From the sequence record OQ411014.1: 64,000 nt of DNA. The stretch is one strand, 5' to 3'. The DNA is from Escherichia phage EJP2. The position numbers and the translations under genes were made by a program. The stretch's first letter is position 1, and the number at the start of each line of letters is the position of its first letter. Positions 1 through 64,000 of this stretch are shown here, piece by piece. Under the pieces are notes generated by a model. The model was not told where the DNA came from and ran no database searches. It saw only the letters and a program-made list of their open reading frames with translations.

Positions 1-447
1 GTACAGGATGTACTAACTCGTGACGCTTTCAAAATTCACAATATGATGTTCAATATAAAAGAAGTCGTACAGTGCTTATTTTATTGTTCAAAGACTATGC
101 ATGACTTCTTTCATTCGGACATGTGTGATATGTTTGTGTGCACTGTAAATCGGGATGAGTCCTTTATTATGGGTATGCCAATGTCCGTGAATGCAGAGTA
201 CAATGAGTGCGTACTTCGTAATAACCCAGGTTCCTCACCACAACGCGATTTGCACGTGAAGAAGAATACGTACTGCATCAAGGGTGATGATATCGTTATA
301 ATGTTCTTGACAAAAGGTTTCATTCTTGATAACTTTACTGTCAAAGAGAGTTATCATGATTTCAGAGTTCAAGAAGATAATCCAACCGTTATGATCTATG
401 CATCTGATATAGAGAGTTTAGCGATGGATAATCCAGGAGTGATGTAG
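1..447 (+). CDS. hypothetical protein, possibly truncated at window edge
   Basis: Frame is open from base 1; first ATG at 43 (ORF track 43..447); stop TAG 445-447 overlaps the GTG of the next small ORF. Confidence 0.5.
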   Translation, partial: VQDVLTRDAFKIHNMMFNIKEVVQCLFYCSKTMHDFFHSDMCDMFVCTVNRDESFIMGMPMSVNAEYNECVLRNNPGSSPQRDLHVKKNTYCIKGDDIVIMFLTKGFILDNFTVKESYHDFRVQEDNPTVMIYASDIESLAMDNPGVM

Positions 448-593
448 TGAAAAAGAAAAGCCAAACTAATGTACCGGATGTTCGTAACTTCGTACACAAA
501 CATATGGAAACATTCAGTAAAGCACAGACATTCGTTGACCGTAAAAAAGACCAACGCAATGGCAAAAGAAAACATAAAGGGCAAGACTGGTAA
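447..593 (+). CDS. small basic protein, 48 aa (below ORF-track cutoff)
   Basis: GTG start in taGTGa overlap with upstream stop; AGGAG 8 nt upstream; K/R-rich product (V/M)KKKSQTNVPDVRNFVHKHMETFSKAQTFVDRKKDQRNGKRKHKGQDW; hairpin plus T tract follows. Confidence 0.4.
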   Translation: MKKKSQTNVPDVRNFVHKHMETFSKAQTFVDRKKDQRNGKRKHKGQDW

Positions 594-606
594 GTCTGCC
601 CTCTTT
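579..606 (+). terminator. candidate intrinsic terminator
   Basis: GGGCA(A)GACT-ggta-AGTCTGCCC, 9-bp stem with one bulge, followed by TCTTTAATT. Confidence 0.35.
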
Positions 607-627
607 AATTAACAACGTGAGGTTATC

Positions 628-1524
628 ATGTTTCTGAATTTCAAAGAGTACAGCCTTAAAGAATACATTGAAATGTTCAGGGCGTTCTTTAAAGACCAAA
701 GTACAGTACTGCCCTTTGAATACTCAATTGATCGGGATTATGCCAGGACTCTTGGGTATATTATCATGCACGTAGGTGGCATGACGTTCTTGACTATTAA
801 AGATAATGGTCAGTTCTACGTTACTGAAGATGATAATATAACTTATAGTTACAATCCGAGTAAAAATTCTGAAAAAATCGTTACTCCACGTATAGACGTC
901 AATAAGTTCATTTGTCCTAAGACTCTAAAATCAGAAATCACTCACAAAGTTATAGTACTGAAGAATCGTACGCACGCTAATACCGGAAACTCTATAACTG
1001 TAATGGTCAAAGACAAATACGATTATACACGTTCAGCATATAAAAATAGTCCAATAAGTAATAAGTACAGTAGTGGAGTACATAAAACATTATGTATTGC
1101 ATCTAGAATGACTATTTCTGAATACTACGATGAAAGCGAAAGTACATGCATCCAAAGTTCTATTAATATTTGGAGTGATACTCTAGCGAATTGTTATAGT
1201 ATAACATTACATGAAAATCAAGGAAAATCTGTTGGTAAGATCGGTATGAGTACTTTGCATCCAAAAAACACCAGTCGCTTTACTATTGCAGATGATATTG
1301 TACAGTCTTTGCCTGATTTATCTTTGAGTCATCTCTTTAGTAATGAAGAAATTTATTTCAAATTACTATTGACACTAGAGCCTGAAGCGTGTAGACTATT
1401 CGAATTGATTCATACTGAAAGTATTGCACTTCTGAATGAAACAATAAATGACTGTACTCCATCGGAACGGAGTCCAGTACTGAGAGATGTAATAAGAAAC
1501 TTATCTATCAAGGAAGAGGGATAA
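628..1524 (+). CDS. hypothetical protein (298 aa)
   Basis: ORF track; GAGG RBS 6 nt upstream; no motif recognised. Confidence 0.7.
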   Translation: MFLNFKEYSLKEYIEMFRAFFKDQSTVLPFEYSIDRDYARTLGYIIMHVGGMTFLTIKDNGQFYVTEDDNITYSYNPSKNSEKIVTPRIDVNKFICPKTLKSEITHKVIVLKNRTHANTGNSITVMVKDKYDYTRSAYKNSPISNKYSSGVHKTLCIASRMTISEYYDESESTCIQSSINIWSDTLANCYSITLHENQGKSVGKIGMSTLHPKNTSRFTIADDIVQSLPDLSLSHLFSNEEIYFKLLLTLEPEACRLFELIHTESIALLNETINDCTPSERSPVLRDVIRNLSIKEEG

Positions 1525-1525
1525 T

Positions 1526-1828
1526 ATGTATAAACTTGCGTTCAAGGATGGAATTGCAAAATACGCAACAATGGGCAATCGTCGAGTTCCAAGGAATGCT
1601 GAAACGATAACTCACCCAGATGGGACTACTATCTACATTGTTACTGCTACTAATGAACGAATGGCTACTGAACAGATAGTACTCCAAAGTAAGTTCGACC
1701 AGTCCAAAGTAAGTGCTCCGTACTTGCATTATGCGTACACACAGGAGATACTGGATATGGAGAACCCTGATATGTTCATGTTAGTACTGTTTGAATATGA
1801 CGAATGGCATAAACAAATTTTGTATTAA
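1526..1828 (+). CDS. hypothetical protein (100 aa)
   Basis: ORF track; starts 2 nt after upstream stop; GAGGG RBS. Confidence 0.65.
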   Translation: MYKLAFKDGIAKYATMGNRRVPRNAETITHPDGTTIYIVTATNERMATEQIVLQSKFDQSKVSAPYLHYAYTQEILDMENPDMFMLVLFEYDEWHKQILY

Positions 1829-1845
1829 CAATCCAAAAGATTTAC

Positions 1846-1874
1846 TTGACATTGTATCTGCACTTTGATATAAT
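1846..1874 (+). promoter_or_regulatory. sigma70-type early promoter
   Basis: TTGACA (1846-1851), 17-nt spacer, TGaTATAAT (-10 hexamer 1869-1874). Confidence 0.75.
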
Positions 1875-1905
1875 AGATGCACTTTACTAATAAGAGGTTT
1901 TATAA

Positions 1906-2286
1906 ATGAGTACACCTTCCGCTATTCTAAAATCAATCACTGGCGTTCTACTAATTGAGAAGAACGGTGAAGACAAGTTAGTGTGTATTGAGGACTTACG
2001 TTCTTCCAAGCACTTCAGCATCGGTCAACTATTCAATGCCATTCGCGTACTAAACAACAAGACTGTTCAACAGTACGGTGCAAAGTGGCCTCGTTCTGAT
2101 GTAGGTACTGAATGTAGTAATGATTGGCTCGCACTGAAAGCAGCGTACAAGAATTCCAATTCAGATTATGAGTTCTTGATTGAAGTATGTAATCAACTAC
2201 AAGAAACAGTACCTGAAGTTGTTGAACGTGAAAAAGTACTGAAACAATTAGAGAAGTTTCGTCACGGTACTCTAGTACTAGAATAA
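1906..2286 (+). CDS. hypothetical protein (126 aa), first gene after a strong promoter
   Basis: ORF track; GAGG RBS; consensus promoter 30 nt upstream. Confidence 0.75.
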   Translation: MSTPSAILKSITGVLLIEKNGEDKLVCIEDLRSSKHFSIGQLFNAIRVLNNKTVQQYGAKWPRSDVGTECSNDWLALKAAYKNSNSDYEFLIEVCNQLQETVPEVVEREKVLKQLEKFRHGTLVLE

Positions 2287-2356
2287 TATAAAATCTTTTG
2301 TTATAAACTAATCAATTCAAATCAAAAAAAATTATACGGATATAAGGAATACTAAA

Positions 2357-2683
2357 ATGGAAAATACTAAATTTGATATGTTTGCATCCCTAGAAGAACG
2401 CGAATTCGAAGTAGAAGAAGTACAAACTCTAGATGAGTCTGATATTGAACTACTAACCGCATCTGAAGATGAAGCAGAAGAAGTTGAAAAGAAACGTCCT
2501 GGTATGAACCGCATTTCTCGCAGTACTGAAGAGTACAATGAAATGATTGAAAGTTCACACTACGAAACTCTAACTCATCCTGTAAGTGGTGTTGAGTACT
2601 CTGTGAAAGTAACTGTCTTCAAACCTGAAGTGAACCCACAAGAGAATATGCGTCCTGCATACGCTTACAGTACTAACCACTAA
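2357..2683 (+). CDS. acidic hypothetical protein (108 aa)
   Basis: ORF track; AAGGA RBS; E/D-rich N-terminal half. Confidence 0.7.
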   Translation: MENTKFDMFASLEEREFEVEEVQTLDESDIELLTASEDEAEEVEKKRPGMNRISRSTEEYNEMIESSHYETLTHPVSGVEYSVKVTVFKPEVNPQENMRPAYAYSTNH

Positions 2684-2692
2684 GGGTATAAA

Positions 2693-3010
2693 ATGATTTA
2701 TGAAAGTGAAATAATTTATTTCGGAATTGGGATTCTTATTGCAGTAGTAGTGTACATTATGGTTATAGTTGCAGTGTTTCGATATGCATTTGCATTGAGT
2801 ACACGCAATAATGTTGATATCGATAACTATAATGTTGCACCTGGGCTACCGTTACTAGGGTCAGAAGACTTTCCGTGGATACTGACAGCGTTACTAAGTT
2901 TAGGTGGGTATTTTTTAGGACTTCAGTTAGTCATTATCGCATGGCCTCTAATGATATTCGTAATAATTCAGGTAATTATTTCATATTCTAGAAAGAAAAA
3001 CTTTTCATAA
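2693..3010 (+). CDS. small membrane protein (105 aa)
   Basis: Two or three long hydrophobic segments (IIYFGIGILIAVVVYIMVIVAVF, ILTALLSLGGYFLGLQLVIIAWPLMIFVIIQVII). Confidence 0.7.
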   Translation: MIYESEIIYFGIGILIAVVVYIMVIVAVFRYAFALSTRNNVDIDNYNVAPGLPLLGSEDFPWILTALLSLGGYFLGLQLVIIAWPLMIFVIIQVIISYSRKKNFS

Positions 3011-3017
3011 TCAAATT

Positions 3018-3048
3018 AGCACGGTACAATGTATCGTGCTATTTTTTT
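3018..3048 (+). terminator. intrinsic terminator
   Basis: AGCACG-loop-CGTGCT followed by a T7 run. Confidence 0.7.
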
Positions 3049-3068
3049 AACTAAACGAAGGAGAAGCA

Positions 3069-3866
3069 ATGAGAATCAAAGATATCAAAGATTACTCTCA
3101 TGCGACGAGAGCAGAAATCATCAGTATAGCCAAAAGCATACATCCACAATTACTGAACATCATCCAGTACCGAAGCCTTCAGGACGAATCCCTGTGTGAT
3201 AATCGTCTTACTGATATGTTCAATGAACAATTGCGTTCTAAAATCGATGCATATAAAATGCAGATGAAAGCAATGCGTACTCAGTACTTAGTAGAGTTCT
3301 TCGAGGATTATCTTCTTCTCGATGAAGGTTCTCCGTACGAGCACGACATGTACTATGGAATCGATTTGAACACAGGTAAGAAGCTCTCTAAGGCTTCGGA
3401 CTTCACTAACCCTACGTACGATGTGATTTATGTTCCAGAGGTTCAGAACGTCGTTGAGTGCGTTAATGCTATGCATACGTCTCATACTGACATTCGTCCG
3501 TTCTGGAATAAGAATTCATACACGATGTACAGTACTACAGAGCAGCATCACATCTATCCGTGCAAGAACGCAGAAGAGTTCATCAAGAGTGCACGTAAAC
3601 AATTCAGTACTTTACCTCATGAAAATGCTATCATGGATTTAGTTAGTACTGCTGCTAAGGTTCGGGACTTTGATTACCCACTACACTTCGCTGCGTTATC
3701 GTCTGGTGATGAGCGTTCGGTATATAGCAGTACTGTAATGAAATCCATTCAACGTCATCAAATCTTACGTGACTTCTTAGAAAGTGTTTACAGTCCTGAT
3801 GAAGTGTACTATACTAGTTCAGTTACAGAAGATGGGACATACAAGTTCTTTCCAAGCAATTACTAA
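3069..3866 (+). CDS. hypothetical protein (265 aa)
   Basis: ORF track; AGGAG RBS. Confidence 0.7.
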   Translation: MRIKDIKDYSHATRAEIISIAKSIHPQLLNIIQYRSLQDESLCDNRLTDMFNEQLRSKIDAYKMQMKAMRTQYLVEFFEDYLLLDEGSPYEHDMYYGIDLNTGKKLSKASDFTNPTYDVIYVPEVQNVVECVNAMHTSHTDIRPFWNKNSYTMYSTTEQHHIYPCKNAEEFIKSARKQFSTLPHENAIMDLVSTAAKVRDFDYPLHFAALSSGDERSVYSSTVMKSIQRHQILRDFLESVYSPDEVYYTSSVTEDGTYKFFPSNY

Positions 3867-3878
3867 CGAGGATATATA

Positions 3879-4736
3879 ATGCGTTTGAGATTGGTTATTT
3901 CCAGTGCAGATGATCAGTTGTGGGTTAGGCCAGCGGACAGTACTAGACGTGTTCGTCTACCATCAGTTCATGGTCATACCTTTATTGTTGAGAACAAACA
4001 ATCAACATTAGAAGAAGCCTTTCGTCTATTCATTGGTGATTATGAATGTAAGCCATTCAATGACTATCATTGCACTTATGAAGTTGTTGATATTCCTGAT
4101 GAGTACATGTTCCAGTTGGCACTATTAGGCGTTCATGAGATGGACTTCCTTGTGTACAATAACGTCACTAAGAAAATGGCAATTTGTTCAGCAGTACATT
4201 TGGCTGTTGAATATACAATGGCAACTAATTCCAAGGTAGGTTATAACCAATCTTCTTATCGTAATAGTACTGCTACTACTAACGATGTTGTATTCCAGTG
4301 GGAGTACAAAAGTGACGAGTGGAAGACTAAGAACGATGATGTTACTGTTCATACAGTACTGGATAGTACTTATGATAATATCTATCAGTACATTGAGCCT
4401 AACCTAATGGAATGGGCTTGTAGGATGTACAGTAACATTGCTGATACTTTACGTCCTAGAGTTTATGGGTTCAAGAACTGGAAAAGTAAGATTGATACAT
4501 CTGATGAACCAGTAGCGTATGAAAAGTCCTACCCGTACTATAACTTCAGTGATTTATATTTCCTGTTCAATCAGTACTGCAACGATGAAGCGATGTTTTT
4601 GTACGCACAGGATGTAATCTCCGATTCAGCAATTGAGATATTGCGTGAACTGTACTGTCATTGTCAGTTTATCAGTACTAACATTCAGGTCGGCAAGGAT
4701 TACATAAAATTCTGTGATGAAAGAAGATCACGATAA
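3879..4736 (+). CDS. hypothetical protein (285 aa)
   Basis: ORF track; GAGGA RBS. Confidence 0.7.
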   Translation: MRLRLVISSADDQLWVRPADSTRRVRLPSVHGHTFIVENKQSTLEEAFRLFIGDYECKPFNDYHCTYEVVDIPDEYMFQLALLGVHEMDFLVYNNVTKKMAICSAVHLAVEYTMATNSKVGYNQSSYRNSTATTNDVVFQWEYKSDEWKTKNDDVTVHTVLDSTYDNIYQYIEPNLMEWACRMYSNIADTLRPRVYGFKNWKSKIDTSDEPVAYEKSYPYYNFSDLYFLFNQYCNDEAMFLYAQDVISDSAIEILRELYCHCQFISTNIQVGKDYIKFCDERRSR

Positions 4737-4737
4737 T

Positions 4738-4767
4738 TTGAGCATTCATAAAAAAATGTGATATAAT
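4738..4767 (+). promoter_or_regulatory. sigma70-type promoter driving RNA locus A
   Basis: TTGAGC (4738-4743), 18-nt spacer, TGTGaTATAAT (-10 hexamer 4762-4767); same architecture as the promoter at 58672. Confidence 0.65.
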
Positions 4768-4773
4768 TAGTAC

Positions 4774-5312
4774 TACGGATGGTTAGCTATCCGTATTTTA
4801 AATTTGAATGACCAGTACTACATACTGGTACGTTTTAACCCTGATTCACTCGAAAATGTAGAGGACAGTTGAGTACGCATTCAAGTACGTTCAGCAGAAG
4901 AAACCCGTTAGGTGTAGGCATAGTTTGTACCTCCCACGGCAATGTGGCTGATTAAACCATGAAGAGTAATACGATGACTCATGGCTTGCTTATGGCATGA
5001 TAGACATATAAGGATCGCTCCTTACCAAAATGTATAAGGGAATCTTATAAATTTTTGTAGGACTGATTAGAGGCTTACCCTTGATCCGTCCAAAATTTGA
5101 AGATACAGTACAGTACTGTTTATGTGGTAATGTATTGATGCGTGCTAAGACCACGACCGTTGCATAGAAACGCGATAGGAAGAAACAGGGCAACCCGCTT
5201 CCGTTCTTAATAGAAATTCGTAACATAAAATGATGACACATACCAGCGTCAAACTTTGTTCTTCCCTCCCTGTGGGGGGATGAAAATGAATCTACAAAAC
5301 CTCGTCAAATAA
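4774..5312 (+). ncRNA. candidate novel structured ncRNA, copy A (ends approximate)
   Basis: About 740 nt without a credible ORF and GC-richer than the flanks. Shares ordered blocks with 58708-59229, e.g. CCTGATYCACTCGAAAATGTAGAGGRCAG at 27/29 identity, GAAACCCGT, CACGACCGTTG, TACCAGCGTCA, CCCTCCC-tgt-GGGGGGA and ACCTCGTCAA. Hairpin GGAAG-15 nt-CTTCC (5178-5202) covaries with GCTGG-15 nt-CCAGC in copy B. Confidence 0.6.
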
Positions 5313-5324
5313 TAATAAGAAAGT

Positions 5325-5456
5325 ACTAAATCAATTAGAACGAACGCTAGTGAGTGATAATTGATTTAGTAACAGTAACGCTTCGCTAGAAGTGTTACTC
5401 GTTGTTTAAGAATAAAATAACTTAGTGAGTTTTGGTTCTTTTGTTGTTCACTAAGT
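5325..5456 (+). other. three strong stem-loops between RNA locus A and the next gene
   Basis: 12-bp stem 5325-5336/5359-5370; about 11-bp stem 5374-5399 with a GCTA loop; 9-bp stem 5420-5428/5448-5456; none followed by a U tract. Confidence 0.5.
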
Positions 5457-5476
5457 CCCTATAGAGAGAATATTAG

Positions 5477-5998
5477 ATGCCAGTGAAATATAAATCCCTT
5501 GATGGTGTTGTGAAGTACAAAGATCAAATGACTGAACAGGAATTACAAGAGTTCAGTGGGTACAAAATCGAGGGCAGTGCGGCACGTATTTCATACATTG
5601 AAGAGTACAAAGACGGAGATTTACTAGGGAAAATTATCCTTAGAATGACAAAAGCCCCAATCATATTTCGGGTAGTATACAAGGGATATAATGAAATTCG
5701 GTACAATACTGGAAGTGTTTCATCTAGATATTGCAGTAATGGTGATGTTTTTTGTGGTGAAATGCTGAGATATGATATGAATGGGAAGCTACAGGTTCGG
5801 GACTTTTTGAATCTAGGCAAGAACGTAACTGATGATATTGTTACTGAATTTGGTATCTCTGATATACTACAGCATGAATTTACAGAAGAAGAGTTATTCC
5901 GACTCTATATGAAATACGATTCAGGATTTAGATTCGTATCGGAATATAATAGAACTCCTGAACACTTCGATTCAGTACTGAAGGCGTGTTTGGAATAA
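5477..5998 (+). CDS. hypothetical protein (173 aa)
   Basis: ORF track; weak RBS. Confidence 0.65.
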   Translation: MPVKYKSLDGVVKYKDQMTEQELQEFSGYKIEGSAARISYIEEYKDGDLLGKIILRMTKAPIIFRVVYKGYNEIRYNTGSVSSRYCSNGDVFCGEMLRYDMNGKLQVRDFLNLGKNVTDDIVTEFGISDILQHEFTEEELFRLYMKYDSGFRFVSEYNRTPEHFDSVLKACLE

Positions 5999-6013
5999 TA
6001 GGATATACAATTC

Positions 6014-6532
6014 ATGGATGATAAAAAATCAAAGATGGATATACACTTTTCATCTAAAGCTCAAACTTGGAATACTCCAAGAGATTTATGGAATAAAATA
6101 AATGCAGTATGGAAGTTCACTCTAGATGCTGCGTGTTTAGAAAATAGTGCCTTGTGCGAAAAGTACTTCACTCCTGAAGACGATTCATTAGAACAGGACT
6201 GGGGTGATAACATAGTATGGCTTAACCCACCCTATAACGACCTCAAGACTTGGCTATCGAAGGCAGTACAGGAATATAAGAAAGGCTCTACAGTTGTCAT
6301 TCTGGTCCCTTCTAGGACGGATACAAAGGCATTCCAGGACTATGCTTCTAAAGAATGTTCGTGTATTTGTTTTATTAAGGGAAGACTCAAGTTCTTTGAT
6401 CCAGCTAGACCACCTGATGCGAGGGCAGACCCAGCACCATTCCCTAGCTGTTTGATAGTACTGGATGATGATCTTACACAAGAGAAAATCGATTTTCTAA
6501 AAACTCTAGGTCAGGTAATGAAGAATGTCTAA
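6014..6532 (+). CDS. DNA N6-adenine methyltransferase (phage Dam-type)
   Basis: HFSSKAQTWNTPRDLW N-terminus, catalytic NPPY (VWLNPPYND), LVPSRTDT, RLKF, APFPS; pattern of the phage N6A methylase family. Confidence 0.85.
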   Translation: MDDKKSKMDIHFSSKAQTWNTPRDLWNKINAVWKFTLDAACLENSALCEKYFTPEDDSLEQDWGDNIVWLNPPYNDLKTWLSKAVQEYKKGSTVVILVPSRTDTKAFQDYASKECSCICFIKGRLKFFDPARPPDARADPAPFPSCLIVLDDDLTQEKIDFLKTLGQVMKNV

Positions 6533-7064
6533 ACGCTGTGTCTTTATGTTCGGCAGAATGAACCCGTGCCACCTCGGACACGGGAAAGTATTTGAAAAAG
6601 CACTACAACTAAAGGATAATGAAACTGATGTGAAGTTGTTCCTTAGTGCTTCGTTTGATCCTAAAAAGAATCCACTACCAAGAGAAGTTCGTCAGTACTA
6701 CATATCTGAGTTCTTCCCTGAAATAAAAGATTCTATACAAGATACAAACATAAACAATTTATTTGATATAATGAAATCACTTGATACTTATTATAGTGAT
6801 GTAATATTCGTAGGTGGTTCAGACAGGGCGAGTTCCTTCCAAGAACTACTACTGAAGTACAATAACAAACAGTACTCATTCGATTCTATCAGTACTGTAC
6901 TAGCTGGAACATCAAGAGAAGAATCTATGTTCAGTTCTACTCTAATGCGTAATGCAGTACAGAAGGACGATTTCAGTACTTTCAAGATATGTCTCCCTGG
7001 GGATAATGAATACTTGAAGTACGATATGTTCGCTGGTGTAAAGAAGTACATGAAAAATATTTGA
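6525..7064 (+). CDS. HxGH-motif nucleotidyltransferase (cytidylyl/adenylyltransferase family)
   Basis: N-terminal FGRMNPCHLGHGKVFEKAL, i.e. the (H/T)xGH signature; substrate unknown. Confidence 0.55.
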   Translation: MSKRCVFMFGRMNPCHLGHGKVFEKALQLKDNETDVKLFLSASFDPKKNPLPREVRQYYISEFFPEIKDSIQDTNINNLFDIMKSLDTYYSDVIFVGGSDRASSFQELLLKYNNKQYSFDSISTVLAGTSREESMFSSTLMRNAVQKDDFSTFKICLPGDNEYLKYDMFAGVKKYMKNI

Positions 7065-7089
7065 CACCTATCTATAGCCATGATACTAT
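7061..7089 (+). promoter_or_regulatory. sigma70-type promoter
   Basis: TTGACA (7061-7066), 17-nt spacer, TGaTACTAT (7084-7089), ahead of ATG 7124. Confidence 0.55.
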
Positions 7090-7123
7090 ATGTACATGGC
7101 TATTTCTATATGAAGGTACTATA

Positions 7124-7678
7124 ATGAAAGCAAAAGATCTGTTTGATATGGTTCACTCCAATCGTAAGCACCAATTGAATATTAATAGATCATTCAAGTT
7201 TGGTCACATGGATGTTACATATATAAAGTCATTTGGTTCTGATTTATTCTTGGTTGAGCTTGCTCAAGCTGGTAAATCTAAACGAGTATGTGAAATAATC
7301 TATTGTCCTCTCGAAGAAGAAAATGATACTTATGTTCCAGTTAAAGTATTTGATACTAAAGTCAAATTATCCAAGACTGAAATTGAGTTTGGTTTTCCGG
7401 TGGATGAAAAATTGAAGGATACAATTCGGTTTGTTCCGACTGATTTCAAAACTCCAGCATTTGATATAGACTTCAGTACTGAAGAATCGGCTTCACAAGC
7501 TATGTTCATTCATGATTTCGACCCCAAGAACTGTGAGTACCTAATGGCGGCTACACGTGCATTACAAGAAGTGTACCACCAGCCTGGATATGGGTACATG
7601 ATTATTTCGAGTACTTCTCCGGCATTACTGTGTGATGTACTAGGGATTGAAGTCCAAGTAGGAGTATACAATGCGTGA
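7124..7678 (+). CDS. FQAS-motif paralogue family member
   Basis: Start moved from 7061 (TTG, inside the promoter) to ATG 7124, giving MKAKDLFDMV; C-terminal motif EESASQAMFIHDFDPKNCEYL. Confidence 0.7.
   Translation: MKAKDLFDMVHSNRKHQLNINRSFKFGHMDVTYIKSFGSDLFLVELAQAGKSKRVCEIIYCPLEEENDTYVPVKVFDTKVKLSKTEIEFGFPVDEKLKDTIRFVPTDFKTPAFDIDFSTEESASQAMFIHDFDPKNCEYLMAATRALQEVYHQPGYGYMIISSTSPALLCDVLGIEVQVGVYNA
7471..7484. repeat. example of the over-represented AGTACT palindrome (14-bp perfect palindrome)
   Basis: CTTCAGTACTGAAG; one of several hundred AGTACT-centred sites (27 counted by hand in bases 1-6000). Confidence 0.9.
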
Positions 7679-8222
7679 TAAAGTTCAACACATATTGAAT
7701 TGTATGCAGAAGAAAGTTCACGTTCAGAATGATGTACTTGATATGCAAGTATATACAATTCTATCTTCAGAAGATGGCGTGTTTAGTTCAACTATTCGAT
7801 GCCGCAATAAAAATAGCGGTTCCTTTACTATTATGCTAAGGAAGAAGACTGAAATGATTACTGCTCCTAGTTCAGTACTGGGACAAAACGACACATACAA
7901 TACAGTTTACACTTCTCTTGCAATGAAGATGGCAATCTTCTGTACGCATGGTAATCCCCTACACATTGTTCGTGGGGATAGTACAATAGGTGATGATGTC
8001 GTTCAGGATTTGAGTGACGAAGGTTTCTTTCGCTTGTTATTGGCAGTTGACCCGAAGTATAATATCGATATAGATGGGTACAAGCAGGTTCTTGAAATGA
8101 TTTATGCATTCGAAGAAGTAGTACCTGAAGATTGGACTATTGTTATTAGCTCACCATTAGATAATTTACATTCAATAGATGTTGATTCTATCTATTCAGT
8201 ACTGAAGGATGTCGTAGTATGA
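7671..8222 (+). CDS. FQAS-motif family member (divergent)
   Basis: 8-nt overlap with upstream gene; SDEGFFRLLLAVDPKYNIDIDGY sits where the family motif occurs. Confidence 0.65.
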   Translation: MRDKVQHILNCMQKKVHVQNDVLDMQVYTILSSEDGVFSSTIRCRNKNSGSFTIMLRKKTEMITAPSSVLGQNDTYNTVYTSLAMKMAIFCTHGNPLHIVRGDSTIGDDVVQDLSDEGFFRLLLAVDPKYNIDIDGYKQVLEMIYAFEEVVPEDWTIVISSPLDNLHSIDVDSIYSVLKDVVV

Positions 8223-8788
8223 ATGCCGCAGAGTTTGTTAGAGCACTTGTTGGTTTAGCTAAAGTGAAAACTTATAGAGGAAATATCACTAAATCAAATT
8301 CGCATTTTGTTCCACGTAATGGTCGTGAACATCTATTCGTTGATTCATTACTCATCAAGGGTATCGATGCATATGAAGAAATATACATTTCTATAGATAT
8401 GTGTGATGGATTCTTGAATTCCATTGCAGTTCATACAAGAAATAGATATACTCATTTCTCTATGTACAGAAAAACGGCATACACAGAGTATGATAAGTAC
8501 GCAATGGAAGAAACCTCCCCAGGGCGTTTCCTTATGCTTTTTCACAATGAAATTACCGAGCGTGATTTAATCATGAATCACAAGGGTGAATTTATTGTGC
8601 ACATGGACAATGAAAGTGAAGTGTTCAGTACTTTATTAGTACATAACTTCGATATAGAAAAGTACAGAGAAATTCATGAAACCTATAAGTGCATTGATGA
8701 ACTTAAAACTGACCTCTCATTCAGTACATATGATACTAATTGTGGTCTGAATTTCGCAGCACTATATCAAATTATATGGAAGGCATAA
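8219..8788 (+). CDS. FQAS-motif family member
   Basis: ATGA overlap; motif ESEVFSTLLVHNFDIEKYREI. Confidence 0.7.
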   Translation: MNAAEFVRALVGLAKVKTYRGNITKSNSHFVPRNGREHLFVDSLLIKGIDAYEEIYISIDMCDGFLNSIAVHTRNRYTHFSMYRKTAYTEYDKYAMEETSPGRFLMLFHNEITERDLIMNHKGEFIVHMDNESEVFSTLLVHNFDIEKYREIHETYKCIDELKTDLSFSTYDTNCGLNFAALYQIIWKA

Positions 8789-9309
8789 TGACTGCACTAA
8801 ATGATTTCATGACTCTCAGTACTGAAATAGTATCTTCTACAAAGGGAGAAATCACAATCCCCCGTGATGATGTATATATTATACTAACACCAGGAATAGC
8901 AGAGTCCATAAAAGTATACGAAAATAATGATTCTTTACAAGTACTGTACATGCCACAAGATTATCTTTTTGTAAATTCTGATTTTACTTTACATCAATTT
9001 CCTACGTATAGTAATTTTCAACAACGTTTCCCAAGTGATAAAACAAAAGAAATAAAATACGTACAGTACGATAATAGTTTTAAAAGTCGTACTCATTTTA
9101 TCGCTTTAGAAACTGAAGAAGATATATTCAATGCTATGATAGTACATTCATTTGATATAAACGCAGCACTAGAATTGATGAGTGTATTGACTGAAGTACC
9201 GGAAGATGTAACAGGTATTATTACTATAAGAACTAAGTACAATGAAGAATTGTTACTAAAGTGCAACAGTATGATGCGAGATTATATTAGTAATAAGGAA
9301 AACACATGA
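8788..9309 (+). CDS. FQAS-motif family member
   Basis: Start taken at TAATG overlap (MTALNDFMTL); motif EEDIFNAMIVHSFDINAALEL; close paralogue of 9306..9836. Confidence 0.7.
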   Translation: MTALNDFMTLSTEIVSSTKGEITIPRDDVYIILTPGIAESIKVYENNDSLQVLYMPQDYLFVNSDFTLHQFPTYSNFQQRFPSDKTKEIKYVQYDNSFKSRTHFIALETEEDIFNAMIVHSFDINAALELMSVLTEVPEDVTGIITIRTKYNEELLLKCNSMMRDYISNKENT

Positions 9310-9836
9310 CAGTACTGAATGATTTTCTTAGAGATAGTAAGTACATTATTGATAATATTGCTGAAGAAATATCTATACCATCAATGGATGAGTTGATGAT
9401 GATATCAATGGACCCTGATGGTGGGTTGGTAAAAGTATATTACGATTTTGAACTGCACGTAATGTTCATGAAAAATCATTATGAACACGCTTCTGATATG
9501 TTGACACTTTATGATTTTGGGACGCATAAAAATTACCAACAACGTTTACCAGCAAACAAATCAAAGGATATGAAACTAAGTGTTTACAATTCTGCTGGTG
9601 TTACTATTCCGACTAAGATTTCTCTTGGTTCTGAAGAGGGAATCTTTTCTGCGGAATTAGTACATGATTCCAGTACTGAAGAAGCACTTGAAGTTATGCA
9701 AGTAATTTCTGAAGTACCTGACAGTACCAAAGGAATACTTACTATAAGAAATAAGTACAACGAACGATTACTTATAAAATGTAATGTGTTATTAGAACAA
9801 TATATACATGGAGTACTGAATGCAAATATGGTATAA
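9306..9836 (+). CDS. FQAS-motif family member
   Basis: ATGA overlap; MTVLNDFLRD; motif EEGIFSAELVHDSSTEEALEV; tail ILTIRNKYNERLLIKCN matches IITIRTKYNEELLLKCN of the upstream gene. Confidence 0.7.
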   Translation: MTVLNDFLRDSKYIIDNIAEEISIPSMDELMMISMDPDGGLVKVYYDFELHVMFMKNHYEHASDMLTLYDFGTHKNYQQRLPANKSKDMKLSVYNSAGVTIPTKISLGSEEGIFSAELVHDSSTEEALEVMQVISEVPDSTKGILTIRNKYNERLLIKCNVLLEQYIHGVLNANMV

Positions 9837-10113
9837 TGTAGTACAGAAGGATTGGGATGATAATGAAAAGACAGGGATGCGTTTCATTTCTGTTATCATT
9901 TCGAATGAAACTCGTTATGTTCTACGAGCGGATAAGAATGATGGCGTATGGGAATCATCTTTGTATCCAATGGGTTACAAATATTCTTTAGATGATGTTG
10001 CAAGTCTAGCTGATTCTATGATAGACTCAGTAAAGATTATGAAGTTCCTTGAACGTCCAGAGCTAACAACGGCTGATGATGTACAGGAATTTTTGGCGAC
10101 TTTACAAGGGTAA
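9820..10113 (+). CDS. hypothetical protein (97 aa)
   Basis: ORF track; overlaps upstream gene end. Confidence 0.6.
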   Translation: MQIWYNVVQKDWDDNEKTGMRFISVIISNETRYVLRADKNDGVWESSLYPMGYKYSLDDVASLADSMIDSVKIMKFLERPELTTADDVQEFLATLQG

Positions 10114-10115
10114 TT

Positions 10116-10634
10116 ATGAAACTTTCTGACTTCATTGCACGCAAAGATTCGTTCAAAAATGGCGTTTTTCATCAAGTAGAAGGTACTGACTTTACATATA
10201 TCAGTACTAGTATTGGATTGGGAGAAGCATCGAGTATCGTATCTTTTTATACAAAAGAAACACTTGCTATATGTGATTTTGTATTTTCAACTAAACATTA
10301 TAATACCACAGACAATGCAATTATGTTCGATGCAAACTCAGTGAATGATGCTTGGTGTGTATATTTTTCTTATCCAAATACAAATGAAAATATAGTATTA
10401 TTCTTGGATGATTCAGAAGATAACGAGCCACCAGTACTGGTAGATATCTCATCAGAAGCGGATATCTTCACTAAAGCAGTAGCATTCGATATAAATTGTG
10501 ATGGTATTGAAGAGTACATTTCGATTTCCAAAGCAATCGAAAAAATTGCCAAGGATTTGGGATTACCGGAATTTACTCTAGAACTTCGTCACAATAAACT
10601 GAAGGAATTTCTTGAGATATTTGAACTATGCTAA
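10116..10634 (+). CDS. FQAS-motif family member
   Basis: MKLSDFIARK; motif EADIFTKAVAFDINCDGIEEY. Confidence 0.65.
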   Translation: MKLSDFIARKDSFKNGVFHQVEGTDFTYISTSIGLGEASSIVSFYTKETLAICDFVFSTKHYNTTDNAIMFDANSVNDAWCVYFSYPNTNENIVLFLDDSEDNEPPVLVDISSEADIFTKAVAFDINCDGIEEYISISKAIEKIAKDLGLPEFTLELRHNKLKEFLEIFELC

Positions 10635-10873
10635 TAATTGACAATTTAGACATACCTGGTGAATTCGAAGTACTCGAAGGGATTAGTATGAGTACGTTCG
10701 TAATAAAAAGTACTGAAGCGTGGGTGAAAAAACACTTGACTGAATTAGGGTTATCCGATACACTACACTTCTTTAGTTACAGTACTGGAGATTTAGTTTT
10801 AGAATCGACAAGAGCGAGGATTACGAGTTTAAGTTCTAAGCGATTTTATGTTGAATTTATGGAAGGAGAATGA
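10628..10873 (+). CDS. hypothetical protein (81 aa)
   Basis: ORF track; overlapping starts and stops on both sides. Confidence 0.55.
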   Translation: MLIIDNLDIPGEFEVLEGISMSTFVIKSTEAWVKKHLTELGLSDTLHFFSYSTGDLVLESTRARITSLSSKRFYVEFMEGE

Positions 10874-11442
10874 CAATGATCAATAGTAATACTTATATGC
10901 GTTACCTACGTATGGGCGTTTCTTTAGTTCCAGTTCGTGGAAAAGATTCAGTAGACCAAGAGTTCGCATATGCGATGCCTATTGATGGTGTACAGTACGT
11001 ACTGAACGATGGTGGTATGTACGAAGATACAAATGAGTCCGAAGACATGTCTGATATGCTTCAGAACTTATTAGCAGTAGTCAATAGTGACCGTCATGAT
11101 AAAGTAAAACGCGTTACTACGTTCCTGGAAAAGAATCTACACAAAACTGTTTGGTGTGAGATTGCTTCTGGACCACAACTGGGTTTGCTATTCGGGAACG
11201 CAGATGGTACAATTTGTCAATTAGCGATGGATTTCCGTTCTCCAGAGCAGTTCCAAGAGTACCGTGCATCTATCATCGAACACTTTGCAGCACTCGGTCT
11301 TGACGAATCTAAGATTCCAGAAATTAGTCCAATGGATACATTTGTACTGATTCCTGAGAGTCCAGCATTCGAAGCACTATTCAGTACTTTCCAGTGCTTA
11401 GGGATTGAAGTAAGTCCAGCAGATGTAGATGATGAAGAATAA
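10870..11442 (+). CDS. acidic hypothetical protein (190 aa)
   Basis: ORF track; ATGA overlap. Confidence 0.65.
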   Translation: MTMINSNTYMRYLRMGVSLVPVRGKDSVDQEFAYAMPIDGVQYVLNDGGMYEDTNESEDMSDMLQNLLAVVNSDRHDKVKRVTTFLEKNLHKTVWCEIASGPQLGLLFGNADGTICQLAMDFRSPEQFQEYRASIIEHFAALGLDESKIPEISPMDTFVLIPESPAFEALFSTFQCLGIEVSPADVDDEE

Positions 11443-11520
11443 TTAGTACTGTATATGTATACACCTTTACGATAAAGTCTTAAATATCTGAAGGTGTATA
11501 TTGTCATAGGAGGAAAAGTT

Positions 11521-11724
11521 ATGAAATATTCATTGATTCGTTTAGGATTATTTGTTACAGTAGTCTTAATGGTTGTGATTGGTTCAGTACTGACACAGTT
11601 ATACCCTGCGTTTATTTTACTCGCTGGGATTTTTGGTTCAGTACTGATTGGGCTGGTGGGTTGGGCTTTGCAGCTTACCATCGATGCGGAATTAGAAAAG
11701 AGGATTAAAGATAAAGATGAATGA
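11521..11724 (+). CDS. small membrane protein (67 aa)
   Basis: AGGAGG RBS before ATG 11521; two hydrophobic helices. Confidence 0.65.
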   Translation: MKYSLIRLGLFVTVVLMVVIGSVLTQLYPAFILLAGIFGSVLIGLVGWALQLTIDAELEKRIKDKDE

Positions 11725-11890
11725 TAAAGGTGAAGAGGAAGTCTTCTGTACTGCGTGCAATCTGTACGTACAACCTGAATACAGTTCGTACTCATGTATT
11801 TCACAGTACGGTTCATCAGTGTTCTGTAAAGAACTCTGTCCTATTTGTTATAAACAATTTCGGGAATTTTTAGTCGATGCAGACATTTGA
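11717..11890 (+). CDS. small zinc-ribbon protein, 57 aa (below ORF-track cutoff), TRASH/FCS-like C-x2-C-x22-C-x3-C
   Basis: MNDKGEEEVFCTACNLYVQPEYSSYSCISQYGSSVFCKELCPICYKQFREFLVDADI; fills an otherwise unexplained gap; overlaps both neighbours by a few nt. Confidence 0.5.
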   Translation: MNDKGEEEVFCTACNLYVQPEYSSYSCISQYGSSVFCKELCPICYKQFREFLVDADI

Positions 11891-12566
11891 TAATTCAATC
11901 AACATCAGTACTGAACTATTAAAAGTACTAAAAGTGATTTATAGTTTCAGTACTGAAGAGTTGTTGAAAGTACTACCAGAGAGTGTATCTAAACGAGAAA
12001 ACGAATATAAGTGCGTTTTTGATATACAACAAGATGTACAATTTCAAGTTCAAATTAACTACAAAGACGATTTGAATTATCGCAGTACTAATATTTCCAT
12101 TCTTGATGTGCGTCGCGGCGTAACAATGAATGGGACAATTCCATGTATCTTAGCTTTAGGTACATACGCAGCGAATAAATCAGAACCATCTATCATTTGT
12201 AACTACTCCCAAAGTAAAGAATTTATGGTTCGATATCATTCATTGACCGAAAATCCTGCTTATACAAATGTCAGTACTGATGGCAATTCACTTAGAATGA
12301 ATCGAATCAAGTACTACGAGATTGATGATATTTTTGATGAAGGTGCAGTATTCCAACATTCAATTATGCATGAGTTCGACCCTAATAGTATTCTGTTATT
12401 ACAGAAGATGGTCACTGTTGGGGATTACATCAGTACTAAATGTAATTCCAATAAAATCCTTGTCTCGGCTGATGAAGATAAGTTAGATGGTCTGTTGGAT
12501 TCACTTCTAAAGATTGATGTTGTTAGTAAATTCATTTCCTTATATGAAGGTACAGAATGGTCATAG
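11877..12566 (+). CDS. FQAS-motif family member
   Basis: Motif EGAVFQHSIMHEFDPNSILLL. Confidence 0.7.
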   Translation: MQTFDNSINISTELLKVLKVIYSFSTEELLKVLPESVSKRENEYKCVFDIQQDVQFQVQINYKDDLNYRSTNISILDVRRGVTMNGTIPCILALGTYAANKSEPSIICNYSQSKEFMVRYHSLTENPAYTNVSTDGNSLRMNRIKYYEIDDIFDEGAVFQHSIMHEFDPNSILLLQKMVTVGDYISTKCNSNKILVSADEDKLDGLLDSLLKIDVVSKFISLYEGTEWS

Positions 12567-13180
12567 CCAATAAAGGTTTAGAAATCATTGAAATTGCACC
12601 GGATGAAGTTCAAATGGAAGTTGAAGTAATGTATCCGTGCAACATTGAACAGTACTGCAAACAGGGATTACAGTACTTAGAAGAAATGCAAGTACTACTT
12701 GATTCTCCTGATTGTATCGATAATTATACCAAATACACAACTGTAACCAGAACTACACCAGAATTGGAATTGATTGGTATTCGATATTGCAACACACGTC
12801 TCCCATCAATTATTACTACAGTTAAATTTACTGAAGTAATGTTGCTGGAAACATTTAGATGGCCTAAAACGTTACAAAGTCATTTCAATTCAATACGTTT
12901 TGGTGAAGATGAATACATTATCATGTGTGAAGATCCTAAGTCCTACAAATATGTAGTGATGGTCGAGCAAGATGAAGTATGCACAATTGAAGATATCAGA
13001 GACGAAAGTTCTTTATTTCAGGCTTCATTAGTTTCTGAATTAGATCCGTGTATACAGGAGTATCTCATCAAACATCACGAACTGTACTTGCGTGCAATTA
13101 GTAATGAGAACAAAGAGATTACTACTCTATGTACTACTCTGGCAGGTGGTGATTACTACGCAGAGAGGCAGTACTTATGA
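12557..13180 (+). CDS. FQAS-motif family member
   Basis: Motif ESSLFQASLVSELDPCIQEYL. Confidence 0.7.
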   Translation: MVIANKGLEIIEIAPDEVQMEVEVMYPCNIEQYCKQGLQYLEEMQVLLDSPDCIDNYTKYTTVTRTTPELELIGIRYCNTRLPSIITTVKFTEVMLLETFRWPKTLQSHFNSIRFGEDEYIIMCEDPKSYKYVVMVEQDEVCTIEDIRDESSLFQASLVSELDPCIQEYLIKHHELYLRAISNENKEITTLCTTLAGGDYYAERQYL

Positions 13181-13716
13181 ATGCCTTAGAACATATTGTA
13201 AAATACTTCAGTACTGCACAACCTAATGGGTATGCGTTGTTTCATGCAATGTTTCATTATGAACGAGAACCACTAGCAATTGAGCGTTATTATCAAAACG
13301 AGAAAACGCACTTCTTGATTCATGTTCGGGTCGGTTCAAAGATTGAAACTCTAAAAATGTACTATAATCACAAAGAATATCCGAAGAAAATTATAATGAT
13401 TCAATCGTCACCTACAAATAGTTTTATACATTTGATGAGTAATTATAAGACACAATTTTTAGATGATGCCAATAGTAATGTGTGTATTATGGGCGTTGAG
13501 GGAAAGGAATATAACTTCAATGCATTTGATGAATGTGCATTATTCCAGGCCAGTACTGTATGTGATATTGATGTGGATTTCATTTCAAAATCTATGTTGA
13601 CATTACAGAATATTTCGGATAGTATTAGTAGTGTTGTTACCTTACAAGGAACCAAAGGTGTAATCGATGAACTTTGTAATCTCAGGATTGATTCGATTAT
13701 GCGATTAGCTTCATAG
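13177..13716 (+). CDS. FQAS-motif family member
   Basis: ATGA overlap; motif ECALFQASTVCDIDVDFISKS. Confidence 0.7.
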   Translation: MNALEHIVKYFSTAQPNGYALFHAMFHYEREPLAIERYYQNEKTHFLIHVRVGSKIETLKMYYNHKEYPKKIIMIQSSPTNSFIHLMSNYKTQFLDDANSNVCIMGVEGKEYNFNAFDECALFQASTVCDIDVDFISKSMLTLQNISDSISSVVTLQGTKGVIDELCNLRIDSIMRLAS

Positions 13717-13771
13717 TAATAGATTCAAAAAAATTTATAAAAGTGCAAATAATCACAAGGAGTGTGAATAT

Positions 13772-14506
13772 ATGTTAGATCGTATAAAATTTGCCCAGGA
13801 GATGGCGAATGAGCTAAACAAATCAAATTTCCAAACTGTATCACCTATTATGGCTGAGTATGCTACTGCATATGCAACAGATGGAGTTCAGTGTGGACAG
13901 GCGAATATGTTAGCGGACGTGTACAGTACTGTGCAGAGTAAGCAATTCTCTGTTAAGACGTACAAAGATAAATTCGTATCTTCATTCATGAAGGGTGAGA
14001 TTGCAGAAGATCGTGAGTTCACAGATCCTATCATTGAGCGTAGGATTTCTGGGGTGGCGAATCCGAATGCTGATCCATCGTTAGTCTTTGAGGAAGTACT
14101 GAATGATATTCGAGACAATGAACGCAGAAGTCTAAACCACTACGGTATTAATTCCACTGGAACAGTACTGTTAGGATTCAGCGAAGATGATGATTATTTT
14201 TACTTTCGTCTAACTGAATATGATTATGTGTATGATGCTCCCGCTTCAGTACAAGAGAAGACCTTCACAGAACGTAGTAAAAACTACCTAAAACATACAG
14301 GAAATCGTTGCGGAATCGAATGCTACAACACTGAAGGTGTTATGGTGTACGAATGGGTTCACCCGAACAATCAGGCTTATACACGCTGTCTGAAGAAGCG
14401 GTACGACCTACGTGATGCTGATTCTATGTATTTCAAAATCAAGAAGCAGAAGTACACCAGACCTGATGATAATGCATTGTTGGATATGGTTAGTATTCAC
14501 TTCTAA
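13772..14506 (+). CDS. hypothetical protein (244 aa)
   Basis: ORF track; AAGGAG RBS. Confidence 0.7.
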   Translation: MLDRIKFAQEMANELNKSNFQTVSPIMAEYATAYATDGVQCGQANMLADVYSTVQSKQFSVKTYKDKFVSSFMKGEIAEDREFTDPIIERRISGVANPNADPSLVFEEVLNDIRDNERRSLNHYGINSTGTVLLGFSEDDDYFYFRLTEYDYVYDAPASVQEKTFTERSKNYLKHTGNRCGIECYNTEGVMVYEWVHPNNQAYTRCLKKRYDLRDADSMYFKIKKQKYTRPDDNALLDMVSIHF

Positions 14507-14515
14507 ATCAATTAT

Positions 14516-14546
14516 GCAGTACTGCGATTGTAGTACTGCTTTTTTC
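14516..14546 (+). terminator. intrinsic terminator built from two AGTACT motifs
   Basis: GCAGTACT-gcgattgt-AGTACTGC followed by TTTTTTC. Confidence 0.75.
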
Positions 14547-14556
14547 TGGAGATGCT

Positions 14557-15111
14557 ATGAATAATCTTGAGTTCGTTAAACACTTGGCTAATAAAGTTGA
14601 TACAATCGCACAGAAACATATTGACACTCAAAGTTCAATACCTATAAAATTAGCGATTCCTCATGATAATATGGAACTGTTCGATAGATTCTTTTCTGTT
14701 CGAGGCCGCCACGATAAAGATAGATATCTTTTACTCGACACTGACCGGAATGCTTTTCAGTACTCAACACCTACGTTTCCTGGAATTTTCATGAAAGTGT
14801 CTGATGGATTGTACCTTACGTACTCACCACCAGATATATCACAGACTATGATTGGATTGGATTCTAGGGTATTACTATTTCAGCCACGCAATCCAAGTGA
14901 TGTATATGATCCGTATGAATTCTTGACTGAAGAAATGCACTTCCAGGCATCTACAGTACTGGATATTCCGAGCATAGAAACTCTAAGAGAAATGCTTGAT
15001 ATTGTTGAGTTTTTGATTGAAAGTGAATTCAAATTTAGATGTTCAATGGACTACGATGATTACCAGAGTATTCAGATTGGTCGTTTTTATAATTACGCAA
15101 TGCAGGAATAA
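14557..15111 (+). CDS. FQAS-motif family member
   Basis: MNNLEFVKHL; motif EEMHFQASTVLDIPSIETLRE. Confidence 0.7.
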   Translation: MNNLEFVKHLANKVDTIAQKHIDTQSSIPIKLAIPHDNMELFDRFFSVRGRHDKDRYLLLDTDRNAFQYSTPTFPGIFMKVSDGLYLTYSPPDISQTMIGLDSRVLLFQPRNPSDVYDPYEFLTEEMHFQASTVLDIPSIETLREMLDIVEFLIESEFKFRCSMDYDDYQSIQIGRFYNYAMQE

Positions 15112-15115
15112 CCAA

Positions 15116-15727
15116 ATGAAGAATCTAGATAAATTTGAAGACCTTATCAGTACTGCAAAAGCGTTCGGGTATTATAATTTCATCCAACGCTTTGGCCTCA
15201 AAGAAGAAAGTAACCGTTTCTGTAAAGTATATCGTGGTATCTGTACTGAAGATTCGGAGTATCAGTTCTTGATTGGAACTATGCGTTCTAGTGGTGGGAT
15301 TACATACATCGTTGAAGATAATAAAACAGGTGAGTACTTGAACATGTTCGCTCTTCGGGCAGAAGGTGAATCTGAACTTACTGCGATGTTTAAAGACTGG
15401 ACACGACTATCATACAAATACGATAAGTTCAACATCTACAACTACGAAACCAAGAAGATGGAAGTTGTACCGAACATTGACATGTCTGAAGATGAACATT
15501 TTCAGTTCATGCTATTGCATGATATTCCAGATTATGATACAGTACAGTCAGTACTGAAATATCATAAAGAAGTTTCACCAATGCTCAAAGAACATAAGCT
15601 ATTCAATATCATCACGTACACGATGCCTGATTTTGATTTCACAAAGATGAAAATCAAACCTGAAGTAATTGACACGTGTATGGATTTGATACCTGAATCA
15701 TCTTTATACAAACACAAGGATATATAA
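15116..15727 (+). CDS. FQAS-motif family member
   Basis: Start moved to ATG 15116 (MKNLDKFEDL, AGGA RBS) because the ORF-track start 15017 lies inside the upstream gene; motif EDEHFQFMLLHDIPDYDTVQS. Confidence 0.7.
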   Translation: MKNLDKFEDLISTAKAFGYYNFIQRFGLKEESNRFCKVYRGICTEDSEYQFLIGTMRSSGGITYIVEDNKTGEYLNMFALRAEGESELTAMFKDWTRLSYKYDKFNIYNYETKKMEVVPNIDMSEDEHFQFMLLHDIPDYDTVQSVLKYHKEVSPMLKEHKLFNIITYTMPDFDFTKMKIKPEVIDTCMDLIPESSLYKHKDI

Positions 15728-16866
15728 TGACTACAATGCGTGAACTATATGACGATTTGAATGCATTAGTATCTGATGCTTTCTATCACAAAGATTTCGT
15801 TAGTAAAGGCTCTGGTACGTACCGGATTTTCTCGTACCGTCTAGCGAGTGCTGCTGACTTCGAAGAACGTAATGCCCTTGAGTCACGTGGTATTATGTTC
15901 GAGATTGATGCAGATACTAAAGAGCCAATTCGTATTGCTTCTCGGACTATGAAGAAGTTTTTCAATGCAGGGGAAACCCAAGAATTACAGTTCAAGAAGG
16001 ACGTACCATTCAGTACTATCAAGTGCGTAATGCCTAAGTTGGATGGTTCTGTTATTGCAACCTTCATGGACAATGATGGAATTATTCGTACTAAATCAAA
16101 CTCTTCGTTGGAGTCTGAGCACGCGTATTACAGTACTGAAATGATTCACGCCAATGATAAGTTACACGATGCAATCATTTGTGCTGAAGCTGCTGGTTAT
16201 ACTGTAATTATGGAATTTACTTCACCTGAGTACCGGATTATTCTTCCTTACCAGAAAGATGAACTAACTGTATTGCGTATCATTCATCGTGAAAGTGGTG
16301 AAAGCATTATGGGTTCTGACTTGAAGGAGAAGTTCCCAGTACTGTATGAGTTTTCGGTATTTGGTGATAAAGACATTCATGAATCATTCCCTGTTCGCAG
16401 TACTTTAGTACAGAGTATTGCTGCTGTTCGTGAAATGGAAGAGATTGAGGGATATGTTGTAGTACTACAAGATGGCACTACATTCAAGCTCAAGACGGAT
16501 TGGTATTGCAATTTACATTTTACCAAAGATAGTATTATCATTGATTCTCGACTATTCAAGGCAGTACTGGATGGTAGTTCAGATGATTTACGTCAATTGT
16601 TTGAAAATGATGAATATGCACTAAAAAAAGTCGAAAAAATGGAAAATTTGATTTTTTTGTGCTATAATAAGTTAGAAGAGGATGTGACTACTTTTTACGA
16701 AAAGTACAAGCACCTTGATCAAAAAACGTATGCTATGAAGGTGTTGGGTGAATTATCGAAAGATATGAACCGACAAGGACTTGCATTCAACTTGTACAAT
16801 GGTAAACCTGTTGATTACAAAGAAGTACTACTAAAGTACATGAAGAACGTGTTAGAAGGATTCTGA
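15727..16866 (+). CDS. rnlA: RNA ligase 1 (T4 RnlA-like)
   Basis: N-terminus GTYRIFSYRLAS...RGIMFEID...PIRIASRTMKKFFN parallels T4 Rnl1; nucleotidyl-transfer motif I KLDGS; about 379 aa, as in T4 Rnl1. Confidence 0.9.
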   Translation: MTTMRELYDDLNALVSDAFYHKDFVSKGSGTYRIFSYRLASAADFEERNALESRGIMFEIDADTKEPIRIASRTMKKFFNAGETQELQFKKDVPFSTIKCVMPKLDGSVIATFMDNDGIIRTKSNSSLESEHAYYSTEMIHANDKLHDAIICAEAAGYTVIMEFTSPEYRIILPYQKDELTVLRIIHRESGESIMGSDLKEKFPVLYEFSVFGDKDIHESFPVRSTLVQSIAAVREMEEIEGYVVVLQDGTTFKLKTDWYCNLHFTKDSIIIDSRLFKAVLDGSSDDLRQLFENDEYALKKVEKMENLIFLCYNKLEEDVTTFYEKYKHLDQKTYAMKVLGELSKDMNRQGLAFNLYNGKPVDYKEVLLKYMKNVLEGF

Positions 16867-16895
16867 CATAGTAATAGCTGAACAGGGAGTAGTTC

Positions 16896-17135
16896 ATGGC
16901 TAACAAACCGAAGTACCAATTGAAGAAGGGTGAAGTACGTACACCGGAAGAGCAGAGAAGGATTTTAGAAGAAATCGATTCTTTACAGCATGAACGCTCC
17001 CGCAAAGGAGTTAAGAAAAGTGCTAAGAGGATTGCAAACACATTTGGAGTCTCAAGTACTGCATATAAAAAGGAACGTAAGCCCAAAAAGAAAAGAGACA
17101 GAATATACGATATAGGAAGATATGCTCGTGAATGA
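16896..17135 (+). CDS. small basic protein, possible HTH DNA-binding
   Basis: K/R-rich; SAKRIANTFGVSSTAYKK resembles a helix-turn-helix. Confidence 0.55.
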   Translation: MANKPKYQLKKGEVRTPEEQRRILEEIDSLQHERSRKGVKKSAKRIANTFGVSSTAYKKERKPKKKRDRIYDIGRYARE

Positions 17136-17343
17136 TACAGTTATTCTTGAAACAGTAATGTATAAAGATAAAACTTATTATGCGGTGACTAACATATCCA
17201 GTGCTCAACGCACTAAGTACGTTCAACAACTAAAGGCAGTAGGTGATACTGTCTTTGTTATTGACAATTTGTTATTCATTGATGAAATGGGTTTATTCAA
17301 TATTAGTTTATTCGACACAGAAACAGCATTTTCAATTCGCTAA
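17122..17343 (+). CDS. hypothetical protein (73 aa)
   Basis: ORF track; overlaps upstream end. Confidence 0.55.
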   Translation: MLVNDTVILETVMYKDKTYYAVTNISSAQRTKYVQQLKAVGDTVFVIDNLLFIDEMGLFNISLFDTETAFSIR

Positions 17344-17360
17344 CAACTAGGAGATATATC

Positions 17361-17582
17361 ATGAAAGTTCAAATTATGCATAGTGTTGTCCAGGACATGT
17401 CTGTGGTGAAGTTTAGTACTCTAAGTGATTATTTCCGTTGTATCGAATTTATGGATACTAACGGTATACTGTGGGAACCAGTGAAGTACAGTTCCAGAAA
17501 CGATACCGCTAGTATTCGCGTTGATGAGGTAGCGTTGAATAAAATTTGTAAACGATATGGAGTTCAGAAATGCCTAAACTAG
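17361..17582 (+). CDS. hypothetical protein (73 aa)
   Basis: ORF track; GGAG RBS. Confidence 0.6.
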   Translation: MKVQIMHSVVQDMSVVKFSTLSDYFRCIEFMDTNGILWEPVKYSSRNDTASIRVDEVALNKICKRYGVQKCLN

Positions 17583-18499
17583 TACTGACAGTTGGATTGC
17601 CTGGGTGCGGGAAAAGTACTTGGGCTACAGAAGAAGTAAAGAAATCCAAACGCAAAACTGTCATTCTAAATCGTGATGATATTCGTGAAACGATGTTCGG
17701 TGGTAACTGGGAATATCGTTATAGTAACGAGAACGAAAAATACGTCCAGAATACTCTCGCTTTTCAAGCCCAAGAAGCAGTGAAAAATGGCTGGGATATT
17801 ATCGTTGCAAATACTAATCTCAACCCAAAAGAACAAAACATGTGGAGTACTTTTGCAAAGGAGAATTCATATACCTTAGTACATCAGGACTTCTTCAAGG
17901 AGTTCAAGAAAGGTAAATCCTTTGTGCATGATTACTTCGCAATCAATGCTTTCGTGAAACATTGTAAAGAACGTAACCTAAAACGTTTGAAGTCTGTTCA
18001 AGAAAGTGTAATTGACCAAATGGCAACTTCGTACTATTACAGTACTGTTACGCCTCCACCAGTGATTGAAGGTGATGGTCTAAAATATTACATCGTAGAT
18101 ATTGACGGAACTCTAGCACATATGTTAGATTATCGTTCACCCTATGATGAAACAAAAGTTCATCTTGATGTACCTGATGAGTTCGTAATTTCAGTACTGC
18201 ACGCTCTTGTAAAAGACCCGTCAGTACGTATTATCCTCATGAGTGGTCGTCACGTCACCTGTAAAGAGCTAACACAAGAATGGTTAGCGAAGCATTCAGT
18301 ACCGTATCATGAGCTTCATATGCGTGCTGCGGACGATGTACGAGGGGACGATGTGGTGAAATATGAGTTGTATATGCAAGAAGTATACAACAAAAACAAA
18401 CGAGTCCAAGTTGTGTTCGATGACCGTCAAAAAGTTGTGAACACATGGCGTGAGTTGCTTGGCCTCAAAACCTTCCAGGTACAGCCTGGAAATTTCTAG
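17570..18499 (+). CDS. pseT: polynucleotide 5'-kinase/3'-phosphatase (T4 PseT-like)
   Basis: N-terminal P-loop GLPGCGKSTWA and NRDDIR; TNLNPKE; C-terminal HAD phosphatase DIDGTLA ... DDR..VV..W; collinear with T4 Pnkp. Confidence 0.9.
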   Translation: MPKLVLTVGLPGCGKSTWATEEVKKSKRKTVILNRDDIRETMFGGNWEYRYSNENEKYVQNTLAFQAQEAVKNGWDIIVANTNLNPKEQNMWSTFAKENSYTLVHQDFFKEFKKGKSFVHDYFAINAFVKHCKERNLKRLKSVQESVIDQMATSYYYSTVTPPPVIEGDGLKYYIVDIDGTLAHMLDYRSPYDETKVHLDVPDEFVISVLHALVKDPSVRIILMSGRHVTCKELTQEWLAKHSVPYHELHMRAADDVRGDDVVKYELYMQEVYNKNKRVQVVFDDRQKVVNTWRELLGLKTFQVQPGNF

Positions 18500-18508
18500 G
18501 AGTGATAT

Positions 18509-18895
18509 ATGCTCGTAATTCGAATCGGCAACGAAGAACGTGAAATCCGACTTGTGGAAACAATTGATAGTACTCAATATTTCGTACTCAAGAATGAAGT
18601 TAGTTCTGTTTCTCTAGTTGAAGCAGTTGACGACCTTTGCATTTCTCTGTATAGTGGTGGTATTGACACACTTGAAGAAGCAATCTGGATTGAAGCTGCA
18701 TACCTATCAGAAACATATGGCGTGTGGACATTTGATGAAGTTGATACAACTAAAGAAGCTACACGCTTGACGGAGTTCATGAACGATCTGATTGATGGTG
18801 TAGAGGAAGATGATCCTTTATATCAGCACGCACATTATACGGTTCAAGAAATCCAAGAAATAATCTCAACAAATCTAAAATATAAGGAAGAATAA
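18509..18895 (+). CDS. hypothetical protein (128 aa)
   Basis: ORF track; AGGAG RBS. Confidence 0.65.
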   Translation: MLVIRIGNEEREIRLVETIDSTQYFVLKNEVSSVSLVEAVDDLCISLYSGGIDTLEEAIWIEAAYLSETYGVWTFDEVDTTKEATRLTEFMNDLIDGVEEDDPLYQHAHYTVQEIQEIISTNLKYKEE

Positions 18896-18896
18896 T

Positions 18897-19253
18897 ATGA
18901 GCATTACAGTACTATTTGGTCTAGACAACGTTGACATTTTCGATGCAGTTGCAAAAGCACAAGACGTTGATGTTGCTGGGATGGTGGTTTCTTATGGTAA
19001 CGTCCAAGGTGAAACTATCGAGATTTATGGTGAACAAACAGTACTGAAAGTTGCTAGATTAGCAGAATTCAACGGTACTGCATTGACTGTCTATACTGAC
19101 GGTACTAAAGAGTTCATCGATGTTGCTAAGTTCATTCCTGTGTGTGAGCCTGTTGCAGCAGATAAGATTGGTGAACTAGTATTTGATCAAACTGAACTAC
19201 CATTTGCTGTAGCATTAGTTCGTGGTGTTCATCGTTTAGTTCACGTAATCTAA
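18897..19253 (+). CDS. hypothetical protein (118 aa)
   Basis: ORF track. Confidence 0.65.
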   Translation: MSITVLFGLDNVDIFDAVAKAQDVDVAGMVVSYGNVQGETIEIYGEQTVLKVARLAEFNGTALTVYTDGTKEFIDVAKFIPVCEPVAADKIGELVFDQTELPFAVALVRGVHRLVHVI

Positions 19254-19263
19254 TTTCAAATAC

Positions 19264-19293
19264 AGTACTGCTATTGTGGCAGTACTTTTTTTG
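19264..19293 (+). terminator. intrinsic terminator built from two AGTACT motifs
   Basis: AGTACTGC-tattgtg-GCAGTACT followed by a T7 run. Confidence 0.75.
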
Positions 19294-19301
19294 AGGTATA
19301 T

Positions 19302-19544
19302 ATGAGTAGTATTCAAAAGTTCCAAATGCTTGAAGGTACTCTAAAGAGCTTCACTGAAGTTGCTAATGATATGCGTACTGCATTACTCGGAACTAAAATT
19401 CAGTTACACGATGATACTCGTGTATATGAAGTACAAAGTATTTCATGGGATTATTCTGGTTCATTGACTATTGCAATTGAAGAATTACCGCGTGCATATT
19501 CAGTGAAGCGTGTTAGTCTAAATGAAATCTCTCGTGTTCTATAA
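19302..19544 (+). CDS. hypothetical protein (80 aa)
   Basis: ORF track; GAGG RBS. Confidence 0.65.
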   Translation: MSSIQKFQMLEGTLKSFTEVANDMRTALLGTKIQLHDDTRVYEVQSISWDYSGSLTIAIEELPRAYSVKRVSLNEISRVL

Positions 19545-19555
19545 AGGATAATCAA

Positions 19556-19723
19556 ATGTTTACAGCAATTCTAGGTTTTGTATTCTGGTTGGCAATGGTT
19601 GGTGCAGTAGTGTTTCAGGCACAAACACAAAATCGTAAAATCGCATTTTGGGTAGTGTGTGCACTAATTGTAACTCCAGTAATCCCAGCGAGTATACTCT
19701 ACTTCTTAGGTCGAAGGAAGTGA
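19556..19723 (+). CDS. small membrane protein, 55 aa (below ORF-track cutoff)
   Basis: AAGGA RBS; MFTAILGFVFWLAMVGAVVFQAQTQNRKIAFWVVCALIVTPVIPASILYFLGRRK has two TM helices; preferred over the overlapping track ORFs 19648(+) and 19560(-). Confidence 0.5.
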   Translation: MFTAILGFVFWLAMVGAVVFQAQTQNRKIAFWVVCALIVTPVIPASILYFLGRRK

Positions 19724-19737
19724 CACTACTATTACTG

Positions 19738-19917
19738 ATGTATATATGTGGATTCACTTCATCAGTACTAATATCTGAGTTTGAATATCATTTATACAAT
19801 GTTGAATGTACCAGAGTGGATTATTGTTATATAATAGTGTATTCACTCCTTGGTTGGTACGTTATGATACCTTGGATTGTCATTGACAATCTTTGGAAAT
19901 ATAAAAGAAAGGGTTAA
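19738..19917 (+). CDS. possible small hydrophobic protein (59 aa)
   Basis: Internal ATG of track ORF 19648..19917; no clear RBS; hairpin AAAGGG-ttaata-CCCTTT at its stop. Confidence 0.3.
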   Translation: MYICGFTSSVLISEFEYHLYNVECTRVDYCYIIVYSLLGWYVMIPWIVIDNLWKYKRKG

Positions 19918-19947
19918 TACCCTTTATTAATTACATAAGGAATTATC

Positions 19948-20298
19948 ATGAACAATGCACAAGCCCAGTCTGCATTAGGTAGTATTGAGACGTTCATAGA
20001 GTCATTGGTTCAAATAAAACAACGTGAACTTGACCGCATAACTGAGAAAGTATCTAACTTGGAAGTACAAGTAACTCCAGAAATTATGTTAGAACTTGCG
20101 TGTGTCTTTTATCACAAAGACTATGATCTTACTGATTGTAAAGTTACTAGTGTTAAAGTACATCAAGTCTTGTACACTGAAGAAGAATGTATTGGTTTTA
20201 TCTTAGTAGTACTGGTAGAAATGCCGGACGAAACTATTGACAAATATTATTTGTGTCCAGATGATATTCATAAATTGAAGTTTATTGATGAGGAATAA
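19948..20298 (+). CDS. hypothetical protein (116 aa)
   Basis: ORF track; AAGGA RBS. Confidence 0.65.
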   Translation: MNNAQAQSALGSIETFIESLVQIKQRELDRITEKVSNLEVQVTPEIMLELACVFYHKDYDLTDCKVTSVKVHQVLYTEEECIGFILVVLVEMPDETIDKYYLCPDDIHKLKFIDEE

Positions 20299-20300
20299 AA

Positions 20301-20729
20301 ATGAAGCTATATTGCTTAGTGAACGTAAAATGTTGTGCAATACAAGCAGGTATTCAGGCATTACACAGTACTGCAAGAATGATGCACAAGTATCACATGA
20401 ATGGTCAAGCATGGGCTAATCTTATGATTGACACTTGGATGACTCACAACGAAACTGTAGTACTCTTACAGGGTGGTGTGCACAAAACTCTACGTGATAA
20501 AGTCAATCTCCTAAATGGACAAGAAGTTATGCCATTTGATTTCTTCACTGAAGAAGATATCAATGATGCATATACTAGTATCTCCATCCTTTGCAGTACT
20601 GAAATGGTTGAGGATATGAAACGTCTTCGTGAAGAAGAAGTTACTAAAGAAGACTTAGCACAAAAATACAGTTCGTGGTCTGCTGCTGAGATTTTGGAAT
20701 TTATGGCATTTGCGAGGACAATCTCCTAA
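20301..20729 (+). CDS. hypothetical protein; weak resemblance to PTH2-type peptidyl-tRNA hydrolase
   Basis: KLYCLVNVKCCAIQAGIQALHSTARM followed by ETVVLLQGG loosely parallels the PTH2 pattern (K.v.vVR.DL.MGKGK.aAQ..HA ... KVVLK); by eye only. Confidence 0.3.
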   Translation: MKLYCLVNVKCCAIQAGIQALHSTARMMHKYHMNGQAWANLMIDTWMTHNETVVLLQGGVHKTLRDKVNLLNGQEVMPFDFFTEEDINDAYTSISILCSTEMVEDMKRLREEEVTKEDLAQKYSSWSAAEILEFMAFARTIS

Positions 20730-21955
20730 TGAAATTACCTACAGAGTGGTATGTTGCTCGAAGCATGAACAGTACTGAAGAGATTTTAGGCTTTTTGGTT
20801 GATGCATCGAGTAAAACATCAAAAACGTTTGAAAGTAAGAAAGAAAAGGCTGATTACTGGGCGAGAAACCGTACTAGTAATGGTAAGCTAGAAGGGATTT
20901 ATGTTAGTAATGAACCCCAAGAAGGTTTTCAGATTGTAACCAACGTTGGTCGTTATCGTACCAAGAACGTTCTATGGCGTGTATGGCATCCAGAAGGTTT
21001 TGAGTTCGAAATCACTTCTGACAACTTCTGTGATTTACTCCAGACTAACACTATCATTGATGGTGAAATTCAGGGTAAATTATTCTTGACTTCAGATAAG
21101 AAGTTAGTGAATGAGAAAACCAAACTCTTTGCAGATCGTATTGCTAAAGAAGAAAAAGCCAATAATATCAATGCTTCAGTAAAAGAATTGAAAATTGGTC
21201 AAGGCATTCGTATTGAAACTGTATCCAAAAGTACATCACCTGATTTTATCTATATGGGTAAAGTGCACTGTATCAGTACTCATGCTAATTACAAATACCG
21301 TATCAAAGATAAGAGTTCCTTAGTACACGTACTGAAACGTGTAATTGATGGTGCGTACTTCTTGACTGCAAAGATTACTCACGACTTTATTCGTGTTGAT
21401 CAGTACGATGTAAAAATCACACCAGCAGAAGTGTGCAAAGAAGTGAATGCATATTTCAAAGATGTATTTGACTATAACAATGCAGCTATGACACATCTAT
21501 GTCCGGTGTATACCTATGTTACTCCGTTGTGTGTGAGTCCAAAGCCATTCAAGAAAGATGACATGCACATTGAATTCACACAAGTTCCTGGTAATAGTAT
21601 TACCCGTTTCGATGGTTCTACACAGATTCGTTATGAACAAGACGGTGAACAGTACTGGGTATTTGGATATCTACGTCCATCCAAAAACACTTCATACGAT
21701 TCACACGTTTATAATATTGTGTTGACAACTAGTACTGGTGCAACTAAAATCTTCATGCGTAAATGCACAGTGAACGAACATGGTGTACTCAACCCCAATG
21801 CTGAATTGGGTAACATGTATAACTTCACGTACTGCACCGAATTTTATTCACCATGCAGTCGGCATATGCCAACATCTGAACTCGATGGCAAGAAGTGTTT
21901 AGTTCGGATTGATATTCCAGAATTTCTTGAAGTTGGACATTACACACTAAAATAA
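20729..21955 (+). CDS. hypothetical protein (408 aa)
   Basis: ORF track; TAATG overlap. Confidence 0.7.
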   Translation: MKLPTEWYVARSMNSTEEILGFLVDASSKTSKTFESKKEKADYWARNRTSNGKLEGIYVSNEPQEGFQIVTNVGRYRTKNVLWRVWHPEGFEFEITSDNFCDLLQTNTIIDGEIQGKLFLTSDKKLVNEKTKLFADRIAKEEKANNINASVKELKIGQGIRIETVSKSTSPDFIYMGKVHCISTHANYKYRIKDKSSLVHVLKRVIDGAYFLTAKITHDFIRVDQYDVKITPAEVCKEVNAYFKDVFDYNNAAMTHLCPVYTYVTPLCVSPKPFKKDDMHIEFTQVPGNSITRFDGSTQIRYEQDGEQYWVFGYLRPSKNTSYDSHVYNIVLTTSTGATKIFMRKCTVNEHGVLNPNAELGNMYNFTYCTEFYSPCSRHMPTSELDGKKCLVRIDIPEFLEVGHYTLK

Positions 21956-21965
21956 GGATATTACT

Positions 21966-23381
21966 ATGAGCGTACTTTCTATTTTGACTGAACTAAAAGA
22001 CAATGCATCTATTCTGGTCAAAAAAGACATTCTCAATAAAAACAAGGACGATGCAGTACTGCAACGTGTTCTCAAACTAGCTTTAGACCCAGGAATTGTA
22101 AGTGGTTATAAGAAGCTACCGAATCCCTTCGTTAGTGAAACTAAGTACACACTCAACGAAGCACTAAATCAGCTTGATGATATCTACACTCGTAAGTACA
22201 CTGGTCATGCTGGACGTGACCACATTGCACAAATCCTAGGTTCAGTCACTGAAGATGACCGTGAAGTTATCCGTCGAGTACTGACTAAGGACTTAGAGTG
22301 TGGTGCTAGTGATAAGATTGTGAACGATGTATTTGGTAAAGGTTTTGTCAAAGATGAACCGTATATGCGTTGTTCATTGATTGATCATAAAACTGCAAAA
22401 AACATCAACTTCGATGGTTATGGTTATGCTGTCTCTGAAGTAAAAATGGACGGCACTTACCTGAACCACGTAGTCATCAACAATGCACTAACATCCTCAT
22501 CCAGAAATGGTAAACTATATGATTTTCTTGGTTGTCGTGACTTAGAAATGAGTGGGGTTGCTGGAATCATTCAGAAAAATGATCCACGTTTCAGTTCTGG
22601 TGTAGTTTTCATGGGAGAAGGTTTAGTACTAGACACTGATGGCACTATTCTTCCACGAACAACTGGTAATGGGATCATCCAAAAAGCGGGTAAAGATTCC
22701 ATAACATCGTTCGAAGCTATGCGGGTAGTCTTTGTATTATGGGACGTTGTTCCATATGATGCATTCTGTAATGGTTTTTGGGATGTGAAACGCAAAGAGC
22801 GTCGTGAAATACTTGAAAGTGCAATCAACGAATTCGATAGTGAATTTGTACGTATGGTTGAGTACCGTAAAGTAAAAAATCTAAAAGAAGCATTTGATTA
22901 TAACACTGAACTCATGAACAAGGGTGAAGAAGGTTCAGTACTGAAATGTGAAGATGGTGTTTGGAAATCACACACTTCTCCTAAGCAATTGAAAATGAAA
23001 CTGAAAATGCAAATTGATTTACGCATTGTAGGATTCAATGAAGGGGATAAGAAACGTAAAGGCTGTTTGGGTTCTTTACAACTTGAAAGTGATTGTGGTA
23101 CATTGAAAGTGAATGTAGGTACTGGTATCAAAGAGAAAGATGCCGAATGGACATTCAAAAGTATCTGGGAAAAACGTTTTGAACTATTGAATAAGATTGT
23201 CACTGTTGAGGCAAATGAAATCGTAGTTGATAAACGTACTGGAGAACCATCACTATTTTTGCCAGTGTTTGTTGAATTTAGATTTGACAAGGACACATGT
23301 GACACGTATACTCGTATCTTAGAAATTCGAGAAAGTGCTGTTGAGGTATTTGCAAACAGTATTGTTAGTTCTTTATTGTAA
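21966..23381 (+). CDS. ATP-dependent DNA ligase (T4 gp30-like)
   Basis: Motif I EVKMDGTY (KxDG); VIRRVLTKDLECGAS parallels T4 VLRRVMMRDLECGAS; 471 aa. Confidence 0.9.
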   Translation: MSVLSILTELKDNASILVKKDILNKNKDDAVLQRVLKLALDPGIVSGYKKLPNPFVSETKYTLNEALNQLDDIYTRKYTGHAGRDHIAQILGSVTEDDREVIRRVLTKDLECGASDKIVNDVFGKGFVKDEPYMRCSLIDHKTAKNINFDGYGYAVSEVKMDGTYLNHVVINNALTSSSRNGKLYDFLGCRDLEMSGVAGIIQKNDPRFSSGVVFMGEGLVLDTDGTILPRTTGNGIIQKAGKDSITSFEAMRVVFVLWDVVPYDAFCNGFWDVKRKERREILESAINEFDSEFVRMVEYRKVKNLKEAFDYNTELMNKGEEGSVLKCEDGVWKSHTSPKQLKMKLKMQIDLRIVGFNEGDKKRKGCLGSLQLESDCGTLKVNVGTGIKEKDAEWTFKSIWEKRFELLNKIVTVEANEIVVDKRTGEPSLFLPVFVEFRFDKDTCDTYTRILEIRESAVEVFANSIVSSLL

Positions 23382-23451
23382 GATAACATTCGTTCCAGTA
23401 CTGAATACGTTATAAAATTTCTAAAATGTTTACCTAATATTAGAAGGGCAA

Positions 23452-23856
23452 ATGAAACCAATATCTAAGGCGACGTTGATGATGTACAAGGATGTACTGT
23501 ACATCACAGCCAAATCAACAAGCATTCAATCTCCAGGGATGGGTCTGTTCTCGGTGCAACGAAGATCAATTTTGTATTATGATTTTTTTGCAGAATTTGA
23601 TTTTGTTGATGCGTCGCTGACGATACATAAAACACGACACGGTTCAGTAAACGATACATTTGATAATTGTCTTGACAACTGCCAGATTGATGGTGTAAAG
23701 TATGTCCTATCAAACGGACTAAGAGCACCATCTCTTGCAGATTTCAGATGTTCTCAAGTTTTCTATGCAGAAGTGCTTGACGAGAACAATAAGTTGAATT
23801 ACAATACTCTTCTTGGTGCACTTCTGGTTGAACAGAATCGCTGGAAAGATATCTAA
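23452..23856 (+). CDS. hypothetical protein (134 aa)
   Basis: ORF track. Confidence 0.6.
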   Translation: MKPISKATLMMYKDVLYITAKSTSIQSPGMGLFSVQRRSILYYDFFAEFDFVDASLTIHKTRHGSVNDTFDNCLDNCQIDGVKYVLSNGLRAPSLADFRCSQVFYAEVLDENNKLNYNTLLGALLVEQNRWKDI

Positions 23857-23863
23857 AAAATGC

Positions 23864-23891
23864 TTGACAATCTAGAATAATGTGGTATAAT
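23864..23891 (+). promoter_or_regulatory. sigma70-type early promoter
   Basis: TTGACA (23864-23869), 16-nt spacer, TGgTATAAT (23886-23891). Confidence 0.7.
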
Positions 23892-23941
23892 AGTTGCACT
23901 TAGTACGAAATTCTAATTGATAATCGAAAAGGAAATAAAAT

Positions 23942-24634
23942 ATGTTTCATAACTCTATCAAAGCCAATGCATACGAAGAACCAACCAACATGACTATTCC
24001 AATCGTTGTTGAACAGACTCATAATGGTGAGCGTTCTTATGATTTACCATCTCGTTTGATGAACTCTCGTATCATCATGGTTGATACTGATTTCAACGAC
24101 CAGATGGCATATGTAATCAAAATGCAGTTGCTGTGGCTTGATAGTCAAAGTGCAGACCCAATCACTATGTACATCAACTCCCCTGGTGGTTCAGTACATG
24201 CTGGTTTAGGTATTGCTGATGTAGTTGCGAACCTTCGCTCTCCAGTACGCACTATCGTTATGGGTATGGCTGCATCGATGGGTTGTTACATGCAAAGTAC
24301 TATGGGTACTCCTGGTCTGCGTCTAGCAGGTAAACGTGCACAAATCATGGCACACCAAGTATCTTCTGGTACACAAGGTCTGATTCTAGACCAAGAGATT
24401 TCTCTGAATCATAGTAAGCGTTTGAACAAACTCTTGACTGAAGAGATTGCTGAAGCAGTAGGTATGCCGATTGAACAATTCCTTATTGACTGTAACCGCG
24501 ATTTGTGGTTAAATGCTGAAGAAGCATTGAACTACGGCACTAAAGGTTTCATCGATGGTATCTATCTGGGTAAACAAAACGAACAAGGCCAACTACTTGT
24601 CCAACGTCGTGGTGGTGTTGAGGAATGGGTGTAA
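23942..24634 (+). CDS. clpP: ClpP-family serine protease
   Basis: ERSYDLPSRLMNSRII, INSPGGSV, GMAASMG (Ser), MAHQ (His), later Asp; full ClpP layout. Confidence 0.85.
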   Translation: MFHNSIKANAYEEPTNMTIPIVVEQTHNGERSYDLPSRLMNSRIIMVDTDFNDQMAYVIKMQLLWLDSQSADPITMYINSPGGSVHAGLGIADVVANLRSPVRTIVMGMAASMGCYMQSTMGTPGLRLAGKRAQIMAHQVSSGTQGLILDQEISLNHSKRLNKLLTEEIAEAVGMPIEQFLIDCNRDLWLNAEEALNYGTKGFIDGIYLGKQNEQGQLLVQRRGGVEEWV

Positions 24635-24921
24635 TGAGTAAAGTTCTAGTAAGGGGTGGCAACGCCCCTGATAATGCAGAAGTGCTGGATGATGCAGAAT
24701 TCATTCGTCTATGTTACAGTACTATCAAAGATAAGACTGTAGAGCTAGAGAACAGTACTGAAAGTTCTCAAGTCCTAGATGCATTATCAGATATTCTCGA
24801 ATTGAGTATGTCTATCATTCAAAAAGAAAACATTACTGCACAGAATTTATTTGCACACGCAATGAATCGTCGTAATGTTGAAGGTAGTTTTCTGGATAAA
24901 AAAGCAATCACTAAGGAGTAA
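24634..24921 (+). CDS. hypothetical protein (95 aa)
   Basis: Start placed at TAATG overlap (GAGGA 9 nt upstream) rather than track start 24625. Confidence 0.6.
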   Translation: MSKVLVRGGNAPDNAEVLDDAEFIRLCYSTIKDKTVELENSTESSQVLDALSDILELSMSIIQKENITAQNLFAHAMNRRNVEGSFLDKKAITKE

Positions 24922-24927
24922 TTTACT

Positions 24928-25371
24928 ATGAACGAACAACAACAGCGACAACAAGGTTACGATTTCTACTTCACCAACCAGTCCCTAACTGTAGAACAAC
25001 TAAAGCAACAGAGTACGTTCTTCCGTTTAGGTTATCGTGCAGCACAAGCTGATGTAGCGAAGAAAGCTAACAAAGCATTCCCAACTACCCTATATGATGT
25101 TCCACAGCGTGCAGAGCGTTTCAACGCTACATGGAACGACATTCTAGCAGCTACACGTAAACCACGTATGCGTAAGCTCCACGCTGACCATATGGCTCCA
25201 GTACTGTATACTCTAATCAAACACGTAGAGCTACAGAAAGATGAAATCTATCGCTATGCTGATGTTGTACGTCTAGTCGAAGAAGGTTTCGATAAGATTC
25301 TTCAAATCGGTGTTGATGAAGGTATCTTGACAGCACACGATTGTAAGCAGTATAATTACGTTCCTAAGTGA
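24928..25371 (+). CDS. hypothetical protein (147 aa)
   Basis: ORF track; AAGGAG RBS. Confidence 0.65.
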   Translation: MNEQQQRQQGYDFYFTNQSLTVEQLKQQSTFFRLGYRAAQADVAKKANKAFPTTLYDVPQRAERFNATWNDILAATRKPRMRKLHADHMAPVLYTLIKHVELQKDEIYRYADVVRLVEEGFDKILQIGVDEGILTAHDCKQYNYVPK

Positions 25372-25378
25372 ATACCAC

Positions 25379-25402
25379 AGGCCACTTAATTGTGGCCTTT
25401 TT
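25379..25402 (+). terminator. intrinsic terminator
   Basis: AGGCCAC-ttaatt-GTGGCCT followed by TTTTT. Confidence 0.7.
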
Positions 25403-25420
25403 AATATAAGGAGAATCAAT

Positions 25421-26212
25421 ATGAAATTTATGATTATGTCCGACACACACGGTTCCAACGATTTCATTCCAGAGGGTGATTACAGCGATGTAGTACTGAT
25501 TATTCCTGGTGACTTCGATGAAGCTAAACGACCACGTTTCCGTACTAAGATTGAATCTCTGTGTAAGCAGTTTAAGGAAGTAGTACTGGTTCCTGGCAAT
25601 CATGAGTACTACGGTTCTAATATTCACAAAGTACATAAGATTTTGAAAGAAATGAATTTTGAGATTCCCAATTTCTCATTCCTGCAAAACGACTACATTT
25701 ACATTGGTGATGTATTGATTGTCGGTGCTACACTGTGGACTGATTACGACAGAAGTAATGCCCTAGTGAAGTTCGATGCAAAGATGAAGATGAATGATTA
25801 CAAACACATTCGTCATGGTACTGAAGCTGAACCGTGGAAGACTAAACTCACAGTAGAAGATGTAGAGTACATGCATCACATTTCGAAGAAATATATCAAG
25901 ATGCTGATTGACACAGAGCGTGAACTCGTACATAATGATATCAAGGTTGTGGTAGTAACACATCACGCACCAAGTTATCAGAGTGTTTCTCCACGTTACA
26001 AGAATGATTCACTGAATGGTTGTTACTGTTCTGATATGGATCAGTACGTAGCTGATACAAAAGCGGACTTCTGGATTCATGGACACGTACATGATAACTT
26101 CGATTATTATATCGATAAGACTCGTGTTCTGTGCAACCCAAGAGGCTATGCGTCATCTATTGGAGTTCATGAAAATAAAAACTTCAATGCAAACTATATT
26201 TTTGAGGTATAA
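25421..26212 (+). CDS. calcineurin-like metallophosphoesterase
   Basis: MSDTHG, GDF, GNHEYY, THHAP, GHVH motifs in canonical order. Confidence 0.85.
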   Translation: MKFMIMSDTHGSNDFIPEGDYSDVVLIIPGDFDEAKRPRFRTKIESLCKQFKEVVLVPGNHEYYGSNIHKVHKILKEMNFEIPNFSFLQNDYIYIGDVLIVGATLWTDYDRSNALVKFDAKMKMNDYKHIRHGTEAEPWKTKLTVEDVEYMHHISKKYIKMLIDTERELVHNDIKVVVVTHHAPSYQSVSPRYKNDSLNGCYCSDMDQYVADTKADFWIHGHVHDNFDYYIDKTRVLCNPRGYASSIGVHENKNFNANYIFEV

Positions 26213-26214
26213 TA

Positions 26215-26808
26215 ATGAAGATTCGTGAGTTCACAGAACAAGAACAAGCTGCAATGCGTTTTGTGTTGCAGGATCGAGTACTGATCTGTAAAGGCATCTT
26301 TGATAAGATGGAAGAACGTCTACGTGAAGCATATGCTAACTACGTTCGTGATTTCAAATATTCATTCTGGAATCCATTCACTTTCAAACCAGTGAAAGAA
26401 TATAATTTCAGGCGAATGCTGATGGGTGATCTGTACTACAAATGGGCTAACCATCGTTATAGTATAGAGGATACTCTTATGGAGTACTTCCCGAAAGGTA
26501 CAGTACTGAATATTATGTACACTGATTCGTTTACACCGCCACATAATTTTGTACTGGATGTAGATAATCGTCTACGTAAAGTTGTGGAATGGGCTTACTG
26601 GTATGTAATTCGTTCTCCAGAAGATTTGGACTTCGGGCGTTTAGTACTGTCCTATGCGAAAGAGCCGTATGAGTTCTCACCAGAAGATGTACTGCGTTAT
26701 CGCAATCTGGAACGTTCGTACAAAGCTATCAGTAAAGAATGGGAAGAAATTCAGGGCATTTACGAGGGTTTCAAAGATGCAGTACACACTGTCGATTCAG
26801 AAAAGTAA
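26215..26808 (+). CDS. hypothetical protein, first of three tandem paralogues
   Basis: ORF track; shares the layout (E..Y..Y....W/F ... P[YF]E[FI]..ED) with 26777 and 27307. Confidence 0.65.
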   Translation: MKIREFTEQEQAAMRFVLQDRVLICKGIFDKMEERLREAYANYVRDFKYSFWNPFTFKPVKEYNFRRMLMGDLYYKWANHRYSIEDTLMEYFPKGTVLNIMYTDSFTPPHNFVLDVDNRLRKVVEWAYWYVIRSPEDLDFGRLVLSYAKEPYEFSPEDVLRYRNLERSYKAISKEWEEIQGIYEGFKDAVHTVDSEK

Positions 26809-27310
26809 AGAAGTACTTTATGATTTCCAGAACTTTATGATTCTGGCTGCTAAAGTACATACTCTTGCTATTCGCCGTTTGGATGATATGTACAACAAGT
26901 ACTTGAAGAGTGGGTACAATCATTGGTTCCGTGACAAGTACACATATGAAGAGTTCTTGAATGCGATTACGTTCAATACTACAATTGAAGTATTTGAACA
27001 CACAATGCATAATTTACCATTCAAACATATCAAACCAAAGAATTGGTCGTACTTTCTAAAAACCAGAACTATCAAGAAACTCACAAAGATGAGTGATGAG
27101 TCAATCGTGGAAGGTGTTTATGTAGTGACTAATGCGTGTGCAATCATGCAATACATGACACTAATCACTGACGTTACTGGTTTCTTGCGTAGGATTGAGT
27201 TGTATTCTAATTCAATGCCATATACAATTGACGACAACGATGTTCGACTGTACAATAAAGTTGTTGCAATGAACTGCAAGATGGCTACTGTTGTGGGGAA
27301 ATATAAATGA
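26777..27310 (+). CDS. hypothetical protein, second tandem paralogue
   Basis: Start moved from 26654 (deep inside the upstream gene) to ATG 26777 (GAGGG RBS). Confidence 0.55.
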   Translation: MQYTLSIQKSKEVLYDFQNFMILAAKVHTLAIRRLDDMYNKYLKSGYNHWFRDKYTYEEFLNAITFNTTIEVFEHTMHNLPFKHIKPKNWSYFLKTRTIKKLTKMSDESIVEGVYVVTNACAIMQYMTLITDVTGFLRRIELYSNSMPYTIDDNDVRLYNKVVAMNCKMATVVGKYK

Positions 27311-27819
27311 AACTAAAAGAACTCGACGTTGCCAGTACTCTAATTTGGATTTCAAATTTAGATAAGGTAGCTAAGGTATATAACTTAGCACTTGCTTATC
27401 ATAAAGAAATCACAGATAAAGCTGAACGTGAATTCGAAGAACATTATAGTAGTAAGTGGTTTTATCGTACCTTCACCAATGCGAATGATTATAAGAACGC
27501 ATGGTATGAAGATGATGGTAAGCACTATACTTTTGGGTGGATATTGGGTATCTTTGAATTGAGCAAGATGACAGTACTACCAGATGAGTTTCCAGAGTTA
27601 GCTAATCAATTGGCTGCTGATTGGGCTACTGGTTATCCAACTAAGTTGGAGCGTACAATCACTGCTTGGTCTAAATATGCAAAGCGACCCTTTGAAATTA
27701 CTACAGAAGATTTGACTTTGTATTTTGAATTCAAAGCGTGGCACTCTCTACTAAAAGAACTAACTACAGCTTTGGGGATTTATGATGAAGCACTCGACTT
27801 GGATGAAGATTGCATGTGA
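27307..27819 (+). CDS. hypothetical protein, third tandem paralogue
   Basis: ATGA overlap; RPFEITTEDLTLYFEFKAW parallels EPYEFSPEDVLRYRNLERS in 26215. Confidence 0.65.
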   Translation: MKLKELDVASTLIWISNLDKVAKVYNLALAYHKEITDKAEREFEEHYSSKWFYRTFTNANDYKNAWYEDDGKHYTFGWILGIFELSKMTVLPDEFPELANQLAADWATGYPTKLERTITAWSKYAKRPFEITTEDLTLYFEFKAWHSLLKELTTALGIYDEALDLDEDCM

Positions 27820-28258
27820 CGTAGCAGATGAGAGTAAGTGTATCTCTCATCACGTTGGTGCAGTTATAGTAAACAATGACAGGATTGTCAGTACTGGATA
27901 CAATGGCACACCACCTAAGCAGCCTAATTGCTGTGATGTGAATGCTCATCTGGTACACGACAAGACCTTACAACAATGGGTATCTGATGATGCTAAGGTA
28001 GAGCATCATCACTGGAGTCAATTACATGAGATTCATGCTGAGATGAATGCGTTATTGTATTCTTCTCCGAAGGATCGTATTGGGGCAACTCTTTACAGTA
28101 CTCTACAGCCGTGCTATACTTGCTCTTTATTGATTGCTGCTAGTGGTATCACTAAAGTGATTTATGAGAAGGGATATCCACGAACTCCACCTGAAGCTAC
28201 TTCAGTACTGGAACAGGCGGGTATTGAAATTATCAAGTTTTCTGACTTAGGGGAATAA
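27782..28258 (+). CDS. cd: dCMP deaminase (T4 Cd-like)
   Basis: MKHSTWMKIACDVADESKC parallels T4 MKASTVLQIAYLVSQESKC; HAEMNA and PCYTC zinc motifs; start may be 27785. Confidence 0.9.
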   Translation: MMKHSTWMKIACDVADESKCISHHVGAVIVNNDRIVSTGYNGTPPKQPNCCDVNAHLVHDKTLQQWVSDDAKVEHHHWSQLHEIHAEMNALLYSSPKDRIGATLYSTLQPCYTCSLLIAASGITKVIYEKGYPRTPPEATSVLEQAGIEIIKFSDLGE

Positions 28259-28260
28259 GT

Positions 28261-28527
28261 ATGATTTACATTATCCTTGGTGTCATCACTATGGCTATCA
28301 CAATTCTTCTTCTTATTGTTGGTGATAAGGTTGGTGTAGTAGAAGAGCCTCCTGGATTGGTTCGGAATTATGAAGTGCGATTTGAACCATCCAATAACAA
28401 GTACTATCTTGTGAATGTACTACCTAAGAAAGAAGTACCTGTAACGAATTGGTACGGGAAGAGAATCATGTATAAGGATATGATCCTAGCGGATTATGTT
28501 CGTGAAAAAATGAATTCTGTGAAATGA
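28261..28527 (+). CDS. small membrane-anchored protein (88 aa)
   Basis: N-terminal TM helix IYIILGVITMAITILLLIVG. Confidence 0.65.
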   Translation: MIYIILGVITMAITILLLIVGDKVGVVEEPPGLVRNYEVRFEPSNNKYYLVNVLPKKEVPVTNWYGKRIMYKDMILADYVREKMNSVK

Positions 28528-28557
28528 AAAAAGGAGCCATATGGCTCCTTTTCTTTT
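28527..28557. terminator. bidirectional terminator
   Basis: AAAA-AAGGAGCCAT/ATGGCTCCTT-TTC: a 20-nt perfect palindrome flanked by A and T runs; near-identical element at 29852. Confidence 0.8.
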
Positions 28558-28661
28558 AGAAAACAATTTAATATCTGGATAATCATTTCAGTCCTTTAAC
28601 ATAATCCCACTGCGGCGGGATATTGGTTTGACATATCAAATTATCCCTAAATGTATTAATT

Positions 28662-29081
28662 TTATTCGTCATCTTTGTTGACAAAATCCAAATCTAGTAC
28701 ACTAGGTGGTGGTACATTACAAAAATATAAATCCCACGGTTTGTAGATTGATTCACCTGAACTTAACTTAATTTTGTGCGTTTGAAATGAAGTAACAAAT
28801 GCTTGATCTATTCGCATAAAAAATGTATTCTTACCAAGCAATGTAGACAGTACTGAATCAGATGCACTTGTGTCCAAGTACTGACCATCTTTATCAGTAT
28901 ATGTCAATCTGATAAAGCTGAAAATATTACCATCAGTGTCAACTAAATCAAAGGTGTTATCAGAGCGTTGTCTGAAAATATTGATGTTGTTTTTGATTAC
29001 ACCATTAATGTTTGCAACTGGGACACAGAATCCACCAATACTAAAAGGTAGTTCACCTCTACCTGCAATCACTTTTGCCAT
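28662..29081 (-). CDS. hypothetical protein (139 aa), paralogue of the N-terminal domain of 29920..30576
   Basis: MAKVIAGRGELPFSIGGFCVPVA...FRQRSDNTFDLV aligns with MGKPIARRDQFPFDISGINVNAA...SKQRSTIMFDLQ. Confidence 0.75.
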   Translation of the reverse strand: MAKVIAGRGELPFSIGGFCVPVANINGVIKNNINIFRQRSDNTFDLVDTDGNIFSFIRLTYTDKDGQYLDTSASDSVLSTLLGKNTFFMRIDQAFVTSFQTHKIKLSSGESIYKPWDLYFCNVPPPSVLDLDFVNKDDE

Positions 29082-29104
29082 ACTATATCCTTTTATAAAA
29101 AACT

Positions 29105-29119
29105 GGTCATAAAATGACC
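29105..29119. promoter_or_regulatory. palindromic operator-like site in the divergent control region
   Basis: GGTCAT-aaa-ATGACC, a perfect 6-3-6 palindrome 24 nt upstream of the leftward gene start. Confidence 0.3.
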
Positions 29120-29178
29120 TACATAATATTTATGTTACTTGTTCATTTTTTGTACAGCTAATGCTAAATAAATTTATA

Positions 29179-29207
29179 TTGACACTGATAAGCAAACATG
29201 CTAGAGT
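29179..29207 (+). promoter_or_regulatory. candidate sigma70-type promoter
   Basis: TTGACA (29179-29184), 17-nt spacer, TGcTAGAGT (29202-29207). Confidence 0.45.
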
Positions 29208-29238
29208 AATCATCTTACACATTCATTGTAGAGGGTAT

Positions 29239-29853
29239 ATGAAAAAAATTCCATTAGAATTGTTACAGATATTTCTTATCTGGTTGCTATGTACTGTTCC
29301 CAGTTCAGCAGAAAGTTTGTCCAGTACTATCTTTAGAGATAAAGAGAATATTGTTCATTTTGGTGCTCCAGTTTCATTCGAGGCATATAGCAAATTACTG
29401 AAAATGTATAAGATAAAACCATTTTCTGAAATTAGACTCACCAGTAATGGTGGAGAATATGATGCTGGTATGAAGATTGCTCACTTAGTTTACACCAATG
29501 ACATATCAGTCTTTGTTCCAAAGTACTGTGCAAGTGCATGTACATTTATATTTTTTGGAGCTAGGGTTGAGCACCGTGACATTGCACCAACGGCAATGTT
29601 GGGATTACATAATGTGTCGTTTGGTATGAACAACTCAACGGGTGAAGACGCGAATAACTCGTCGATAACAGTCAAGGAGGCACTTGATTTTGCACAAGAA
29701 GCAGTTGTAAGATCAGGAATGATGATTTCATTCTATTCTGCGAATGGGATACCAAGTGATGTACTACTTCAAGTATCACAAACATATGGTCAAGGTATCA
29801 TAAATGTGCAACGGGCTGACTTAGTTCGTTGGGGTGCAATACAAGCGAAATAA
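29239..29853 (+). CDS. secreted ClpP/S49-like (crotonase-fold) protein
   Basis: Start moved to ATG 29239: signal peptide MKKIPLELLQIFLIWLLCTVPSSAES; TSNGGEYDAGMKIAHLV and CASACTFIFFG resemble the SPGG and Ser regions of ClpP/SppA-type proteins. Confidence 0.55.
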   Translation: MKKIPLELLQIFLIWLLCTVPSSAESLSSTIFRDKENIVHFGAPVSFEAYSKLLKMYKIKPFSEIRLTSNGGEYDAGMKIAHLVYTNDISVFVPKYCASACTFIFFGARVEHRDIAPTAMLGLHNVSFGMNNSTGEDANNSSITVKEALDFAQEAVVRSGMMISFYSANGIPSDVLLQVSQTYGQGIINVQRADLVRWGAIQAK

Positions 29854-29878
29854 AAAAGGAGCCTAAAGGCTCCTTTTT
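29852..29878. terminator. bidirectional terminator
   Basis: AAAAAA-GGAGCC-taaa-GGCTCC-TTTTT. Confidence 0.8.
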
Positions 29879-29919
29879 GAATGTTTAATATCAAACCACA
29901 ATAAAAAAGTGGTTAACTT

Positions 29920-30576
29920 TTACGCCCCCAAAATAGTAACATTACATTGTGCAGTAAAATTACCATCAACACTAGTTGCTGTTATAATAGCATTCCCAGC
30001 CAACAAACCAGTGACCAGACCAGAATCAGAAACTGAAGCTACTGTTGGTTCGGAAGATTCCCACAGTACTGATTGGTTTGTAGCATCCTCTGGTGTGAAA
30101 ATTGGCGTGAGTTGGTCAGTTTCACCTGTCTGAATAGAAGATGTTACTTTATTCAATGCAAGACCAGTAACATACACTGAACGATCACGTTGACTTGCAT
30201 AAGAATTAAGATAAAATGATGAACCATCGCCTAGGATGATTTTATTTAAGAATAGTTTTATTGCAAAACCGACCAGTTCATCTTTTTCTGGATCATATAC
30301 CTTAATACAAAATTTACCAGGGTCAAGTTTAGCAGCAAGTTCTTCATCGGTATCACTTAGCAATAACGGTTGTTTGTTCTTATCCAAAGCTGTTATTTGA
30401 AGAAATTCATATAGTGAATCACCAGTTTTGGATTGCAAGTCAAACATGATAGTACTTCTCTGTTTTGATATATTAATAGTAGTTAGTTCTGTACCATCTT
30501 TCAATACGGCAGCGTTGACATTTATACCCGAAATATCGAACGGAAATTGGTCGCGGCGAGCAATTGGTTTACCCAT
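29920..30576 (-). CDS. protein with C-terminal bacterial Ig-like (Big_2-type) domain
   Basis: C-terminus VTGLALNKVTSSIQTGETDQLTPIFTPEDATNQSVLWESSEPTVASVSDSGLVTGLLAGNAIITATS is a typical Big_2 pattern; N-terminal domain paralogous to 28662..29081. Confidence 0.75.
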   Translation of the reverse strand: MGKPIARRDQFPFDISGINVNAAVLKDGTELTTINISKQRSTIMFDLQSKTGDSLYEFLQITALDKNKQPLLLSDTDEELAAKLDPGKFCIKVYDPEKDELVGFAIKLFLNKIILGDGSSFYLNSYASQRDRSVYVTGLALNKVTSSIQTGETDQLTPIFTPEDATNQSVLWESSEPTVASVSDSGLVTGLLAGNAIITATSVDGNFTAQCNVTILGA

Positions 30577-30633
30577 TGTAACCTCCTTATAGTTTACAAT
30601 TTTAAATATTTATCCATAATGTGCTAAAAAAAC

Positions 30634-30663
30634 TTGCACATTCCAAGATAATACTGATATAAT
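30634..30663 (+). promoter_or_regulatory. sigma70-type early promoter
   Basis: TTGCAC (30634-30639), 18-nt spacer, TGaTATAAT (30658-30663). Confidence 0.65.
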
Positions 30664-30716
30664 AGACTCATCCAACGCGAAGTTGGTGTAAACAAACTAC
30701 TAAGAGGACTTAGACA

Positions 30717-31790
30717 ATGAAAAACGAAAACGTATATGTATACATCGGACGCTTCCAGCCAGCACATAAAGGCCACGAAGCAGTACTTGAAAATGCAATC
30801 AAAAAAGCTGACCGTGTTGTTATTCTAGTGGGTAGTGCTGAACAAGCTCGTTCCCCTAAGAACCCGTTCACCTTTGAAGAACGCCAAAAAGTACTGGACG
30901 GTATCACAACTCGTCTTGCACAAGATGAATGGGCGAAAGGTCGCCGTGTGATGATCGACATCCTACCTGTACATGACTTCGTATACAACAACCAGAAATG
31001 GCTCATGGAAGTTCAAGAACAAGTTCGTTCCTGCACTAAAAGTGAAAACATTACTCTAACTGGTTGTCGTAAACATGGCGATGATAGTACTTTCTATCTT
31101 GAGTTCTTCCCTCAGTGGAATCAAGATTTCATTACAGAAACTACACAAGAAGATGTTGGTATCAATGCCACTCAACTACGTAACCAATTCTTCAGTACTA
31201 AACAAGTACCTGAACAAAATGTACTTACTCCTGAAACTGTAGAGTTCCTTGAGAAGTTCAGCGTAGAAAAGAAAGATGTACTAGATTACCTAGTGAAAGA
31301 ACATGCTTTTACTACAAAATATAAAGCAGACATGAAGAAACAACTACCATTTGACACAATCCCATTCCTGACTGGTGATAGTCTGATTGTCTGTGCAGGT
31401 CATGTTCTTGTAGGTATTCGTCGCTCTGAACCAGGCAAAGGTCAGTACTGTCTACCTGGTGGGTTCTTCGATGCATGGAAAGATAAAGATCAAGTTGATA
31501 CTGCTTTACGTGAACTCAAAGAAGAAACCAAAATTGATGTACCAATGAATAAACTACGCGGTTCTATTGAACGTGTAGAAGAGTTTGGTGACTTTGACCG
31601 TGACCCACGCTGGCGTGTAATCACTAAGTGCATCTACATCAAACTTGACGGTACTAAACTACCTAAAGTAAAAGGCTCAGATGATCTCAAAGGTTGCTTC
31701 TGGATGCCTATGACTGAAATTGCTAAAAATCGTGCTAACTTCTTTGTTGATCACGTTTCCATCATTGACACGTTCTTAGGAATCCTGTAA
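30717..31790 (+). CDS. natV: bifunctional NMN adenylyltransferase / Nudix hydrolase (NadM-Nudix, KVP40 NatV-like)
   Basis: N-terminal IGRFQPAHKGH (HxGH); C-terminal Nudix box GGFFDAWKDKDQVDTALRELKEETKI. Confidence 0.85.
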   Translation: MKNENVYVYIGRFQPAHKGHEAVLENAIKKADRVVILVGSAEQARSPKNPFTFEERQKVLDGITTRLAQDEWAKGRRVMIDILPVHDFVYNNQKWLMEVQEQVRSCTKSENITLTGCRKHGDDSTFYLEFFPQWNQDFITETTQEDVGINATQLRNQFFSTKQVPEQNVLTPETVEFLEKFSVEKKDVLDYLVKEHAFTTKYKADMKKQLPFDTIPFLTGDSLIVCAGHVLVGIRRSEPGKGQYCLPGGFFDAWKDKDQVDTALRELKEETKIDVPMNKLRGSIERVEEFGDFDRDPRWRVITKCIYIKLDGTKLPKVKGSDDLKGCFWMPMTEIAKNRANFFVDHVSIIDTFLGIL

Positions 31791-31791
31791 T

Positions 31792-32331
31792 ATGAATGTA
31801 ATTTCTCTGACTCCAGGTTTGAAAGCAGACTTGGATGCAGTAAAGGAAAGTAAGTACAATAAGATAACTAGCTGTACTGAACTAATCTTGAGTACTGATG
31901 GTTATTCTGAATGTAATCAATTGTTCGTTGATGCACTTCAACACATTGATAAAAAACTGTATCTAACCGATTTTCTTTATCTTATTCAGAGAACGTGGAT
32001 TAGCAATGCACAAAACAGAAATCACCTGAATTCAGGTGAAAGTACTTCAAGCTATGGTTATTGGAAATATAACTTCGCTGGAGTATCATCGGATACTTTA
32101 TACATTACGAACTATGTTCCGTCTGGAAATATCAGAATTGTCGATTCAGTACAACATTATGAATATTATGATATTGACACGGAAAAGCCAAGTCTGTATA
32201 CTATATCCGATATCGTAATTAGAAATGAAAAGACATTGTTCAACATGGTATTTCCAACGACTACTAAACTGTTTTCGAAGGAATACATGAAGTTCACAAT
32301 TCCATTGTCTCTGATTATGAACAACCAATAA
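31792..32331 (+). CDS. hypothetical protein (179 aa)
   Basis: ORF track; lies between the two NAD salvage genes. Confidence 0.65.
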   Translation: MNVISLTPGLKADLDAVKESKYNKITSCTELILSTDGYSECNQLFVDALQHIDKKLYLTDFLYLIQRTWISNAQNRNHLNSGESTSSYGYWKYNFAGVSSDTLYITNYVPSGNIRIVDSVQHYEYYDIDTEKPSLYTISDIVIRNEKTLFNMVFPTTTKLFSKEYMKFTIPLSLIMNNQ

Positions 32332-32379
32332 GAACGCGGAGTTCTTATATAACATCAACTACCAAAGAGGTAATATAAA

Positions 32380-33852
32380 ATGCAAAACGTAAATTTCATC
32401 CTAAACGCAGATAGTTACAAGCACTCTCATTTACTAATGATGAAAGAAGGTGTTCAAGCTCTTGAATCAAACATCATTGCTCGTAAACCATCTAAATTCA
32501 CCAGTCATGTAGTTATGATGGGTCTTCAGATTTTCGTTCAGGAATATCTGGATATCACAATTACTGCGGCTGATATCGATGAAGCAGAGATTGAAACAAA
32601 CGAACGTGGTGATGATTTTGACCGCGACTTCTGGGAACACATCGTGAATGTACACAAAGGTAAACTACCTTTACATATCCGTGCTATCCCTGAAGGTACA
32701 GTAGTTCCAGTTGGTATGCCGTTGGTTCGCTCCTTCAGTACTGACCCACGTACTATGGTACTCGCTAGTTTCGTCGAAACTCAATTACAACGTGCAATCT
32801 GGTTCCAAACTACTGTTGCATCTAATGCTCGCAGTATCAAGGAATTTCTTGCTGATACTATGGAACGTCATGCTGGTCATCGCTTTGTGGATTATCATCT
32901 ACATAACTTCGGCTGTCGTGGTGCAAGTTCCTATGAAACAGCAATGCTCGCAGGTGTAGCTCATGCCGCTCTATTCAGTGGCTCTGACTGCCTATTAGCA
33001 AACCGTAGTATCAAATACTACTACAATACTACTAAACCATATGTTAGTAGTGTTATGGCGAGTGAACACAGTGCTACATGTTCTAACTCCGATGCAGACA
33101 AGCGTGATGATTCAGCAATGGCGTTGAAGATGGTTCGCCTATGGGAAAAGAAAGTAGATAAGTTCATTGCTAATGGTTCAGTTGGTGCACCCCCAATTGT
33201 TTCTGTAGTAATCGATACTTATGATGCTTATCGCTTTGTTCGTGAGTTCATCGGTACTCGTCTAAAATCTACAATCGAAGAGATTGCAGCTAAATGTCCA
33301 AGTGCTAAACTAGTAATGCGTCCTGATAGTGGTAATCCACTAACTATGCCAATCGAAATCGTATCTATCCTTATGGAGAAATTCGGTTCAGTACTGAATG
33401 CTAATGGCATGAAAGTACTTCCATCTTTCATTGGTGTTCTTCAGGGCGACGGAGTTTCAGAAAGTTCAATCCGTGAAATCGTCCACAACCTAGAGAAAAA
33501 GAACTACTCTCTAGAGAATCTAATCTTTGGTATGGGTGGTAAAAACTCCCACGTCGAAGGTGGTCGTGATGCATATTCTTTCGCCCAGAAAGGTTGTGCA
33601 CAGCAACTAGCTGATGGTACTTGGGAAGATTTGTTCAAAGATCCTATTACTGACGTTGGGAAAAAATCCCTTCGTGGTCGTGTAACTACTTACTTGTGCA
33701 AAGAAAGTGGGAAGATGATGGCTGAACGAATCGAACTACAAGAAGTAAATCCTTTCTTAGAAGATATGATGGTTGACATTTTTGTAAATGGTGATATCAT
33801 GAATCTAAGCTCTTTTGATGATGTACGTGCTCGTGCGAACAAGGGATTGTAA
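32380..33852 (+). CDS. nadV: nicotinamide phosphoribosyltransferase (Nampt/NadV)
   Basis: N-terminal NFILNADSYKHSH; 490 aa; RPDSGNP; GVLQGDG; family-typical layout. Confidence 0.88.
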   Translation: MQNVNFILNADSYKHSHLLMMKEGVQALESNIIARKPSKFTSHVVMMGLQIFVQEYLDITITAADIDEAEIETNERGDDFDRDFWEHIVNVHKGKLPLHIRAIPEGTVVPVGMPLVRSFSTDPRTMVLASFVETQLQRAIWFQTTVASNARSIKEFLADTMERHAGHRFVDYHLHNFGCRGASSYETAMLAGVAHAALFSGSDCLLANRSIKYYYNTTKPYVSSVMASEHSATCSNSDADKRDDSAMALKMVRLWEKKVDKFIANGSVGAPPIVSVVIDTYDAYRFVREFIGTRLKSTIEEIAAKCPSAKLVMRPDSGNPLTMPIEIVSILMEKFGSVLNANGMKVLPSFIGVLQGDGVSESSIREIVHNLEKKNYSLENLIFGMGGKNSHVEGGRDAYSFAQKGCAQQLADGTWEDLFKDPITDVGKKSLRGRVTTYLCKESGKMMAERIELQEVNPFLEDMMVDIFVNGDIMNLSSFDDVRARANKGL

Positions 33853-33860
33853 TATCAATG

Positions 33861-33885
33861 GGGAGTCTTAGTACTCCCTTTTTTG
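33861..33885 (+). terminator. intrinsic terminator
   Basis: GGGAGT-cttagt-ACTCCC followed by TTTTTT. Confidence 0.7.
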
Positions 33886-33895
33886 CGAGGTTTAT

Positions 33896-34534
33896 ATGTG
33901 GTCTAAAGTAAAAGATAATCTAGATGCGTACATTATCCCACTACACGATGTGGTATGGCTACGAGATGAAGTACGTAAGGCAATGACCGAAGGTTATGCG
34001 TTTCCAGCAGAAGAAGATGAAATTCAAAAAGATGCATCAGTAGTTTCTGATGAAATGATTATCGGTTATCCAGATCCAGAAAATGAAAATATGTTCATGT
34101 TTGGATTCAAAGATGATGATTGTCTGGACGACCAAAGTATCATTGACCACATTACACATCGCTGTTGGGAAGATATTAGTGAAGCTGGTATTGTTTCATT
34201 TGGTGAAATGGAAAGTTTTTCAGCAGTTGTGTATAATGAAGATGTTCCAAATTTCCGTAAGCACAAGACAGAAGTGGATAACTTCCTAACTCATTTGATT
34301 GGTCGATCTATTGTTAGTGATGAGCCATCATTCCTCAATAACACTGCGGAATGTAAAGAATTCATCTTAGAACGATATGATTATGAAAATATGAAACGTA
34401 CTGCGACGAATAAGTGGGGCAACTTCAATTATCGTTTATTTGAAAATGATGAAGGAGATGTCGTGACAATCGTTACATACAATGCTAAACTGATCTCCTA
34501 CTATAACTTCAGATACAAAGACGAGGATCTATAA
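33896..34534 (+). CDS. acidic hypothetical protein (212 aa)
   Basis: ORF track; GAGG RBS. Confidence 0.65.
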   Translation: MWSKVKDNLDAYIIPLHDVVWLRDEVRKAMTEGYAFPAEEDEIQKDASVVSDEMIIGYPDPENENMFMFGFKDDDCLDDQSIIDHITHRCWEDISEAGIVSFGEMESFSAVVYNEDVPNFRKHKTEVDNFLTHLIGRSIVSDEPSFLNNTAECKEFILERYDYENMKRTATNKWGNFNYRLFENDEGDVVTIVTYNAKLISYYNFRYKDEDL

Positions 34535-34535
34535 A

Positions 34536-34748
34536 ATGGTTTTGACTTATCTTTTCATGTTCGGTATGTACGCAGTAACCACTGGTTGTGCATGGTTCCT
34601 GACTTCAATTACATTCATTGGTTGGGCCAATCGTGAAGGTAAAATCAAATACGGCTTGTGGTTCCGTGAGTTCAGTCCTTTTGTAGTACCACTATGGATT
34701 ACAACTATTGTAATTTATATTCTCATCCCAGTAGTATTCTTGGGTTGA
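34536..34748 (+). CDS. small membrane protein (70 aa)
   Basis: Two hydrophobic helices. Confidence 0.6.
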   Translation: MVLTYLFMFGMYAVTTGCAWFLTSITFIGWANREGKIKYGLWFREFSPFVVPLWITTIVIYILIPVVFLG

Positions 34749-34788
34749 CATTACAGTACTGTTCAAGATTTTCTAATAAGGATTATAT

Positions 34789-35391
34789 ATGACTTGTATT
34801 ATCGCTTTTACTGATGGTAAATCATCCTTCATCGCAGGTGACAAACTAGGTTCCAACGGCTTTACTAAATCAGTAATGGTTGAACCAAAAGTCTTTGAGA
34901 AAGAGTTTCATCGTGTTAGTACCAATGATGAAGGTACTGTGCGGACGCGTGAAACGATGGCACTCGGTTATACTACGTCATTTCGTATGGGACAACTTCT
35001 GTCTTACAATCTAGTACTGCCTGACCAAGATGCGAATCAATCCTTCAGTCAGTACCTGGTTCAGAAAGTAATTCCACTTATTCGTCATATGTTCAAAGAT
35101 GAATGGGGTGCACGTGATAGCTCACAAGATATTGGTGGTGGTCAGTTCATTATTCTGCATAACCACACTATCTACGAAGTTCAAGGTGACTTCTCAGTAC
35201 TGCAACCTAAGACACAAATTACTGCTGTAGGTTCAGGTACTTACCATGCAATTGCAGCTATGCAAGCACTACAAAGTGTTTCATCTGATACTAAGAAAGA
35301 TCTACTACATTACGTACCAACGATTTTTGATATTGTCAGTACTAATGTAACTTCAGTATCTGCTGAACATGATGTATTGCATTACAAATAA
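34789..35391 (+). CDS. Ntn hydrolase, proteasome beta/HslV-like
   Basis: MTCIIAFTDGKSSFIAGDKLGSNG: Thr2 would be exposed as the N-terminal nucleophile; parallels HslV TTIVSVRRNGHVVIAGDGQ. Confidence 0.6.
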   Translation: MTCIIAFTDGKSSFIAGDKLGSNGFTKSVMVEPKVFEKEFHRVSTNDEGTVRTRETMALGYTTSFRMGQLLSYNLVLPDQDANQSFSQYLVQKVIPLIRHMFKDEWGARDSSQDIGGGQFIILHNHTIYEVQGDFSVLQPKTQITAVGSGTYHAIAAMQALQSVSSDTKKDLLHYVPTIFDIVSTNVTSVSAEHDVLHYK

Positions 35392-35582
35392 TGGTTGATA
35401 TATTTTTCATTGTAATGATGATGCTTGGTGTATTCGGGTTGATTGCAATTACCCGAATCACTGATAGACCATACACAGATAACATTGAACGCGTTTGTAT
35501 GTTTCTACTAAGTACTATAATGTTGGTTATCGTTGGTGTAGTAGGTTCTATGTTTGCAGAACTAATTCTAATTGCGTACTGA
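35391..35582 (+). CDS. small membrane protein (63 aa)
   Basis: Two TM helices; TAATG overlap. Confidence 0.6.
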   Translation: MVDIFFIVMMMLGVFGLIAITRITDRPYTDNIERVCMFLLSTIMLVIVGVVGSMFAELILIAY

Positions 35583-35605
35583 TGTACGCTTTTTAAGGAG
35601 TACTT

Positions 35606-35839
35606 ATGGACTTAGCAGATTTGGTTTATGTTGTATCGTTAGTACTGTACGGTATTTGTATAGTACTGACTATGTTAGAATGGAGTACTTGGAGTGATGG
35701 TTTCAAAGAACTAAATGGTGAGTTTACCTCTAAATACTATGCAATTAGTTATTTTATCATGAAGTTAGGTATGATTGGAATGTATGGTATTTTGGGATAT
35801 CTATTCTACTTCTTACCTGAACATATGAGATTATTTTAG
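35606..35839 (+). CDS. small membrane protein (77 aa)
   Basis: Two TM helices; AAGGAG RBS. Confidence 0.6.
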   Translation: MDLADLVYVVSLVLYGICIVLTMLEWSTWSDGFKELNGEFTSKYYAISYFIMKLGMIGMYGILGYLFYFLPEHMRLF

Positions 35840-35849
35840 GAGATATAAA

Positions 35850-36281
35850 ATGGCAGGAAAAGGATATTGCAGCCTAAAACTTGATAAAGCACAAGCAAAG
35901 GAATTGAAACGGATTTTAAAAATCGGTGGCGTTGAATGCTTAGACCCTTCGGATTTGCATTGTACTTTAATGTACGATGAAAGTAATCCTAACATCAAAA
36001 TGCTCAAGAACACAAAGACTTATAAAGCTAAAGTAACTGGTGTTAGTAAATTGGGTGATGCGATTGTATTGGATTTGGAATCCCCTGGCATCAAGAAACG
36101 TCATCAGGAATTGAAGAATGCTGGTTATAAGCACTCATTCCCTGAATTGAAAATTCATATGAGCATCAACTACGATCCAAAAAGTACTGATAAGGATTTA
36201 CTAGAACTCTTTATCAAATTGAAGGGTATTCCTTCAGTACTGATATTTGGTAATGAAAAATTTGAATCTCTAAAGCCGTAA
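35850..36281 (+). CDS. 2H phosphoesterase, Acb1-like candidate (anti-cyclic-nucleotide signalling)
   Basis: Two H-x-T/S motifs (LHCTLMY at His37, IHMSINY at His103) 66 residues apart in a 143-aa protein, matching the size and spacing of the T4 Acb1 / LigT-type 2H fold. Confidence 0.5.
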   Translation: MAGKGYCSLKLDKAQAKELKRILKIGGVECLDPSDLHCTLMYDESNPNIKMLKNTKTYKAKVTGVSKLGDAIVLDLESPGIKKRHQELKNAGYKHSFPELKIHMSINYDPKSTDKDLLELFIKLKGIPSVLIFGNEKFESLKP

Positions 36282-36291
36282 GGAGTATATA

Positions 36292-37050
36292 ATGGACGTG
36301 AATAAATTTCTTGACAACAAAGGACAAAAGCGTCTGTTAGTACTAACTGGTGCGGGTTTCAGTGCGGAATCTGGAGTTAGTACATTTCGTGATGCAGAAG
36401 ATGCCCTATGGGAAGGTGTGAAGATTAACGATGTATGTAACATTGCGAGCTTAGGCTTTAAGTACGCACAAGTACATGCATTCTACAACACACTAAGAAC
36501 TATCATCAAGGACAAAGAGCCTAACGAAGCACACTATGAAATTAGCGTTATGGAGTCAATGTACGGGGATAACTTCCTACACATGACTGCTAATATCGAT
36601 GATTTATATGAGCGTGCTGGTGGCACTGCTATGCACCTTCATGGCAACATCAAAGAAGTCATTGAGAACTATTCAATGGCACATAACGACTTTACAGTAC
36701 TGGATGTTGGATATGAAGTTTATATTCCAAAGGAAGGTGTATTTGCTAAACCTAATGTAGTATTCATTGGTGAATCAGAGCGTTATGTGAATAACCAGCG
36801 TATTCCGTTGTATGAAGAACGAAATAAAGTACTGGCATCCTTGACAGACTTAGATACCGTTGTTATCATTGGTTCATCGGATACAATCCTGAAGTGGAGT
36901 TCGTTGGTTGGTTTAGGCACACCAGCTTATACCATCAACATCAACACAAGAAAGAATGACACTGACTGGGCGTTCGATAAGAAGATTTACAAGCCAGTAA
37001 CTAAAGCGTTATTGGAATTGAGGGAGTTAGTTCTTACACGGATGGGATAG
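36292..37050 (+). CDS. Sir2-family NAD-dependent protein (deacylase or ADP-ribosyltransferase), no Zn-ribbon cysteines
   Basis: GAGFSAESGVSTFRD, TANIDDLYERAG, HLHGN, KPNVVFIGE, IIGSSD motifs; no Cys pairs between HLHGN and VVFIGE. Confidence 0.8.
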   Translation: MDVNKFLDNKGQKRLLVLTGAGFSAESGVSTFRDAEDALWEGVKINDVCNIASLGFKYAQVHAFYNTLRTIIKDKEPNEAHYEISVMESMYGDNFLHMTANIDDLYERAGGTAMHLHGNIKEVIENYSMAHNDFTVLDVGYEVYIPKEGVFAKPNVVFIGESERYVNNQRIPLYEERNKVLASLTDLDTVVIIGSSDTILKWSSLVGLGTPAYTININTRKNDTDWAFDKKIYKPVTKALLELRELVLTRMG

Positions 37051-37059
37051 GAGTGAGTT

Positions 37060-37614
37060 ATGGATTTTACAGAGATACCATTCGGACAACGCAGTGAAAG
37101 ATTTGACTGTGCGTTCGTTTGGATCTACGCTAAGAATTGCACACCATACAAGGATTATCCATATAATGATATTCCTAACGTATCTTTAGTACTGACAGAG
37201 TTACGCTTTGATGGTCTAATGGGTGCGGTTGGTGGAGCAGTTGAGGATGATGATCCTTCATTGGAAGTGGCAGTGCAACGTGAAGCCTTAGAGGAAATAA
37301 ACTTTTCTCTTGACATTACTAATCTGAAACCGTTATTATCATTACGTTCCCCATACGGAGCACATAACCATAGTTTCTCGTACGAAGTACAGTACGATGA
37401 GCTACTAGAGATTCGGAACAACGCATACAAAGGTGCTCACTTCAGTGCTGAAAATGCGGGTGTAAATCTGATTCACGTATGTCGCTATACGAAGGGAAGA
37501 GGGAACGAATGTGGTTACAATAACATTCTTACACAGAATTTTATTGGCACATCCAAACTGGAACTAGAGCGTTTAGTTCATAATGAAAATTTACTAATAA
37601 ATTACCTTGCATAA
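37060..37614 (+). CDS. Nudix hydrolase
   Basis: Nudix box GGAVEDDDPSLEVAVQREALEEINF. Confidence 0.75.
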   Translation: MDFTEIPFGQRSERFDCAFVWIYAKNCTPYKDYPYNDIPNVSLVLTELRFDGLMGAVGGAVEDDDPSLEVAVQREALEEINFSLDITNLKPLLSLRSPYGAHNHSFSYEVQYDELLEIRNNAYKGAHFSAENAGVNLIHVCRYTKGRGNECGYNNILTQNFIGTSKLELERLVHNENLLINYLA

Positions 37615-37624
37615 AGGATAAAAT

Positions 37625-37957
37625 ATGTATAAGATGTTTATAGACGACCTTCGGGATGCAGAGAAGCATTACCCAAATGAAGGATTCATCGTCACAAGGA
37701 CTTACAATGAAGCTGTACAGTACGTACAAGAACATGGTCTACCTAGTTTTGTTTCATTCGACCATGACTTGGGCGACACTGACAGTACTGATGAGAAGAC
37801 TGGATATTCTTTTGCTAAGTTCCTCATCGAGTACATGATTGATAACGATTTGCGGGAACCGTTTGAGTACTTTATTCACAGTGCTAATCCAGTTGGTGCA
37901 GAGAATATCAAACAGTACTTGCAAAATGGGTTCAACTTTATCCAAGGGCAAGCATGA
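37625..37957 (+). CDS. receiver-like domain protein (cyclic-phosphate-processing receiver type, tentative)
   Basis: MFIDDLRD ... SFDHDLG ... HSANPVG pattern recalled for this phage-associated receiver-fold family. Confidence 0.4.
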   Translation: MYKMFIDDLRDAEKHYPNEGFIVTRTYNEAVQYVQEHGLPSFVSFDHDLGDTDSTDEKTGYSFAKFLIEYMIDNDLREPFEYFIHSANPVGAENIKQYLQNGFNFIQGQA

Positions 37958-38244
37958 AAGTAATAACATTTATTCTGATTTTGATTGTTGTTGTTGGTAT
38001 TCGCCTTAAAATAGCGGAGAACCAATACAACACTGAAAGACTGAATATTACGAAAGAATCTGGAACAGTAGTTGCAACTGGACAATGCAACAAATACACT
38101 TGTGCTTACTCTGTAAAAACCTCTAGTGGTTCTACAGTGAACAGTACTGGTGACACTCCGGTAAGTCTCGGTCAAATCGTATACCGTGAATGCTGGGAAG
38201 AAAGGGTCAGGGGTCCGCGTTGTTACGTAGACTTTAGACCATAA
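37954..38244 (+). CDS. membrane-anchored small protein (96 aa)
   Basis: N-terminal TM helix VITFILILIVVVGI; ATGA overlap. Confidence 0.6.
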   Translation: MKVITFILILIVVVGIRLKIAENQYNTERLNITKESGTVVATGQCNKYTCAYSVKTSSGSTVNSTGDTPVSLGQIVYRECWEERVRGPRCYVDFRP

Positions 38245-38269
38245 AACACTATCATGAAAAGGGAATTTT

Positions 38270-39724
38270 ATGAAAAAATATGCTATTGATACAAACGTAC
38301 TTCTAAGCGATCCAAACGCAGCAACCGCTTTCAAAGGTGCTACAGTGGTTCTACCATTTACAGTACTGGAAGAAATGGACTCCATCAAGAGTCGTGGTGT
38401 TGACGTTAGCCGTGATGCACGTGTAGCAATTCGCAATATCAGTAACATCCTGGAAGACGCGTCTCATGAAGAGATTAGTACTACTGGGGTTGATATGTCC
38501 AAACTACATCCACATTTAGATTCCGACAGTCGTCTAATGATTGTTACATCTGAAGAAGCTGAAGCACTTCTACGTGTTGCAGGTATTGATAAGTCCGATG
38601 CTGAACTTACAAAAGTTGCTACACTAATGAACAGTACTGTACCGGATGACAAGATTATTCTTGTTGCTCTAGCTACAGAATCAGTACTGGTTACTCGTGA
38701 TATCAACATGCGTATCAAAGCTATGGCTTATGGTGTTGAAGTTCAGGACTATCGTAGTGATGTTACTATTTCCGATTCTGACCTACTACATATTGGGAAC
38801 CACAAACTAGAGTTTTCGTTCTGGGATACCATTGCGGATCGTGGTTTAGAAGTTTTCAGTACTAAAGAAGGTCGTAACACTTATCAACTAATTGCTAAAG
38901 ATGCAATTCAGGATCTACTACCAGAAAATCTATGCGTTGGTGACTATCTATATGATGACACTGATTTGCTAATGGTATATGATGGAGAAGGTGATCGTGA
39001 GTTCTCTGATGGTGAAGTTGATGACACAGTGTACTCCGTGTTCATTGATGTTGGTCAACACAGTGCAATGCGTACTAAGATTTGGGATATCAAAGCTAAG
39101 AACGTGAAACAAGCAATGGCAATCAACAGTATTCTTGACCCTAATGTTCACTTGACAGTACTGTTAGGTTCTGCGGGTACAGGTAAGACTTTGATTACTC
39201 TAGCATGTGCACTAGAACTAACATTAGAGAAGCGTCAGTACGATAAAGTTATTTTCTCTAAAACCCAAGACTCACAGTTTGATGAAATTGGTTTCTTACC
39301 AGGAACCGAAATGGAAAAAATGCTTCCGAATTGTGGACCTGCACTGGATGCATTGGAATTCCTTCACAAAGATGATGCTAACCCTCAAGGTTCAATTGAA
39401 GAAATCATCAAACGTAATGTTGTACAATTCAAAGCACTGAACTTTATTCGTGGACGTTCGTTTACCAATACAATTCTAGTTGTTGATGAATTCCAAAACA
39501 TTACTCCGGCTCAAGCTAAAACTATCTTGACACGGGCAGGAATGAACTGTAAAGTTATCATCATGGGTAACTTAGCACAGATTGATAGTAAGTTTATCAG
39601 TTCTGTAAACAGCGGTTTGACCTATGTAGTTGAGAAGTTCAAAGATTGGGAAGGTTGTCGTATCATCGAACTCGAAGGTGTTGTACGTTCTGCACTAGCT
39701 GAATTCGCTGAAGAAAATATGTAA
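38270..39724 (+). CDS. phoH: PIN-domain / PhoH-like ATPase fusion (PhoH2/YlaK type)
   Basis: N-terminal YAIDTNVLLSDP (PIN); Walker A GSAGTGKT; VVDEFQN; RGRSF. Confidence 0.85.
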   Translation: MKKYAIDTNVLLSDPNAATAFKGATVVLPFTVLEEMDSIKSRGVDVSRDARVAIRNISNILEDASHEEISTTGVDMSKLHPHLDSDSRLMIVTSEEAEALLRVAGIDKSDAELTKVATLMNSTVPDDKIILVALATESVLVTRDINMRIKAMAYGVEVQDYRSDVTISDSDLLHIGNHKLEFSFWDTIADRGLEVFSTKEGRNTYQLIAKDAIQDLLPENLCVGDYLYDDTDLLMVYDGEGDREFSDGEVDDTVYSVFIDVGQHSAMRTKIWDIKAKNVKQAMAINSILDPNVHLTVLLGSAGTGKTLITLACALELTLEKRQYDKVIFSKTQDSQFDEIGFLPGTEMEKMLPNCGPALDALEFLHKDDANPQGSIEEIIKRNVVQFKALNFIRGRSFTNTILVVDEFQNITPAQAKTILTRAGMNCKVIIMGNLAQIDSKFISSVNSGLTYVVEKFKDWEGCRIIELEGVVRSALAEFAEENM

Positions 39725-39731
39725 TATATTG

Positions 39732-39759
39732 GGGGAGTTTCAATACTCCCCATTCATTT
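39732..39759 (+). terminator. candidate terminator
   Basis: GGGGAGT-ttcaat-ACTCCCC followed by ATTCATTT (weak U tract). Confidence 0.5.
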
Positions 39760-39967
39760 GGACAGTACTATGAGTTTAGATTTGAACTTAGTTCGACACG
39801 CACTGTCACGGTTTGATTGGGCTGATACATTATTTTCGTTAGCTGAACAATCATTATCAACGGTTCCGGCTGATAACACTGACAGGCTTAAGCGTTTGTC
39901 GTTGTTATACAAAACACAAGCCTTAGTGAATCATGACAGAATTTTGAATAGAAGAAAAATGTTATAA
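39758..39967 (+). CDS. hypothetical protein (about 65-69 aa)
   Basis: ORF track; start may be ATG 39770. Confidence 0.45.
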   Translation: MDSTMSLDLNLVRHALSRFDWADTLFSLAEQSLSTVPADNTDRLKRLSLLYKTQALVNHDRILNRRKML

Positions 39968-39971
39968 ATTA

Positions 39972-40001
39972 TTGAGACAAAACTCAATACTATGATATAA
40001 T
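39972..40001 (+). promoter_or_regulatory. sigma70-type early promoter
   Basis: TTGAGA (39972-39977), 18-nt spacer, TGaTATAAT (39996-40001). Confidence 0.7.
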
Positions 40002-40031
40002 AGATACATCAACAACAAAGAGGAAATAAAC

Positions 40032-40280
40032 ATGGAACAGAATAAAAAAGAAGCTCAAAACTCCCGTCGCGTAGCAATGGATAAACTATCCGCTCTAACA
40101 GAACTCAAGAAACTACGTCGTGACGGTATCCTAACTCGTCAACAGTTCCGTCGTGAAGTATGGGACAAAGGTCTACAAACTGGCGTGAAAGGTGTTCCAG
40201 AAATCACTGCTTTCGAAGTTGTGAAAGTAGATGGTAAGAAAGCACTAACCGTTCAAGTTCGTCCTTGGGGTCGTATCTGA
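40032..40280 (+). CDS. small basic protein with SHOCT-like motif (82 aa)
   Basis: LTELKKLRRDGILTRQQFRREV matches the SHOCT pattern (L..L..L...G.iT.eEF); monocistronic between a strong promoter and a terminator. Confidence 0.7.
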   Translation: MEQNKKEAQNSRRVAMDKLSALTELKKLRRDGILTRQQFRREVWDKGLQTGVKGVPEITAFEVVKVDGKKALTVQVRPWGRI

Positions 40281-40369
40281 AACGGGCATATTCTAAACAA
40301 TTTTGATAAATAACATTACAAGAATAATAATAAAGTTATTTAACTCCATGTTGTTTAGTTATACTTTCC

Positions 40370-40396
40370 AGCCCACTAATTTAGTGGGCTTTTTTT
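40370..40396 (+). terminator. intrinsic terminator
   Basis: AGCCCACTA-att-TAGTGGGCT followed by a T7 run. Confidence 0.8.
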
Positions 40397-40409
40397 ATGT
40401 GGTGACTAT

Positions 40410-41108
40410 ATGAATTTCGAACAGACAGTACTGAAAGCTGTTAGAGAACACGTAATATACTTCAGTGGTTACAGTACTTTTAGGGGGTATTACATCGTTG
40501 GTTCATTCATGCAATGTAAACGTTGTATCTTCATGGAACCTAAAGATATAGATGTAATTATTGTAACCAATGAGAAAGAAGAAATAGGTGAAAAGGAATA
40601 TAGTTTCTTCATTGAAGAAGCTGATAACATTGAAGTTAATGTTACAGTACTGACACCTGTTGAAAACCTAAATTCTATAATCAGACTCGAACCAAAGTAC
40701 TTTGATTCATTCTGTTCATCTAAGTCTCTTGAATGGGACATTGATGGTATTCGTAATATTTCTAATTCTGAAATCAGGTCTAAGGTCATGAAGTTCTCTG
40801 ACTTAGCTTTCAACAAAGGCAAAAAGAAACTCACCATAGAAAAAGATTACGATGAAGAATTAGGACTCAAGAATATTTGTCATGCTTATCGTTTTCTGAT
40901 TGATGCTATCCGGTTCTATTACCCATCTACACCTATGTTAGAGAAAGAGATGATGGACTTAGGTTATAGCAAGTACCGCAATCGGGTTTATAAAATTTAC
41001 AAAAATACGCAAGGTACACTTGACGATAAGTACCAAGCTATGGTAAAGTACGCTAAACCTGAATACAACAGGATGTGTTCAGAGTTTAGGAAATTGTTCC
41101 CTCGATAA
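40410..41108 (+). CDS. putative Pol-beta-superfamily nucleotidyltransferase
   Basis: GS...(x)...PKDIDVIIV resembles the GS/DxD minimal nucleotidyltransferase core; weak. Confidence 0.4.
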   Translation: MNFEQTVLKAVREHVIYFSGYSTFRGYYIVGSFMQCKRCIFMEPKDIDVIIVTNEKEEIGEKEYSFFIEEADNIEVNVTVLTPVENLNSIIRLEPKYFDSFCSSKSLEWDIDGIRNISNSEIRSKVMKFSDLAFNKGKKKLTIEKDYDEELGLKNICHAYRFLIDAIRFYYPSTPMLEKEMMDLGYSKYRNRVYKIYKNTQGTLDDKYQAMVKYAKPEYNRMCSEFRKLFPR

Positions 41109-41119
41109 AAGGAGTTTAT

Positions 41120-41410
41120 ATGCAATACAGACCACTATACGACCATGTTCTTGCTAAACAGATTGTTCATGAAGCTAAGAGTTCTTTTGGTATCATCCTG
41201 AACAGTACTGGTGTAGAAGAGACAACTACTGCTACTGTTGTTGCAGTTGGTACTGGGTCGAAGAATAGCCTAGGGAAAGTTATTCCAGTTGGTGTAAACG
41301 TAGGTGATGTGGTATCATTCAGTCCTGATGCTGCTGTTCATCGTGTTACACTAGATGGTACTGAATATCTTGTTATGCGTAAAGATTGCATCTTAGGCGT
41401 ACAGGAATAA
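41120..41410 (+). CDS. groES: co-chaperonin GroES
   Basis: 96 aa; RPLYDHVL..., mobile-loop region, ATVVAVGTG, VGDVVSF, EYLVMRKDCILGV; canonical Cpn10 layout. Confidence 0.85.
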   Translation: MQYRPLYDHVLAKQIVHEAKSSFGIILNSTGVEETTTATVVAVGTGSKNSLGKVIPVGVNVGDVVSFSPDAAVHRVTLDGTEYLVMRKDCILGVQE

Positions 41411-41415
41411 CATAA

Positions 41416-41442
41416 AGGGAGCCATTATGGTTCCCTATTTTT
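41416..41442 (+). terminator. intrinsic terminator
   Basis: AGGGAGCC-attat-GGTTCCCT followed by ATTTTT. Confidence 0.6.
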
Positions 41443-41456
41443 ATGAGGTCAATATA

Positions 41457-41798
41457 ATGAACGTGAATACCAGTACTGAACGATTGAAAATTTACGAAAC
41501 ACTAGAACGATATCTTGATATTGATGAAGTTAGTCCACAATATATTATTGACATTTTACAAAAACACGTCGATAATAATCCAGGAAAATGCCTTGTATGT
41601 TATTGCAACGAAGATATGTTAGAAATAACTGCTTCACACTTGGAAACTGATGAAGAATATAACGCCAGACAAAACTTTATCCAACAGCAGCAAGAACGAA
41701 AAGAAACTGAAAAACACATGAAAGCACTGATGAAGAAGTCATCACTCAGTACTGAAGAAAAAGCACTCCTAATCAAATACATTGAGGAAAACAAATGA
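41457..41798 (+). CDS. hypothetical protein (113 aa)
   Basis: Start moved to ATG 41457 (GAGG RBS); the track start 41427 lies inside the terminator hairpin. Confidence 0.6.
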   Translation: MNVNTSTERLKIYETLERYLDIDEVSPQYIIDILQKHVDNNPGKCLVCYCNEDMLEITASHLETDEEYNARQNFIQQQQERKETEKHMKALMKKSSLSTEEKALLIKYIEENK

Positions 41799-42568
41799 AT
41801 CGTGAAAAGATGCTTTATCATGCAAAAGAAAAGGGTTGTTTGAATTTTGATATCTACACAATGAAACGTGAAACACGTGATAACCTGGACTTCCTTTTGG
41901 ATGGTGACTTTTTAGATTTCAAAACAGACAGTGCATTCGGTAATGATCGCAACAGTAAATGGCAGGAATACGTAATCACCAATAGGGGTATTGCATTACT
42001 GGGAGTGTATCGTCTTGAGTATGCACATCTCAATGAACGTGATACTGAAAAACATATCGGTCGCATCGAACAACTTCGTGAATTACTTGATGTTGTTGAT
42101 GTAAAGCTAACTGATATTGAATATGCATTTACGAATAACCAACGTAAATCAGTGAACTACATGAACACCAACTATCCTACTGGTGCAAGTACATTAGTTC
42201 ACAAGATAAAAGAACAAGAAAAAAGTGTTGACACAACTCCCAATGATGAGCTATCATTACTCTCGTTGTTTGAGTTCAGTACTGAATTAGGTAAAAAAGG
42301 TTCCAGTACTAAACGCTCTGACGATTATGTCCTGAAGAAGTGTATGGAAGAACTTGGTGAGTTAGCTCTTGAAGTTACTATCAGTCAAGGTGAATCCTAC
42401 AAAGAACCAGGCAAAGATGGTGTCAAAGGTGAAGCAGTAGATTTAGCGATTTGTGCACTTGACATGTTCGCATTACAATGTAATAATATGAGTCCAGACG
42501 AGATAGAACGTGAGTTCTTGACTTATATGACAACTAAAGTGAATAAGTGGAGAAATACTCTAAAATGA
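41795..42568 (+). CDS. protein with C-terminal MazG-like NTP pyrophosphohydrolase domain
   Basis: KCMEELGELALEV ... GEAVDLAICALDMF, the EExxE/D pattern of MazG-type all-alpha NTP-PPases. Confidence 0.6.
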   Translation: MNREKMLYHAKEKGCLNFDIYTMKRETRDNLDFLLDGDFLDFKTDSAFGNDRNSKWQEYVITNRGIALLGVYRLEYAHLNERDTEKHIGRIEQLRELLDVVDVKLTDIEYAFTNNQRKSVNYMNTNYPTGASTLVHKIKEQEKSVDTTPNDELSLLSLFEFSTELGKKGSSTKRSDDYVLKKCMEELGELALEVTISQGESYKEPGKDGVKGEAVDLAICALDMFALQCNNMSPDEIEREFLTYMTTKVNKWRNTLK

Positions 42569-42843
42569 GTAACACTAACAGTACTATCAAAGTTGAATGG
42601 TATGATAAAGTTACTGAAGTTCGTGCTCAGTGGGAGAATAATCATTTTATCTCTGACGGCGGGTTAGCTGGGCGAATCTACTTCAGTGATGAGTTCAATC
42701 AAGAATGGAGTGCTGGTGAACCTAAGTATTCAGTACTCCACGATGATGGACAATCTTCAGTAGTAGAGTTCGATGAAGAATGTGAGGAATTTGTTTCTGT
42801 TCAATCACATTTACCAATTATCTATTACAACAAAGAGAAATAA
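42565..42843 (+). CDS. hypothetical protein (92 aa)
   Basis: ATGA overlap start at 42565 (GGAGA RBS). Confidence 0.6.
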   Translation: MSNTNSTIKVEWYDKVTEVRAQWENNHFISDGGLAGRIYFSDEFNQEWSAGEPKYSVLHDDGQSSVVEFDEECEEFVSVQSHLPIIYYNKEK

Positions 42844-43037
42844 TGAAAAAAGTTCTTGCAGTACTGCTATCTACTATGATAGTATCTTGTTCTGCTCCTG
42901 ATGTTAAACCTGGTGAAGCATACCAGGTTTATCCTGGACTGGTACAATTACAAATGCAGGGTGCAACGTACTCTTGTCATGAAATTCACGAAGATAATAC
43001 TCTATCTTTAATGTGTCGCAAAAACCGAATGAGGTAA
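42843..43037 (+). CDS. small lipoprotein (64 aa)
   Basis: MKKVLAVLLSTMIVSC, a signal peptide with a lipobox Cys. Confidence 0.65.
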   Translation: MKKVLAVLLSTMIVSCSAPDVKPGEAYQVYPGLVQLQMQGATYSCHEIHEDNTLSLMCRKNRMR

Positions 43038-43043
43038 TATAAC

Positions 43044-43376
43044 ATGAAAACTTCCGTACTAATTGCAGTTGATACCAGTGGTGAATACAACAACGAACAC
43101 ACCAAGAGTCGAGTACTGGACATTCTTCGTAACCTGTGTCCTCGTTCTAATGTTGATTTGATTACTTTCGATGCTGATGGTATTCTGCAATGGGATATTC
43201 CGGTGTTCCTTGAAAATAACATCGTCGGTTACGAAACCAAATCCGATTTCATGAGCATCCTTGAATATATGGATGAAACTGATTATGACCGTCAATTCAT
43301 TTTAGTTGAAAATTTTGATGGACTTCAAGACACAATTGATGTATATTCTCTGAAAACACACGGCTTTGTAGCCTAA
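43044..43376 (+). CDS. hypothetical protein (110 aa), possible minimal vWA-like start
   Basis: VLIAVDTSGE resembles a MIDAS DxSxS start; weak. Confidence 0.55.
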   Translation: MKTSVLIAVDTSGEYNNEHTKSRVLDILRNLCPRSNVDLITFDADGILQWDIPVFLENNIVGYETKSDFMSILEYMDETDYDRQFILVENFDGLQDTIDVYSLKTHGFVA

Positions 43377-43420
43377 AAAATAAACAACTTAGTAAATAAT
43401 TTCATATAGGAAAACAATAA

Positions 43421-43594
43421 ATGAGCAATACAAATAAACCCCTACTGTGTGGTCACTGTTCCAAAACACTGGGTGAACATAATTCCGTTGACGCAGGGTG
43501 TCCAATTCAAGTAGGGAAACTGGTCGTGGCTTTCAGTAAATCAAAGAAATTCACTGAACATGCTCCTATTGCTAAAATGGAATTCTTTTACTAA
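43421..43594 (+). CDS. small Cys-containing protein, 57 aa (below ORF-track cutoff)
   Basis: MSNTNKPLLCGHCSKTLGEHNSVDAGCPIQVGK...; AGGA RBS; fills the gap. Confidence 0.45.
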   Translation: MSNTNKPLLCGHCSKTLGEHNSVDAGCPIQVGKLVVAFSKSKKFTEHAPIAKMEFFY

Positions 43595-43603
43595 CTAACA
43601 AAT

Positions 43604-43715
43604 GAAGTACTATAAGCCGTGCCGCTGGGTAATATCAGCATAAGACCGTACGCGACAGAAGCTAATACAGAGAGTCCCTACTCGGTATACCATCCTCTCT
43701 GGGCGATAGTACTTC
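43604..43715 (+). promoter_or_regulatory. structured leader / candidate cis-regulatory RNA
   Basis: 10-bp perfect closing helix GAAGTACTAT (43604-43613) / ATAGTACTTC (43706-43715) enclosing GCTG/CAGC and AGAGAG/CTCTCT helices; GC-richer than the flanks; ends 13 nt before the AAGGAG RBS of 43742. Confidence 0.45.
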
Positions 43716-43741
43716 ACCCTTTAATTACAAGGAGTGCAGTG

Positions 43742-44380
43742 ATGAAAGACTTCAAAGATATGACCACATCAGATAAGTACTGGTACATCATCGAACATCC
43801 GGCGTTCATGAATGATGAGTTCGTTTCAGTAAACATCTGTGTTGAACCACAAAACGTATGCCCCATTACTGAACGTATCGAGAATTACAAACCACTGAAT
43901 ACTAAAGTTCAGTACTGGATAGAGTTCTGTCCTCCGTATAAAGATTCGTACACTAATAACAAATTCGTACAATCACACGATACTGATTGTGATTGTGGTG
44001 GTTGGACGTATGAAGAAGCAATCGATAATCTCTTCGATTTGGTTATCGAGAAGTACGGCTCTTACACCGACGAAGACCTAAAAACTAAAATGGGTGAAGT
44101 TTTTGGGACTACCAAACCAGTAATTTGGAAACGCAGCGTTGAGGATCGTGTCCAGGCACTACTCAAACAGCGTACATCAAATAAAGTAGAAGACCCGTTG
44201 GAATTCACTTTCTTAGAAAAAGATATCAAAAATCTAAAAGGTACACTCCATGCCTTGACTGAACATCGAAAGACTGCTAATATAGATTCATACAGTGAAA
44301 TTGACGATTGCATTCAGAATTGTAAAGTAGATATATCTATTCTGGAAGCATCATTAAAAATCGGAATGATGATTGAATGA
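43742..44380 (+). CDS. hypothetical protein (212 aa)
   Basis: Start moved from GTG 43619 to ATG 43742 (AAGGAG 7 nt upstream). Confidence 0.65.
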   Translation: MKDFKDMTTSDKYWYIIEHPAFMNDEFVSVNICVEPQNVCPITERIENYKPLNTKVQYWIEFCPPYKDSYTNNKFVQSHDTDCDCGGWTYEEAIDNLFDLVIEKYGSYTDEDLKTKMGEVFGTTKPVIWKRSVEDRVQALLKQRTSNKVEDPLEFTFLEKDIKNLKGTLHALTEHRKTANIDSYSEIDDCIQNCKVDISILEASLKIGMMIE

Positions 44381-44751
44381 ATCCCAAATTAGAACGATTG
44401 GTAAATGAATTACGTACCCTGCCACCTTTGGAGTTAGATGAAGGTGCAGGGCGTAGACGTTATCGTGTTATTGCACGTGCACTTGATAAGCGTGGACGTG
44501 TGATTTGTACCAGAACTAACACGTATAAAACGTCACATCCAGTACAGAAGCATTTCGCGTTAAAGGTTGGTCGTCCTGATGCAATCTTTTTGCACGCTGA
44601 AATTTCAGTACTACTCTCTGCAAAACAGGATGTTCATACACTCCTTATTGCTAGAATCGATAGTAATGGTAATCCCGCTCTCGCTAAACCTTGCGAGATT
44701 TGTTCTATCGCAATTCAGCAATACGGTGTAAAAGAAATTATCCATACATAA
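44377..44751 (+). CDS. small CDA-fold deaminase (cytidine/deoxycytidylate deaminase family)
   Basis: LHAEISVL (H-A-E) and PCEIC zinc-ligand motifs in 124 aa. Confidence 0.7.
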   Translation: MNPKLERLVNELRTLPPLELDEGAGRRRYRVIARALDKRGRVICTRTNTYKTSHPVQKHFALKVGRPDAIFLHAEISVLLSAKQDVHTLLIARIDSNGNPALAKPCEICSIAIQQYGVKEIIHT

Positions 44752-44760
44752 GGAAGTACA

Positions 44761-45318
44761 ATGACTATTATCGTGAATTTAGTAGGTGGTCCGTGCTGTG
44801 GAAAAAGTACTACTGCTGCTGGACTATTCAGTACTATGAAACTTCAAACAACTAACAAGGTTGAACTTGTTACTGAAGTTATCAAAGACCATGTGTACGA
44901 TGAGAACAAAGGTGCAATGCAAGACCAGGTTCTTCTTACTGCTGAACAGAATCACCGATTCAAACGTTTAGATGGTAAAGTTGATTTTGTAATCTCGGAC
45001 GCTTCCCTTTTGAACGCAATCGTGTATAATCAGTTCTACAATCAAAACAAAGATATCAGTACTGAACTATCTCGTAAACTATTCGAGAAGTACGATAACG
45101 TTGTATTCTTCCTTCCACGTAAGCCTCAATATGATGCATACGGACGTACACAGTCAGAAGAAGATGCACGTTTCATCGATGAACTTTTCGAGAGTGTGTT
45201 CTGGGAATATTCTATTCCTTTCATTGATATGCGTGAATATACTCACGATGTTCTTCCAGAAAAGATTCTTGAGAAACTTCAAGAGAAATTTGGCAATACT
45301 GTAACCCTACGAGGCTAA
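44761..45318 (+). CDS. P-loop NTPase / nucleoside(-tide) kinase-like
   Basis: Walker A VGGPCCGKST at the N-terminus; 185 aa; kinase-like size. Confidence 0.55.
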   Translation: MTIIVNLVGGPCCGKSTTAAGLFSTMKLQTTNKVELVTEVIKDHVYDENKGAMQDQVLLTAEQNHRFKRLDGKVDFVISDASLLNAIVYNQFYNQNKDISTELSRKLFEKYDNVVFFLPRKPQYDAYGRTQSEEDARFIDELFESVFWEYSIPFIDMREYTHDVLPEKILEKLQEKFGNTVTLRG

Positions 45319-45319
45319 T

Positions 45320-45502
45320 ATGAAAACAATCTTCAGTAAAGAGTACGATGGAGAAGATCTTTACGATCTAAATCGTGATATCAGTGAAGCACTGGATGAA
45401 CGATTCAATACGTTAGTAGGTTCAATCCCTACTGATGAAAATGGTATTCAAGAAGGTAAATTCATTGTAACAGTAAAGTGGACTGCACACGAGGATGACT
45501 AA
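45320..45502 (+). CDS. hypothetical protein (60 aa)
   Basis: ORF track. Confidence 0.5.
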   Translation: MKTIFSKEYDGEDLYDLNRDISEALDERFNTLVGSIPTDENGIQEGKFIVTVKWTAHEDD

Positions 45503-45945
45503 TGCTTCAGTACTGTGATGGTATAGAGGTTAGTCACTATATAGAATCCAGAATACACAAGTATGATTTCTTAGGTTTTCTACCATTGATTGATGTGGAC
45601 GGTCTTGAGTACTATACTGTTGAAAACAAAGGTAGATTGAGTGATATTTTTGCACGTGTTTCTCCTGTTATTGGTGAGGAATCGGACATGATTACTGAAC
45701 TTGAGTATTGGTTCACTCAACCGATTCCCCAAGATGCACGAGAAGAACGAAAGTTATATCATGAATATTATCGTGATGAATTTATAAAACGCTTGCAAGA
45801 ATGGAAATACTGTGTTAGATTCTTAGGGTGCGACGACGCTGATTACTTCATGCGTTTCAAAAACAAGGAACATGCTCTGGAGTTCCTAAATACCGTCAGT
45901 TCGTTTGACGAAATATATAATCATGAACATTCAATGATGTGGTAA
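45502..45945 (+). CDS. hypothetical protein (147 aa)
   Basis: ORF track; TAATG overlap. Confidence 0.6.
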   Translation: MLQYCDGIEVSHYIESRIHKYDFLGFLPLIDVDGLEYYTVENKGRLSDIFARVSPVIGEESDMITELEYWFTQPIPQDAREERKLYHEYYRDEFIKRLQEWKYCVRFLGCDDADYFMRFKNKEHALEFLNTVSSFDEIYNHEHSMMW

Positions 45946-45955
45946 GGAAAATATA

Positions 45956-46369
45956 ATGGCTAATACTATTGCAATGAAAAACACAACCACTGGTGAAATC
46001 CGTAATGGTTTCACTGGTTTCTCTTGGACAACCCTGTTCTTCTGGGCTTTCCCAGCAATCTTCCGAATGGACTTTGTTACATTCATCGTGGTGTTCCTAG
46101 TAACACTAGTACTGTCAGCTACTACCATGTTCGGTGGTGCTATCCTAGTAATCGTATGGGCGTTCCTGTACAACCGTTACTACACCATTAGTCTTATCCG
46201 AAAGGGTTACAAGTTCAATGGTACTCACGAAGAGAACAAAGCAGCAGCAATGATTCTCAGGATTGAACTAAATGCTAATAACTGTCTAACTACTGAACCA
46301 GTACCACAAACTCCAGCACCTGCACCAGTTGCACAACCTGAAGTTCAGGGAGAACCAGTACAGAAATAA
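45956..46369 (+). CDS. membrane protein (DUF2628-like pattern)
   Basis: GFTGFSWTTLFFWAFPAIFR plus a second TM helix; Pro/Ala/Gln-rich tail. Confidence 0.6.
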   Translation: MANTIAMKNTTTGEIRNGFTGFSWTTLFFWAFPAIFRMDFVTFIVVFLVTLVLSATTMFGGAILVIVWAFLYNRYYTISLIRKGYKFNGTHEENKAAAMILRIELNANNCLTTEPVPQTPAPAPVAQPEVQGEPVQK

Positions 46370-46380
46370 TCCTCTCTAAG

Positions 46381-46405
46381 AGCGTCCTTTATGGACGCTT
46401 TTTTC
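46381..46405 (+). terminator. intrinsic terminator
   Basis: AGCGTCC-tttat-GGACGCT followed by TTTTTT. Confidence 0.8.
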
Positions 46406-46438
46406 GTTTTATGTTAATGAAATATAACAGTACTAATA

Positions 46439-46487
46439 TTGATTTAGGTCAACGTATTTTGGGCTTCATGGACGTATAATTCTTCTC
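46439..46487 (+). promoter_or_regulatory. class II FNR-type activated promoter for nrdDG
   Basis: TTGAT-ttag-GTCAA (46439-46452) matches the FNR consensus TTGAT-N4-ATCAA at 9/10. TATAAT lies at 46475-46480. The box centre (46445.5) is 41.5 bp upstream of the predicted start (about 46487). No -35 hexamer. Confidence 0.6.
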
Positions 46488-46526
46488 AATGGATGTAAAT
46501 AATTTACTAATAACAAGGAGAAGAAT

Positions 46527-48332
46527 ATGAAACATGATAAACTATACGCAGATGTGAACGATTTCTTGAGTCAGAGTAATCCTGATATTCTACAAGAGAA
46601 TGCTAACAAAGATTCCAAAATGGTGAATACTCACAGGGATTTACTCGCTGGGATACTTTCCAAACACTTCGCAGAGGAAGTTATCTCAGATGATTTGATG
46701 AAGTGGCATACTGAAGGTTATGGTCATATTCATGATTTAGATTACTACATTAGCCCGTTGACTAACTGTTGTTTAGTGAACTATCAAGAGATGCTAGAGA
46801 ATGGTTTCAAATTGGGTAATGCACAAGTTGGTTCCCCTAATAGCATTGGTGTAGCGTGTACAGTACTGACACAGATAGTACTGGCAGTTTCAGCTTCACA
46901 GTACGGTGGACAGTCCTTAGCTCACATTGATGCCGGATTAGCTCCGTATGTTCGGAAATCTCACGAACGTCTATTGAAGGAACAAGAAAAGTATAATCTA
47001 CCAGATGAATACGTTACTTCTGCTCTTGAGAAGGAAGTGTATGATTCTATGCAAGCAGTACTGTACCAAGTGAATACCATCACAAGTTCCAATGGACAAA
47101 CGCCTTTTATATCTATTAGCTTAGGTTTGGACACTTCTGTGTATGGTCGGATGATTACTTCTGCGTACTTGAAAGTTCATGAGAAAGGTCTAGGTAAAGA
47201 TGGTACTACTCCTGTATTCCCTAAAGTTATTTTCTTTTTGGATGAAGGTACTAACTTCAAGCCTAATGACCCAAATTACGATCTAAAGGTACAAGCGATG
47301 CAATGTGCATCAAAACGCATCTATCCTGACTTTGTTTCAGTACCGAAGAATAAAGAAGTAACTGGCAGTACAAGTACAGCAGTAACACCTATGGGTTGTC
47401 GTTCTTTCCTGTCACAATGGAAAAACGATGACGGTACTGAACAATACAACGGTCGCTTCAACTTAGGTGTAGTATCCATCAACTTACCGCTAATTGCTCT
47501 TGAAAGTCCGTCAGAAGAGGATTTCTATAGTAATGTGCGTCATCATATGGATATTGCATTCAGAGCACAGATGAACCGTGTAGAGCGTCTAAAGAGCATG
47601 AAAGCGAAGCAGAACCCTACACTTTTCATGGAAGGGGCAATTGCTCGTCTAAAAGCAGATGACACTATCGAAGAGCTATTTTATGATGGTTATGCGAGTA
47701 TTAGTATTGGATATGTCGGTTTAGCTGAATGTTCAGACATTTTACGTTCAGGACTGGATAAAGATTTTTGTGTAGAAATCCTGACCTTTATGAAAAATAT
47801 TTGTAATTCCTATACTGAAAACTCCAAAATCGCTTTTAGTCTGTACGGTACACCTGCGGAGTCATTATGCTACAAATTTGCGAAATGTATCGAGAAAAAG
47901 CATCCTTCAGTACTGAAACGTGATTTTATCACTAACTCATTCCATCAACCAGTTTGGGTGGATAGTACTCCATTTGAGAAGTTCAAATACGAAGAAGGGT
48001 TCTCTTTGCTCAGTAATGGTGGTAATATCAGTTACGTTGAAACTCCTAACCTTGCACAGAATATGAAGGCTCTAGAAGGTATTATTGACTATGCTTATCA
48101 CAGAATCCATTATTTTGGAATCAACCAGCCTGTTGACAGATGTTATGCTTGTCAGTTCAATGGTGAGTTCAAAGTAGATAAAAATGGGTTTCATTGTCCA
48201 CAATGTAATAACCGAGACGAAACGAAGATGTCTGTCATTAGACGTGTTTCTGGGTACTTGAGTTCTCCTAATAGCCGTCCTTTCAACAAAGGTAAGCAAC
48301 AGGAAGTAATTGTAAGGGTAAAACATAAATGA
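46527..48332 (+). CDS. nrdD: anaerobic ribonucleoside-triphosphate reductase
   Basis: 601 aa; C-terminal Zn ribbon CYACQ...CPQC and glycyl-radical motif RRVSGYLS. Confidence 0.92.
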   Translation: MKHDKLYADVNDFLSQSNPDILQENANKDSKMVNTHRDLLAGILSKHFAEEVISDDLMKWHTEGYGHIHDLDYYISPLTNCCLVNYQEMLENGFKLGNAQVGSPNSIGVACTVLTQIVLAVSASQYGGQSLAHIDAGLAPYVRKSHERLLKEQEKYNLPDEYVTSALEKEVYDSMQAVLYQVNTITSSNGQTPFISISLGLDTSVYGRMITSAYLKVHEKGLGKDGTTPVFPKVIFFLDEGTNFKPNDPNYDLKVQAMQCASKRIYPDFVSVPKNKEVTGSTSTAVTPMGCRSFLSQWKNDDGTEQYNGRFNLGVVSINLPLIALESPSEEDFYSNVRHHMDIAFRAQMNRVERLKSMKAKQNPTLFMEGAIARLKADDTIEELFYDGYASISIGYVGLAECSDILRSGLDKDFCVEILTFMKNICNSYTENSKIAFSLYGTPAESLCYKFAKCIEKKHPSVLKRDFITNSFHQPVWVDSTPFEKFKYEEGFSLLSNGGNISYVETPNLAQNMKALEGIIDYAYHRIHYFGINQPVDRCYACQFNGEFKVDKNGFHCPQCNNRDETKMSVIRRVSGYLSSPNSRPFNKGKQQEVIVRVKHK

Positions 48333-48799
48333 ACTACCAAACTATCGTAATTGATGATATGGTGAACGGTGAGGGCATTCGCTGCTCTCTGTTCGTCAGT
48401 GGGTGCAGTCATGGCTGTGAAGGGTGTTTCAACGAAAAAGCGTGGGATTATCGCTCTGGATTTGAATACACTACCAGTACTGAAGAATGTATCCTAGAAG
48501 AGCTTCAGAAGGATTATGTGAGTGGTTTATCGCTATTAGGTGGTGATCCACTCATGCCGAAGAACATTATTGAGGTAATTGCTCTTTGTAAGAAAGTAAA
48601 GGAACAATTCCCAAATAAGACCATTTGGTGCTGGAGTGGGTACACTTTAGAGGAAATCCAAGAGAATCATGCTAAGGACGTATTACAGTACTTAGATGTT
48701 CTTGTGGATGGAAAGTTCGACTTAGAGAAGTATGACAGTACTGTTCAGTTCAGGGGTTCGAGTAATCAACGAATTCTGTATAAAGGTACTGACTTTTGA
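48329..48799 (+). CDS. nrdG: anaerobic RNR activating radical-SAM protein
   Basis: CSHGCEGCFN (CxxxCxxC) cluster; 156 aa; ATGA overlap with nrdD. Confidence 0.9.
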   Translation: MNYQTIVIDDMVNGEGIRCSLFVSGCSHGCEGCFNEKAWDYRSGFEYTTSTEECILEELQKDYVSGLSLLGGDPLMPKNIIEVIALCKKVKEQFPNKTIWCWSGYTLEEIQENHAKDVLQYLDVLVDGKFDLEKYDSTVQFRGSSNQRILYKGTDF

Positions 48800-48803
48800 A
48801 TAT

Positions 48804-48826
48804 AGGCTCCTTTATGGAGCCTTTTC
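48804..48826 (+). terminator. intrinsic terminator
   Basis: AGGCTCC-tttat-GGAGCCT followed by TTTC. Confidence 0.7.
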
Positions 48827-48840
48827 TATTATAAAGGAGG

Positions 48841-48848
48841 TATAAATA
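48841..48848 (+). promoter_or_regulatory. T4-type late promoter motif
   Basis: Exact TATAAATA 34 nt upstream of the tail-fibre ATG. Confidence 0.45.
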
Positions 48849-48881
48849 AGTTATCGGATATCTATAACTAAGGGATATGAA

Positions 48882-51581
48882 ATGACTAAAAGAATTTATG
48901 GAGGCTTAGACGTTACTCATAACGTAACAGTTCAGGGCAAAAGGACAGTACAAGGTATCAATAATCAAGTATTCGATGCGAATGGTGATATGAAGATTAA
49001 TACCTATACTCAACAGGAATTACTCGATATTGTTAGCTTAATGCCAATATCACACTACGGTACTCACAACTACTTACCTGCTGGTGTTAGTGGGGACTTT
49101 AATGGTGCAGCGGAGAACCCAGCACAACGTAGAAACAAAATCCTACTGGAGAACGATGGTACACTAGTAATGCTACGTGCTGGTACAAACGGCAGTGTAG
49201 AAGGTTTATTCTATGCTTACCTACCAAATGCACTATCAGTTACTGATTTAGGTAGAGGTGTAAACACTGGTCGTCAGTACAAGCCAGGTTATTTTGGTAG
49301 TACTAAAACTGCTTTCGGTTTGTATAATACAGATGAGAACATTCTTCTAGGAAGATATTCTGATTCGTCAAATGGCAGTACTGGATGGTTTATTTCCATT
49401 ACTAACGGAACACTAGATGACACACAACATAATGGTTTCTTCTTGAATGCTTATACTGATATTGCCCCTCAAGGTGGTGTTGAATATGCAATGATGGCAG
49501 AAGATGGTTCAATTTACGTATTCAGTGTAGATACAAGTAATAACGAATTTAATATTGCAGTTGTTAGAGTTACTTTCAATTTGACGAATAAAACTTACAC
49601 AGCGTCAAGAATCACTGGTTGGACAACCAAGACGTTCTATAATACTACATATTCAGCAGATACTAATATTGTAGTGACGAAGAAAGTAAACTCAACTAAT
49701 ATCGCTGATAAGCCATATATGTACGTTCCGAATGGACTACTTGGTTTAGGTGTATACATGACGTCAATTGACTTGTGTGTAGCACAACAGCCAGGTACAC
49801 AGAACTTCCGCTTTAGAGTTAATGGTGATGCGTGGGCTACTATGGCAACGTATAATACCAGACCACAGCACAGTTATAGTTTCAACTTCAATATGAGTAC
49901 TAAACAATGTACGCTGGATGCAGGGAATGACATTGGTTCAAACGCAGCACCATTTATTGTTACTAATACAGGTTCACAATTAATTGCTTCTGGTAACGTA
50001 ATCAACCAAGATGATTTATATAATCACGGTGGGTGGAGAAACATTTATAGTTCTTACTATTACTTGGATATTGGTACAGTATTCTGTACTACGAGTCCTA
50101 ACTTGTCAGAACCATTGGGGATTGAAAAAGCAACATACCCAGCACAAAGTGTTTACAGTATGCTTAACGTAAGAGCAGTCAATGCATCAGCATTCAATAA
50201 AGGGAATCTTGGTCCTTCGTTCGGTTCAGCAGTTGGTTCTTACATTAACGGCGTAGAATTACTACCAGGTAACAGTACTAAACAATTCTCTCGTTCTTCT
50301 GGTACTGGTGCATTTAGACCATCATATGCAGTACATGCTGCTTCACCTACCTTTACGTTTAAATCTCTTTCAAGAGGTACAATGAAAGGTTATGAGCCTA
50401 CTGCTGAACGTGATTTCATTACAGATAATATAAACAACCGTATTTTCATTAGTACTGTATCTGGTTCGAATGTTACGACAAATGGTGGGATTTTCATGGT
50501 TGGTCAACGTTATTCACAGTCTTTGTCATTTGACAAACATGGTGTTGGTACTGGAACAATCTCGGTCACTGATTCAGTACTGGTAAATTTCAGAAATTCT
50601 GAATATGCAAAAGTACCTGCTTCATGGAATCTTTCTACAGCAGCAACTAAAGATATGACACTATTTGTTCCACAACAAACTGATATTCCTGCTTTTGTAA
50701 TGTTAAGTACTGTTACTACTGGAAATAAAAACTATATTAAGATTGTGGAAGTGAACGTTAATACCAGAAGTGGTAATATTACTTCAATTAGTTTTAAGCG
50801 TAATGTAATTGAAAACGTTTATGGTGATAGTTTTACACCAAATGGTGCTGGTGGTTTTGCTTCATCTTCTGTAGGTTTAACAATATATGATGGCGGTTCG
50901 TTCTACTTTATTGGTGGTTCAGATCCTTTATCTCACCCAACAATTGGCAATACGAATACACATCAATTCAGAGCTATTGTTACTAAAAGTACTGCACAAT
51001 TTGACAGCTTTATTATTTCAGGTTCACATGCTAGTTATGAACAGGGTATTCAACCTGCTGCTCTTCCTGGTATTGGCTTTGGGTATTTCCAAGCAATTGA
51101 CTACTCAAACAAAATGACATTCCAGAAATGTGGTACTACTGTTGCTGAATATAATGCATGGACAGCAATTGGTGATCCAATTAACGTAGTTTCACAAGAC
51201 GTTGCACAAGGATTTGTTGTTTACTTCAACGAAGAAACACCAGTAATGCTCAGTGGTAAGTCATTTACGATGCCAGTTCAAAGTGTTGATTTGAAAACTA
51301 TTAAAGCTAACCCAGCGAATACGACATTCCACATTTATGTGAGAATGAACCAAGGTAATGCAGAATATCATATAACTACTGAAGTTATTTCCGAAACTGG
51401 TAGTACTGCATATAACGTATTCTGGATTGGTACTGTTACTACGGATGCTATCCAAATCTCGACTATTAATGTATTCAAGCGTTCTCGTTTGGATGTATTT
51501 GGTGCATCACTTGAACCAACCGGATCATCATTCCCAGTGAGTTATGGTCTACCATCAGGCAACGGAACAATTAACTGGTAA
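48882..51581 (+). CDS. tail fibre protein (899 aa)
   Basis: Long, Gly/Ser/Thr/Asn-rich and beta-rich; full-length paralogue of 52188..54941; C-terminus ...GSSFPVSYGLPSGNGTINW. Confidence 0.7.
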   Translation: MTKRIYGGLDVTHNVTVQGKRTVQGINNQVFDANGDMKINTYTQQELLDIVSLMPISHYGTHNYLPAGVSGDFNGAAENPAQRRNKILLENDGTLVMLRAGTNGSVEGLFYAYLPNALSVTDLGRGVNTGRQYKPGYFGSTKTAFGLYNTDENILLGRYSDSSNGSTGWFISITNGTLDDTQHNGFFLNAYTDIAPQGGVEYAMMAEDGSIYVFSVDTSNNEFNIAVVRVTFNLTNKTYTASRITGWTTKTFYNTTYSADTNIVVTKKVNSTNIADKPYMYVPNGLLGLGVYMTSIDLCVAQQPGTQNFRFRVNGDAWATMATYNTRPQHSYSFNFNMSTKQCTLDAGNDIGSNAAPFIVTNTGSQLIASGNVINQDDLYNHGGWRNIYSSYYYLDIGTVFCTTSPNLSEPLGIEKATYPAQSVYSMLNVRAVNASAFNKGNLGPSFGSAVGSYINGVELLPGNSTKQFSRSSGTGAFRPSYAVHAASPTFTFKSLSRGTMKGYEPTAERDFITDNINNRIFISTVSGSNVTTNGGIFMVGQRYSQSLSFDKHGVGTGTISVTDSVLVNFRNSEYAKVPASWNLSTAATKDMTLFVPQQTDIPAFVMLSTVTTGNKNYIKIVEVNVNTRSGNITSISFKRNVIENVYGDSFTPNGAGGFASSSVGLTIYDGGSFYFIGGSDPLSHPTIGNTNTHQFRAIVTKSTAQFDSFIISGSHASYEQGIQPAALPGIGFGYFQAIDYSNKMTFQKCGTTVAEYNAWTAIGDPINVVSQDVAQGFVVYFNEETPVMLSGKSFTMPVQSVDLKTIKANPANTTFHIYVRMNQGNAEYHITTEVISETGSTAYNVFWIGTVTTDAIQISTINVFKRSRLDVFGASLEPTGSSFPVSYGLPSGNGTINW

Positions 51582-51590
51582 GGAGAAATT

Positions 51591-52178
51591 ATGCCATTAC
51601 AATACAGAACGGACGTGAACGCAGCAGGACAAATTAAAGTACAGAATAAAACAACTGGTGTTTCTATTACATCAGGTAACGGTCAAGTATATTCTACAAC
51701 ATCTGCGGGGGCGATTACGTTCCCAGTACTGACAACTGATGATGTGGATTATATTACACTTGAATTACCACTCTCTCAGTTCGGAGAATTGTATGAGAAT
51801 ACTAGTCTTAATATTACAAGTACTGGTTTAGTACTGAAGTTTAATAGAATAATTCCACTCTTCATGAGTGGGATTTACTACGATGTTCCAGTTCAGAACA
51901 TCACAGCACAAGCTGCAACGTCAGGTACAGCAACATATTATGTGTATGTTAAACTAGAACTTGGTGCACCAAAATATTTCATCTCCAGAACAGAAGGTGT
52001 TGAGAACGAAATAACCATGTTCATAGGTACTATCACAGTAAGTACTACCACAATAACAGCAATCAATATTAACAAAGTTTCCAGATTCGGTACATACAGA
52101 CCGAGTACTACACAGAAAGGTTCTTCTTTCCCTGTCAGTACTGGACACCCTTCACAAACTGGTTCAATTAACTGGTAA
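51591..52178 (+). CDS. tail-fibre C-terminal-module protein (195 aa)
   Basis: Corresponds to the last ~120 aa of both flanking fibre genes (P.Q...A....Y.Y.....FIGTI...I......V.RF.TYRPST..KGSSFPVSTGHPSQTGSINW). Confidence 0.65.
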   Translation: MPLQYRTDVNAAGQIKVQNKTTGVSITSGNGQVYSTTSAGAITFPVLTTDDVDYITLELPLSQFGELYENTSLNITSTGLVLKFNRIIPLFMSGIYYDVPVQNITAQAATSGTATYYVYVKLELGAPKYFISRTEGVENEITMFIGTITVSTTTITAININKVSRFGTYRPSTTQKGSSFPVSTGHPSQTGSINW

Positions 52179-52187
52179 GGAAATAAC

Positions 52188-54941
52188 ATGTCATCTAAAA
52201 GAGTAATAGGTTCAGTTGAGTTTTTAAGTAACTTAGCTGTAAATGGGAAATACGCAATGCGTTCCTTTAATGGTGTCAATCCAGATGCCAATACTGGTAT
52301 AATCACTTATCCATTTTATACCAGAGAAGAAGTTCAGAAGATTCTCGATATACTCCCTGTTTCACGTATAGGTGAAATGGACTATCTACCACCGAACGTA
52401 AGTGGTTCCTTTAGTGGAGCTACTTCATTCTCGAATGATCGCAGAGTTCAGCCATGTATTATTGAAGATGATGGTACAGCCGTAATTATTCGCCCTGGTA
52501 CGAATGGTAGTCAGTTTGATTTTTATTATGCTTACATCCGTAACGTCAGAAATATCCCAACTCTAACACAAAGTGATATTGTTCAGACGAATACCAGATA
52601 TCACCCATCATATCTTACTAGTACTCAAAAGATTGAACAATTTTACGGTACTGATGGATATGATCTTCTTTGGTACAGAGTTTCTGACTCAGTTAATAGT
52701 TCAAACTATTTTGCAATTACATTAACTAACGGTTCCTTTAACGTAGTAGGTCACCAACATGCTCTTATTCCACAAACATCTATGCCTAATTTCACACCAG
52801 CATATGCTCATATCGTGAATGGTTCAGTATACATGTGGGGCTATGACAGTACTTTAGGTTCAGGTAGAGCATTGAAGTTATACACTATCCCAACTAGTTC
52901 GTTGCGTTCTGGTGTTACTACTGGTTTAACTGCTGTCACTGGATTTAATGGAAAAACTATCAACGGTAATGCTTATACAGCAGCCAGTACTGCTAGGATT
53001 TATGATACATATGCAAGTACTACCAGTACTGCTGATTGCTTAATTCAATACACGTCTAACATGTATTCTCCTGAATATCACGACTACGCCATCTCCAATG
53101 CAATGGCGGCTGGTAATGCTGATAATACACAGATTCGTTTCACTATGTTCCCTACATATCGTTACGGTTCTGCGTATGGTTTTAGTGGTATATTCATGTA
53201 CGCAATTAGTTTAGTCTATAATATCAGTACTAAAACATTTACGTACGATACTACATCTTTAGGTAAAATTGTGGTGAATGCTACACTAAATGGTTCTACA
53301 ATGACCTATACAGAAACTGCTAACCCATATTTGGTTGATGCAACTTCATGGCGTGGTTTTGGTGCAAGTCTAGGTAACTGTGGAACAATCTGTCAAGCAG
53401 GTGATGGTTTCATGGTGAGTACTCGCTCTCGTTGGGCAAGTTCTGCTCCTTACGGTGTCAGTACTTCTAAGATTAATAACTTTACTTCTCAATTCGATTC
53501 TATTAAAATGACTGGTAGAAGTGTTACTGCAAATACTCAACTATTTGCTAACCCAATCTACGGTTCTGCAATTGGTGAGAACTTGATGGGTCCACGTCTG
53601 TTAAGTAAAACTCGTATGATTCTTGCATGTTCAGGTACATACGATGGTGTATCCAACGCAAGCTATGACAATACTGTAGTTGCGGACTTCGGTACTGATT
53701 CGAACTTCTCATACAAGTCAATGACTCAAGGTACACTTACTGGGTATGCACCACAAACGTATCGTAAATTCGCTAATAATGACAACTTCAGACTATCAGA
53801 ATTAGTAACACTAATGGACAGTACTGGTAATGTTCAAGCAAGTAGTACTGCATTCATCGAGAACGTTAAGTACACTGGTGGGATTGGTATTAACCCTGAT
53901 ACACTTGAATACACTGGCAGTACTGTTAATATGTCCAATGCAGTTATCCAATCACTTAAACAAGGTATTGCAACTTCTGCTGGTATTCCATTGAATACAA
54001 GTTTGCTTACAGTGTATTACATTCCTGATACATCATATTGCAATCACCAAGCAGTACTAATGGTTCGTAATCCTGATAACACTGGCGTTGTAGTACTAGC
54101 TGAAATGAATTTAACTACAAGTACTTCTGGAAGTACAATTACTGTTACTGGTGGTTCTGTAATAAGAACTTTCGTTCAGAACAGACCAAATATTACTTCA
54201 GTAAATGGTGGGAACTACGCTCGTAACGTTGGTGTTTGTGCTGGTAAATTCAGTGGTTTTAATTACCTTAGTGTTCACTCAGCGAATAACTTTGGTGTTC
54301 CTGGTGATGCAAGGTCTTATTCGTTCTTTGCAAAAGTTAAGGGTGGTGCTATAGTATCACAGAGAATCGATGAGTCCTATTATTCACAGACATATGGCAG
54401 GACTGGTGGTTTCCTACCAGGGAAAGGTTTCGGTTATTATGATAACTCAGTGAGTGATTACCAGACCAAATCCGTGTTCCAACTCTTCGGTACTACTGAA
54501 GCACAGATGGATGCACTAATTGCTGGTACTGGAACATCAACACCTGTTGTTGTTATGTCTCAAGAAGTTCCTGAAGGTTTTAGTGTTTACTTTACACAAG
54601 AACTACCAGTATTCTTAGGTGGTATGTACGATAAGCTACCAATCCAGACAGTTGATTTGAGAACTATCAAAGCTGATCCATCCAATACTACTTTCTATAT
54701 CTACGTATCAATGGATAGAAGTAAAGGTGAAGCATCATACGTTATCAGTACTGCACTCTTGGATGAAACTCTAACCAGAGCATTCATTGGTACTATTGTG
54801 ACTATTGATGCAGGTATTGACCGGATTGATGCAGAGAAGGTAACACGCTTCTTGACTTACAGACCAAGTACTTACAAGAGGGGTTCTGCAATCCCTGCGA
54901 GTACTGGTGTTCCATCTGGGACTGGTTCACGCTGGCATTAA
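52188..54941 (+). CDS. tail fibre protein (917 aa)
   Basis: Paralogue of 48882..51581 (N-terminus YLPPNVSGSFSGA vs YLPAGVSGDFNGA; RPGTNGS vs RAGTNGS); C-terminus ...GSAIPASTGVPSGTGSRWH. Confidence 0.7.
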   Translation: MSSKRVIGSVEFLSNLAVNGKYAMRSFNGVNPDANTGIITYPFYTREEVQKILDILPVSRIGEMDYLPPNVSGSFSGATSFSNDRRVQPCIIEDDGTAVIIRPGTNGSQFDFYYAYIRNVRNIPTLTQSDIVQTNTRYHPSYLTSTQKIEQFYGTDGYDLLWYRVSDSVNSSNYFAITLTNGSFNVVGHQHALIPQTSMPNFTPAYAHIVNGSVYMWGYDSTLGSGRALKLYTIPTSSLRSGVTTGLTAVTGFNGKTINGNAYTAASTARIYDTYASTTSTADCLIQYTSNMYSPEYHDYAISNAMAAGNADNTQIRFTMFPTYRYGSAYGFSGIFMYAISLVYNISTKTFTYDTTSLGKIVVNATLNGSTMTYTETANPYLVDATSWRGFGASLGNCGTICQAGDGFMVSTRSRWASSAPYGVSTSKINNFTSQFDSIKMTGRSVTANTQLFANPIYGSAIGENLMGPRLLSKTRMILACSGTYDGVSNASYDNTVVADFGTDSNFSYKSMTQGTLTGYAPQTYRKFANNDNFRLSELVTLMDSTGNVQASSTAFIENVKYTGGIGINPDTLEYTGSTVNMSNAVIQSLKQGIATSAGIPLNTSLLTVYYIPDTSYCNHQAVLMVRNPDNTGVVVLAEMNLTTSTSGSTITVTGGSVIRTFVQNRPNITSVNGGNYARNVGVCAGKFSGFNYLSVHSANNFGVPGDARSYSFFAKVKGGAIVSQRIDESYYSQTYGRTGGFLPGKGFGYYDNSVSDYQTKSVFQLFGTTEAQMDALIAGTGTSTPVVVMSQEVPEGFSVYFTQELPVFLGGMYDKLPIQTVDLRTIKADPSNTTFYIYVSMDRSKGEASYVISTALLDETLTRAFIGTIVTIDAGIDRIDAEKVTRFLTYRPSTYKRGSAIPASTGVPSGTGSRWH

Positions 54942-54954
54942 TTTAAACTCAATT

Positions 54955-54983
54955 GAGGTTGTCTATTGACAGCCTCTTTTTTT
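54955..54983 (+). terminator. intrinsic terminator overlapping the next promoter's -35
   Basis: GAGGTTGTC-tatt-GACAGCCTC followed by a T7 run. Confidence 0.7.
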
Positions 54984-54994
54984 CTTGATATAAT
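54966..54994 (+). promoter_or_regulatory. sigma70-type early promoter
   Basis: TTGACA (54966-54971), 17-nt spacer, TGaTATAAT (54989-54994). Confidence 0.7.
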
Positions 54995-55021
54995 GTTTAG
55001 ACTCATGGAAGGAGGAAAATT

Positions 55022-55333
55022 ATGCAATACAGAACACCAGTACTGATCAATCGATACAAAAGTAAAGACTTTGATGTTTACATTGGTCGTGGGACAAAAT
55101 GGGGAAACCCGTTCCCAATCGATGAAGCATGTGGTCAAACTCGCCTAATCGTTATTGAAATGTACAGACACCAAATGTATGAATGGCTAGAAAATGGAAC
55201 CATCACTGTTCAGGATATTTTGGATTTATCGGGAAAAACCATTGCATGTTCTTGTGCACCAAAGGCATGTCATGGAGATATAATCATAGAGGTATTCAAT
55301 GAAATAGTGAGTATGATGAATGCAGGAACATAA
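55022..55333 (+). CDS. DUF4326-family protein
   Basis: DVYIGRGTKWGNPF ... GKTIACSCAPKACHGDII, the family-typical pattern. Confidence 0.7.
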   Translation: MQYRTPVLINRYKSKDFDVYIGRGTKWGNPFPIDEACGQTRLIVIEMYRHQMYEWLENGTITVQDILDLSGKTIACSCAPKACHGDIIIEVFNEIVSMMNAGT

Positions 55334-55721
55334 AATATATGACATCATTAAAACTCTTAAAACTTGTAAGAGAGTAACATTATCTGAAAAAGTTTACTGC
55401 GGTTTAAATGATAAAAAGTGTATCATGTTCGATTGTATAGATGATGGTGAATCCAGCATTAGTATTGCTAGTCCTAAGAATCCTAATGGTGATTTTATCT
55501 TCTGTACAGTTACTGATGAACTTGAATTTGTACTCGTCAAGAGTGATGGTGCACAATCTGAAATCTTAGACTTGAGTACTGAAGATAGATTCTTTCAACG
55601 AAGTTTACTCTTTGACTTATCATTAACCTATGATGAGTATCAATCAGTACTTCATAATTTCAACAAATTTTATAACGGACTAATCAGTACTGTTATAATC
55701 TATTCAACCGAGGTCATATAA
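55320..55721 (+). CDS. FQAS-motif family member (dispersed copy)
   Basis: Motif EDRFFQRSLLFDLSLTYDEYQ. Confidence 0.6.
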   Translation: MQEHKIYDIIKTLKTCKRVTLSEKVYCGLNDKKCIMFDCIDDGESSISIASPKNPNGDFIFCTVTDELEFVLVKSDGAQSEILDLSTEDRFFQRSLLFDLSLTYDEYQSVLHNFNKFYNGLISTVIIYSTEVI

Positions 55722-56968
55722 TGTCAAAAAATATGCTCGAAAATATCATCGTAAAACACTACGCTGGTAGTATCGCTTATGGTACAAATACTCCCTTATC
55801 AGATGTTGATTTCCGTGGAATCTTTATGGCTCCAAAGGAATTCATCTTGTCTCCGTTCGTAAACGTAGGGGAAGCATCTGATTCAAAAGAAGAAGATACT
55901 AAATTCTACGAACTCAATAAGTTCATGAAACTAAATGTCGATGCGAACCCGAATATCCTCGAAACACTATGGGTCGATGATGAACACATCGTTGAAAGTA
56001 CTGAAATGTACCAACATCTTCGCAAGCACAGAAGTGAACTACTAAGTAATAAGATTGCATTTACTTATACTGGATTCGCATATAACCAAGTTCACCGCAT
56101 GAGCAACCATAATGGCTGGATGGATAAAGAGAGAATTGCTGAACGCAGACTCAATGAAATCATCGAAAAACATCCTTGTATTGAAGTGAAAGAGTGGATG
56201 TACGAATATTTCCCTCATTATGTCATTGACCGGATTGACTTCTCTAATGTAAAAGGTTATAGTGATGATGTTGATTTGGACTTGGATAAGTTCTTGCGTG
56301 ATAGTTCTCTGCAACTGATCAGTACTAAATCCTTAGCACAGCATCACTTCGTGCGTTTAGTACATAATTACTTACCACAGAAAGTACTTGACCGTGATTT
56401 CAACTTAGCTCATTTCAATACGAATCATGAACTAATTCACTACGGTGATAATATCTTTGCAGTAGTTCCAACTCAGGGGAAATCGAAAGTACTTTCAGTA
56501 CATAACGATTTAGTTTGGGATTCAAAGAAAGAACGTACTCCTGAAGAACTAAAAGTACTTCCATCTTTGATTGTGAAATTCAATCGCAAAGAATATGAAG
56601 AACTGAATGATAAACGCAAGCACTATCACAAGTGGAAAGAGAACCGTAACAGTATTCGTGCTGAACTGGAGTCAAAGAATGGCTTCGATACTAAGCACGC
56701 AATGCACGTGGTTCGTTTATTACGTACAGCAAAAGAAGCACTGTTGACTGGTGTCATCAACGTCAAACGTCCTGATGCGGAAGAATTACTTGCAATCCGT
56801 AATGGTGCTTGGACATATGAAGAAATGATGAAGTACTTTGAATCTGAATCTAAATTAGTAATGAACTTAGGTAAAACATCAAAAGTACTTCCATCGTCCC
56901 CAAACCGTAAACTAGCAACTCAATTAGTACTAGACTTACGTGAGATGCATTGGAAACAAGGAAAATAA
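55721..56968 (+). CDS. nucleotidyltransferase-domain protein (Pol-beta superfamily; RNA-repair-associated type)
   Basis: N-terminal YAGSIAYGTNTPLSDVDFRGIF (G[ST]..YG...SD.D); 415 aa. Confidence 0.6.
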   Translation: MSKNMLENIIVKHYAGSIAYGTNTPLSDVDFRGIFMAPKEFILSPFVNVGEASDSKEEDTKFYELNKFMKLNVDANPNILETLWVDDEHIVESTEMYQHLRKHRSELLSNKIAFTYTGFAYNQVHRMSNHNGWMDKERIAERRLNEIIEKHPCIEVKEWMYEYFPHYVIDRIDFSNVKGYSDDVDLDLDKFLRDSSLQLISTKSLAQHHFVRLVHNYLPQKVLDRDFNLAHFNTNHELIHYGDNIFAVVPTQGKSKVLSVHNDLVWDSKKERTPEELKVLPSLIVKFNRKEYEELNDKRKHYHKWKENRNSIRAELESKNGFDTKHAMHVVRLLRTAKEALLTGVINVKRPDAEELLAIRNGAWTYEEMMKYFESESKLVMNLGKTSKVLPSSPNRKLATQLVLDLREMHWKQGK

Positions 56969-56969
56969 T

Positions 56970-57122
56970 ATGCCTGAACTACAGAAACATATTGACGCTA
57001 TCATTGAACTTTACTTCAACGAAAAAGATACAGTAAAGCGTTATGAAATTGCAGCAGAAGTACAACATGCACTAGATGAAGCACGTCAAGCTACTGTTCA
57101 TAAAATCACTAAAGGCAAATAA
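56970..57122 (+). CDS. hypothetical protein (50 aa)
   Basis: ATG 56970 with AAGGA RBS, directly after the upstream stop; terminator follows. Confidence 0.5.
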   Translation: MPELQKHIDAIIELYFNEKDTVKRYEIAAEVQHALDEARQATVHKITKGK

Positions 57123-57124
57123 CG

Positions 57125-57154
57125 AAAAAGGCCCAGATTATTCTGGGCTTTTTT
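57125..57154 (+). terminator. intrinsic terminator
   Basis: GCCCAGA-ttat-TCTGGGC followed by TTTTTT. Confidence 0.8.
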
Positions 57155-57198
57155 ATGTGCTAAATATTTGTACATTCATCATCAACACGGAGGTACAT

Positions 57199-57555
57199 AT
57201 GGGTGTATTCACGAAGTACTGGAAACTTGCTTCAGTACTTATTCTGTTACTAGGCTCATTCTATTCAGGGTGGTACGTAAAGACTCTAAAGGATGGTTAT
57301 GAACAGAATATTGTTAAAGAAGTAAAACAAGAAGTACAGGGTGCATTAAAGGAAGTAAAAGAACAGAACTACCAAAACTACTTAAACACGAAAGAGTATT
57401 TGGATTCTAAACAAATCAATGTAATCAAAGAAAAGATTCCAGTTATCATTGAGAAAGAAAAAGAGATATACTTCCAGTACTGTTTAGAAGAGGAAGGAGT
57501 AGAGGCTCTACGTATTCTACGTGAGAACTCAAGAATTGCGAGAGGTATGAAATGA
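57199..57555 (+). CDS. i-spanin candidate
   Basis: Start moved to ATG 57199 (GGAGG RBS), because the track start 57076 would span the terminator; N-terminal TM helix WKLASVLILLLGSFYSGWY, then a charged coiled-coil-like region. Confidence 0.6.
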   Translation: MGVFTKYWKLASVLILLLGSFYSGWYVKTLKDGYEQNIVKEVKQEVQGALKEVKEQNYQNYLNTKEYLDSKQINVIKEKIPVIIEKEKEIYFQYCLEEEGVEALRILRENSRIARGMK

Positions 57556-57875
57556 AAAAGTTAATCCTTAGTATTGTATTCGCTTGTACAGTACTTCTAT
57601 GTGGTTGTGCACCAAAAGCATTAGTAACAATGGAAGCACCTATACTGGAGACTGATTCTAAGTTCCTGGAGCGTTGTACTGCTGATACACCAGTACCGGA
57701 AAATCCTTACATTGATAAAGACGGGAAGAAGCTATACAATGGTATTTCCAGCATGGAAGCCTTTCAAAAATGGCAAACAGTATATGATGATTGTGCACTC
57801 AAACATGATGCACTAATAAATGTTATACTAGAATTGCAAAAAAATCGTACAGTACTATTGAAGAAAGAACATTGA
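57552..57875 (+). CDS. o-spanin candidate (outer-membrane lipoprotein)
   Basis: MKKLILSIVFACTVLLCGC lipobox; ATGA overlap with the i-spanin candidate. Confidence 0.6.
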   Translation: MKKLILSIVFACTVLLCGCAPKALVTMEAPILETDSKFLERCTADTPVPENPYIDKDGKKLYNGISSMEAFQKWQTVYDDCALKHDALINVILELQKNRTVLLKKEH

Positions 57876-57888
57876 TGTATTATACTCA

Positions 57889-57916
57889 GGGGGTCCAATA
57901 TCGGATTCCCTTTTTT
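57889..57916 (+). terminator. intrinsic terminator
   Basis: GGGGGTCC-aatatc-GGATTCCC (two G-U pairs) followed by TTTTTT. Confidence 0.6.
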
Positions 57917-57927
57917 ATGGAGCAAAT

Positions 57928-58293
57928 ATGACAACTAAAATTTTCCCTCAGAGTCTTATGAAGGATCTATCTTACGGTTACGGTACTACTAAGGTCATGG
58001 GTGATTATAATGAAAAGACTGATTCCTTCGCACCGGATATCGAATATGAAGTCTTACACAATGAACAGTGTAATACTACTCGTTGGAACAGTGTTCATGA
58101 TTTAGTTTTTCTTGACAAGAGTACTGGGAAAACGTATCATACACAGTATGAAGTTGGTCTTACCGAATCGCAGTATTTGAGTGCATTTGACTATGATAAA
58201 GAAGGTGTCGAATGTACTGAAGTACAAACGTGGGAAGAGCAAGTTACCTATACAGTGTTAAAATGGCGGGATAAAAATGATTCAAGATATTGA
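57928..58293 (+). CDS. hypothetical protein (121 aa)
   Basis: ORF track; GGAG RBS. Confidence 0.65.
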   Translation: MTTKIFPQSLMKDLSYGYGTTKVMGDYNEKTDSFAPDIEYEVLHNEQCNTTRWNSVHDLVFLDKSTGKTYHTQYEVGLTESQYLSAFDYDKEGVECTEVQTWEEQVTYTVLKWRDKNDSRY

Positions 58294-58666
58294 TTTTTCT
58301 AATTTGGAATACGTCAGTGCAGTCAAAAATATCAGTACTGAAGATGATATCAAATACGTTACTACTACGATTACGTTCTTGCGTAAAGAAGATAGTATTG
58401 CTCATCTAACTGGACTTGAGAAGACTTTCGCTGAACTCAAATTACAAGAAGAATCAAAGTACATCAAACTTGCTTCGGTGTACACTACGGTTGAAGATGT
58501 TATCCAGAAAGATGAGCCAATTAAGGTGATTTTTTCTGGGATAAATAAAAAGTACCGGCAGGTTACTCGTTCTGAAACGGATGAGAACATGCACATTATT
58601 CTGAATGACATTCAGTTCGTAGATATGGTTTTTGACCGTTCTGAAAATAAACATGTTTACATGTAG
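58277..58666 (+). CDS. hypothetical protein (129 aa)
   Basis: ORF track; overlaps upstream end. Confidence 0.6.
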   Translation: MIQDIDFSNLEYVSAVKNISTEDDIKYVTTTITFLRKEDSIAHLTGLEKTFAELKLQEESKYIKLASVYTTVEDVIQKDEPIKVIFSGINKKYRQVTRSETDENMHIILNDIQFVDMVFDRSENKHVYM

Positions 58667-58671
58667 TATTT

Positions 58672-58701
58672 TTGAGATGAATGAAAATTTTGTGATATAA
58701 T
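58672..58701 (+). promoter_or_regulatory. sigma70-type promoter driving RNA locus B
   Basis: TTGAGA (58672-58677), 18-nt spacer, TGTGaTATAAT (58696-58701); the TGTGATATAAT string is identical to that at 4757-4767. Confidence 0.65.
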
Positions 58702-58707
58702 GTATAG

Positions 58708-59229
58708 TACGGATAACACCTATGTTGAATGTCTTTGATAAACAGAACCTGATCCACTCGAAAATGTAGAGGGCAGATGAGTAGAACATTCACTACGAAG
58801 TGCAAATGAAACCCGTCAGTAATAAAGCGTAAGTGCGGTCATACAAACGAGACGTAAGACACACGCGACACGGCAAAGCGGCACTATAAAAGCGATAAGA
58901 AAACATATTCGCTCTTGATAGACTTATGAGGCATACTCACCCAGTTGAAAGGGAGTCTCTTTACGGAGAGACAGCAGTATTTGTTGCTGAATTAGCAAGT
59001 ACTGTAAGCGTGTGAGGAACACGACCGTTGTATGCAGACTGTAGTAGCTGGAAACAGGACAACCCGCCAGCGTTGCTACTTTTATTTGTACGGGAAAGAT
59101 CCGTCCAAAAAGTAGTGAATCTACAAATTCAGATTGGTAAGACTACCAGCGTCAGGATATTCCTGATTTTTTTTCGGCCCTCCCTTGTGGGGGGATGGAA
59201 TTGGATCAACAAACCTCGTCAAGTATAAT
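58708..59229 (+). ncRNA. candidate novel structured ncRNA, copy B (ends approximate)
   Basis: About 690-nt ORF-free gap. Shares conserved blocks with copy A (58748-58776, 58808-58816, 59020-59030, 59144-59154, 59178-59195, 59213-59222). Hairpin GCTGG-AAACAGGACAACCCG-CCAGC (59047-59071) covaries with copy A. Confidence 0.6.
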
Positions 59230-59261
59230 ATGAATAGTATTAGTACTTAATAATTCAAATG

Positions 59262-59332
59262 AATTGAGAGATATGAGATGAGCGATAGCGAAATCGAATA
59301 TGTCTCAATTCTTGGCTTACGCAGTAAGCCAA
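59262..59332 (+). other. two strong stem-loops between RNA locus B and the next gene
   Basis: 13-bp stem (1 mismatch) 59262-59274/59298-59310; 9-bp stem TTGGCTTAC-gca-GTAAGCCAA 59312-59332; same arrangement as downstream of copy A. Confidence 0.5.
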
Positions 59333-59354
59333 CGAAACATTACAGGAGCTTATC

Positions 59355-59765
59355 ATGAGTCAGTTAGAACCAATTGTAGGATCTTATAATATTTTCTTCA
59401 AAGATACCAATGTAACACCAAGCAGTTCATATAACCAAAATACACGTGTAAGTACTTACACAATTGAGCATTTAAGTACTGGCAAGAATTTCAGTACTGA
59501 ATACGGGAAGTACGTCCAGAAGAACTCCGATTGTTTTCAGCTATTTCGTAACTCCCCACGTCAAGATATTTTACTAATCACAAACGAAGTGGAGTTCCGT
59601 CAAAGATCTCTTGATTTCCCTAATGCAGTTCATTATACTATTAGTGATATCGACTTCATCAAAGTACTTGTTCATTACGACGAAGTATCAAAGGTAAGTA
59701 CTTTTGAGGATTTGTCTTTTGATGAAGTAATTGCACTCAAGGATAAACTATATGAAAGCAAGTGA
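59355..59765 (+). CDS. hypothetical protein, weak FQAS-family resemblance
   Basis: AGGAG RBS; EVEFRQRSLDFPNAVHYTISDIDF at the family motif position. Confidence 0.6.
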   Translation: MSQLEPIVGSYNIFFKDTNVTPSSSYNQNTRVSTYTIEHLSTGKNFSTEYGKYVQKNSDCFQLFRNSPRQDILLITNEVEFRQRSLDFPNAVHYTISDIDFIKVLVHYDEVSKVSTFEDLSFDEVIALKDKLYESK

Positions 59766-60291
59766 ACTAGCTGCGATTCTACTCAAGAATCCAGATATGG
59801 AAGTATATACGGAGAATCATCATTATGACAGTTATGATAATGACTCTTATTTCACTACAGAAAAAGTAGATTCAGTAGTACTGTCACCTGATGGTCTTTT
59901 CTTGAATTTCAAAACTATTGACACGGATACTGCACTGAAGACTCCAATGAGTAAACCGAAGTTGCATACGTTCCGTATAAAACTAAAAGATGGTGAGTAC
60001 TTTAGGATTCCAGAGAGTTACCACACTCTCAGTACTTTGATTGATTTCGAAGTTGAAGGTCATATGGTATTTTATGTGTCATGGCATGATGACTGGTGGA
60101 TTTTAGCACCTGAAGATACAGAAGATGAGTTCGTAAAAGAAAAAATATCTTATTCTTCATCTACACATTACACTCCAGATGATGTAGAATGTGTTCAGAT
60201 AATTACTGCACTAGATGATAAGTGGGAACCAATCTACACTGACTTCACTTTGCAAGATGCCATTGAATTTGCCAATAGGAATACTAAATGA
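59752..60291 (+). CDS. hypothetical protein, paralogue of 60288..60782
   Basis: Start at ATG 59752 (AAGGA 8 nt upstream): MKASELAAILLKNPDMEVY vs MKAKDLIDLLKNDPEQELY; FRIKLKDGEYF vs FRIFLKNGEEF. Confidence 0.65.
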   Translation: MKASELAAILLKNPDMEVYTENHHYDSYDNDSYFTTEKVDSVVLSPDGLFLNFKTIDTDTALKTPMSKPKLHTFRIKLKDGEYFRIPESYHTLSTLIDFEVEGHMVFYVSWHDDWWILAPEDTEDEFVKEKISYSSSTHYTPDDVECVQIITALDDKWEPIYTDFTLQDAIEFANRNTK

Positions 60292-60782
60292 AAGCTAAAG
60301 ACCTAATCGATTTACTAAAAAATGATCCAGAACAAGAACTATACGTGCAGCTTTCCCGAACAACTTCATGGGATGAAGATTACTGTACTGCTCATGTAGT
60401 GACTGATATTGAGATGACTCCATCTGGTATTTTCATTGAGTATGACTATCATAGTGCTAAGTCTGTAAAGATGCCAGCAGATGCACCATATGTCGGAGCT
60501 TTCCGTATCTTCCTGAAAAATGGTGAAGAATTCATTCCTAATGAAGTAGAAGATTTCTGGCCTAGTATTTTTGATTTTGGTTACTACGCATCATACAAAA
60601 CTGACAACGAATGTGTTGTACTGGAGTATAGTGAAGAATGTCAATACAATCCTGATAAAGTTGTCAGTACTGTAGATGATGTAGATCGTGTTGAAGTTGT
60701 AACTAGCGTTCAAGGATGGAAAACAGAATGGACATCTATGACGTTCCAGGAAGCATTCGAGTTTATGACGAATCTAGAGTAA
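60288..60782 (+). CDS. hypothetical protein, paralogue of 59752..60291
   Basis: ATGA overlap; see the paired motifs listed for 59752..60291. Confidence 0.65.
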   Translation: MKAKDLIDLLKNDPEQELYVQLSRTTSWDEDYCTAHVVTDIEMTPSGIFIEYDYHSAKSVKMPADAPYVGAFRIFLKNGEEFIPNEVEDFWPSIFDFGYYASYKTDNECVVLEYSEECQYNPDKVVSTVDDVDRVEVVTSVQGWKTEWTSMTFQEAFEFMTNLE

Positions 60783-61144
60783 ATCCGTTCGTACTAGAAG
60801 ATATGCTGTGTAAGTACTTTGAATTCAACATGTACAATAAAGAAAAATTGGCCCCTTGGGACGAAAGATGTTTGTTCGAAATATTGAGGCATAATTTTGA
60901 AGATGAACGCAGTCTATATGATACAGTACTGAAGTTAGTTGATATACTTAGTTCTACATTTGACGAACAGGTATTTGTGGCTTCATACCCAAGTAATTAT
61001 AGTGCTGTAGTTCATCCAAATGTTGTTTACCTTGATGAATTTGCATTCGGAAGAACATATCCAGAATGCAAAATTATCATTGCGTTCAACTATATGAATG
61101 TTGATGTTTCTTATAATGGTGTCCTTAGATATATAGTAAGATGA
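60716..61144 (+). CDS. hypothetical protein (start uncertain: 60716, 60728 or 60803)
   Basis: ORF track; the 5' 67 nt overlap the upstream gene, so a later start is possible. Confidence 0.5.
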   Translation: MENRMDIYDVPGSIRVYDESRVNPFVLEDMLCKYFEFNMYNKEKLAPWDERCLFEILRHNFEDERSLYDTVLKLVDILSSTFDEQVFVASYPSNYSAVVHPNVVYLDEFAFGRTYPECKIIIAFNYMNVDVSYNGVLRYIVR

Positions 61145-61178
61145 TAAATATTCTATATCATTATATGAGGATTATTTT

Positions 61179-61625
61179 ATGAGCGATTTTGATGCAGCAG
61201 TAGATATGCGTAACATACTGGATTACATGGATGATACAGTACAAGAGAACGGTTCTTCTGAACTACTTGAGTTCGTTGAGGATTGTATCTTTTTGGAATC
61301 ATTGAGTCACCACTGGCACTTACAGTGTAAGATTTATTCCAAACATATGGAACTCGATGAACTATACAAAGAAATTGGTGAATACGTTGATTCCTTCATT
61401 GAAGGACTAATGAGTACTCGTGGTGTTCTACCTATGGTATCGGAGAAGCAATACTTCTTCGTAGGATTAGATCAATGTATTCCAGTACTGGAACAGTACG
61501 TACAACAAGCTAAAGTCATCCATGAGATGTTAGCTGCTGAAGATGATTTCGGTTCAGTGAATAGTATTGAAGACATTATTAGTTTTCTAGAACGTACTCT
61601 TTACAAACTGAAGTGTCTAGACTAA
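61179..61625 (+). CDS. Dps/ferritin-like four-helix-bundle protein
   Basis: SLSHHWHLQCKIYSKHMELDELYKEIGEYVDSFIEGL parallels the Dps pattern (FHW...G..F..H..lde.Y.el...vD.iAEr). Confidence 0.5.
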   Translation: MSDFDAAVDMRNILDYMDDTVQENGSSELLEFVEDCIFLESLSHHWHLQCKIYSKHMELDELYKEIGEYVDSFIEGLMSTRGVLPMVSEKQYFFVGLDQCIPVLEQYVQQAKVIHEMLAAEDDFGSVNSIEDIISFLERTLYKLKCLD

Positions 61626-61632
61626 AATACAA

Positions 61633-61656
61633 AGGACGCACAATGCGTCCTTTTTC
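61633..61656 (+). terminator. intrinsic terminator
   Basis: AGGACGCA-caa-TGCGTCCT followed by TTTT. Confidence 0.8.
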
Positions 61657-61672
61657 TATATGAGGATTTTAT

Positions 61673-62020
61673 ATGAGTGAAACACGTGTAATCTATGGCT
61701 TGATTGCAGAACTAAATTCACCTGTTGATTACGATGAAGAGATTGACCGCATCTCTGACAGTACTCTAAGTCTGAACTACAATGGTACATTAGTGTATAT
61801 GGTTCAAGAAGAACTAGAGTCATATGAATTTGGTTTGCTAATTTCTACTAAGCAATATGGCGATAAAGACAAGTTCCTTGCACTATGCAAAGAAGCAAAT
61901 CTTGATGTCAATCCTGACAGTACTGACATTTTCTGCGTACAATGGTATGACGGGGTAGATTGTCCTTTGGATTGTACCAGCATTGAAGAATATAGAGCGT
62001 ATCGTACCGGTGCTAAATAG
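61673..62020 (+). CDS. hypothetical protein (115 aa)
   Basis: ORF track; GAGGA RBS. Confidence 0.65.
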   Translation: MSETRVIYGLIAELNSPVDYDEEIDRISDSTLSLNYNGTLVYMVQEELESYEFGLLISTKQYGDKDKFLALCKEANLDVNPDSTDIFCVQWYDGVDCPLDCTSIEEYRAYRTGAK

Positions 62021-62056
62021 TATTATATCAATACTACTCTATAAGGAGATAATAAA

Positions 62057-62281
62057 ATGCAAGCTAACGATTTGTCTGGTAAAATTGTCACTGAAGGTGA
62101 CGTAGTAGCTTATGGACATGACAATGGAAGTACTTTAGAACTAGGTAAAGTATATAAGATTACGCCTAAGAAAGTTTGGATGTATCCTATTCAGGATGGT
62201 GTAGTACAGTTCCTGTGCAAACAGTGCCGTGATTGGAGGCGAGTGGTAAAGGTTGAGAATTTCTATAATCGAGATAAATGA
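62057..62281 (+). CDS. hypothetical protein (74 aa)
   Basis: ORF track; AAGGAG RBS. Confidence 0.6.
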   Translation: MQANDLSGKIVTEGDVVAYGHDNGSTLELGKVYKITPKKVWMYPIQDGVVQFLCKQCRDWRRVVKVENFYNRDK

Positions 62282-62516
62282 GATTTATGAAGAATACCGA
62301 GACGTGTGGCGTAATGCTGATTACAGTATAGTACGCCGCAAACGTCTACTGGAATTATTTGATAAGGGTCTTGTAATTGTGGTGAACACGAAGCATTGTC
62401 CACAACTAAAACAGGATGCGGATTTGAAAAAGTTGCTCAAGGATGGTAAACTAGAACAGTTCAATATCAGAGAGAGTAAGAATTTCAAGAGGACATATCT
62501 AAGAAGGAAGCCATGA
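62253..62516 (+). CDS. hypothetical basic protein (start uncertain, TTG in track)
   Basis: ORF track; overlaps the upstream gene by 29 nt; no ATG near the 5' end. Confidence 0.4.
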   Translation: MRISIIEINEIYEEYRDVWRNADYSIVRRKRLLELFDKGLVIVVNTKHCPQLKQDADLKKLLKDGKLEQFNIRESKNFKRTYLRRKP

Positions 62517-62517
62517 T

Positions 62518-63072
62518 ATGGCAAAACTACAATTTACATATGCAGCAATGAATTGCGGTAAAAGTACTGCACTATTACAAACAGCTTATAACCTAAGTAA
62601 TATTGGAAAGAAAGTACAATACTACACATCAGCACTTGATGACCGATATGGTTATGGTAAAATTACTTCCAGAATTGGTCTGTCCGAAGAAGCTATGGTC
62701 ATTCCTAAAGATGACTTTTCAGTACTGAATGATATCATTACTGATTACAATGAAGGTACTGAACCTTTTGCAATTTTCGTTGATGAATGTCAGTTCTTGA
62801 ATACAAATCAGATTGACAAATTGGCGTATATCGCTGATAATTGCAATGTAGCCGTATATTGTTATGGACTCAGGACTGATTACAGTGGTGTACTCTTTGA
62901 GGGTTCTAAACGTCTCTTTGAGTTAGCTGATGACTTACATGAGCTAAGTAACAACTGTCAATGTGGTGCTAAGGCTACGATGACAAAGCGACTAAATGAC
63001 AGTACTGAACAAGTACTGATTGGTGATAATGACATGTATCAATGCGTATGCAGAGCGTGTCACAAGAAATAA
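62518..63072 (+). CDS. tdk: thymidine kinase
   Basis: P-loop AMNCGKST; VDECQF; C-terminal Zn motif CQCG...CVCRAC. Confidence 0.92.
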   Translation: MAKLQFTYAAMNCGKSTALLQTAYNLSNIGKKVQYYTSALDDRYGYGKITSRIGLSEEAMVIPKDDFSVLNDIITDYNEGTEPFAIFVDECQFLNTNQIDKLAYIADNCNVAVYCYGLRTDYSGVLFEGSKRLFELADDLHELSNNCQCGAKATMTKRLNDSTEQVLIGDNDMYQCVCRACHKK

Positions 63073-63081
63073 GGACAACAT

Positions 63082-63330
63082 ATGATTAGTTACAAAGACA
63101 TTATCTTTGCAGTACTGAAGCGTTTCAAAAATGAAGTACTTGATGAGTTTGATGACCGTACTCTGTTCAAACTATTAGCGTACTGTACTGCTGCATTTGT
63201 AGTATTCTCTTTTGTACCAGGGTGGGCTATTGTTGTTGCACTTCTGATTGGTTGGGTTACTTACATCGTTGACCGTTCACAAGACGCAAAGACTTGGGCT
63301 GAACATGAAAAAGATGTTGACGAAGAATAA
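63082..63330 (+). CDS. small membrane protein (82 aa)
   Basis: Central hydrophobic hairpin AAFVVFSFVPGWAIVVALLIGWVTYIV. Confidence 0.6.
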   Translation: MISYKDIIFAVLKRFKNEVLDEFDDRTLFKLLAYCTAAFVVFSFVPGWAIVVALLIGWVTYIVDRSQDAKTWAEHEKDVDEE

Positions 63331-63350
63331 AAAATAACATACACTTAAAA

Positions 63351-63376
63351 GGTGCTACAGATGTAGTGCCTTTTTT
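63351..63376 (+). terminator. intrinsic terminator
   Basis: GGTGCTAC-agat-GTAGTGCC (two G-U pairs) followed by TTTTTT. Confidence 0.65.
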
Positions 63377-63390
63377 CTTAGGAGAGTACT

Positions 63391-63870
63391 ATGTGGTTAT
63401 TTCTATTTTGTTTGATAATGGCATTTGCAACAGTGCAATTGTTCTTTGAGATGGTACATTCTGGTGTATTCGGAGATAGATTGTACTTCAAGGTGAAGTT
63501 TATTGGATTTGATGTAAACACTGAGCGTTCACAGGTGATCCGTACATTAATAATGATGTATCATTCTGGTAAGTACAAAATTGAACTGAACAAGCAGACA
63601 TTATATTTCATCCAAGAAGGCGAGAACAGTACTGAATACATTGTGGAGTGCTTACATGTAAGTGATGTGAATTCATATAAGTACGGACGTTTTGCTGGTA
63701 TTACTAGTACTACAATGGATAACCGAGGCATAATTGATTTCGACACTCGGATGATGTTGTATGATATTGTTGCTGAAGCAAAAGAGCCTGAACCACCAGC
63801 AGATGTTCCAACTTACCAGTACTCAAACTTGAAAGGTTTCTTTGCCCCTAAACAGGATATCGAATTATGA
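63391..63870 (+). CDS. hypothetical protein with N-terminal TM helix (159 aa)
   Basis: MWLFLFCLIMAFATVQLFF; AGGAG RBS. Confidence 0.65.
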   Translation: MWLFLFCLIMAFATVQLFFEMVHSGVFGDRLYFKVKFIGFDVNTERSQVIRTLIMMYHSGKYKIELNKQTLYFIQEGENSTEYIVECLHVSDVNSYKYGRFAGITSTTMDNRGIIDFDTRMMLYDIVAEAKEPEPPADVPTYQYSNLKGFFAPKQDIEL

Positions 63871-64000
63871 TTATTGAATATGTAATTGCAATGTGTACTG
63901 CGAGTGCTGTAGCACCGTTGGGTTCTTATATTCTGTACCAGAATCGTGAAGTTATTTCGCGTAAACTGGGTAAACTCTTCGGTACTAAAAAGCTGATTGA
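63867..64000 (+). CDS. hypothetical protein, 3' truncated by window edge
   Basis: ATGA overlap start; MIIEYVIAMCTASAVAPLG...; still open at base 64000. Confidence 0.45.
   Translation, partial: MIIEYVIAMCTASAVAPLGSYILYQNREVISRKLGKLFGTKKLI

Follow-up and report, generated by a model that had tools for sequence, protein, structure and literature searches.

A hyper-abundant AGTACT palindrome in Escherichia phage EJP2 and related jumbo phages

The AGTACT field in the EJP2 window

The window analysed here, a 64,000-base stretch of Escherichia phage EJP2 (OQ411014.1; GC 37.4%), belongs to a member of the ~350-kb RaK2/GAP32/121Q/CBB-type jumbo myoviruses. The following features were mapped in it:

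1..64000, no strand: field of 283 dispersed AGTACT sites, defined by counts, spacing and palindrome lengths
6014..6532, plus strand: orphan DNA N6-adenine-methyltransferase (MTase)-like gene, with an NPPY motif and a match to Pfam PF05869 (E=1e-28)
6525..7064, plus strand: cytidylyltransferase-like gene (PF01467)
7471..7484, no strand: 14-bp perfect palindrome CTTCAGTACTGAAG, read from the sequence
14516..14545, plus strand: terminator-like hairpin with a stem formed by two motif copies, GCAGTACTGC ... GTAGTACTGC, then a U-run (-16 kcal/mol, z=-4.5), directly 3' of an ORF ending at 14506
16457-16470 and 61480-61493, no strand: two more 14-bp palindromes, read from the sequence
19262..19293, plus strand: second terminator-like hairpin with two motif copies, ACAGTACTGC ... 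GCAGTACT, then a U-run (-19.1 kcal/mol, z=-6.1), 3' of an ORF ending at 19253
59446..59461, no strand: longest palindrome, GTGTAAGTACTTACAC, the inner 12 bp of which match the SlmA-binding rule GTRAGYRCTYAC

The first 14-bp palindrome lies where a sequence-only reading of this DNA had placed it. The 'RNA loci' of the same reading gave no tRNA or Rfam match. AGTACT is the commonest hexamer in the window (283 copies per 64,000 bases, or 4.42/kb), followed by CAGTAC (198) and GTACTG (195). Its favoured extended form is CAGTACTG, with 102 copies; TCAGTACTGA occurs 21 times and TTCAGTACTGAA as ten dispersed copies. Composition nulls predict 21.2 (M0), 23.9 (M1) and 63 (M2) AGTACT sites, and the excess over composition is 13-fold, slightly larger than the roughly ten-fold excess proposed by the sequence-only reading, whose count of 27 sites in bases 1-6000 is matched exactly. 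The enrichment of GTAC, put at 4-5-fold in that reading, is real but lower, at 3.2-fold (690 observed versus 218 expected in the window). The motif does remain dense to the end of the window, as had been claimed, with 13-25 sites per 4-kb bin throughout. Non-coding DNA carries 4.09 sites per kb against 4.45 in coding DNA, and density is unchanged in minus-strand genes and spacers. The sequences flanking the 283 sites resemble each other no more than those flanking random positions do; they are unique, and the field is not a repeat family.

Perfect palindromes centred on the 283 sites measure 6 bp in 148 cases, 8 bp in 94, 10 bp in 21, 12 bp in 16, 14 bp in three and 16 bp in one. The immediate flank is symmetric, with C at -1 and G at +1, whatever the codon phase, and also in spacers and minus-strand genes; once corrected for background, this preference is common to all lineages and positions past +/-1 carry little information, which points to a restriction/modification-like site of 6-8 bp rather than an operator of 12-16 bp. 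Spacing is more regular than random (mean 224 bp, CV 0.81, P<.0005), the largest gap is 899 bp (P=.0015), counts per gene are under-dispersed, and neither clustering nor helical periodicity was found among the sites. Among one-mismatch variants, enrichment is strongest for changes at the outer positions (NGTACT 2.4-2.8-fold versus 1.1-1.8-fold for inner positions). None of these neighbours is depleted, and the deamination product AGTATT/AATACT stands at 1.1-1.3-fold in three of three genomes tested.

Constraint on AGTACT within genes and between relatives

Codon-aware nulls were built for the 105 called genes from 300 synonymous shuffles within genes and from codon permutation. The 261 AGTACT sites in coding sequences (CDS) exceed the synonymous shuffles four-fold (66.0 +/- 6.8; maximum 86 in 300; z=28.5) and codon permutation eight-fold (33.1 +/- 5.6; z=41), and CAGTACTG occurs 97 times in CDS against 10.1 and 1.5, respectively. 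All codon phases are used, as the sequence-only reading had stated (AGT-ACT 129, nnA-GTA-CTn 98, nAG-TAC-Tnn 34), each at 3.4-5.3 times its own synonymous-shuffle mean. The proteins carry the surplus of dipeptides that it had described, with ST at 1.89x, VL at 1.43x and QY at 1.71x in the window proteome, and no surplus of the reversed TS (0.98), LV (0.95) and YQ (0.71). AGTACT spells 129 of the 178 Ser-Thr dipeptides, against 32 expected by codon usage. A bias at the DNA level that shapes the proteins, as proposed earlier, is supported by the synonymous and codon shuffles, which fall short of the observed count, and by the equal non-coding density; it is further borne out by the symmetric C/G flank in every phase, the dipeptide asymmetries and the synonymous conservation within the motif. 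Nor do the sites reduce to a few repeated protein motifs. The AGTACT excess is not an artefact of codon or dipeptide usage, nor a product of repeats or base composition.

The bias is also conserved in relatives. Between relatives at 70-86% nucleotide identity, 50-75% of AGTACT sites are kept, whereas other hexamers reach 15-48% and control palindromes 9-45%. Synonymous third positions are better conserved inside the motif than outside it (AGT.97 versus.88, ACT.91 versus.73, GTA.92 versus.71, TAC.79 versus.60; p<1e-3). In polarised triplets, loss of ancestral AGTACT sites is 20% versus 31%, and AGTACT-creating transitions (10/158) are favoured over alternative transitions (2/200; p=.007). AGTACT is retained by selection despite a cost in altered protein sequence. 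With high confidence, (C)AGTACT(G) is a hyper-abundant palindrome of high and fairly even density that is maintained by selection on double-stranded DNA.

Distribution across phages and the methyltransferase locus

The trait is present in every clade member sampled (about 20 genomes; 1.8-4.6/kb), and the outgroups, PA5oct and four ligase-anchored contigs, have 0-2 AGTACT sites, with none in PA5oct. No published report of an AGTACT bias was found in the literature. The same signature occurs in an unrelated siphoviral prophage family of Escherichia/Pseudescherichia; the host DNA flanking these prophages does not carry it, host DNA having AGTACT at or under chance (about 0.07-0.2/kb). No MTase was detected by Pfam or PHROGs in a complete E. 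coli copy of the prophage family, which is also without T4-like replication or late-transcription apparatus and T4-type late promoters. Except for mobile HNH-derived AP2-like genes, which occur sporadically and not in the window, no proteins common to the jumbo clade and the prophage family were found.

Both lineages are near-devoid of GCGC and have purged most other palindromes. In the window, 26 of the 64 palindromic hexamers are absent, GCGC is missing (0 versus 77 expected), GATC is depleted to 0.38 and GGTACC does not occur (0 versus ~7.6 expected), in keeping with the earlier statement that 6-bp palindromes are usually depleted in phages. In a palindrome-purging genome, 690 GTAC and 283 ScaI-type sites would be tolerable only if protected or harmless.

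If (C)AGTACT(G) carries a mark, the 6014-6532 MTase is a candidate for writing it. The protein scores under the cutoff of TIGR01712. Full-length homologues are confined to the AGTACT-rich jumbo clade: all 68 full-length matches are jumbo-clade records, including one 46.8-kb partial RaK2-like sequence, and all 68 carry the MTase/cytidylyltransferase pair. The two genes overlap by 8 nt in the window and adjoin each other in those clade members that were examined. Alignments to proteins from outside the clade cover the catalytic core alone, which leaves the C-terminal ~45 residues specific to the clade. The association with AGTACT is correlative only, because the trait shares its distribution with many further core genes. 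Against a role for the MTase, the PF05869 family is best known for GATC, two phages with core homologues show no AGTACT excess, the prophage family bears the signature without a detectable MTase, and the absence of GGTACC speaks against a general protection of GTAC. In its favour, the PA5oct paper leaves methylation unmentioned and PA5oct lacks AGTACT; the depletion of GATC in the window also counts for the MTase.

Known analogues and candidate functions

The field resembles a 30-year-old puzzle, the cyanobacterial 'highly iterated palindrome' HIP1 (GCGATCGC), which is its closest known analogue (Elhai 2015, PMC4390886; Xu, Lawrence & Durand 2018, PMC5861425). HIP1 and its alternates are likewise short palindromes, 10-300x over-represented in all frames and in non-coding DNA, conserved between genomes above control palindromes and co-occurring with orphan methyltransferases; their constituent codons are better conserved in the motif than outside, and one-mismatch variants are enriched too, chiefly at outer positions. 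HIP1 is a GC-rich octamer of cellular genomes, whereas AGTACT or CAGTACTG is an AT-rich 6-8-bp site of phage genomes that purge palindromes otherwise, and one AGTACT carrier lineage has no detectable MTase. A periodicity of 10-90 kb is reported for HIP1; the window analysed here spans 64 kb.

The functions proposed in the sequence-only reading (a dimeric binder, a modification or nicking target, or a Chi/USS-like signal) are reasonable candidates. We tentatively favour a genome-wide mark that a short-site enzyme of restriction/modification type, most likely the 6014-6532 MTase, would recognise on both strands. This enzyme would place a private epigenetic tag on phage DNA, about as densely as Dam/GATC sites occur in E. 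coli; readers of the tag would tell phage DNA from host DNA and might also separate old from new strands, in protection, repair or replication-coupled functions. If selection demanded that no position be more than a few hundred bp from a tagged site, this would account for even spacing without long gaps, for purifying selection on the sites already present, for the favouring of substitutions that create sites and for acceptance of the amino-acid cost. The outer-position variant pattern, which Elhai tied to MTases reading the inner part of HIP1 (PMC4390886), speaks for the MTase link. Against a genome-wide mark, no tag-reader protein was identified, and some relatives (Munch, RaK2) show weak or no regularity of spacing.

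Dam/GATC of Enterobacteria, with its MutH strand discrimination and SeqA binding, is similar in that GATC is a palindrome found at about 4 per kb in E. coli, the small orphan adenine methyltransferase encoded in the window belongs to the 'phage Dam' family, and coverage would be evened out if every position needed a site nearby. GATC is at chance frequency in E. coli, whereas AGTACT is raised 13-fold; no MutH-, MutS-, MutL- or SeqA-like reader was identified, and AGTACT methylation is a candidate only.

Possible, though doubtful, is binding of AGTACT by a non-enzymatic, twofold-symmetric protein of phage or host that coats, compacts, protects or organises DNA, either as a nucleoid or packaging factor or as a protective 'self' coat, methylation being irrelevant. 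Palindromic symmetry that extends to the flanks, even coverage and graded enrichment of near-cognate sites, as expected of binding energy, would suit such a protein, as would the sharing of one 8-bp form by two phage lineages that are unrelated, one of them without an MTase, which favours a shared, possibly host-side, reader. However, typical dimeric HTH or RHH operators are longer than the 6-8 bp to which information is confined here, the sites neither cluster nor follow the helical repeat, the two lineages share no protein found bar the sporadic AP2-like genes, and SlmA, the only known enterobacterial binder of the AGTACT core, is a misfit.

It is improbable that sequence-specific mismatch repair or biased gene conversion makes or restores AGTACT with no benefit to the phage, on the model of Elhai's methylation-dependent repair for HIP1 (PMC4390886) or the Vsr effect on CCWGG. 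The favoured AGTACT-creating transitions, outer-position 1-nt deviants as in HIP1 (PMC4390886) and the conserved orphan MTase are consistent with such a drive, and restoring repair would mimic site conservation. Yet regular spacing and missing long gaps are not predicted by a site-autonomous drive, no one-mismatch neighbour is depleted, AGTATT/AATACT included, the prophages reside in a host chromosome without AGTACT bias, no Vsr- or MutH-like gene was found beside the MTase, and conservation of HIP1 has been read as selection, against repair (PMC5861425).

We give a similarly low probability to a catalytic site, cleaved or nicked with a 4-nt GTAC stagger by a phage type II topoisomerase or site-specific nickase, where nicks or breaks would seed recombination-dependent replication, T4-type late-transcription clamp loading or decatenation of the 350-kb genome; in a variant of this idea, AGTACT is a primase recognition context. 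Twofold symmetry about a 4-bp core with symmetric flanks, high and even density and the T4-like replication, recombination and late-promoter logic of the clade are compatible with it, and site-specific nicks are known in phages T5 and Pseudomonas phage tf. Nevertheless, no enzyme is tied to AGTACT by sequence evidence, the prophage family shares the motif without T4-like replication or late transcription, and primases do not need a palindrome.

An RNA-level role, with AGUACU / CAGUACUG pairing in mostly plus-strand transcripts to structure or stabilise AU-rich mRNAs or form terminators, is very unlikely: two terminator-like hairpins do consist of paired motif copies and 100 of the 105 window genes lie on one strand, but site pairs at hairpin distance are a handful, pooled pair distances show no short-range excess, density is equal in minus-strand genes and spacers, an RNA signal needs no perfect DNA palindrome with symmetric flanks, and the idea was likewise rejected for HIP1 (PMC5861425). 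Scarcely credible is recruitment of SlmA, the host nucleoid-occlusion protein, to stop host division over phage DNA: its palindromic double-stranded site GTGAGTACTCAC has the identical 6-bp core (PMC3020112) and most known hosts are Enterobacterales, which have SlmA, but SlmA needs G1, T2 and a purine at position 3, where the phage sites have C in 55% and G least (9%), and GT.AGTACT.AC occurs in 2 of 283 sites (one being 59446..59461), a chance number, with the full consensus in none. SlmA is disfavoured as the reader, since the outer GT/AC determinants are wanting. SlmA sites number only tens per E. coli chromosome.

Chi, USS/DUS and KOPS are also short oligomers selected to genome-wide excess, within genes, that serve a DNA-processing machine and mark 'self' versus foreign DNA. 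They are asymmetric and orientation-biased, whereas AGTACT is perfectly palindromic and 10-20 times as dense as Chi, with no RecBCD-, uptake- or FtsK-type partner indicated. As a type II recognition sequence (ScaI/Eco255I), AGTACT is of a kind that the rest of the genome avoids; compared with restriction-site avoidance in phages the sign is reversed, and the site has accumulated.

AGTACT as a selected, highly iterated palindrome

The palindrome AGTACT, a ScaI-type site, is the commonest hexamer of the window, and the next two, CAGTAC (198) and GTACTG (195), are its one-base extensions. It occurs 283 times in 64,000 bases (4.42/kb), where base composition (M0) predicts 21 copies, dinucleotide frequencies predict 24 and a second-order chain predicts 63. 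A sequence-only reading had counted 27 sites in the first 6 kb and proposed a similar density throughout; the recount is identical, and each 4-kb bin holds 13-25 sites. Within the 105 genes called in the window (91.6% coding; 100 on the plus strand), 261 sites are found, compared with 66.0 +/- 6.8 after synonymous codons are shuffled within each gene (z=28), a null that retains the inflated AGT/ACT/GTA usage and Ser-Thr content, and 33.1 +/- 5.6 after codons are permuted (z=41). The favoured extended form, CAGTACTG, occurs 97 times in genes, against 10.1 under the synonymous shuffle and 1.5 under codon permutation. All three codon phases are occupied, as that reading had claimed (129/34/98, with synonymous-shuffle means of 38/10/18; each 3.4-5.3x its null), and density is 4.45/kb in coding and 4.09/kb in non-coding DNA. 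The proteome bears the imprint of the motif: ST is found at 1.89x expectation and TS at 0.98, VL at 1.43 and LV at 0.95, and QY at 1.71 and YQ at 0.71, with 129 of the 178 Ser-Thr pairs spelled AGTACT. The shuffles, neither of which reproduces the count, and these dipeptide asymmetries rule out a codon or dipeptide artefact, in agreement with the same reading. Dispersed repeats (REP/MITE) and a few repeated protein motifs are also rejected as sources of the excess; the site flanks are unique, the best flank identity between sites being distributed like that between random positions.

Comparison between relatives indicates that the sites are maintained. In nine pairs of jumbo phages, some of whose loci overlap so that counts are not fully independent, AGTACT is kept at 50-75% of sites at 70-86% nucleotide identity; other hexamers reach 15-48% and control palindromes 9-45%. 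Among orthologues at about 50% amino-acid identity most site positions have turned over, and 17-23% of AGTACT sites are shared vs 4-11% for generic hexamers. Among codons that keep their first two bases, conservation of the third is higher when the codon lies in the motif than when it lies outside (AGT.97/.88, ACT.91/.73, GTA.92/.71, TAC.79/.60; each p<1e-3). When an outgroup is used, ancestral AGTACT is lost in 20% of cases vs 31% for other hexamers, and transitions that turn a one-mismatch neighbour into a site (10/158) are fixed at six times the frequency of alternative transitions at these positions (2/200; p=0.007). The same tests have been used to argue that HIP1, the highly iterated palindrome of cyanobacteria, is under selection, and they give the same answer for the phage motif (Xu et al.; PMC5861425). 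AGTACT is hence shown to be a selected, highly iterated palindrome that acts at the level of double-stranded DNA; non-coding density, shuffles and conservation between relatives agree on the DNA-level selection first proposed from the sequence.

The flanks of the motif are symmetric, with C at -1 in 56% and G at +1 in 54% of sites, whatever the phase, and likewise in minus-strand genes and spacers; outside these positions only a weak T-rich/A-rich tendency is seen. In each lineage examined, no other flank is as over-represented as C/G (x1.5-3.3 after background correction), and because little lies beyond this flank, the selected unit is 6-8 bp, the size of a restriction/modification site. An apparent lineage-specific A..T flank in BF, GAP32 and XaC1 is an artefact of AT content and is gone after background correction. 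In three genomes, one-mismatch variants with an outer base changed (NGTACT/AGTACN) stand at 2.4-3.9x expectation, and those with an inner base changed at 0.8-2.1x; NGTACT itself is at 2.4-2.8x, next to inner changes at 1.1-1.8x. Sites in the window are spaced somewhat more evenly than at random (CV 0.81, P<0.0005), no gap exceeds 899 bp (P=0.0015), and per-gene counts are under-dispersed with no depleted genes, though this regularity is weaker or missing in some relatives. Neither clustering of sites nor helical periodicity of close sites was found. The LexA (SOS) box TACTG-N10-CAGTA would place two motif copies 18 bp apart, and is rejected since this distance is at background (6 pairs among 1833 pooled sites). 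A few intergenic site pairs form the stems of terminator-like hairpins:

Terminator-like hairpins in the window
14516-14545: stem of two motif copies, then a U-run
19262-19293: stem of two motif copies, then a U-run

Distribution in jumbo myoviruses and palindrome avoidance

The window derives from a relative of Erwinia phage Hallingskeid within the ~350-kb RaK2/GAP32/121Q/CBB/BF clade of jumbo myoviruses, which are under development for therapy and biocontrol. AGTACT is the top or a near-top hexamer (1.8-4.6/kb; first in nearly all) in every clade member sampled, namely Hallingskeid, GAP32, BF, Munch, XaC1, RaK2, phiKp_21 and ~15 IMG/VR contigs. Pooled over 549 kb, the clade holds 1868 sites vs 182 expected. 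The bias is therefore common to all sampled relatives, and the lack of conservation that the sequence-only reading had named as evidence against a functional site is not seen. In Pseudomonas phage PA5oct, which the literature places among the clade's relatives, 15 kb contain 0 sites. Four outgroup contigs (ligase 31-35% identical) have 0-2 each. These five counts are under expectation, as is usual for palindromes.

Phages are a textbook case of palindrome avoidance. The background invoked by the sequence-only reading holds here, with 26/64 palindromic hexamers lacking a copy in the window (summed expectation 172) and TTAA, GGCC and GATC found at 0.21x, 0.22x and 0.38x. GCGC is absent from the window (0 vs 77 expected) and from 549 kb of the clade (0 vs 526; window with loci L001-L021, L027 and L186), and is nearly missing from the prophage family described below; its observed/expected ratio is 1.14 in PA5oct and 1.96 in E. 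coli. This loss may reflect avoidance of host restriction, or of a nuclease that the phage encodes and directs at host DNA. Ten enzymes digest the DNA of fEgEco12, a member of the clade, in the normal way, which excludes global base replacement (PMC13070987). A phage that purges nearly all palindromes still raises one ScaI-type site to first place among its hexamers. Together with the cost of the motif in amino-acid sequence and its conservation across genera, this implies an unrecognized DNA-level function in the whole jumbo clade. Searches of open-access text, including the genome papers of RaK2, CBB, PA5oct and fEgEco12, found no report of this bias.

An unrelated prophage family with the same signature

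A scan of IMG/VR for three clustered AGTACT sites gave many matches that proved to be tandem or collagen-like repeats and not dispersed enrichment. It also gave a siphovirus-type contig (31.8 kb; lambda-J-like tail tip), whose top hexamers are AGTACT, CAGTAC and GTACTG. AGTACT stands at 1.5-3.8/kb in all 22 relatives of this contig, and the carriers are siphoviral prophages, 31-40 kb in size, whose hosts are Escherichia sp., Pseudescherichia vulneris and E. coli FDN-24.

The AGTACT-rich prophages, and loci of the AP2-like module in both AGTACT-rich lineages
L093, L158-L183 (compared loci): prophage family; GC 0.37-0.44; AGTACT top hexamer; CAGTACTG favoured; almost no GCGC
L183:1862-35200 (NZ_CP158147 1174080-1207400): complete copy in E. 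coli FDN-24; 33.4 kb; GC 0.38
L183:4936-5439, L157:4087-4830, L122:6134-6787, L007:6097-6726: AP2-like DNA-binding module, matching the C-terminal part of PHROG HNH-endonuclease families

The enrichment ends sharply at the prophage boundaries, with 0-1 site per 15 kb in adjoining host DNA and 6 sites in 34 kb of pooled host flanks, which is about chance. AGTACT density with absence of GCGC is a sharp compositional marker for these elements in metagenomes and for prophage boundaries. Genes of the complete E. coli copy include one for a serine recombinase, head and tail genes like those of lambda, a SegE-like GIY-YIG gene and one of AP2-like, HNH-derived type, with no recognizable methyltransferase or replication gene. 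The tetranucleotide profile of the prophages correlates with that of the jumbo clade at r up to 0.67-0.71, far above PA5oct's, and homing-endonuclease-type genes are common to the prophages and the jumbo phages. When all prophage ORFs were compared with 818 kb of jumbo-phage sequence (tblastn), the AP2-like module alone matched, and 13 other accessory proteins, concatenated, had no match among 50,697 phage records. This module, the one family of proteins seen in each of the two AGTACT-rich lineages, occurs sporadically, which makes it probably mobile; as it is missing from the window and nothing else matched, a shared determinant is rejected. A satellite relationship is also rejected, since no T4-type late promoters lie upstream of the prophage structural genes. 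The same 8-bp form and GCGC loss in unrelated prophages point to a shared reader or a shared threat, and the family offers a natural comparison for finding the reader of AGTACT.

A non-coding region of the E. coli prophage (L183:5983-6684) contains TTCGCATAAT/ATTATGCGA repeats that resemble iterons, together with densely clustered words containing GTAC, and may be an origin or operator region. A 60-kb contig without match among known phages (L059; IMGVR_UViG_3300017648_000055) codes for collagen-repeat, alpha/beta-hydrolase and TPR proteins; its AGTACT enrichment is 11x (49 in 14 kb), owing in part to the repeats and also to dispersed sites, and is accompanied by CTGTAC/TGTACT.

Candidate mechanisms

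AGTACT belongs with the HIP-type palindromes. Members of this class are enriched at least ~15-fold and rank among the commonest oligomers, a description that fits AGTACT, although its excess over M0 (13.3x in the window; 10.3x over the pooled clade) is slightly under the 15x bound quoted for HIP1-rich genomes. As in the class, the excess of AGTACT extends to every reading frame and to non-coding DNA, its sites are more conserved than control palindromes, codons are more conserved within it, and one-nucleotide deviants are skewed to the first and last positions (three genomes). HIP palindromes show 10-90 kb periodicity; the regularity measured for AGTACT is short-range, within 64 kb. The phage case differs from HIP1 in its word and in that palindromes are otherwise purged. 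The class is marked by a methyltransferase whose specificity is for the whole palindrome or for its inner sequence; the window encodes a conserved orphan candidate (PF05869), while none is detectable in the AGTACT-rich prophages. The HIP1 problem, unsolved for about 30 years, gains a small and fast experimental system.

AGTACT could be a genome-wide tag for an enzyme that acts on short sites, for which the putative orphan adenine methyltransferase encoded at 6014-6532 would be the best candidate. This reading is tentative because the evidence fits it in part and misfits it in part. The one-nucleotide-deviant pattern and the HIP/methyltransferase precedent are consistent with it (PMC4390886); the methyltransferase-less prophage family and the avoidance of GGTACC are not. 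The full-length methyltransferase is confined to exactly the jumbo clade (a search of IMG/VR for its relatives gave clade members alone), always beside a cytidylyltransferase-like gene; the two (window 6014-7064) overlap by 8 nt and are paired throughout the clade. Lactococcus 3R16S and Proteus P59 have homologues of the methyltransferase core and no AGTACT excess, and a search for a solved structure of a relative found none. In the RaK2-like phage phiKp_21 (L186:123-2499), AP2-like HNH-derived genes that lack the HNH part lie on either side of the pair.

Ranked next after the methyltransferase tag, and doubtful in its own right, is a non-enzymatic protein that binds AGTACT. A functionless repair drive that creates the motif is improbable: a very-short-patch (CCWGG-type) drive predicts depletion of the T:G-derived neighbour, but AGTATT/AATACT stand at 1.12-1.32x expectation, and over-representation by this route is rejected as the lowest one-mismatch neighbour is at least 0.77x and none is depleted. 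Similarly improbable is a site of nicking, topoisomerase action or replication. Polar signals of the Chi/USS/KOPS type, which are asymmetric words with strand or orientation bias, are rejected; motif and flanks are perfectly palindromic, and therefore no polarity is possible. Also improbable is a two-palindrome self/non-self code of AGTACT richness and GCGC absence on which the prophages converged. Jumbo-phage machinery would destroy or shut off host DNA bearing GCGC (observed/expected about 1.9) and (C)AGTACT(G)-tagged DNA would be spared, replicated or organized, such that the converged Escherichia/Pseudescherichia prophages would survive or exploit jumbo-phage infection. An RNA-level role is unlikely. 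The window holds no tRNA or Rfam feature that would account for codon supply or for the RNA loci of the sequence-only reading, which are accordingly without such a match. Recognition by SlmA is also unlikely, as its 12-bp palindrome follows the rule G1, T2, purine 3, A4, G5, pyrimidine 6 (PMC3020112), and AGTACT sites favour C and disfavour G at position 3, GT.AGTACT.AC occurs in a chance number (2/283) and the full consensus in none.

The non-coding region upstream of the methyltransferase cassette (window 4737-5476) is more conserved than any other DNA in the first 20 kb, with 77-80% identity to jumbo phages of Salmonella, Klebsiella and Cronobacter and 92% over 53 bp to Xanthomonas phage XaC1. 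It matches no tRNA or Rfam family and may be an undescribed RNA or regulatory region. It is followed (window 5477-16866) by a long series of ORFs of about 170-230 aa that match no family; the series, which has syntenic counterparts in Hallingskeid, GAP32, BF, Munch and XaC1, looks like an expanded paralogue array typical of the jumbo clade.

Follow-up and report, generated by a model that had tools for sequence, protein, structure and literature searches.

The ORF-free locus, its paralogue and the wider family

Within the window, the 64,000-nucleotide stretch of Escherichia phage EJP2 DNA that was analyzed (sequence record OQ411014.1), one ORF stops at position 4736 and the following ORF begins at 5477. 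A first-pass annotation, prepared from sequence alone, had described the intervening gap (copy A, 4738-5476) as ORF-free and as opening with a near-consensus promoter, and both claims held. The only ORF of at least 50 amino acids within the gap is antisense (4990-5241 on the minus strand, 83 aa). The plus-strand promoter (4738-4767, TTGAGC-N18-TATAAT, 10/12 matches) comprises a -35-like TTGAGC hexamer (4738-4743) and an extended -10 element, TGTGATATAAT (4757-4767), with the upstream TG present; transcription is predicted to start at ~4770-4775, there being no expression data. The same annotation had called the element visibly richer in GC than its flanks, which was not confirmed: the effect is weak, the element having a GC content of 0.38-0.40, its closest flanks 0.34-0.38 and a gene lying 1 kb upstream 0.42-0.44. 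The short blocks that it listed as common to copy A and to a second locus at 58672-59354 (copy B) were all found where it had placed them, with one block, GAATCTACAAA, proving not to be homologous.

Copies A and B are homologous, two paralogous genes of one RNA family. The block CACTCGAAAATGTAGAGG occurs exactly twice in the window against 0.01 occurrences expected; BLASTN of A against B returned three collinear blocks (E values of 2e-13, 3e-12 and 3e-5) together with permuted exact 11-13-mers; and the nhmmer family profile, run across the window, matched only copies A and B (E values of 1e-129 and 3e-124). Over aligned columns, the core of B is 58% identical to that of A. Copy B is likewise preceded by a plus-strand promoter (58672-58701, TTGAGA-N18-TATAAT with TG, 11/12 matches), and in the alignment every family member is preceded by a TGnTATAAT box and a TGRRACR -35-like box. 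In phage CBB, a promoter class with the -35 element TGAAACG has been reported upstream of DNA-synthesis genes (PMC5259590). Downstream of both copies, co-directional genes begin 130-170 nt past the conserved tail, and neither copy has a convincing terminator of its own, bar an internal one in B and a weak one in A.

An nhmmer profile search of fetched loci yielded 92 matches and 59 unique near-full copies, and all 53 genome and metagenome loci derived from pattern searches were true members by this profile. The IMG/VR 16-mer and the first gapped pattern had also drawn chance matches in unrelated contigs, which the profile search removed. Seventy phage records carry the element at 4-5 places each. 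Every Rak2/121Q-like jumbo phage genome examined holds 4-5 copies, on one strand and 44-86 kb apart; 121Q has four copies only, and their spacing is less even. No copy of the RNA was found among PLSDB plasmids, and single copies occur in some Enterobacteriaceae integrative (chromosomal) islands, those of E. coli LR-29-1, where the island adjoins ffs, and Enterobacter chinensis 170198 among them. Among phages, jumbo phage XaC1 gives the best match to the island RNA; the Enterobacter-type island copies are nearest to the jumbo phage paralogue L039/L099 (78%), and that of the E. coli island is nearest to the L038 group (76%). These sequence similarities lead us to infer that islands captured the RNA from two different phage paralogue lineages. 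One such island carries KwaB of the Kiwa defence system.

Covariation and architecture of the RNA

A structure model of 96 base pairs was scored on 52 sequences (~26 effective) drawn from one phage clade plus the islands; some covariation counts are inflated because these sequences are related. Pairing across the model reached 94.5%, shuffles giving 76.1% and slid controls 36-44%. The covariation score was 0.504 against 0.173 and 0.06-0.11, respectively, and compensatory double changes were present at 61 of the 96 pairs; none of 500 shuffles reached any of the five measures. The top MI-APC pairs were mostly Watson-Crick, with 3-6 pair types each, and the folding z-score was -2.7. Unconstrained RNAalifold on the whole core missed the long-range pairs, which were supplied by mutual information. 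The core that emerges, 440-620 nt in length, has at least 16 helices, ~110 invariant nucleotides and four long-range/pseudoknot pairings, among them a 100% paired 7-bp helix between a loop and a strand.

This family-wide covariation supports the first-pass inference that selection acts on RNA structure and not on a protein. The pairings on which that inference had rested fared unevenly. The helix GGAAG/CUUCC (5178-5182/5198-5202) held, being 100% paired in the 52 sequences with 3/5 pairs double-changed, and the helix GUAC/GUAC (4873-4876/4885-4888) held for its three outer pairs, which are 100% paired and occur as GUA/UAC, GCA/UGC, GAA/UUC and GUU/AAC variants. A proposed pairing of ACGGAU (4775-4780) with AUCCGU (5084-5089) failed, as 56% of cells pair against 57% in shuffles and there is no covariation; ACGGAUGG instead pairs locally with CUAUCCGU. 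The block GAATCTACAAA corresponds in copy B to the 3' strand of P13 plus a pseudoknot partner, and its equivalent in copy A is AAUUCGUAACAUAAA at 5215-5229. Two other candidate pairings were rejected: tail CUCGUC with the conserved GAUGAG, which are complementary in most copies with variants that alignment inspection showed to be uncompensated, and the pyrimidine run before P17 with GAAGAAAC, which is inconsistent among paralogues.

Each gene consists of its own promoter, usually a 5' hairpin, the core, a terminator-like hairpin in about half of the aligned copies, a hairpin with an invariant G-run, a second motif and a less conserved 3' extension. In copy A, where all features lie on the plus strand, the 5'-terminal hairpin ACGGAUGG-UUAG-CUAUCCGU (4774-4795) is a 9-pair stem (MFE); in the alignment, most paralogues carry a hairpin of different sequence at the same 5' position, for example GGACAGCAC...GUGUUGUCC. 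The 5' domain (4804-4888) follows and contains P2, P2a, P3 and P4, with MI pairs at 4874-4887, 4849-4863 and 4846-4865. P2 joins UUGAAUG (4804-4810) to CAUUCAA (4878-4884) in the P4 loop and is 74% paired in the majority register, from which copy A is shifted by one column; the CAUUCA loop sequence is conserved because it pairs with this upstream UGAAUG. P2a is a hairpin at 4811-4829, P3 (4841-4868, 97% paired) presents the conserved loop GAAAAUGUA, and P4 is the GUAC/GUAC helix described above. P5 (UCAGC/GCUGA, 4891-4895/4947-4951, 100% paired, three pairs double-changed) delimits a region (4891-4951) with the invariant strings GAAACCCGU and CACGGCAAUG, and encloses P6 (CCGU/ACGG, 4905-4908/4936-4939, 99.5% paired) and the variable hairpin P7.

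The central domain (4942-5034) is built from the P8 hairpin (4957-4961/4991-4995), the P9 hairpin (5009-5024) and two of the long-range pairings: PK-b, a pseudoknot between the P8 loop (4970-4972) and 5032-5034, and PK-d, between AUG at 4942-4944 and CAU at 5005-5007. It includes the invariant GAUAGA and AAGGGA; helices 6, 7 and 8 of the model are here 100%, 94% (5/5 pairs double-changed) and 98.6% (3/3) paired, and helix 10 lies in the same domain. The P10 subdomain (5042-5104), closed by AUCU/AGAU and 98% paired, holds a movable module (...GAUCCGUCCAAAAUUUG) that in copy B and several other paralogues resides inside the P15 hairpin (alignment columns 346-427 versus 547-585). P11 (5106-5137) is a 12-bp hairpin, 95% paired, with 12/12 pairs double-changed. 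Its loop (UUUAUGU, 5119-5125) forms PK-a with ACAUAAA at 5223-5229, all seven pairs of which are double-changed (100% paired, at most four pair types).

The PK-a partner strand belongs to the core junction (5141-5229), the helices of which are 94-100% paired: P12 (5141-5144/5152-5155), P13 (5171-5175/5218-5222), P14 (the GGAAG/CUUCC helix) and P15 (5204-5207/5212-5215), together with PK-c, in which GUUGC at 5159-5163, part of the invariant ACGACCGUUG, pairs with GCAAC at 5190-5194 in the P14 loop. The top MI pair, 5173-5220, falls here (CG in 27 sequences, UA in 20, AU in 5), as does 5163-5190 (CG in 38, UA in 13). The 3' part of the core (5235-5308) comprises the weak hairpin P16 (5235-5250), which carries motif 1, ACCAGCGUCAA, then the pyrimidine run, P17 (CCUCCC/GGGGGG, 5265-5270/5274-5279, 95.5% paired) with its invariant G-run, and a tail with motif 2, ACCUCGUCAA (5299-5308). 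The 3' extension (5309-5455) runs to the next gene, and its membership of the mature RNA is unestablished. It contains hairpins at 5328-5367, with the semi-conserved loop GAACGAACGCUAGUGAGU, and at 5421-5455, separated by the weak terminator-like hairpin (5374-5399). RAYGAACGnnAGUGAR is present in the 3' extension of most aligned copies, islands included; RNAalifold returned no consensus for this poorly aligned extension.

The core of copy B (58707-59222, plus strand) is formed from the same helices with compensatory changes, such as GCUGG/CCAGC (59047-59051/59067-59071) at the position of P14, and has its GAUCCGUCC module relocated into P15 (59098-59110). Between motif 1 and P17 it possesses an intrinsic-terminator-like hairpin, GUCAGGAUAUUCCUGAU plus a U-run (59151-59175, plus strand). 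This hairpin occurs in roughly half of the aligned copies, with equivalents in L071 and 121Q and none in copy A, and its stem covaries (GGCAC/GUGCU, GAUCC/GGGUC, GUACC/GGUAC and GAGAC/GUCUC; alignment columns 630-665). The plus-strand 3' extension of copy B (59223-59332) is assigned tentatively, with similar hairpins in other copies; as read from the sequence, GAAUUGAGA (59261-59269) may pair with UCUCAAUUC (59303-59311), and a possible hairpin UUGGCUUAC-GCA-GUAAGCCAA (59312-59332) is followed by an RBS and the ATG at 59355.

The motif AYC(N)NCGUCAR is present twice per RNA, as motifs 1 and 2, and the two copies co-evolve in parallel (52/52 concordant). Their Y positions (5243 and 5300) are U:U in 31 of 52 sequences and C:C in the other 21, without exception, and paralogues that have UGUCA in place of CGUCA have it in both motifs.

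Coding potential, known RNA families and gene context

In the closest orthologues (L001, L081, L018 and L115), stops and frameshifts interrupt the 83-aa antisense ORF of copy A. Across 52 copies no conserved ORF was found, and the longest open stretches, with a median of 78 aa, lie in differing frames and strands. A mini-ORF after the G-run was rejected as coding: a start codon is usual, but the frame varies by copy and the substitutions are not biased towards synonymous ones. Several GenBank records, that of Hallingskeid among them, annotate 3-5 small hypothetical proteins across the RNA. We regard these annotations as spurious; the annotated small ORFs are antisense and not conserved.

The family matches no Rfam 15 model. 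A scan of the whole window at gathering thresholds, extending a check that the first-pass annotation had proposed for the two loci and covering GOLLD, ROOL, HEARO, OLE, raiA, 6S, phi29 pRNA and riboswitches among other families, returned 0 matches. At E <=10, the two loci and an island copy gave chance-level matches only (13-21 bits against thresholds of 40-95), none of them to RNase P RNA; on 10 further copy-bearing loci, the only matches were SRP RNA and tRNAs elsewhere in those loci. No tRNA or tmRNA was detected in the window by ARAGORN, and the Rfam tmRNA models were likewise silent. A group I/II intron was rejected in the absence of both an Rfam intron match and an interrupted gene, since the stop at 4736 is followed by the promoter and the next ORF, at 5477, has its own RBS. 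No description of the RNA was found in the literature searched, which did not cover a 2026 preprint on genome-language-model ncRNA mining; a jumbo-phage review has no ncRNA section, and the Sharanji and UE-S1 papers contain no transcript data. What we describe is a large ncRNA family that meets the criteria of a descriptive class, the large ornate phage-borne ncRNAs: more than 400 nt, many covarying helices, pseudoknots among them, no ORF, and carriage by phages or integrated elements.

The first-pass annotation had left open whether copy A is a new large ncRNA or a long structured leader, and of these two the stand-alone ncRNA is favoured. Two lines of evidence argue that this is an RNA gene and not merely a leader: i) class C paralogues (L071, 121Q copy 4 and UE-S1), whose downstream genes are on the opposite strand, are stand-alone units, and ii) the island copies are flanked by a serine integrase gene on one side and a convergent cI-like repressor gene on the other. 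L071 consists of a promoter, a ~680-nt unit and a bidirectional terminator set between two minus-strand ORFs; copy 4 of 121Q has endonuclease VII on one side and gene 595 on the other, both on the minus strand, an arrangement repeated in UE-S1. A position upstream of and co-directional with a gene, which a leader or riboswitch would require, is met in copies A and B and not in class C or the islands. A leader role for A and B is not excluded, because both run into co-directional genes. Elements that could make up an expression platform are the terminator-like hairpin of about half of the aligned copies and P17, which pairs a CCUCC-like strand with the G-run; no competing antiterminator pairing was found by alignment inspection. 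As there are no expression data for any member, the 5' and 3' ends are predictions only.

Competing explanations and relation to known systems

Taken together, it is very likely, though inferred from sequence alone, that the ORF-free gap is a real gene for an intricately folded ncRNA of roughly 0.55-0.7 kb. The explanation that we prefer, with moderate confidence, is that copies A and B are genes for a large structured ncRNA acting in trans, its function being inferred only; the product would work as a folded RNA, not as a protein and not merely as an mRNA leader. In this model, host RNA polymerase would transcribe the RNA from sigma-70-type promoters with an extended -10 element, and the folded RNA would form a compact particle whose single partner, either a protein of phage or host or else an RNA, is bound by way of the invariant core and of motifs 1 and 2, which evolve in parallel. 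This partner is probably important where jumbo phages and their hosts or satellite elements are in conflict, because islands with defence genes captured the RNA from two lineages. Besides the absence of expression data, the co-directional genes after A and B and the relatedness of the 52 sequences, three points weigh against this explanation: the conserved P17 and tail lie 3' of the internal terminator-like hairpin, which is awkward if that hairpin sets the 3' end; the regular spacing and common strand of the copies are not accounted for by a trans-acting RNA; and no partner has been identified.

A cis-acting transcription element remains possible, in which the nascent transcript would modify or direct its own polymerase, whether as a processive antitermination signal like HK022 put or as a riboswitch-like attenuator working through the internal terminator, and would control read-through into the long co-directional blocks downstream of each copy. 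In its favour, the RNA always directly follows a strong promoter, about half of the aligned copies have a covarying hairpin and U-run just past the core, the copies recur every 44-86 kb on the strand that bears most genes, A and B precede same-strand genes, and the island RNA points, through the repressor gene, toward a co-directional ner-like gene and a 286-aa ORF. Against it, class C units finish at a bidirectional terminator with genes on the opposite strand beyond it, conserved elements continue past the terminator-like hairpin, alignment inspection found no alternative pairing that competes with it, and the common orientation of the four 121Q copies is not significant given that ~85% of 121Q genes are on the plus strand. 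A fold of ~500 nt with four pseudoknots is also far larger than any known antitermination RNA. Less probable is an origin-priming RNA that forms a persistent RNA-DNA hybrid like ColE1 RNA II or the T4 middle-promoter origins oriF and oriG, which the islands would have copied for helper replication. The five regularly spaced copies (simulated probability of a minimum gap at least as large as observed, 0.0004-0.05), the resemblance of the promoter to the CBB class upstream of DNA-synthesis genes (PMC5259590), the invariant G-run near the 3' end of the core, stand-alone units that need no downstream gene, the two captures by integrative islands and a T4-like replisome with UvsW, RNase H and gp59/41-type genes all speak for it. 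However, the genomes are syntenic, so that the spacing is essentially one inherited observation, and 121Q departs from it; origins do not need a common orientation; and an R-loop primer has no obvious need of an ornate fold with ~110 invariant positions. The GC skew of 121Q tracks the strand of its genes and has no feature at the copies, as is expected for such phages, and is therefore uninformative.

We consider a ribozyme or self-processing RNA (intron-like, self-cleaving or of new catalysis) very unlikely, while acknowledging that it overlaps with the trans-acting explanation; any activity would be inferred. Dense invariant unpaired nucleotides framed by pseudoknots (ACGACCGUUG, AACAGRNCAACCCGC, GAUAGA and CACGGCAA) are consistent with it, and the RNA is within the size and complexity range of large ribozymes. 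Yet Rfam models of group I/II introns, RNase P and small self-cleaving ribozymes give nothing at E <=10, and no host gene is interrupted, as the upstream ORF has its own stop ahead of the promoter. Least probable is that the locus lacks any RNA function and is instead a repeat acting at the DNA level, such as a site of recombination, an array bound by protein or a regulatory region, or else several small protein genes. The two motifs do evolve in parallel, as iteron-like binding sites would, and on the opposite strand read TTGACG/TTGACA, like a -35 box; small proteins are annotated in Hallingskeid and other records. But the compensatory changes keep 61 of 96 pairs, including pairs ~100 nt apart, which double-stranded DNA sites do not need, a sense-orientation promoter is present at all copies, and the annotated ORFs are antisense and unconserved. 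A bolder reading, which can be entertained without being favoured, takes the five spaced, co-oriented copies as cis genome-management elements, either RNA-primed origins or antitermination entry points, whose activity would depend on the ornate RNA fold and which islands with defence genes such as Kiwa, having captured them from two paralogue lineages, would use to sense, parasitise or jam infecting jumbo phages; if true, no satellite- or decoy-type element directed against Rak2-like phages would precede those islands.

The regular spacing and the capture by islands with defence genes are hints that the RNA serves genome replication or expression, or takes part in the conflict between phage and host. 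Large intricate bacterial and phage RNAs are rare, and each of them (rRNA, RNase P, tmRNA, introns, OLE, GOLLD, ROOL and raiA) has taught new biochemistry or poses an open question. The present RNA is directly open to genetics, being carried by E. coli phages that can be cultured (121Q, PBECO4, Sharanji, UE-S1 and others) and by an E. coli chromosome, and the five natural paralogues per genome, with differing pseudoknot sequences, are built-in compensatory variants. The finding also corrects the annotation of spurious hypothetical proteins in several GenBank records.

Among known systems, the Pseudomonas jumbo phage PA5oct, distantly related to the Rak2 group, likewise has ORF-free loci of a few hundred nucleotides. 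Its ncRNA001 (236 nt) and ncRNA002 (451 nt) were defined by RNA-seq and are highly transcribed, at 1-5% of phage reads each (PMC7318152). They lack a described structure and were rejected as homologues, as nhmmer --max gave only E >3 and none of the invariant strings is present. HK022 put resembles the new RNA in its position directly 3' of a promoter and 5' of a terminator and long co-directional operons; the new RNA is ~7x larger, and some copies have no co-directional downstream gene. ColE1 RNA II, a ~550-nt primer precursor, is likewise a promoter-driven, ORF-free RNA of ~0.5 kb in which the fold matters, with a G-run towards its 3' end and hairpin loops that make 7-bp contacts. The loop contacts of the new RNA are within the same RNA sequence, nothing points to an origin, to an antisense RNA I or to processing by RNase H, tertiary structure and invariance are far greater, and the context is phage and island, not plasmid. 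GOLLD and ROOL are large ornate ncRNAs, often borne by phages or prophages, that form RNA-only multimers (PMC12286853). The new RNA resembles them in its length of several hundred nucleotides, its many helices and pseudoknots, its highly conserved unpaired nucleotides, its carriage by phages and integrated elements, and its lack of an ORF or a known function. It differs in having no sequence or structure match to them (Rfam 15) and in not being adjacent to tRNA genes (in 121Q, 12 kb separate it from the tRNA cluster). To our knowledge, neither GOLLD nor ROOL occurs as 4-5 diverged, regularly spaced paralogues per genome, as the new RNA does. GOLLD and ROOL come from Lactobacillales, rumen and lake samples, whereas the new RNA belongs to Enterobacteriaceae and their jumbo phages.

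Copies A and B and the family they belong to

Both copies open with a plus-strand promoter, TTGAGC-N18-TATAAT with TG ahead of the -10 box in copy A (4738-4767 of 4738-5476) and TTGAGA-N18-TATAAT, likewise with TG, in copy B (58672-58701 of 58672-59354). An 18-mer, CACTCGAAAATGTAGAGG, is present at exactly two places in the 64 kb against an expectation of 0.01. Between the copies, BLASTN recovered three blocks that are collinear (E 2e-13 to 3e-5), together with several exact matches of 11-13 nt whose order is permuted; identity across aligned columns is only 58%. A first-pass annotation had listed short blocks shared by the copies, and every one held at its position. Its description of the copy A region as visibly GC-richer than its flanks fared less well: GC is 0.38-0.40 versus 0.34-0.38 in the nearest flanks, and reaches 0.44 in a gene 1 kb upstream.

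The element was detected by BLASTN in 70 GenBank phage records, at 4-5 places in each. All are jumbo phages of 320-390 kb, with hosts including Escherichia, Klebsiella, Salmonella, Erwinia, Yersinia, Serratia, Cronobacter and Pectobacterium; two were isolated on Xanthomonas. The window is most closely related to Erwinia phage Hallingskeid (82-84% identity). Further copies were retrieved from IMG/VR, metagenomes and bacterial genome assemblies using two DNA patterns built from invariant blocks. An nhmmer profile confirmed 92 matches and showed every one of the 53 loci retrieved by scanning genomes and metagenomes to be a true member. Unique near-full copies number 59 and fall into 16 sequence clusters; the element is 441-620 nt long from predicted start to last conserved block.

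No known RNA family accounts for these copies. Rfam 15 gave no match in the window at gathering thresholds, only chance-level matches at E up to 10 for both loci and one island copy, and no match to the element in ten further copy-bearing loci; ARAGORN found neither tRNA nor tmRNA. A literature search returned no paper describing the RNA, though an earlier description elsewhere is not fully excluded. RNA-seq of PA5oct, a related jumbo phage, has revealed noncoding RNAs (PMC7318152), but they are not homologous to this family. The sense strand of 4737-5476 holds no ORF of at least 50 aa, and the sole antisense one (83 aa, 4990-5241) is interrupted by stops and frameshifts in the nearest orthologues. 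Across 52 aligned copies, the longest open stretches have a median of 78 aa and differ in frame and strand. Some GenBank records place 3-5 small antisense "hypothetical proteins" across the element and others none, and PGAP has no annotation for the E. coli copy. The antisense calls over the RNA in Hallingskeid (five, at 5930-6664 of its fetched locus L001) and 121Q (gene 516, 247,799-247,954) are very likely spurious. Since compensatory changes are present and no frame is conserved, a purely DNA-level or protein-coding reading is very unlikely.

Two other signals recur across the window. Further promoters with this kind of extended -10 box lie at 16658-16668, 23881-23891 and 39991-40001 (TGTGCTATAAT, TGTGGTATAAT and TATGATATAAT); the last, at 39951-40001 in full, has a -35-like box, TTGAGACAAA, shared with RNA promoters of related phages, and no RNA copy lies 3' of it. 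AGTACT occurs 283 times against about 24 expected under a first-order Markov model (for example at 4769-4774, 4815-4820 and 5113-5118), and GTAC 690 times against 246; AGTACT flanks favour the 8-mer palindrome CAGTACTG (C 56%, G 54%). The enrichment does not extend to other palindromes, and AGATCT is rarer than expected (4 versus 23). Because 255 of the 283 AGTACT sites fall within ORFs, the signal is genome-wide rather than intergenic; AGTACT could serve DNA modification, binding or packaging.

A covarying, pseudoknotted fold

The alignment comprised 52 unique cores (about 26 effective sequences), and covarying columns were sought both as compatible stacked pairs and by mutual information with APC correction. 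The best-ranked pairs were mostly Watson-Crick, with 3-6 pair types. The resulting model of 96 pairs, from which variable hairpins misaligned by MAFFT were left out, has 94.5% of cells paired, compared with 76.1% in column shuffles and 36-44% when the 3' partner was slid by 1-3 columns; the corresponding covariation scores are 0.504, 0.173 and 0.06-0.11. Both-sided changes occur in 61 of the 96 pairs, and none of 500 shuffles attained any of five measures.

The helices, all on the plus strand and given at their copy A positions, are P2 (4804-4810/4878-4884), P2a (4811-4829), P3 (4841-4868), P4 (4873-4876/4885-4888), P5 (4891-4895/4947-4951), P6 (4905-4908/4936-4939), P8 (4957-4961/4991-4995), P9 (5009-5024), P10 (5042-5045/5101-5104), P11 (5106-5137), P12 (5141-5155), P13 (5171-5175/5218-5222), P14 (5178-5182/5198-5202), P15 (5204-5215), P16 (5235-5250) and P17 (5265-5279). 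There are four long-range or pseudoknotted pairings: PK-a joins the P11 loop (5119-5125) to 5223-5229 through seven pairs, fully paired in 52/52 sequences and with compensatory changes at every pair; PK-b joins the P8 loop (4970-4972) to 5032-5034; PK-c joins GUUGC (5159-5163) to GCAAC (5190-5194) in the P14 loop; and PK-d joins 4942-4944 to 5005-5007. P2 falls in this category too, pairing the loop of the GUAC/GUAC hairpin with UGAAUG 70 nt upstream. Both helices proposed in the first-pass annotation, GGAAG/CUUCC (P14) and GUAC/GUAC (P4), held on family data; its pairing of the predicted 5' end with the conserved AUCCGU failed, being 56% paired versus 57% in shuffles. Instead, ACGGAUGG pairs locally, making a 5' hairpin. 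Copy A carries the block GAUCCGUCCAAAA in its P10 subdomain, copy B has it within P15, and some copies have it at both sites; it is a module that can move, which accounts for the permuted block order between A and B.

Each RNA has the motif AYC(N)NCGUCAR at two places, in P16 and in the 3' tail. Its Y is U/U or C/C in 52/52 sequences, and a change of CGUCA to UGUCA affects both motifs in the same paralogues. A partner for the motifs sought within the RNA was not found. Because the change is parallel rather than complementary, we infer that both may contact one and the same partner. Between P16 and P17, about half of the aligned copies have a covarying hairpin with 6-8 U after it, as at 59151-59175 (plus strand) in copy B; copy A has none. 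Beyond it lie P17 with an invariant G-run and the tail. The next 100-190 nt form a semi-conserved 3' extension that has 1-2 hairpins and the loop motif RAYGAACGnnAGUGAR; this stretch aligns poorly, and RNAalifold gave no consensus for it.

Genomic settings in jumbo phages and chromosomal islands

Downstream of copies A and B, co-directional genes start at 5477 and 59355, those after copy A including a Dam-type methyltransferase. About ten back-to-back plus-strand ORFs of 170-205 aa occupy 5477-10634, only two with Pfam matches: a Dam N6-adenine methyltransferase (6014-6532) and a cytidylyltransferase-like protein (6525-7064), both plus strand. Genes 417 and 418 of 121Q are the same pair, 3' of the copy orthologous to A.

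A different setting is seen at L071, a locus on the metagenomic jumbo contig Ga0164306, where a promoter (1995-2023), internal hairpin (2455-2472) and bidirectional terminator (2686-2701) are flanked on both sides by minus-strand ORFs. Its 121Q orthologue (326,570-327,261) has endonuclease VII on one side and gene 595 on the other, each on the minus strand, and in UE-S1 an RNA of this paralogue class likewise lies between minus-strand genes. In bacterial genomes the RNA follows a same-strand large serine recombinase gene and precedes a convergent cI-like repressor, itself followed by a ner-like gene and a 286-aa ORF, an order kept in up to eight loci. Since these copies lack a co-directional gene directly 3', we infer that the family is a self-standing RNA gene, though no expression data exist for any member.

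Copy positions were taken from locus coordinates and profile matches. Within each five-copy genome all copies share one strand, at 40.8, 107.6, 187.8, 269.2 and 332.4 kb in Ga0164306 (gaps 63-81 kb); 30.5, 92.9, 174.4, 258.7 and 335.2 kb in Serratia BF (52-84 kb); 24.4, 93.2, 174.2, 260.3 and 334.7 kb in Yersinia fHe-Yen9-04 (44-86 kb); and 63.9, 148.6, 208.0, 257.0 and 338.0 kb in IMG/VR contig 3300042923_000569 (49-85 kb). In simulations for these five-copy genomes, the probability that the minimum gap equals or exceeds the real one is 0.0004-0.02. Five genomes with only four copies caught by the patterns have one gap of 128-146 kb, about twice the usual, and in GAP32 and CBB BLAST placed a B-type copy inside it. 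A whole-genome scan of 121Q gave four copies, at 90.3, 192.7, 247.4 and 326.6 kb (P ~0.05); GC skew there tracks gene strand with no signal at the copies, and nhmmer found no family copy in 2 kb without annotated genes (135,194-137,161; 35194-37161 of locus L133). Because the genomes are syntenic, the regular spacing amounts in essence to a single inherited layout rather than a set of independent cases.

The Enterobacter chinensis element (NZ_JARDVI010000005.1, locus L080 3427-5525) begins with a 563-aa large serine recombinase whose start lies 5 bp from an N-terminally truncated ppdD (prepilin) ORF, and has therefore probably integrated into ppdD. In E. coli LR-29-1, an island of ~10 kb between ffs and ybaA (locus L129, 7753-18303) holds the RNA in full (11875-12598), preceded by the same promoter, along with a tyrosine integrase fragment adjoining an IS3 element, a membrane protein distantly resembling the 286-aa ORF of other islands, and DUF4326, DUF488 and dual-OB-domain genes. 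A 103-aa ORF in the window (55022-55333, plus strand) shares 34% identity with the C-terminal half of the island DUF4326 protein (L129 14997-15590), and also lies ~3 kb upstream of B-type copies in three other loci (L054, L064, L107). A metagenomic island with the RNA and cI-like and ner-like genes (contig ERZ773156 NODE-17, L085 13083-14625) encodes a KwaB-like protein (PF16162, E 7e-38, Pfam); the adjoining ORF is likely KwaA, and if so the two would form a Kiwa anti-phage defence system. Enterobacter-type island copies are nearest the jumbo paralogue lineage L039/L099 (78%) and the E. coli copy nearest the L038 lineage (76%); from these identities we infer that the island copies descend from two separate paralogue lineages. 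The top phage match of the island RNA is jumbo phage XaC1, and PLSDB plasmids held no copy.

Readings of function

Our rankings are only approximate, and one reading overlaps with another. It remains possible that the element acts in cis, in antitermination or attenuation: this would account for the promoter-proximal position, internal terminator and dispersed co-oriented copies, but leaves copies without downstream co-directional genes unexplained. Ranked lower is an RNA that primes an origin, which would account for the spacing, the G-run and copying by integrative elements, and fits a promoter class linked to DNA-synthesis genes in the CBB paper (PMC5259590); no direct evidence supports it, and we consider it unlikely.

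The reading we favour as best supported, with moderate confidence, is a trans-acting folded RNA, a ribozyme variant included, which would contact its partner via the invariant core and the two co-evolving motifs; function and binding alike are inferred. This preference rests on the stand-alone units, the ornate fold with ~110 invariant positions, the island copies of two lineages, and the analogy of the family to GOLLD and ROOL (PMC12286853).

Follow-up and report, generated by a model that had tools for sequence, protein, structure and literature searches.

Is the run of small genes that precedes the RNA ligase gene of Escherichia phage EJP2 a single multigene family and, if so, what might its products do during infection? 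Most jumbo-phage genes are unannotated, and the window analysed here, a 64,000-nt stretch of EJP2, is DNA of a Rak2-group jumbo phage. A preliminary description, made from the letters of this stretch, had proposed at least 11 paralogous tandem genes with a common motif, dispersed copies and a role in host takeover.

Membership and layout of the array

All 11 tandem ORFs (172-229 aa) were confirmed on the + strand (Table 1), the motif strings previously quoted for them being present verbatim, with the product of the first (7124) 100% identical to EJP02_078. Most member pairs are insignificant by pairwise BLAST, and hhalign between independent sub-profiles gives a modest similarity (P 1e-5 to 1e-3) centred on the motif, both of which would fit a reading in which the motif is a coincidence or the ORFs are spurious. 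Against this, profile searches retrieve precisely the adjacent ORFs, with no additional ones. An HMM seeded with 8788 and 9306 only and iterated over the window's full set of 108 plus-strand ORFs converged on exactly the 11 tandem ORFs and 55320, with the next-best ORF at E=0.47. When each member was left out in turn, 11 of the 12 were recovered at E 1e-6 to 5e-4, with no non-member ORF of the window below 0.03, while 7671 was marginal (0.054 vs 0.17 for the best non-member); 8788 was still found at E 1e-6 with both 8788 and 9306 removed. A second, noisier leave-one-out test on a 27-sequence alignment placed eight members at E<=7e-4, with 7124 (0.1), 7671 (0.55), 8219 and 12557 weak. The motif expression matches 10/12 members and 2/96 other ORFs. 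To judge from these window-only searches the tandem ORFs are one real multigene family, with good support for ten of them and marginal support for 7671, in keeping with the original proposal of at least 11 paralogues that are variants of one scaffold.

The two proposed dispersed copies fared differently. The iterated HMM recruited 55320, whereas 59355, listed as a probable copy, was rejected (HMM E 0.02-0.1 in a 3-sequence database) with its motif-like string absent from its own orthologues, Munch_187 and SP27_4910, and hhalign P of 0.35-0.9. Upstream of the array the orthologue profile of 5477 aligned at the motif with two family sub-profiles (hhalign P 3e-4 and 4.5e-4); in HMM searches with the family 5477 was not significant. 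The cytidylyltransferase-like neighbour at 6525 carries a similar string, EESMFSSTLMR, and kinship of the family with such nucleotidyltransferases was rejected by hhalign, which found no profile similarity. Genes 8788 and 9306 had been taken for a recent duplicate pair; they are the closest pair, but at 39% amino acid and 55% nucleotide identity with a pS of 0.59 their divergence indicates that the duplication is old.

Table 1. Features of the array and its surroundings in the EJP2 window.
Feature	Coordinates	Strand	Evidence or remark
Possible distant member, 173 aa, FTEEELFRLYMKYD	5477..5998	+	Conserved gene upstream of Dam
Left flank, cytidylyltransferase-like gene	6525..7064	+	
Sigma-70-like promoter match, TTGACA-17-TACTAT with TG	7061..7089	+	59-nt gap before first member; consensus match only
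Family member, 184 aa, motif EESASQAMFIHDFDP	7124..7678	+	Leave-one-out E 2e-5
Weakest putative member, 183 aa, SDEGFFRLLLAVDP	7671..8222	+	Joins HMM only at iteration 3
Family member, 189 aa, ESEVFSTLLVHNFD	8219..8788	+	Leave-one-out E 6e-6
Family member, 173 aa, closest paralogue of 9306	8788..9309	+	BLASTP 39% identity, E 7e-38
Family member, 176 aa	9306..9836	+	Leave-one-out E 2e-4; 27-sequence test 7e-4
Interspersed non-member ORF, 97 aa	9820..10113	+	
Family member, 172 aa	10116..10634	+	Leave-one-out E 4e-5; 27-sequence test 1.4e-6
Interspersed non-member ORF, 81 aa	10628-10873	+	
Interspersed non-member ORF, 190 aa	10870-11442	+	phrog_15575
Interspersed small ORFs (76-aa hydrophobic membrane-type, 57-aa Cys-rich)	11494..11890	+	
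Family member, 229 aa, EJP02_089	11877..12566	+	Leave-one-out E 2e-4; 27-sequence test 2.7e-6
Family member, 207 aa	12557..13180	+	Leave-one-out E 4.5e-5; weaker in 27-sequence test (0.008)
Family member, 179 aa, ECALFQASTVCDID	13177..13716	+	Leave-one-out E 5e-5; 27-sequence test 1.6e-7
Interspersed conserved non-member, 244 aa	13772..14506	+	phrog_16105 (E 3e-124); homologue of CBB_80/GAP32_077
Terminator-like hairpin then T-run	14516..14545	+	Between 13772-14506 and 14557
Family member, 184 aa	14557..15111	+	27-sequence test 3.8e-8; Hallingskeid orthologue at same position
Best-conserved member, 203 aa	15116..15727	+	phrog_32531 match; stop overlaps rnlA start by 1 nt
Right flank, RnlA-type RNA ligase 1	15727..16866	+	PF09511
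Dispersed short member, 133 aa	55320..55721	+	phrog_22376 match; leave-one-out E 1.5e-5
RlaP-family nucleotidyltransferase directly 3' of 55320	55721..56968	+	PF10127, E 3e-16; phrog_388

The array genes share their strand with their neighbours. Between 7124 and rnlA there are 17 junctions, of which 12 either overlap by 1-17 nt or are at most 4 nt apart. This tight spacing is seen directly, and from it the members are probably for the most part translationally coupled. Of the early-type promoter placed before the array, a sigma-70-like match (10/12 of the consensus) is present at 7061-7089, overlapped by a 9-bp inverted repeat in a region holding fewer sigma-70 consensus matches than shuffled sequence; the term early was not supported, and in the CBB paper another part of the genome is the suspected early region. 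Separately, the window holds two paralogous, strongly covarying structured-RNA candidates of ~450 nt each (4866-5307 and 58774-59221).

Distribution and selection

The last two members before rnlA, 14557 and 15116, keep recognisable orthologues in other phages. The 14557 product is 31% identical over 128 aa (E 3.5e-17) to that of Hallingskeid L001 12796-13359, and in Hallingskeid, Munch and ph0011 the corresponding position upstream of RnlA is filled by weaker copies with the [ST]xE[ED]xxFQ helix motif. Positional orthologues of the RnlA-adjacent and RlaP-adjacent members are each found in about 40-50 phages (42 records for 15116 and 51 for 55320). No member was detected upstream of RnlA in CBB or pEa_SNUABM_47, in which RnlA itself is present. 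The pairing of 55320 with RlaP recurs in 121Q and fENko-Kae01, with one gene intervening in RaK2. On the sequence matches obtained the family is found only in Rak2-like jumbo phages and has expanded within that one lineage.

PHROG assignments follow the same two conserved lineages, with 15116 matching positions 42-189 of 229 in phrog_32531 and 55320 matching positions 6-132 of 133 in phrog_22376 (both E 4e-17), while the other nine members reached only E 0.004-0.07 with any PHROG. Both bins are labelled "unknown function" and no publication was found that links them or describes the array. A family split over several unlinked PHROG bins is here joined as one.

The array is intact with identical gene order in six near-identical, independent metagenomic contigs, and indels in array genes among these relatives are in-frame only. 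In comparisons of very close relatives with few substitutions, dN/dS was 0.2-0.6 for diverged members (0.47 for 9306, at 92% nucleotide identity) compared with at most 0.13 for the flanking enzymes; all values lay below 1 and gave no sign of an arms race. By these measures the array ORFs are real genes under purifying but relaxed selection. With the ORFs intact at dN/dS below 1 in independent contigs and the motif in register in other genera, a coincidental motif or spurious ORFs are already effectively refuted. The description of the family as rapidly diversifying was overstated. The family is old, with the same slot occupied in several genera and recognisable orthologues of its last two members; gene order is identical in the six contigs and dN/dS is below 1.

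Protein properties and predicted fold

The family proteins are small (133-229 aa), soluble and mostly acidic, with a median pI of 4.8 compared with 5.5 for other ORFs, a modest difference from the genome background. Within the motif [ST]-x-E-[ED]-x-x-F-Q only the Glu and Phe are nearly invariant and the sequence outside these two residues is almost free to vary. The AF2 model of 15116 (pLDDT 79.8) predicts an N-terminal helix pair, an antiparallel beta-meander of 8-9 strands and, at the C-terminus, a helical hairpin in which the motif would open the first helix. The prediction for 14557 reached a pLDDT of 44, so that a single full-length fold for all members would rest on the one confident model of the two. 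The statement that no known domain is recognisable was confirmed, with no member above the curated threshold of Pfam, NCBIfam or PADLOC HMMs and none matched in the PDB. A Foldseek search of the PDB with the 15116 model likewise returned no fold match; the top hit, the acidic MAM33/p32 fold (3qv0), is likewise acidic and runs in the same broad order from an N-terminal helix through an antiparallel sheet to C-terminal helices, but at E 0.13, probability 0.15 and TM 0.20 is no match. That members are enzymes such as nucleases, transferases or hydrolases with the invariant Glu as catalytic residue, the paralogues differing in substrate, would suit one nearly invariant acidic residue at a helix N-terminus and a borderline match to a COG3871 split-barrel protein (E 0.0056); enzyme-like conservation was not seen in the family, and this reading is regarded as distinctly unlikely.

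The virion proteomics suggested in the preliminary description was approached indirectly, through homologues in two Rak2-like relatives. CBB_58 is absent from the mass-spectrometry table of CsCl-purified CBB virions, and ENKO_095-101 and ENKO_175 are absent from the permissive list of proteins identified for fENko-Kae01, which fits intracellular effectors and not structural proteins. These absences bear on whether the members could be packaged internal proteins, injected to block host defences, with the N-terminus M-x-x-x-[DE]-F-[IV] acting as a capsid-targeting signal. The T4 IPI-III genes form such a hyperplastic accessory locus, in which tandem, highly divergent small genes share an N-terminal signature. 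The EJP2 array resembles it in these respects and in varying between related phages, internal-protein loci being typically variable arrays, and the family N-terminus resembles the T4 capsid-targeting sequence MKTYQEFIAE. The pattern M-x(2-4)-[DEN]-[FH]-[VILMF] is moreover family-specific (6/12 members, 1/96 other ORFs). In contrast to IPI-III, with which there is no sequence relationship, the EJP2 family conserves a C-terminal helix motif and not a cleavable leader, no [LI]xE cleavage context is conserved and the N-terminal residues are modelled in 15116 as a helix (4-17) that forms part of the fold. Together with the missing homologues in particle proteomes this makes packaging highly improbable.

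RNA-repair neighbourhood and proposed role

The two best-conserved lineages stand directly in front of RnlA and the RlaP-type nucleotidyltransferase, the stop of 55320 overlapping the start of the latter by 1 nt, in a neighbourhood that includes Dam methylase, RnlA, Pnkp and RlaP. RlaP, Rnl1 and Pnkp have been described as phage counter-measures to host RNase attack (PMC7824862). The argument from this neighbourhood was made after the fact and rests on two adjacencies. Together with the acidity and diversity of the proteins it is the evidence here for the host-takeover or anti-defence role first proposed, and it makes the family's products genuine candidates for a part in phage-host conflict.

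The same adjacencies would also suit subunits with an accessory, regulatory or targeting role in the nucleic-acid enzymes of the phage. On that reading 15116 would serve RnlA and 55320 would serve RlaP, with other copies for other enzymes or as spare duplicates. The 1-nt overlap of member stop and enzyme start in both pairs, and the conservation of both pairings across genera, speak for this. It is nonetheless unlikely, given nine further copies that have no adjacent enzyme partner, RnlA genes in CBB and pEa_SNUABM_47 with no upstream member, the intervening gene in RaK2 and no fusion of a member to an enzyme among the matches from 1.84 billion representative proteins. Databases annotate the neighbouring RnlA as a tail-fibre attachment catalyst and the 121Q tail-fibre genes lie ~1.4 kb downstream of the 55320 orthologue, as might be expected if members served the many Rak2-like tail fibres as attachment factors or as chaperones of their assembly, and were placed for that reason beside a gp63-like RnlA. 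The annotation, however, is copied from T4, the genes around the array belong to nucleotide metabolism and repair, with the structural module a long way off, and copy number has no obvious relation to fibre number, leaving this account very remote.

The reading preferred here, tentatively and at rather less than even confidence, is that of non-virion binding or inhibitor proteins built on one scaffold within a counter-defence and RNA-repair neighbourhood. Within the cell during infection, the members would form a set of modules for binding or inhibition, in which the conserved helical hairpin may hold the fold together or provide a common interface while the variable beta surface would give each copy its own partner. 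From the Dam methylase, RnlA, Pnkp and RlaP neighbourhood, the likeliest partners would be host conflict proteins, especially anticodon nucleases or toxins that target RNA, the damage from which would be mended by the enzymes encoded alongside, and copy number may vary between genera because host defence repertoires vary.

Bacterial polyimmunity loci (tandem SUKH/Imm-type) offer a parallel, with arrayed paralogues that are small and acidic, differ extremely on a common scaffold and are thought to neutralise different nuclease toxins of the polymorphic type. The EJP2 members differ in having no Pfam immunity-family match and no structural match, and the array is phage-encoded with no known cognate toxin. 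A more speculative and improbable extension is that the array is a polyimmunity battery of the phage with a fold not seen before, in which every paralogue would neutralise its own RNA-targeting toxin of the host, such as an anticodon nuclease or HEPN RNase, alongside RnlA-Pnkp-RlaP, such that the phage would both block and repair RNA damage, with copy number tracking the defence repertoire of the host genus. Amplification of a small domain by a giant virus genome has precedents in the lineage-specific zinc-ribbon expansion of Bacillus phage G (PMC7824862) and the 22 paralogous ORFs reported in CBB (PMC5259590), which concern another domain; the EJP2 family is not named or analysed in either main text.

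The analysis unites about a dozen "hypothetical proteins" per genome, previously spread over several PHROGs, into one Rak2-like family. A defined motif, a confident model that resembles no known structure and a recurrent association with RNA-repair genes make its members concrete candidates for anti-defence screens, drawn from coliphages being considered for therapy. Should they inhibit host RNases, a "block" arm would be added to the known "repair" arm of counter-defence; should they not, the family would still show cleanly how genes for a single scaffold can be amplified and diverge to an extreme degree.

Membership of the family

The 11 tandem open reading frames (ORFs, named here by start coordinate) and the motif strings quoted for them in the preliminary description were all present as stated. 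The sole strong pairwise BLASTP link was between 8788 and 9306 (39% identity, E 7e-38), every other pair having an E value of at least 0.003. This pair had been described as a recent duplicate, which it is not, sharing 55% nucleotide identity with a pS of 0.59. An HMM seeded with 8788 and 9306 and iterated over the 108 plus-strand ORFs of the window converged in three rounds on the 11 tandem ORFs and the dispersed 55320, with the next-best ORF at E 0.47. Leave-one-out profiles gave the omitted members E values of 1e-6 to 5e-4, no non-member falling below 0.03; the exception was 7671 (E 0.054 against 0.17). When a noisier alignment of 27 sequences was used, E values of at most 7e-4 were kept by eight members, and 7124, 7671, 8219 and 12557 were weak, the aligned spans often covering 95-155 residues and so extending beyond the motif. 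On these two tests most members are firmly supported, and for a few the support depends on the alignment. A regular expression for the motif matched 10 of the 12 members and 2 of the 96 other ORFs, and the N-terminal pattern occurred in six members and one other ORF. Independent sub-profiles of the family matched one another with P values of only 1e-5 to 1e-3, always with the motif in register.

The earlier proposal that 59355 is a further dispersed copy is not upheld (HMM E 0.75; hhalign P 0.35-0.9), its motif-like string EVEFRQRSLDFP being absent from the orthologues Munch_187 and SP27_4910. Likewise 20301, the best non-member in some runs, was ruled out by hhalign (P at least 0.15). An origin of the family from the neighboring cytidylyltransferase was considered, as this protein has the same length and a similar string, EESMFSSTLMR, but hhalign found no relationship and the string most likely represents the ISxT motif of nucleotidyltransferases (also given as ISST). 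A distant relationship is possible for the conserved gene at 5477 (173 aa; hhalign P 3e-4).

Organization, distribution and divergence of the array

The array lies between Dam methylase and cytidylyltransferase genes on the left and RnlA, three small ORFs and Pnkp on the right. From 7124 to rnlA, 12 of the 17 junctions overlap or are at most 4 nt apart, with four gaps of 50-59 nt remaining. An early-type promoter had been proposed ahead of the first gene; the site there is a match to the promoter consensus only. The authors of the CBB study locate the suspected early region elsewhere. The 9-bp inverted repeat overlapping this site might serve as an operator or form an RNA hairpin. Two small ORFs without relationship to the family are found centrally in the array (11494-11890, plus strand): one of 76 aa, hydrophobic and of membrane type, and one of 57 aa, rich in Cys with CxxC...CxxC spacing. 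Both are 99-100% conserved in relatives.

The ORF 7124 matches EJP02_078 of Escherichia phage EJP2 (100% identity; 349-kb genome), a phage placed in the Rak2-related group with 471 of its 540 ORFs annotated as hypothetical in the EJP2 paper, where the paralogues go unmentioned. RnlA (15727-16866) shares 55-60% identity with its counterparts in Rak2-like jumbo phages, among them Hallingskeid, CBB, Munch, fENko-Kae01, ph0011 and BF. Megablast of the array DNA against 50,697 phage records and tblastn with 13177 gave no match; divergence within the family exceeds what searches with a single sequence can bridge. Searching 5.8 billion clustered proteins and 1.84 billion representatives with a family profile yielded self or near-self matches only, with no distant cellular relatives or domain fusions, and the matches among the representatives were all 133-229 aa.

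The slot between the cytidylyltransferase gene and rnlA is syntenic across other Rak2-like phages and differs in content, the window profile detecting weak members in Hallingskeid (six), Munch (up to five) and ph0011 (two). CBB (CBB_58, a homologue of GAP32_054) and pEa_SNUABM_47 carry one family gene each at a different, upstream position. In all members found in other phages the motif [ST]xE[ED]xxFQ is in register (for example SEETNFQGSTIVDIP, TEEMHFQHSLMCELP and TEEWLFQLMTRYDIP). Within the tandem slot of Hallingskeid, Munch and ph0011, clear orthology is limited to two members: 15116, with 28-30% identity to the gene immediately 5′ of rnlA in all three, and 14557, with 31% identity to Hallingskeid 12796-13359. 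By tblastn, orthologues of 15116 were found in 42 phage records and of 55320 in 51. The non-member 13772-14506 (phrog_16105) keeps its position inside the array in all compared phages. The distribution and the positional orthologues across Rak2-like phages indicate that the family is old, with the largest array among the phages compared, 11 copies, in the EJP2 lineage. In the related, near-identical metagenomic contig L006, one or two more members lie some 1.5-2 kb 5′ of the point where the window starts, at 295-867 (HMM E 3e-7), probably the counterpart of CBB_58/GAP32_054, and 1799-2260 (E 4e-4).

Six metagenomic contigs from independent samples share this array with its gene order unchanged, and their nucleotide identity to the window is mosaic, from 92% (9306) to 100%. 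For the diverged members dN/dS was 0.2-0.6 compared with at most 0.13 for the cytidylyltransferase and Dam genes that flank the array, these values being based on small substitution counts, and indels across the contigs were in-frame only (9 nt in 8788 and 21 nt in 10116 of contig L008), indicating purifying but relatively relaxed selection. Between 7124 and 13716 the divergence from the near-identical contigs L006-L009 is mosaic at the scale of single genes, 9306 being 92% and the adjacent 9820 99% identical, which points to recombination among related phages or to evolution that is locally faster.

Candidate structured RNAs and other duplications

The gene-free gap at 4737-5476 (740 nt) has 66% column identity across genera with long invariant blocks, and is far better conserved than the surrounding proteins. 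For the candidate RNA within it RNAalifold predicted 86 pairs, with compensatory changes in 25 from six sequences only. Paired cells amounted to 93.9% compared with 86.3% in shuffles, the observed values being reached by none of 500 shuffles, and slid controls gave at most six covarying pairs. The candidate starts with a conserved box of the extended -10 type that is its own (TGTGATATAAT, 4757-4767) and matched no Rfam family, tRNA or tmRNA. It shares the ordered blocks CAGATGAGTA, GAAACCCGTCAG, CGACCGTTG, CAACCCGC, CCAGCGTCA, GGGGGGATG and ACCTCGTCA with a paralogous candidate, and the signature was present in 26 IMG/VR stretches, often two per contig of approximately 350 kb. The two look like an unannotated large structured RNA family of Rak2-like phages.

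Between the 899- and 917-aa paralogues is a 195-aa ORF (51591-52178, plus strand) matching their C-terminal ~120 residues, and the 179- and 164-aa pair represents another small tandem duplication.

Sequence features of the array and its surroundings
Feature	Coordinates	Strand	Basis or remark
Candidate large structured non-coding RNA	4757-5307; core 4866-5307	+	Conservation across six Rak2-like genera and covariation
Cytidylyltransferase with EESMFSSTLMR	6525-7064, residues ~132-145	+	Motif-like string
Promoter-like site	7061-7089		Consensus match only
9-bp inverted repeat ATAGCCATG ... CATGGCTAT	7075-7103	+	Overlaps -10 element of promoter-like site, ahead of first array gene
Terminator-like hairpin	14516-14545		Consensus match only
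Pair of large paralogues, 899 and 917 aa	48882-51581, 52188-54941	+	28% identity, E 4e-67; phrog_3573, unknown function
Paralogous RNA candidate	58691-59221; core 58774-59221	+	Same -10 box and block order; in 690-nt gap 5′ of ORF 59355
Adjacent paralogue pair, 179 and 164 aa	59752-60291, 60288-60782	+	29% identity, E 8e-16; no Pfam match

Predicted structure, genomic context and possible role

Searches of Pfam, NCBIfam, PADLOC and PDB sequences gave no match to the family, bearing out the initial view that it contains no recognized domain, and the PHROG matches of 15116 and 55320 are of unknown function. The AlphaFold2 model obtained for 15116 from an input of nine orthologues plus the paralogues (pLDDT 79.8, pTM 0.73) has helices at 4-17 and 19-25, about nine beta-strands (29-117), the motif helix at 125-134, a long helix at 140-159, a strand and a helix at 182-191. 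The model of 14557 was too poor to use (pLDDT 44), with helices still placed at 125-134 and 140-155. A MAM33-like fold for the 15116 model was not supported. Its BFVD matches were solely uncharacterized Rak2-like phage proteins, several per single genome, consistent with paralogues that would share local structure. The members are acidic, with a median pI of 4.8 compared with 5.5 for other ORFs. Only the motif Glu and Phe are near-invariant, which argues against a multi-residue active site; that the proteins are Glu-dependent enzymes has less support than a role as binders or inhibitors.

The dispersed 55320 is flanked by a DUF4326 gene and a gene for an RlaP-family nucleotidyltransferase (PF10127, E 3e-16), its stop overlapping the RlaP start by 1 nt. 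This pairing recurs in 121Q (genes 505-506) and fENko-Kae01 (ENKO_175-176), with one gene between the two in RaK2. In the literature, Rnl1, Pnkp and RlaP are seen as means by which phages counter host RNase attack on tRNA (PMC7824862; PMC12776372). Beside such enzyme genes the members might be accessory subunits, again with less support than binders or inhibitors. The table of 55 proteins for the CsCl-purified CBB virion does not include CBB_58, and none of ENKO_095-101 and ENKO_175 is in the identified-protein list of fENko-Kae01, in which ENKO and CDS numbering agree and which holds many non-structural proteins. Packaging as internal proteins is likewise less supported, as is a role as fibre chaperones.

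The papers on EJP2, CBB, fENko-Kae01 and Sharanji and on jumbo-phage comparative genomics do not describe the family or give transcript timing for the region; the family is undescribed as such, and the expansion of gene families is well known in jumbo phages. The evidence supports non-virion accessory proteins on one scaffold, with the helical core conserved and the surfaces otherwise free. Such proteins would act as diversified binders or inhibitors in phage-host conflict, which we consider a real possibility at somewhat less than an even chance, and possibly against RNA-targeting defences, the RNase-specific version being improbable.
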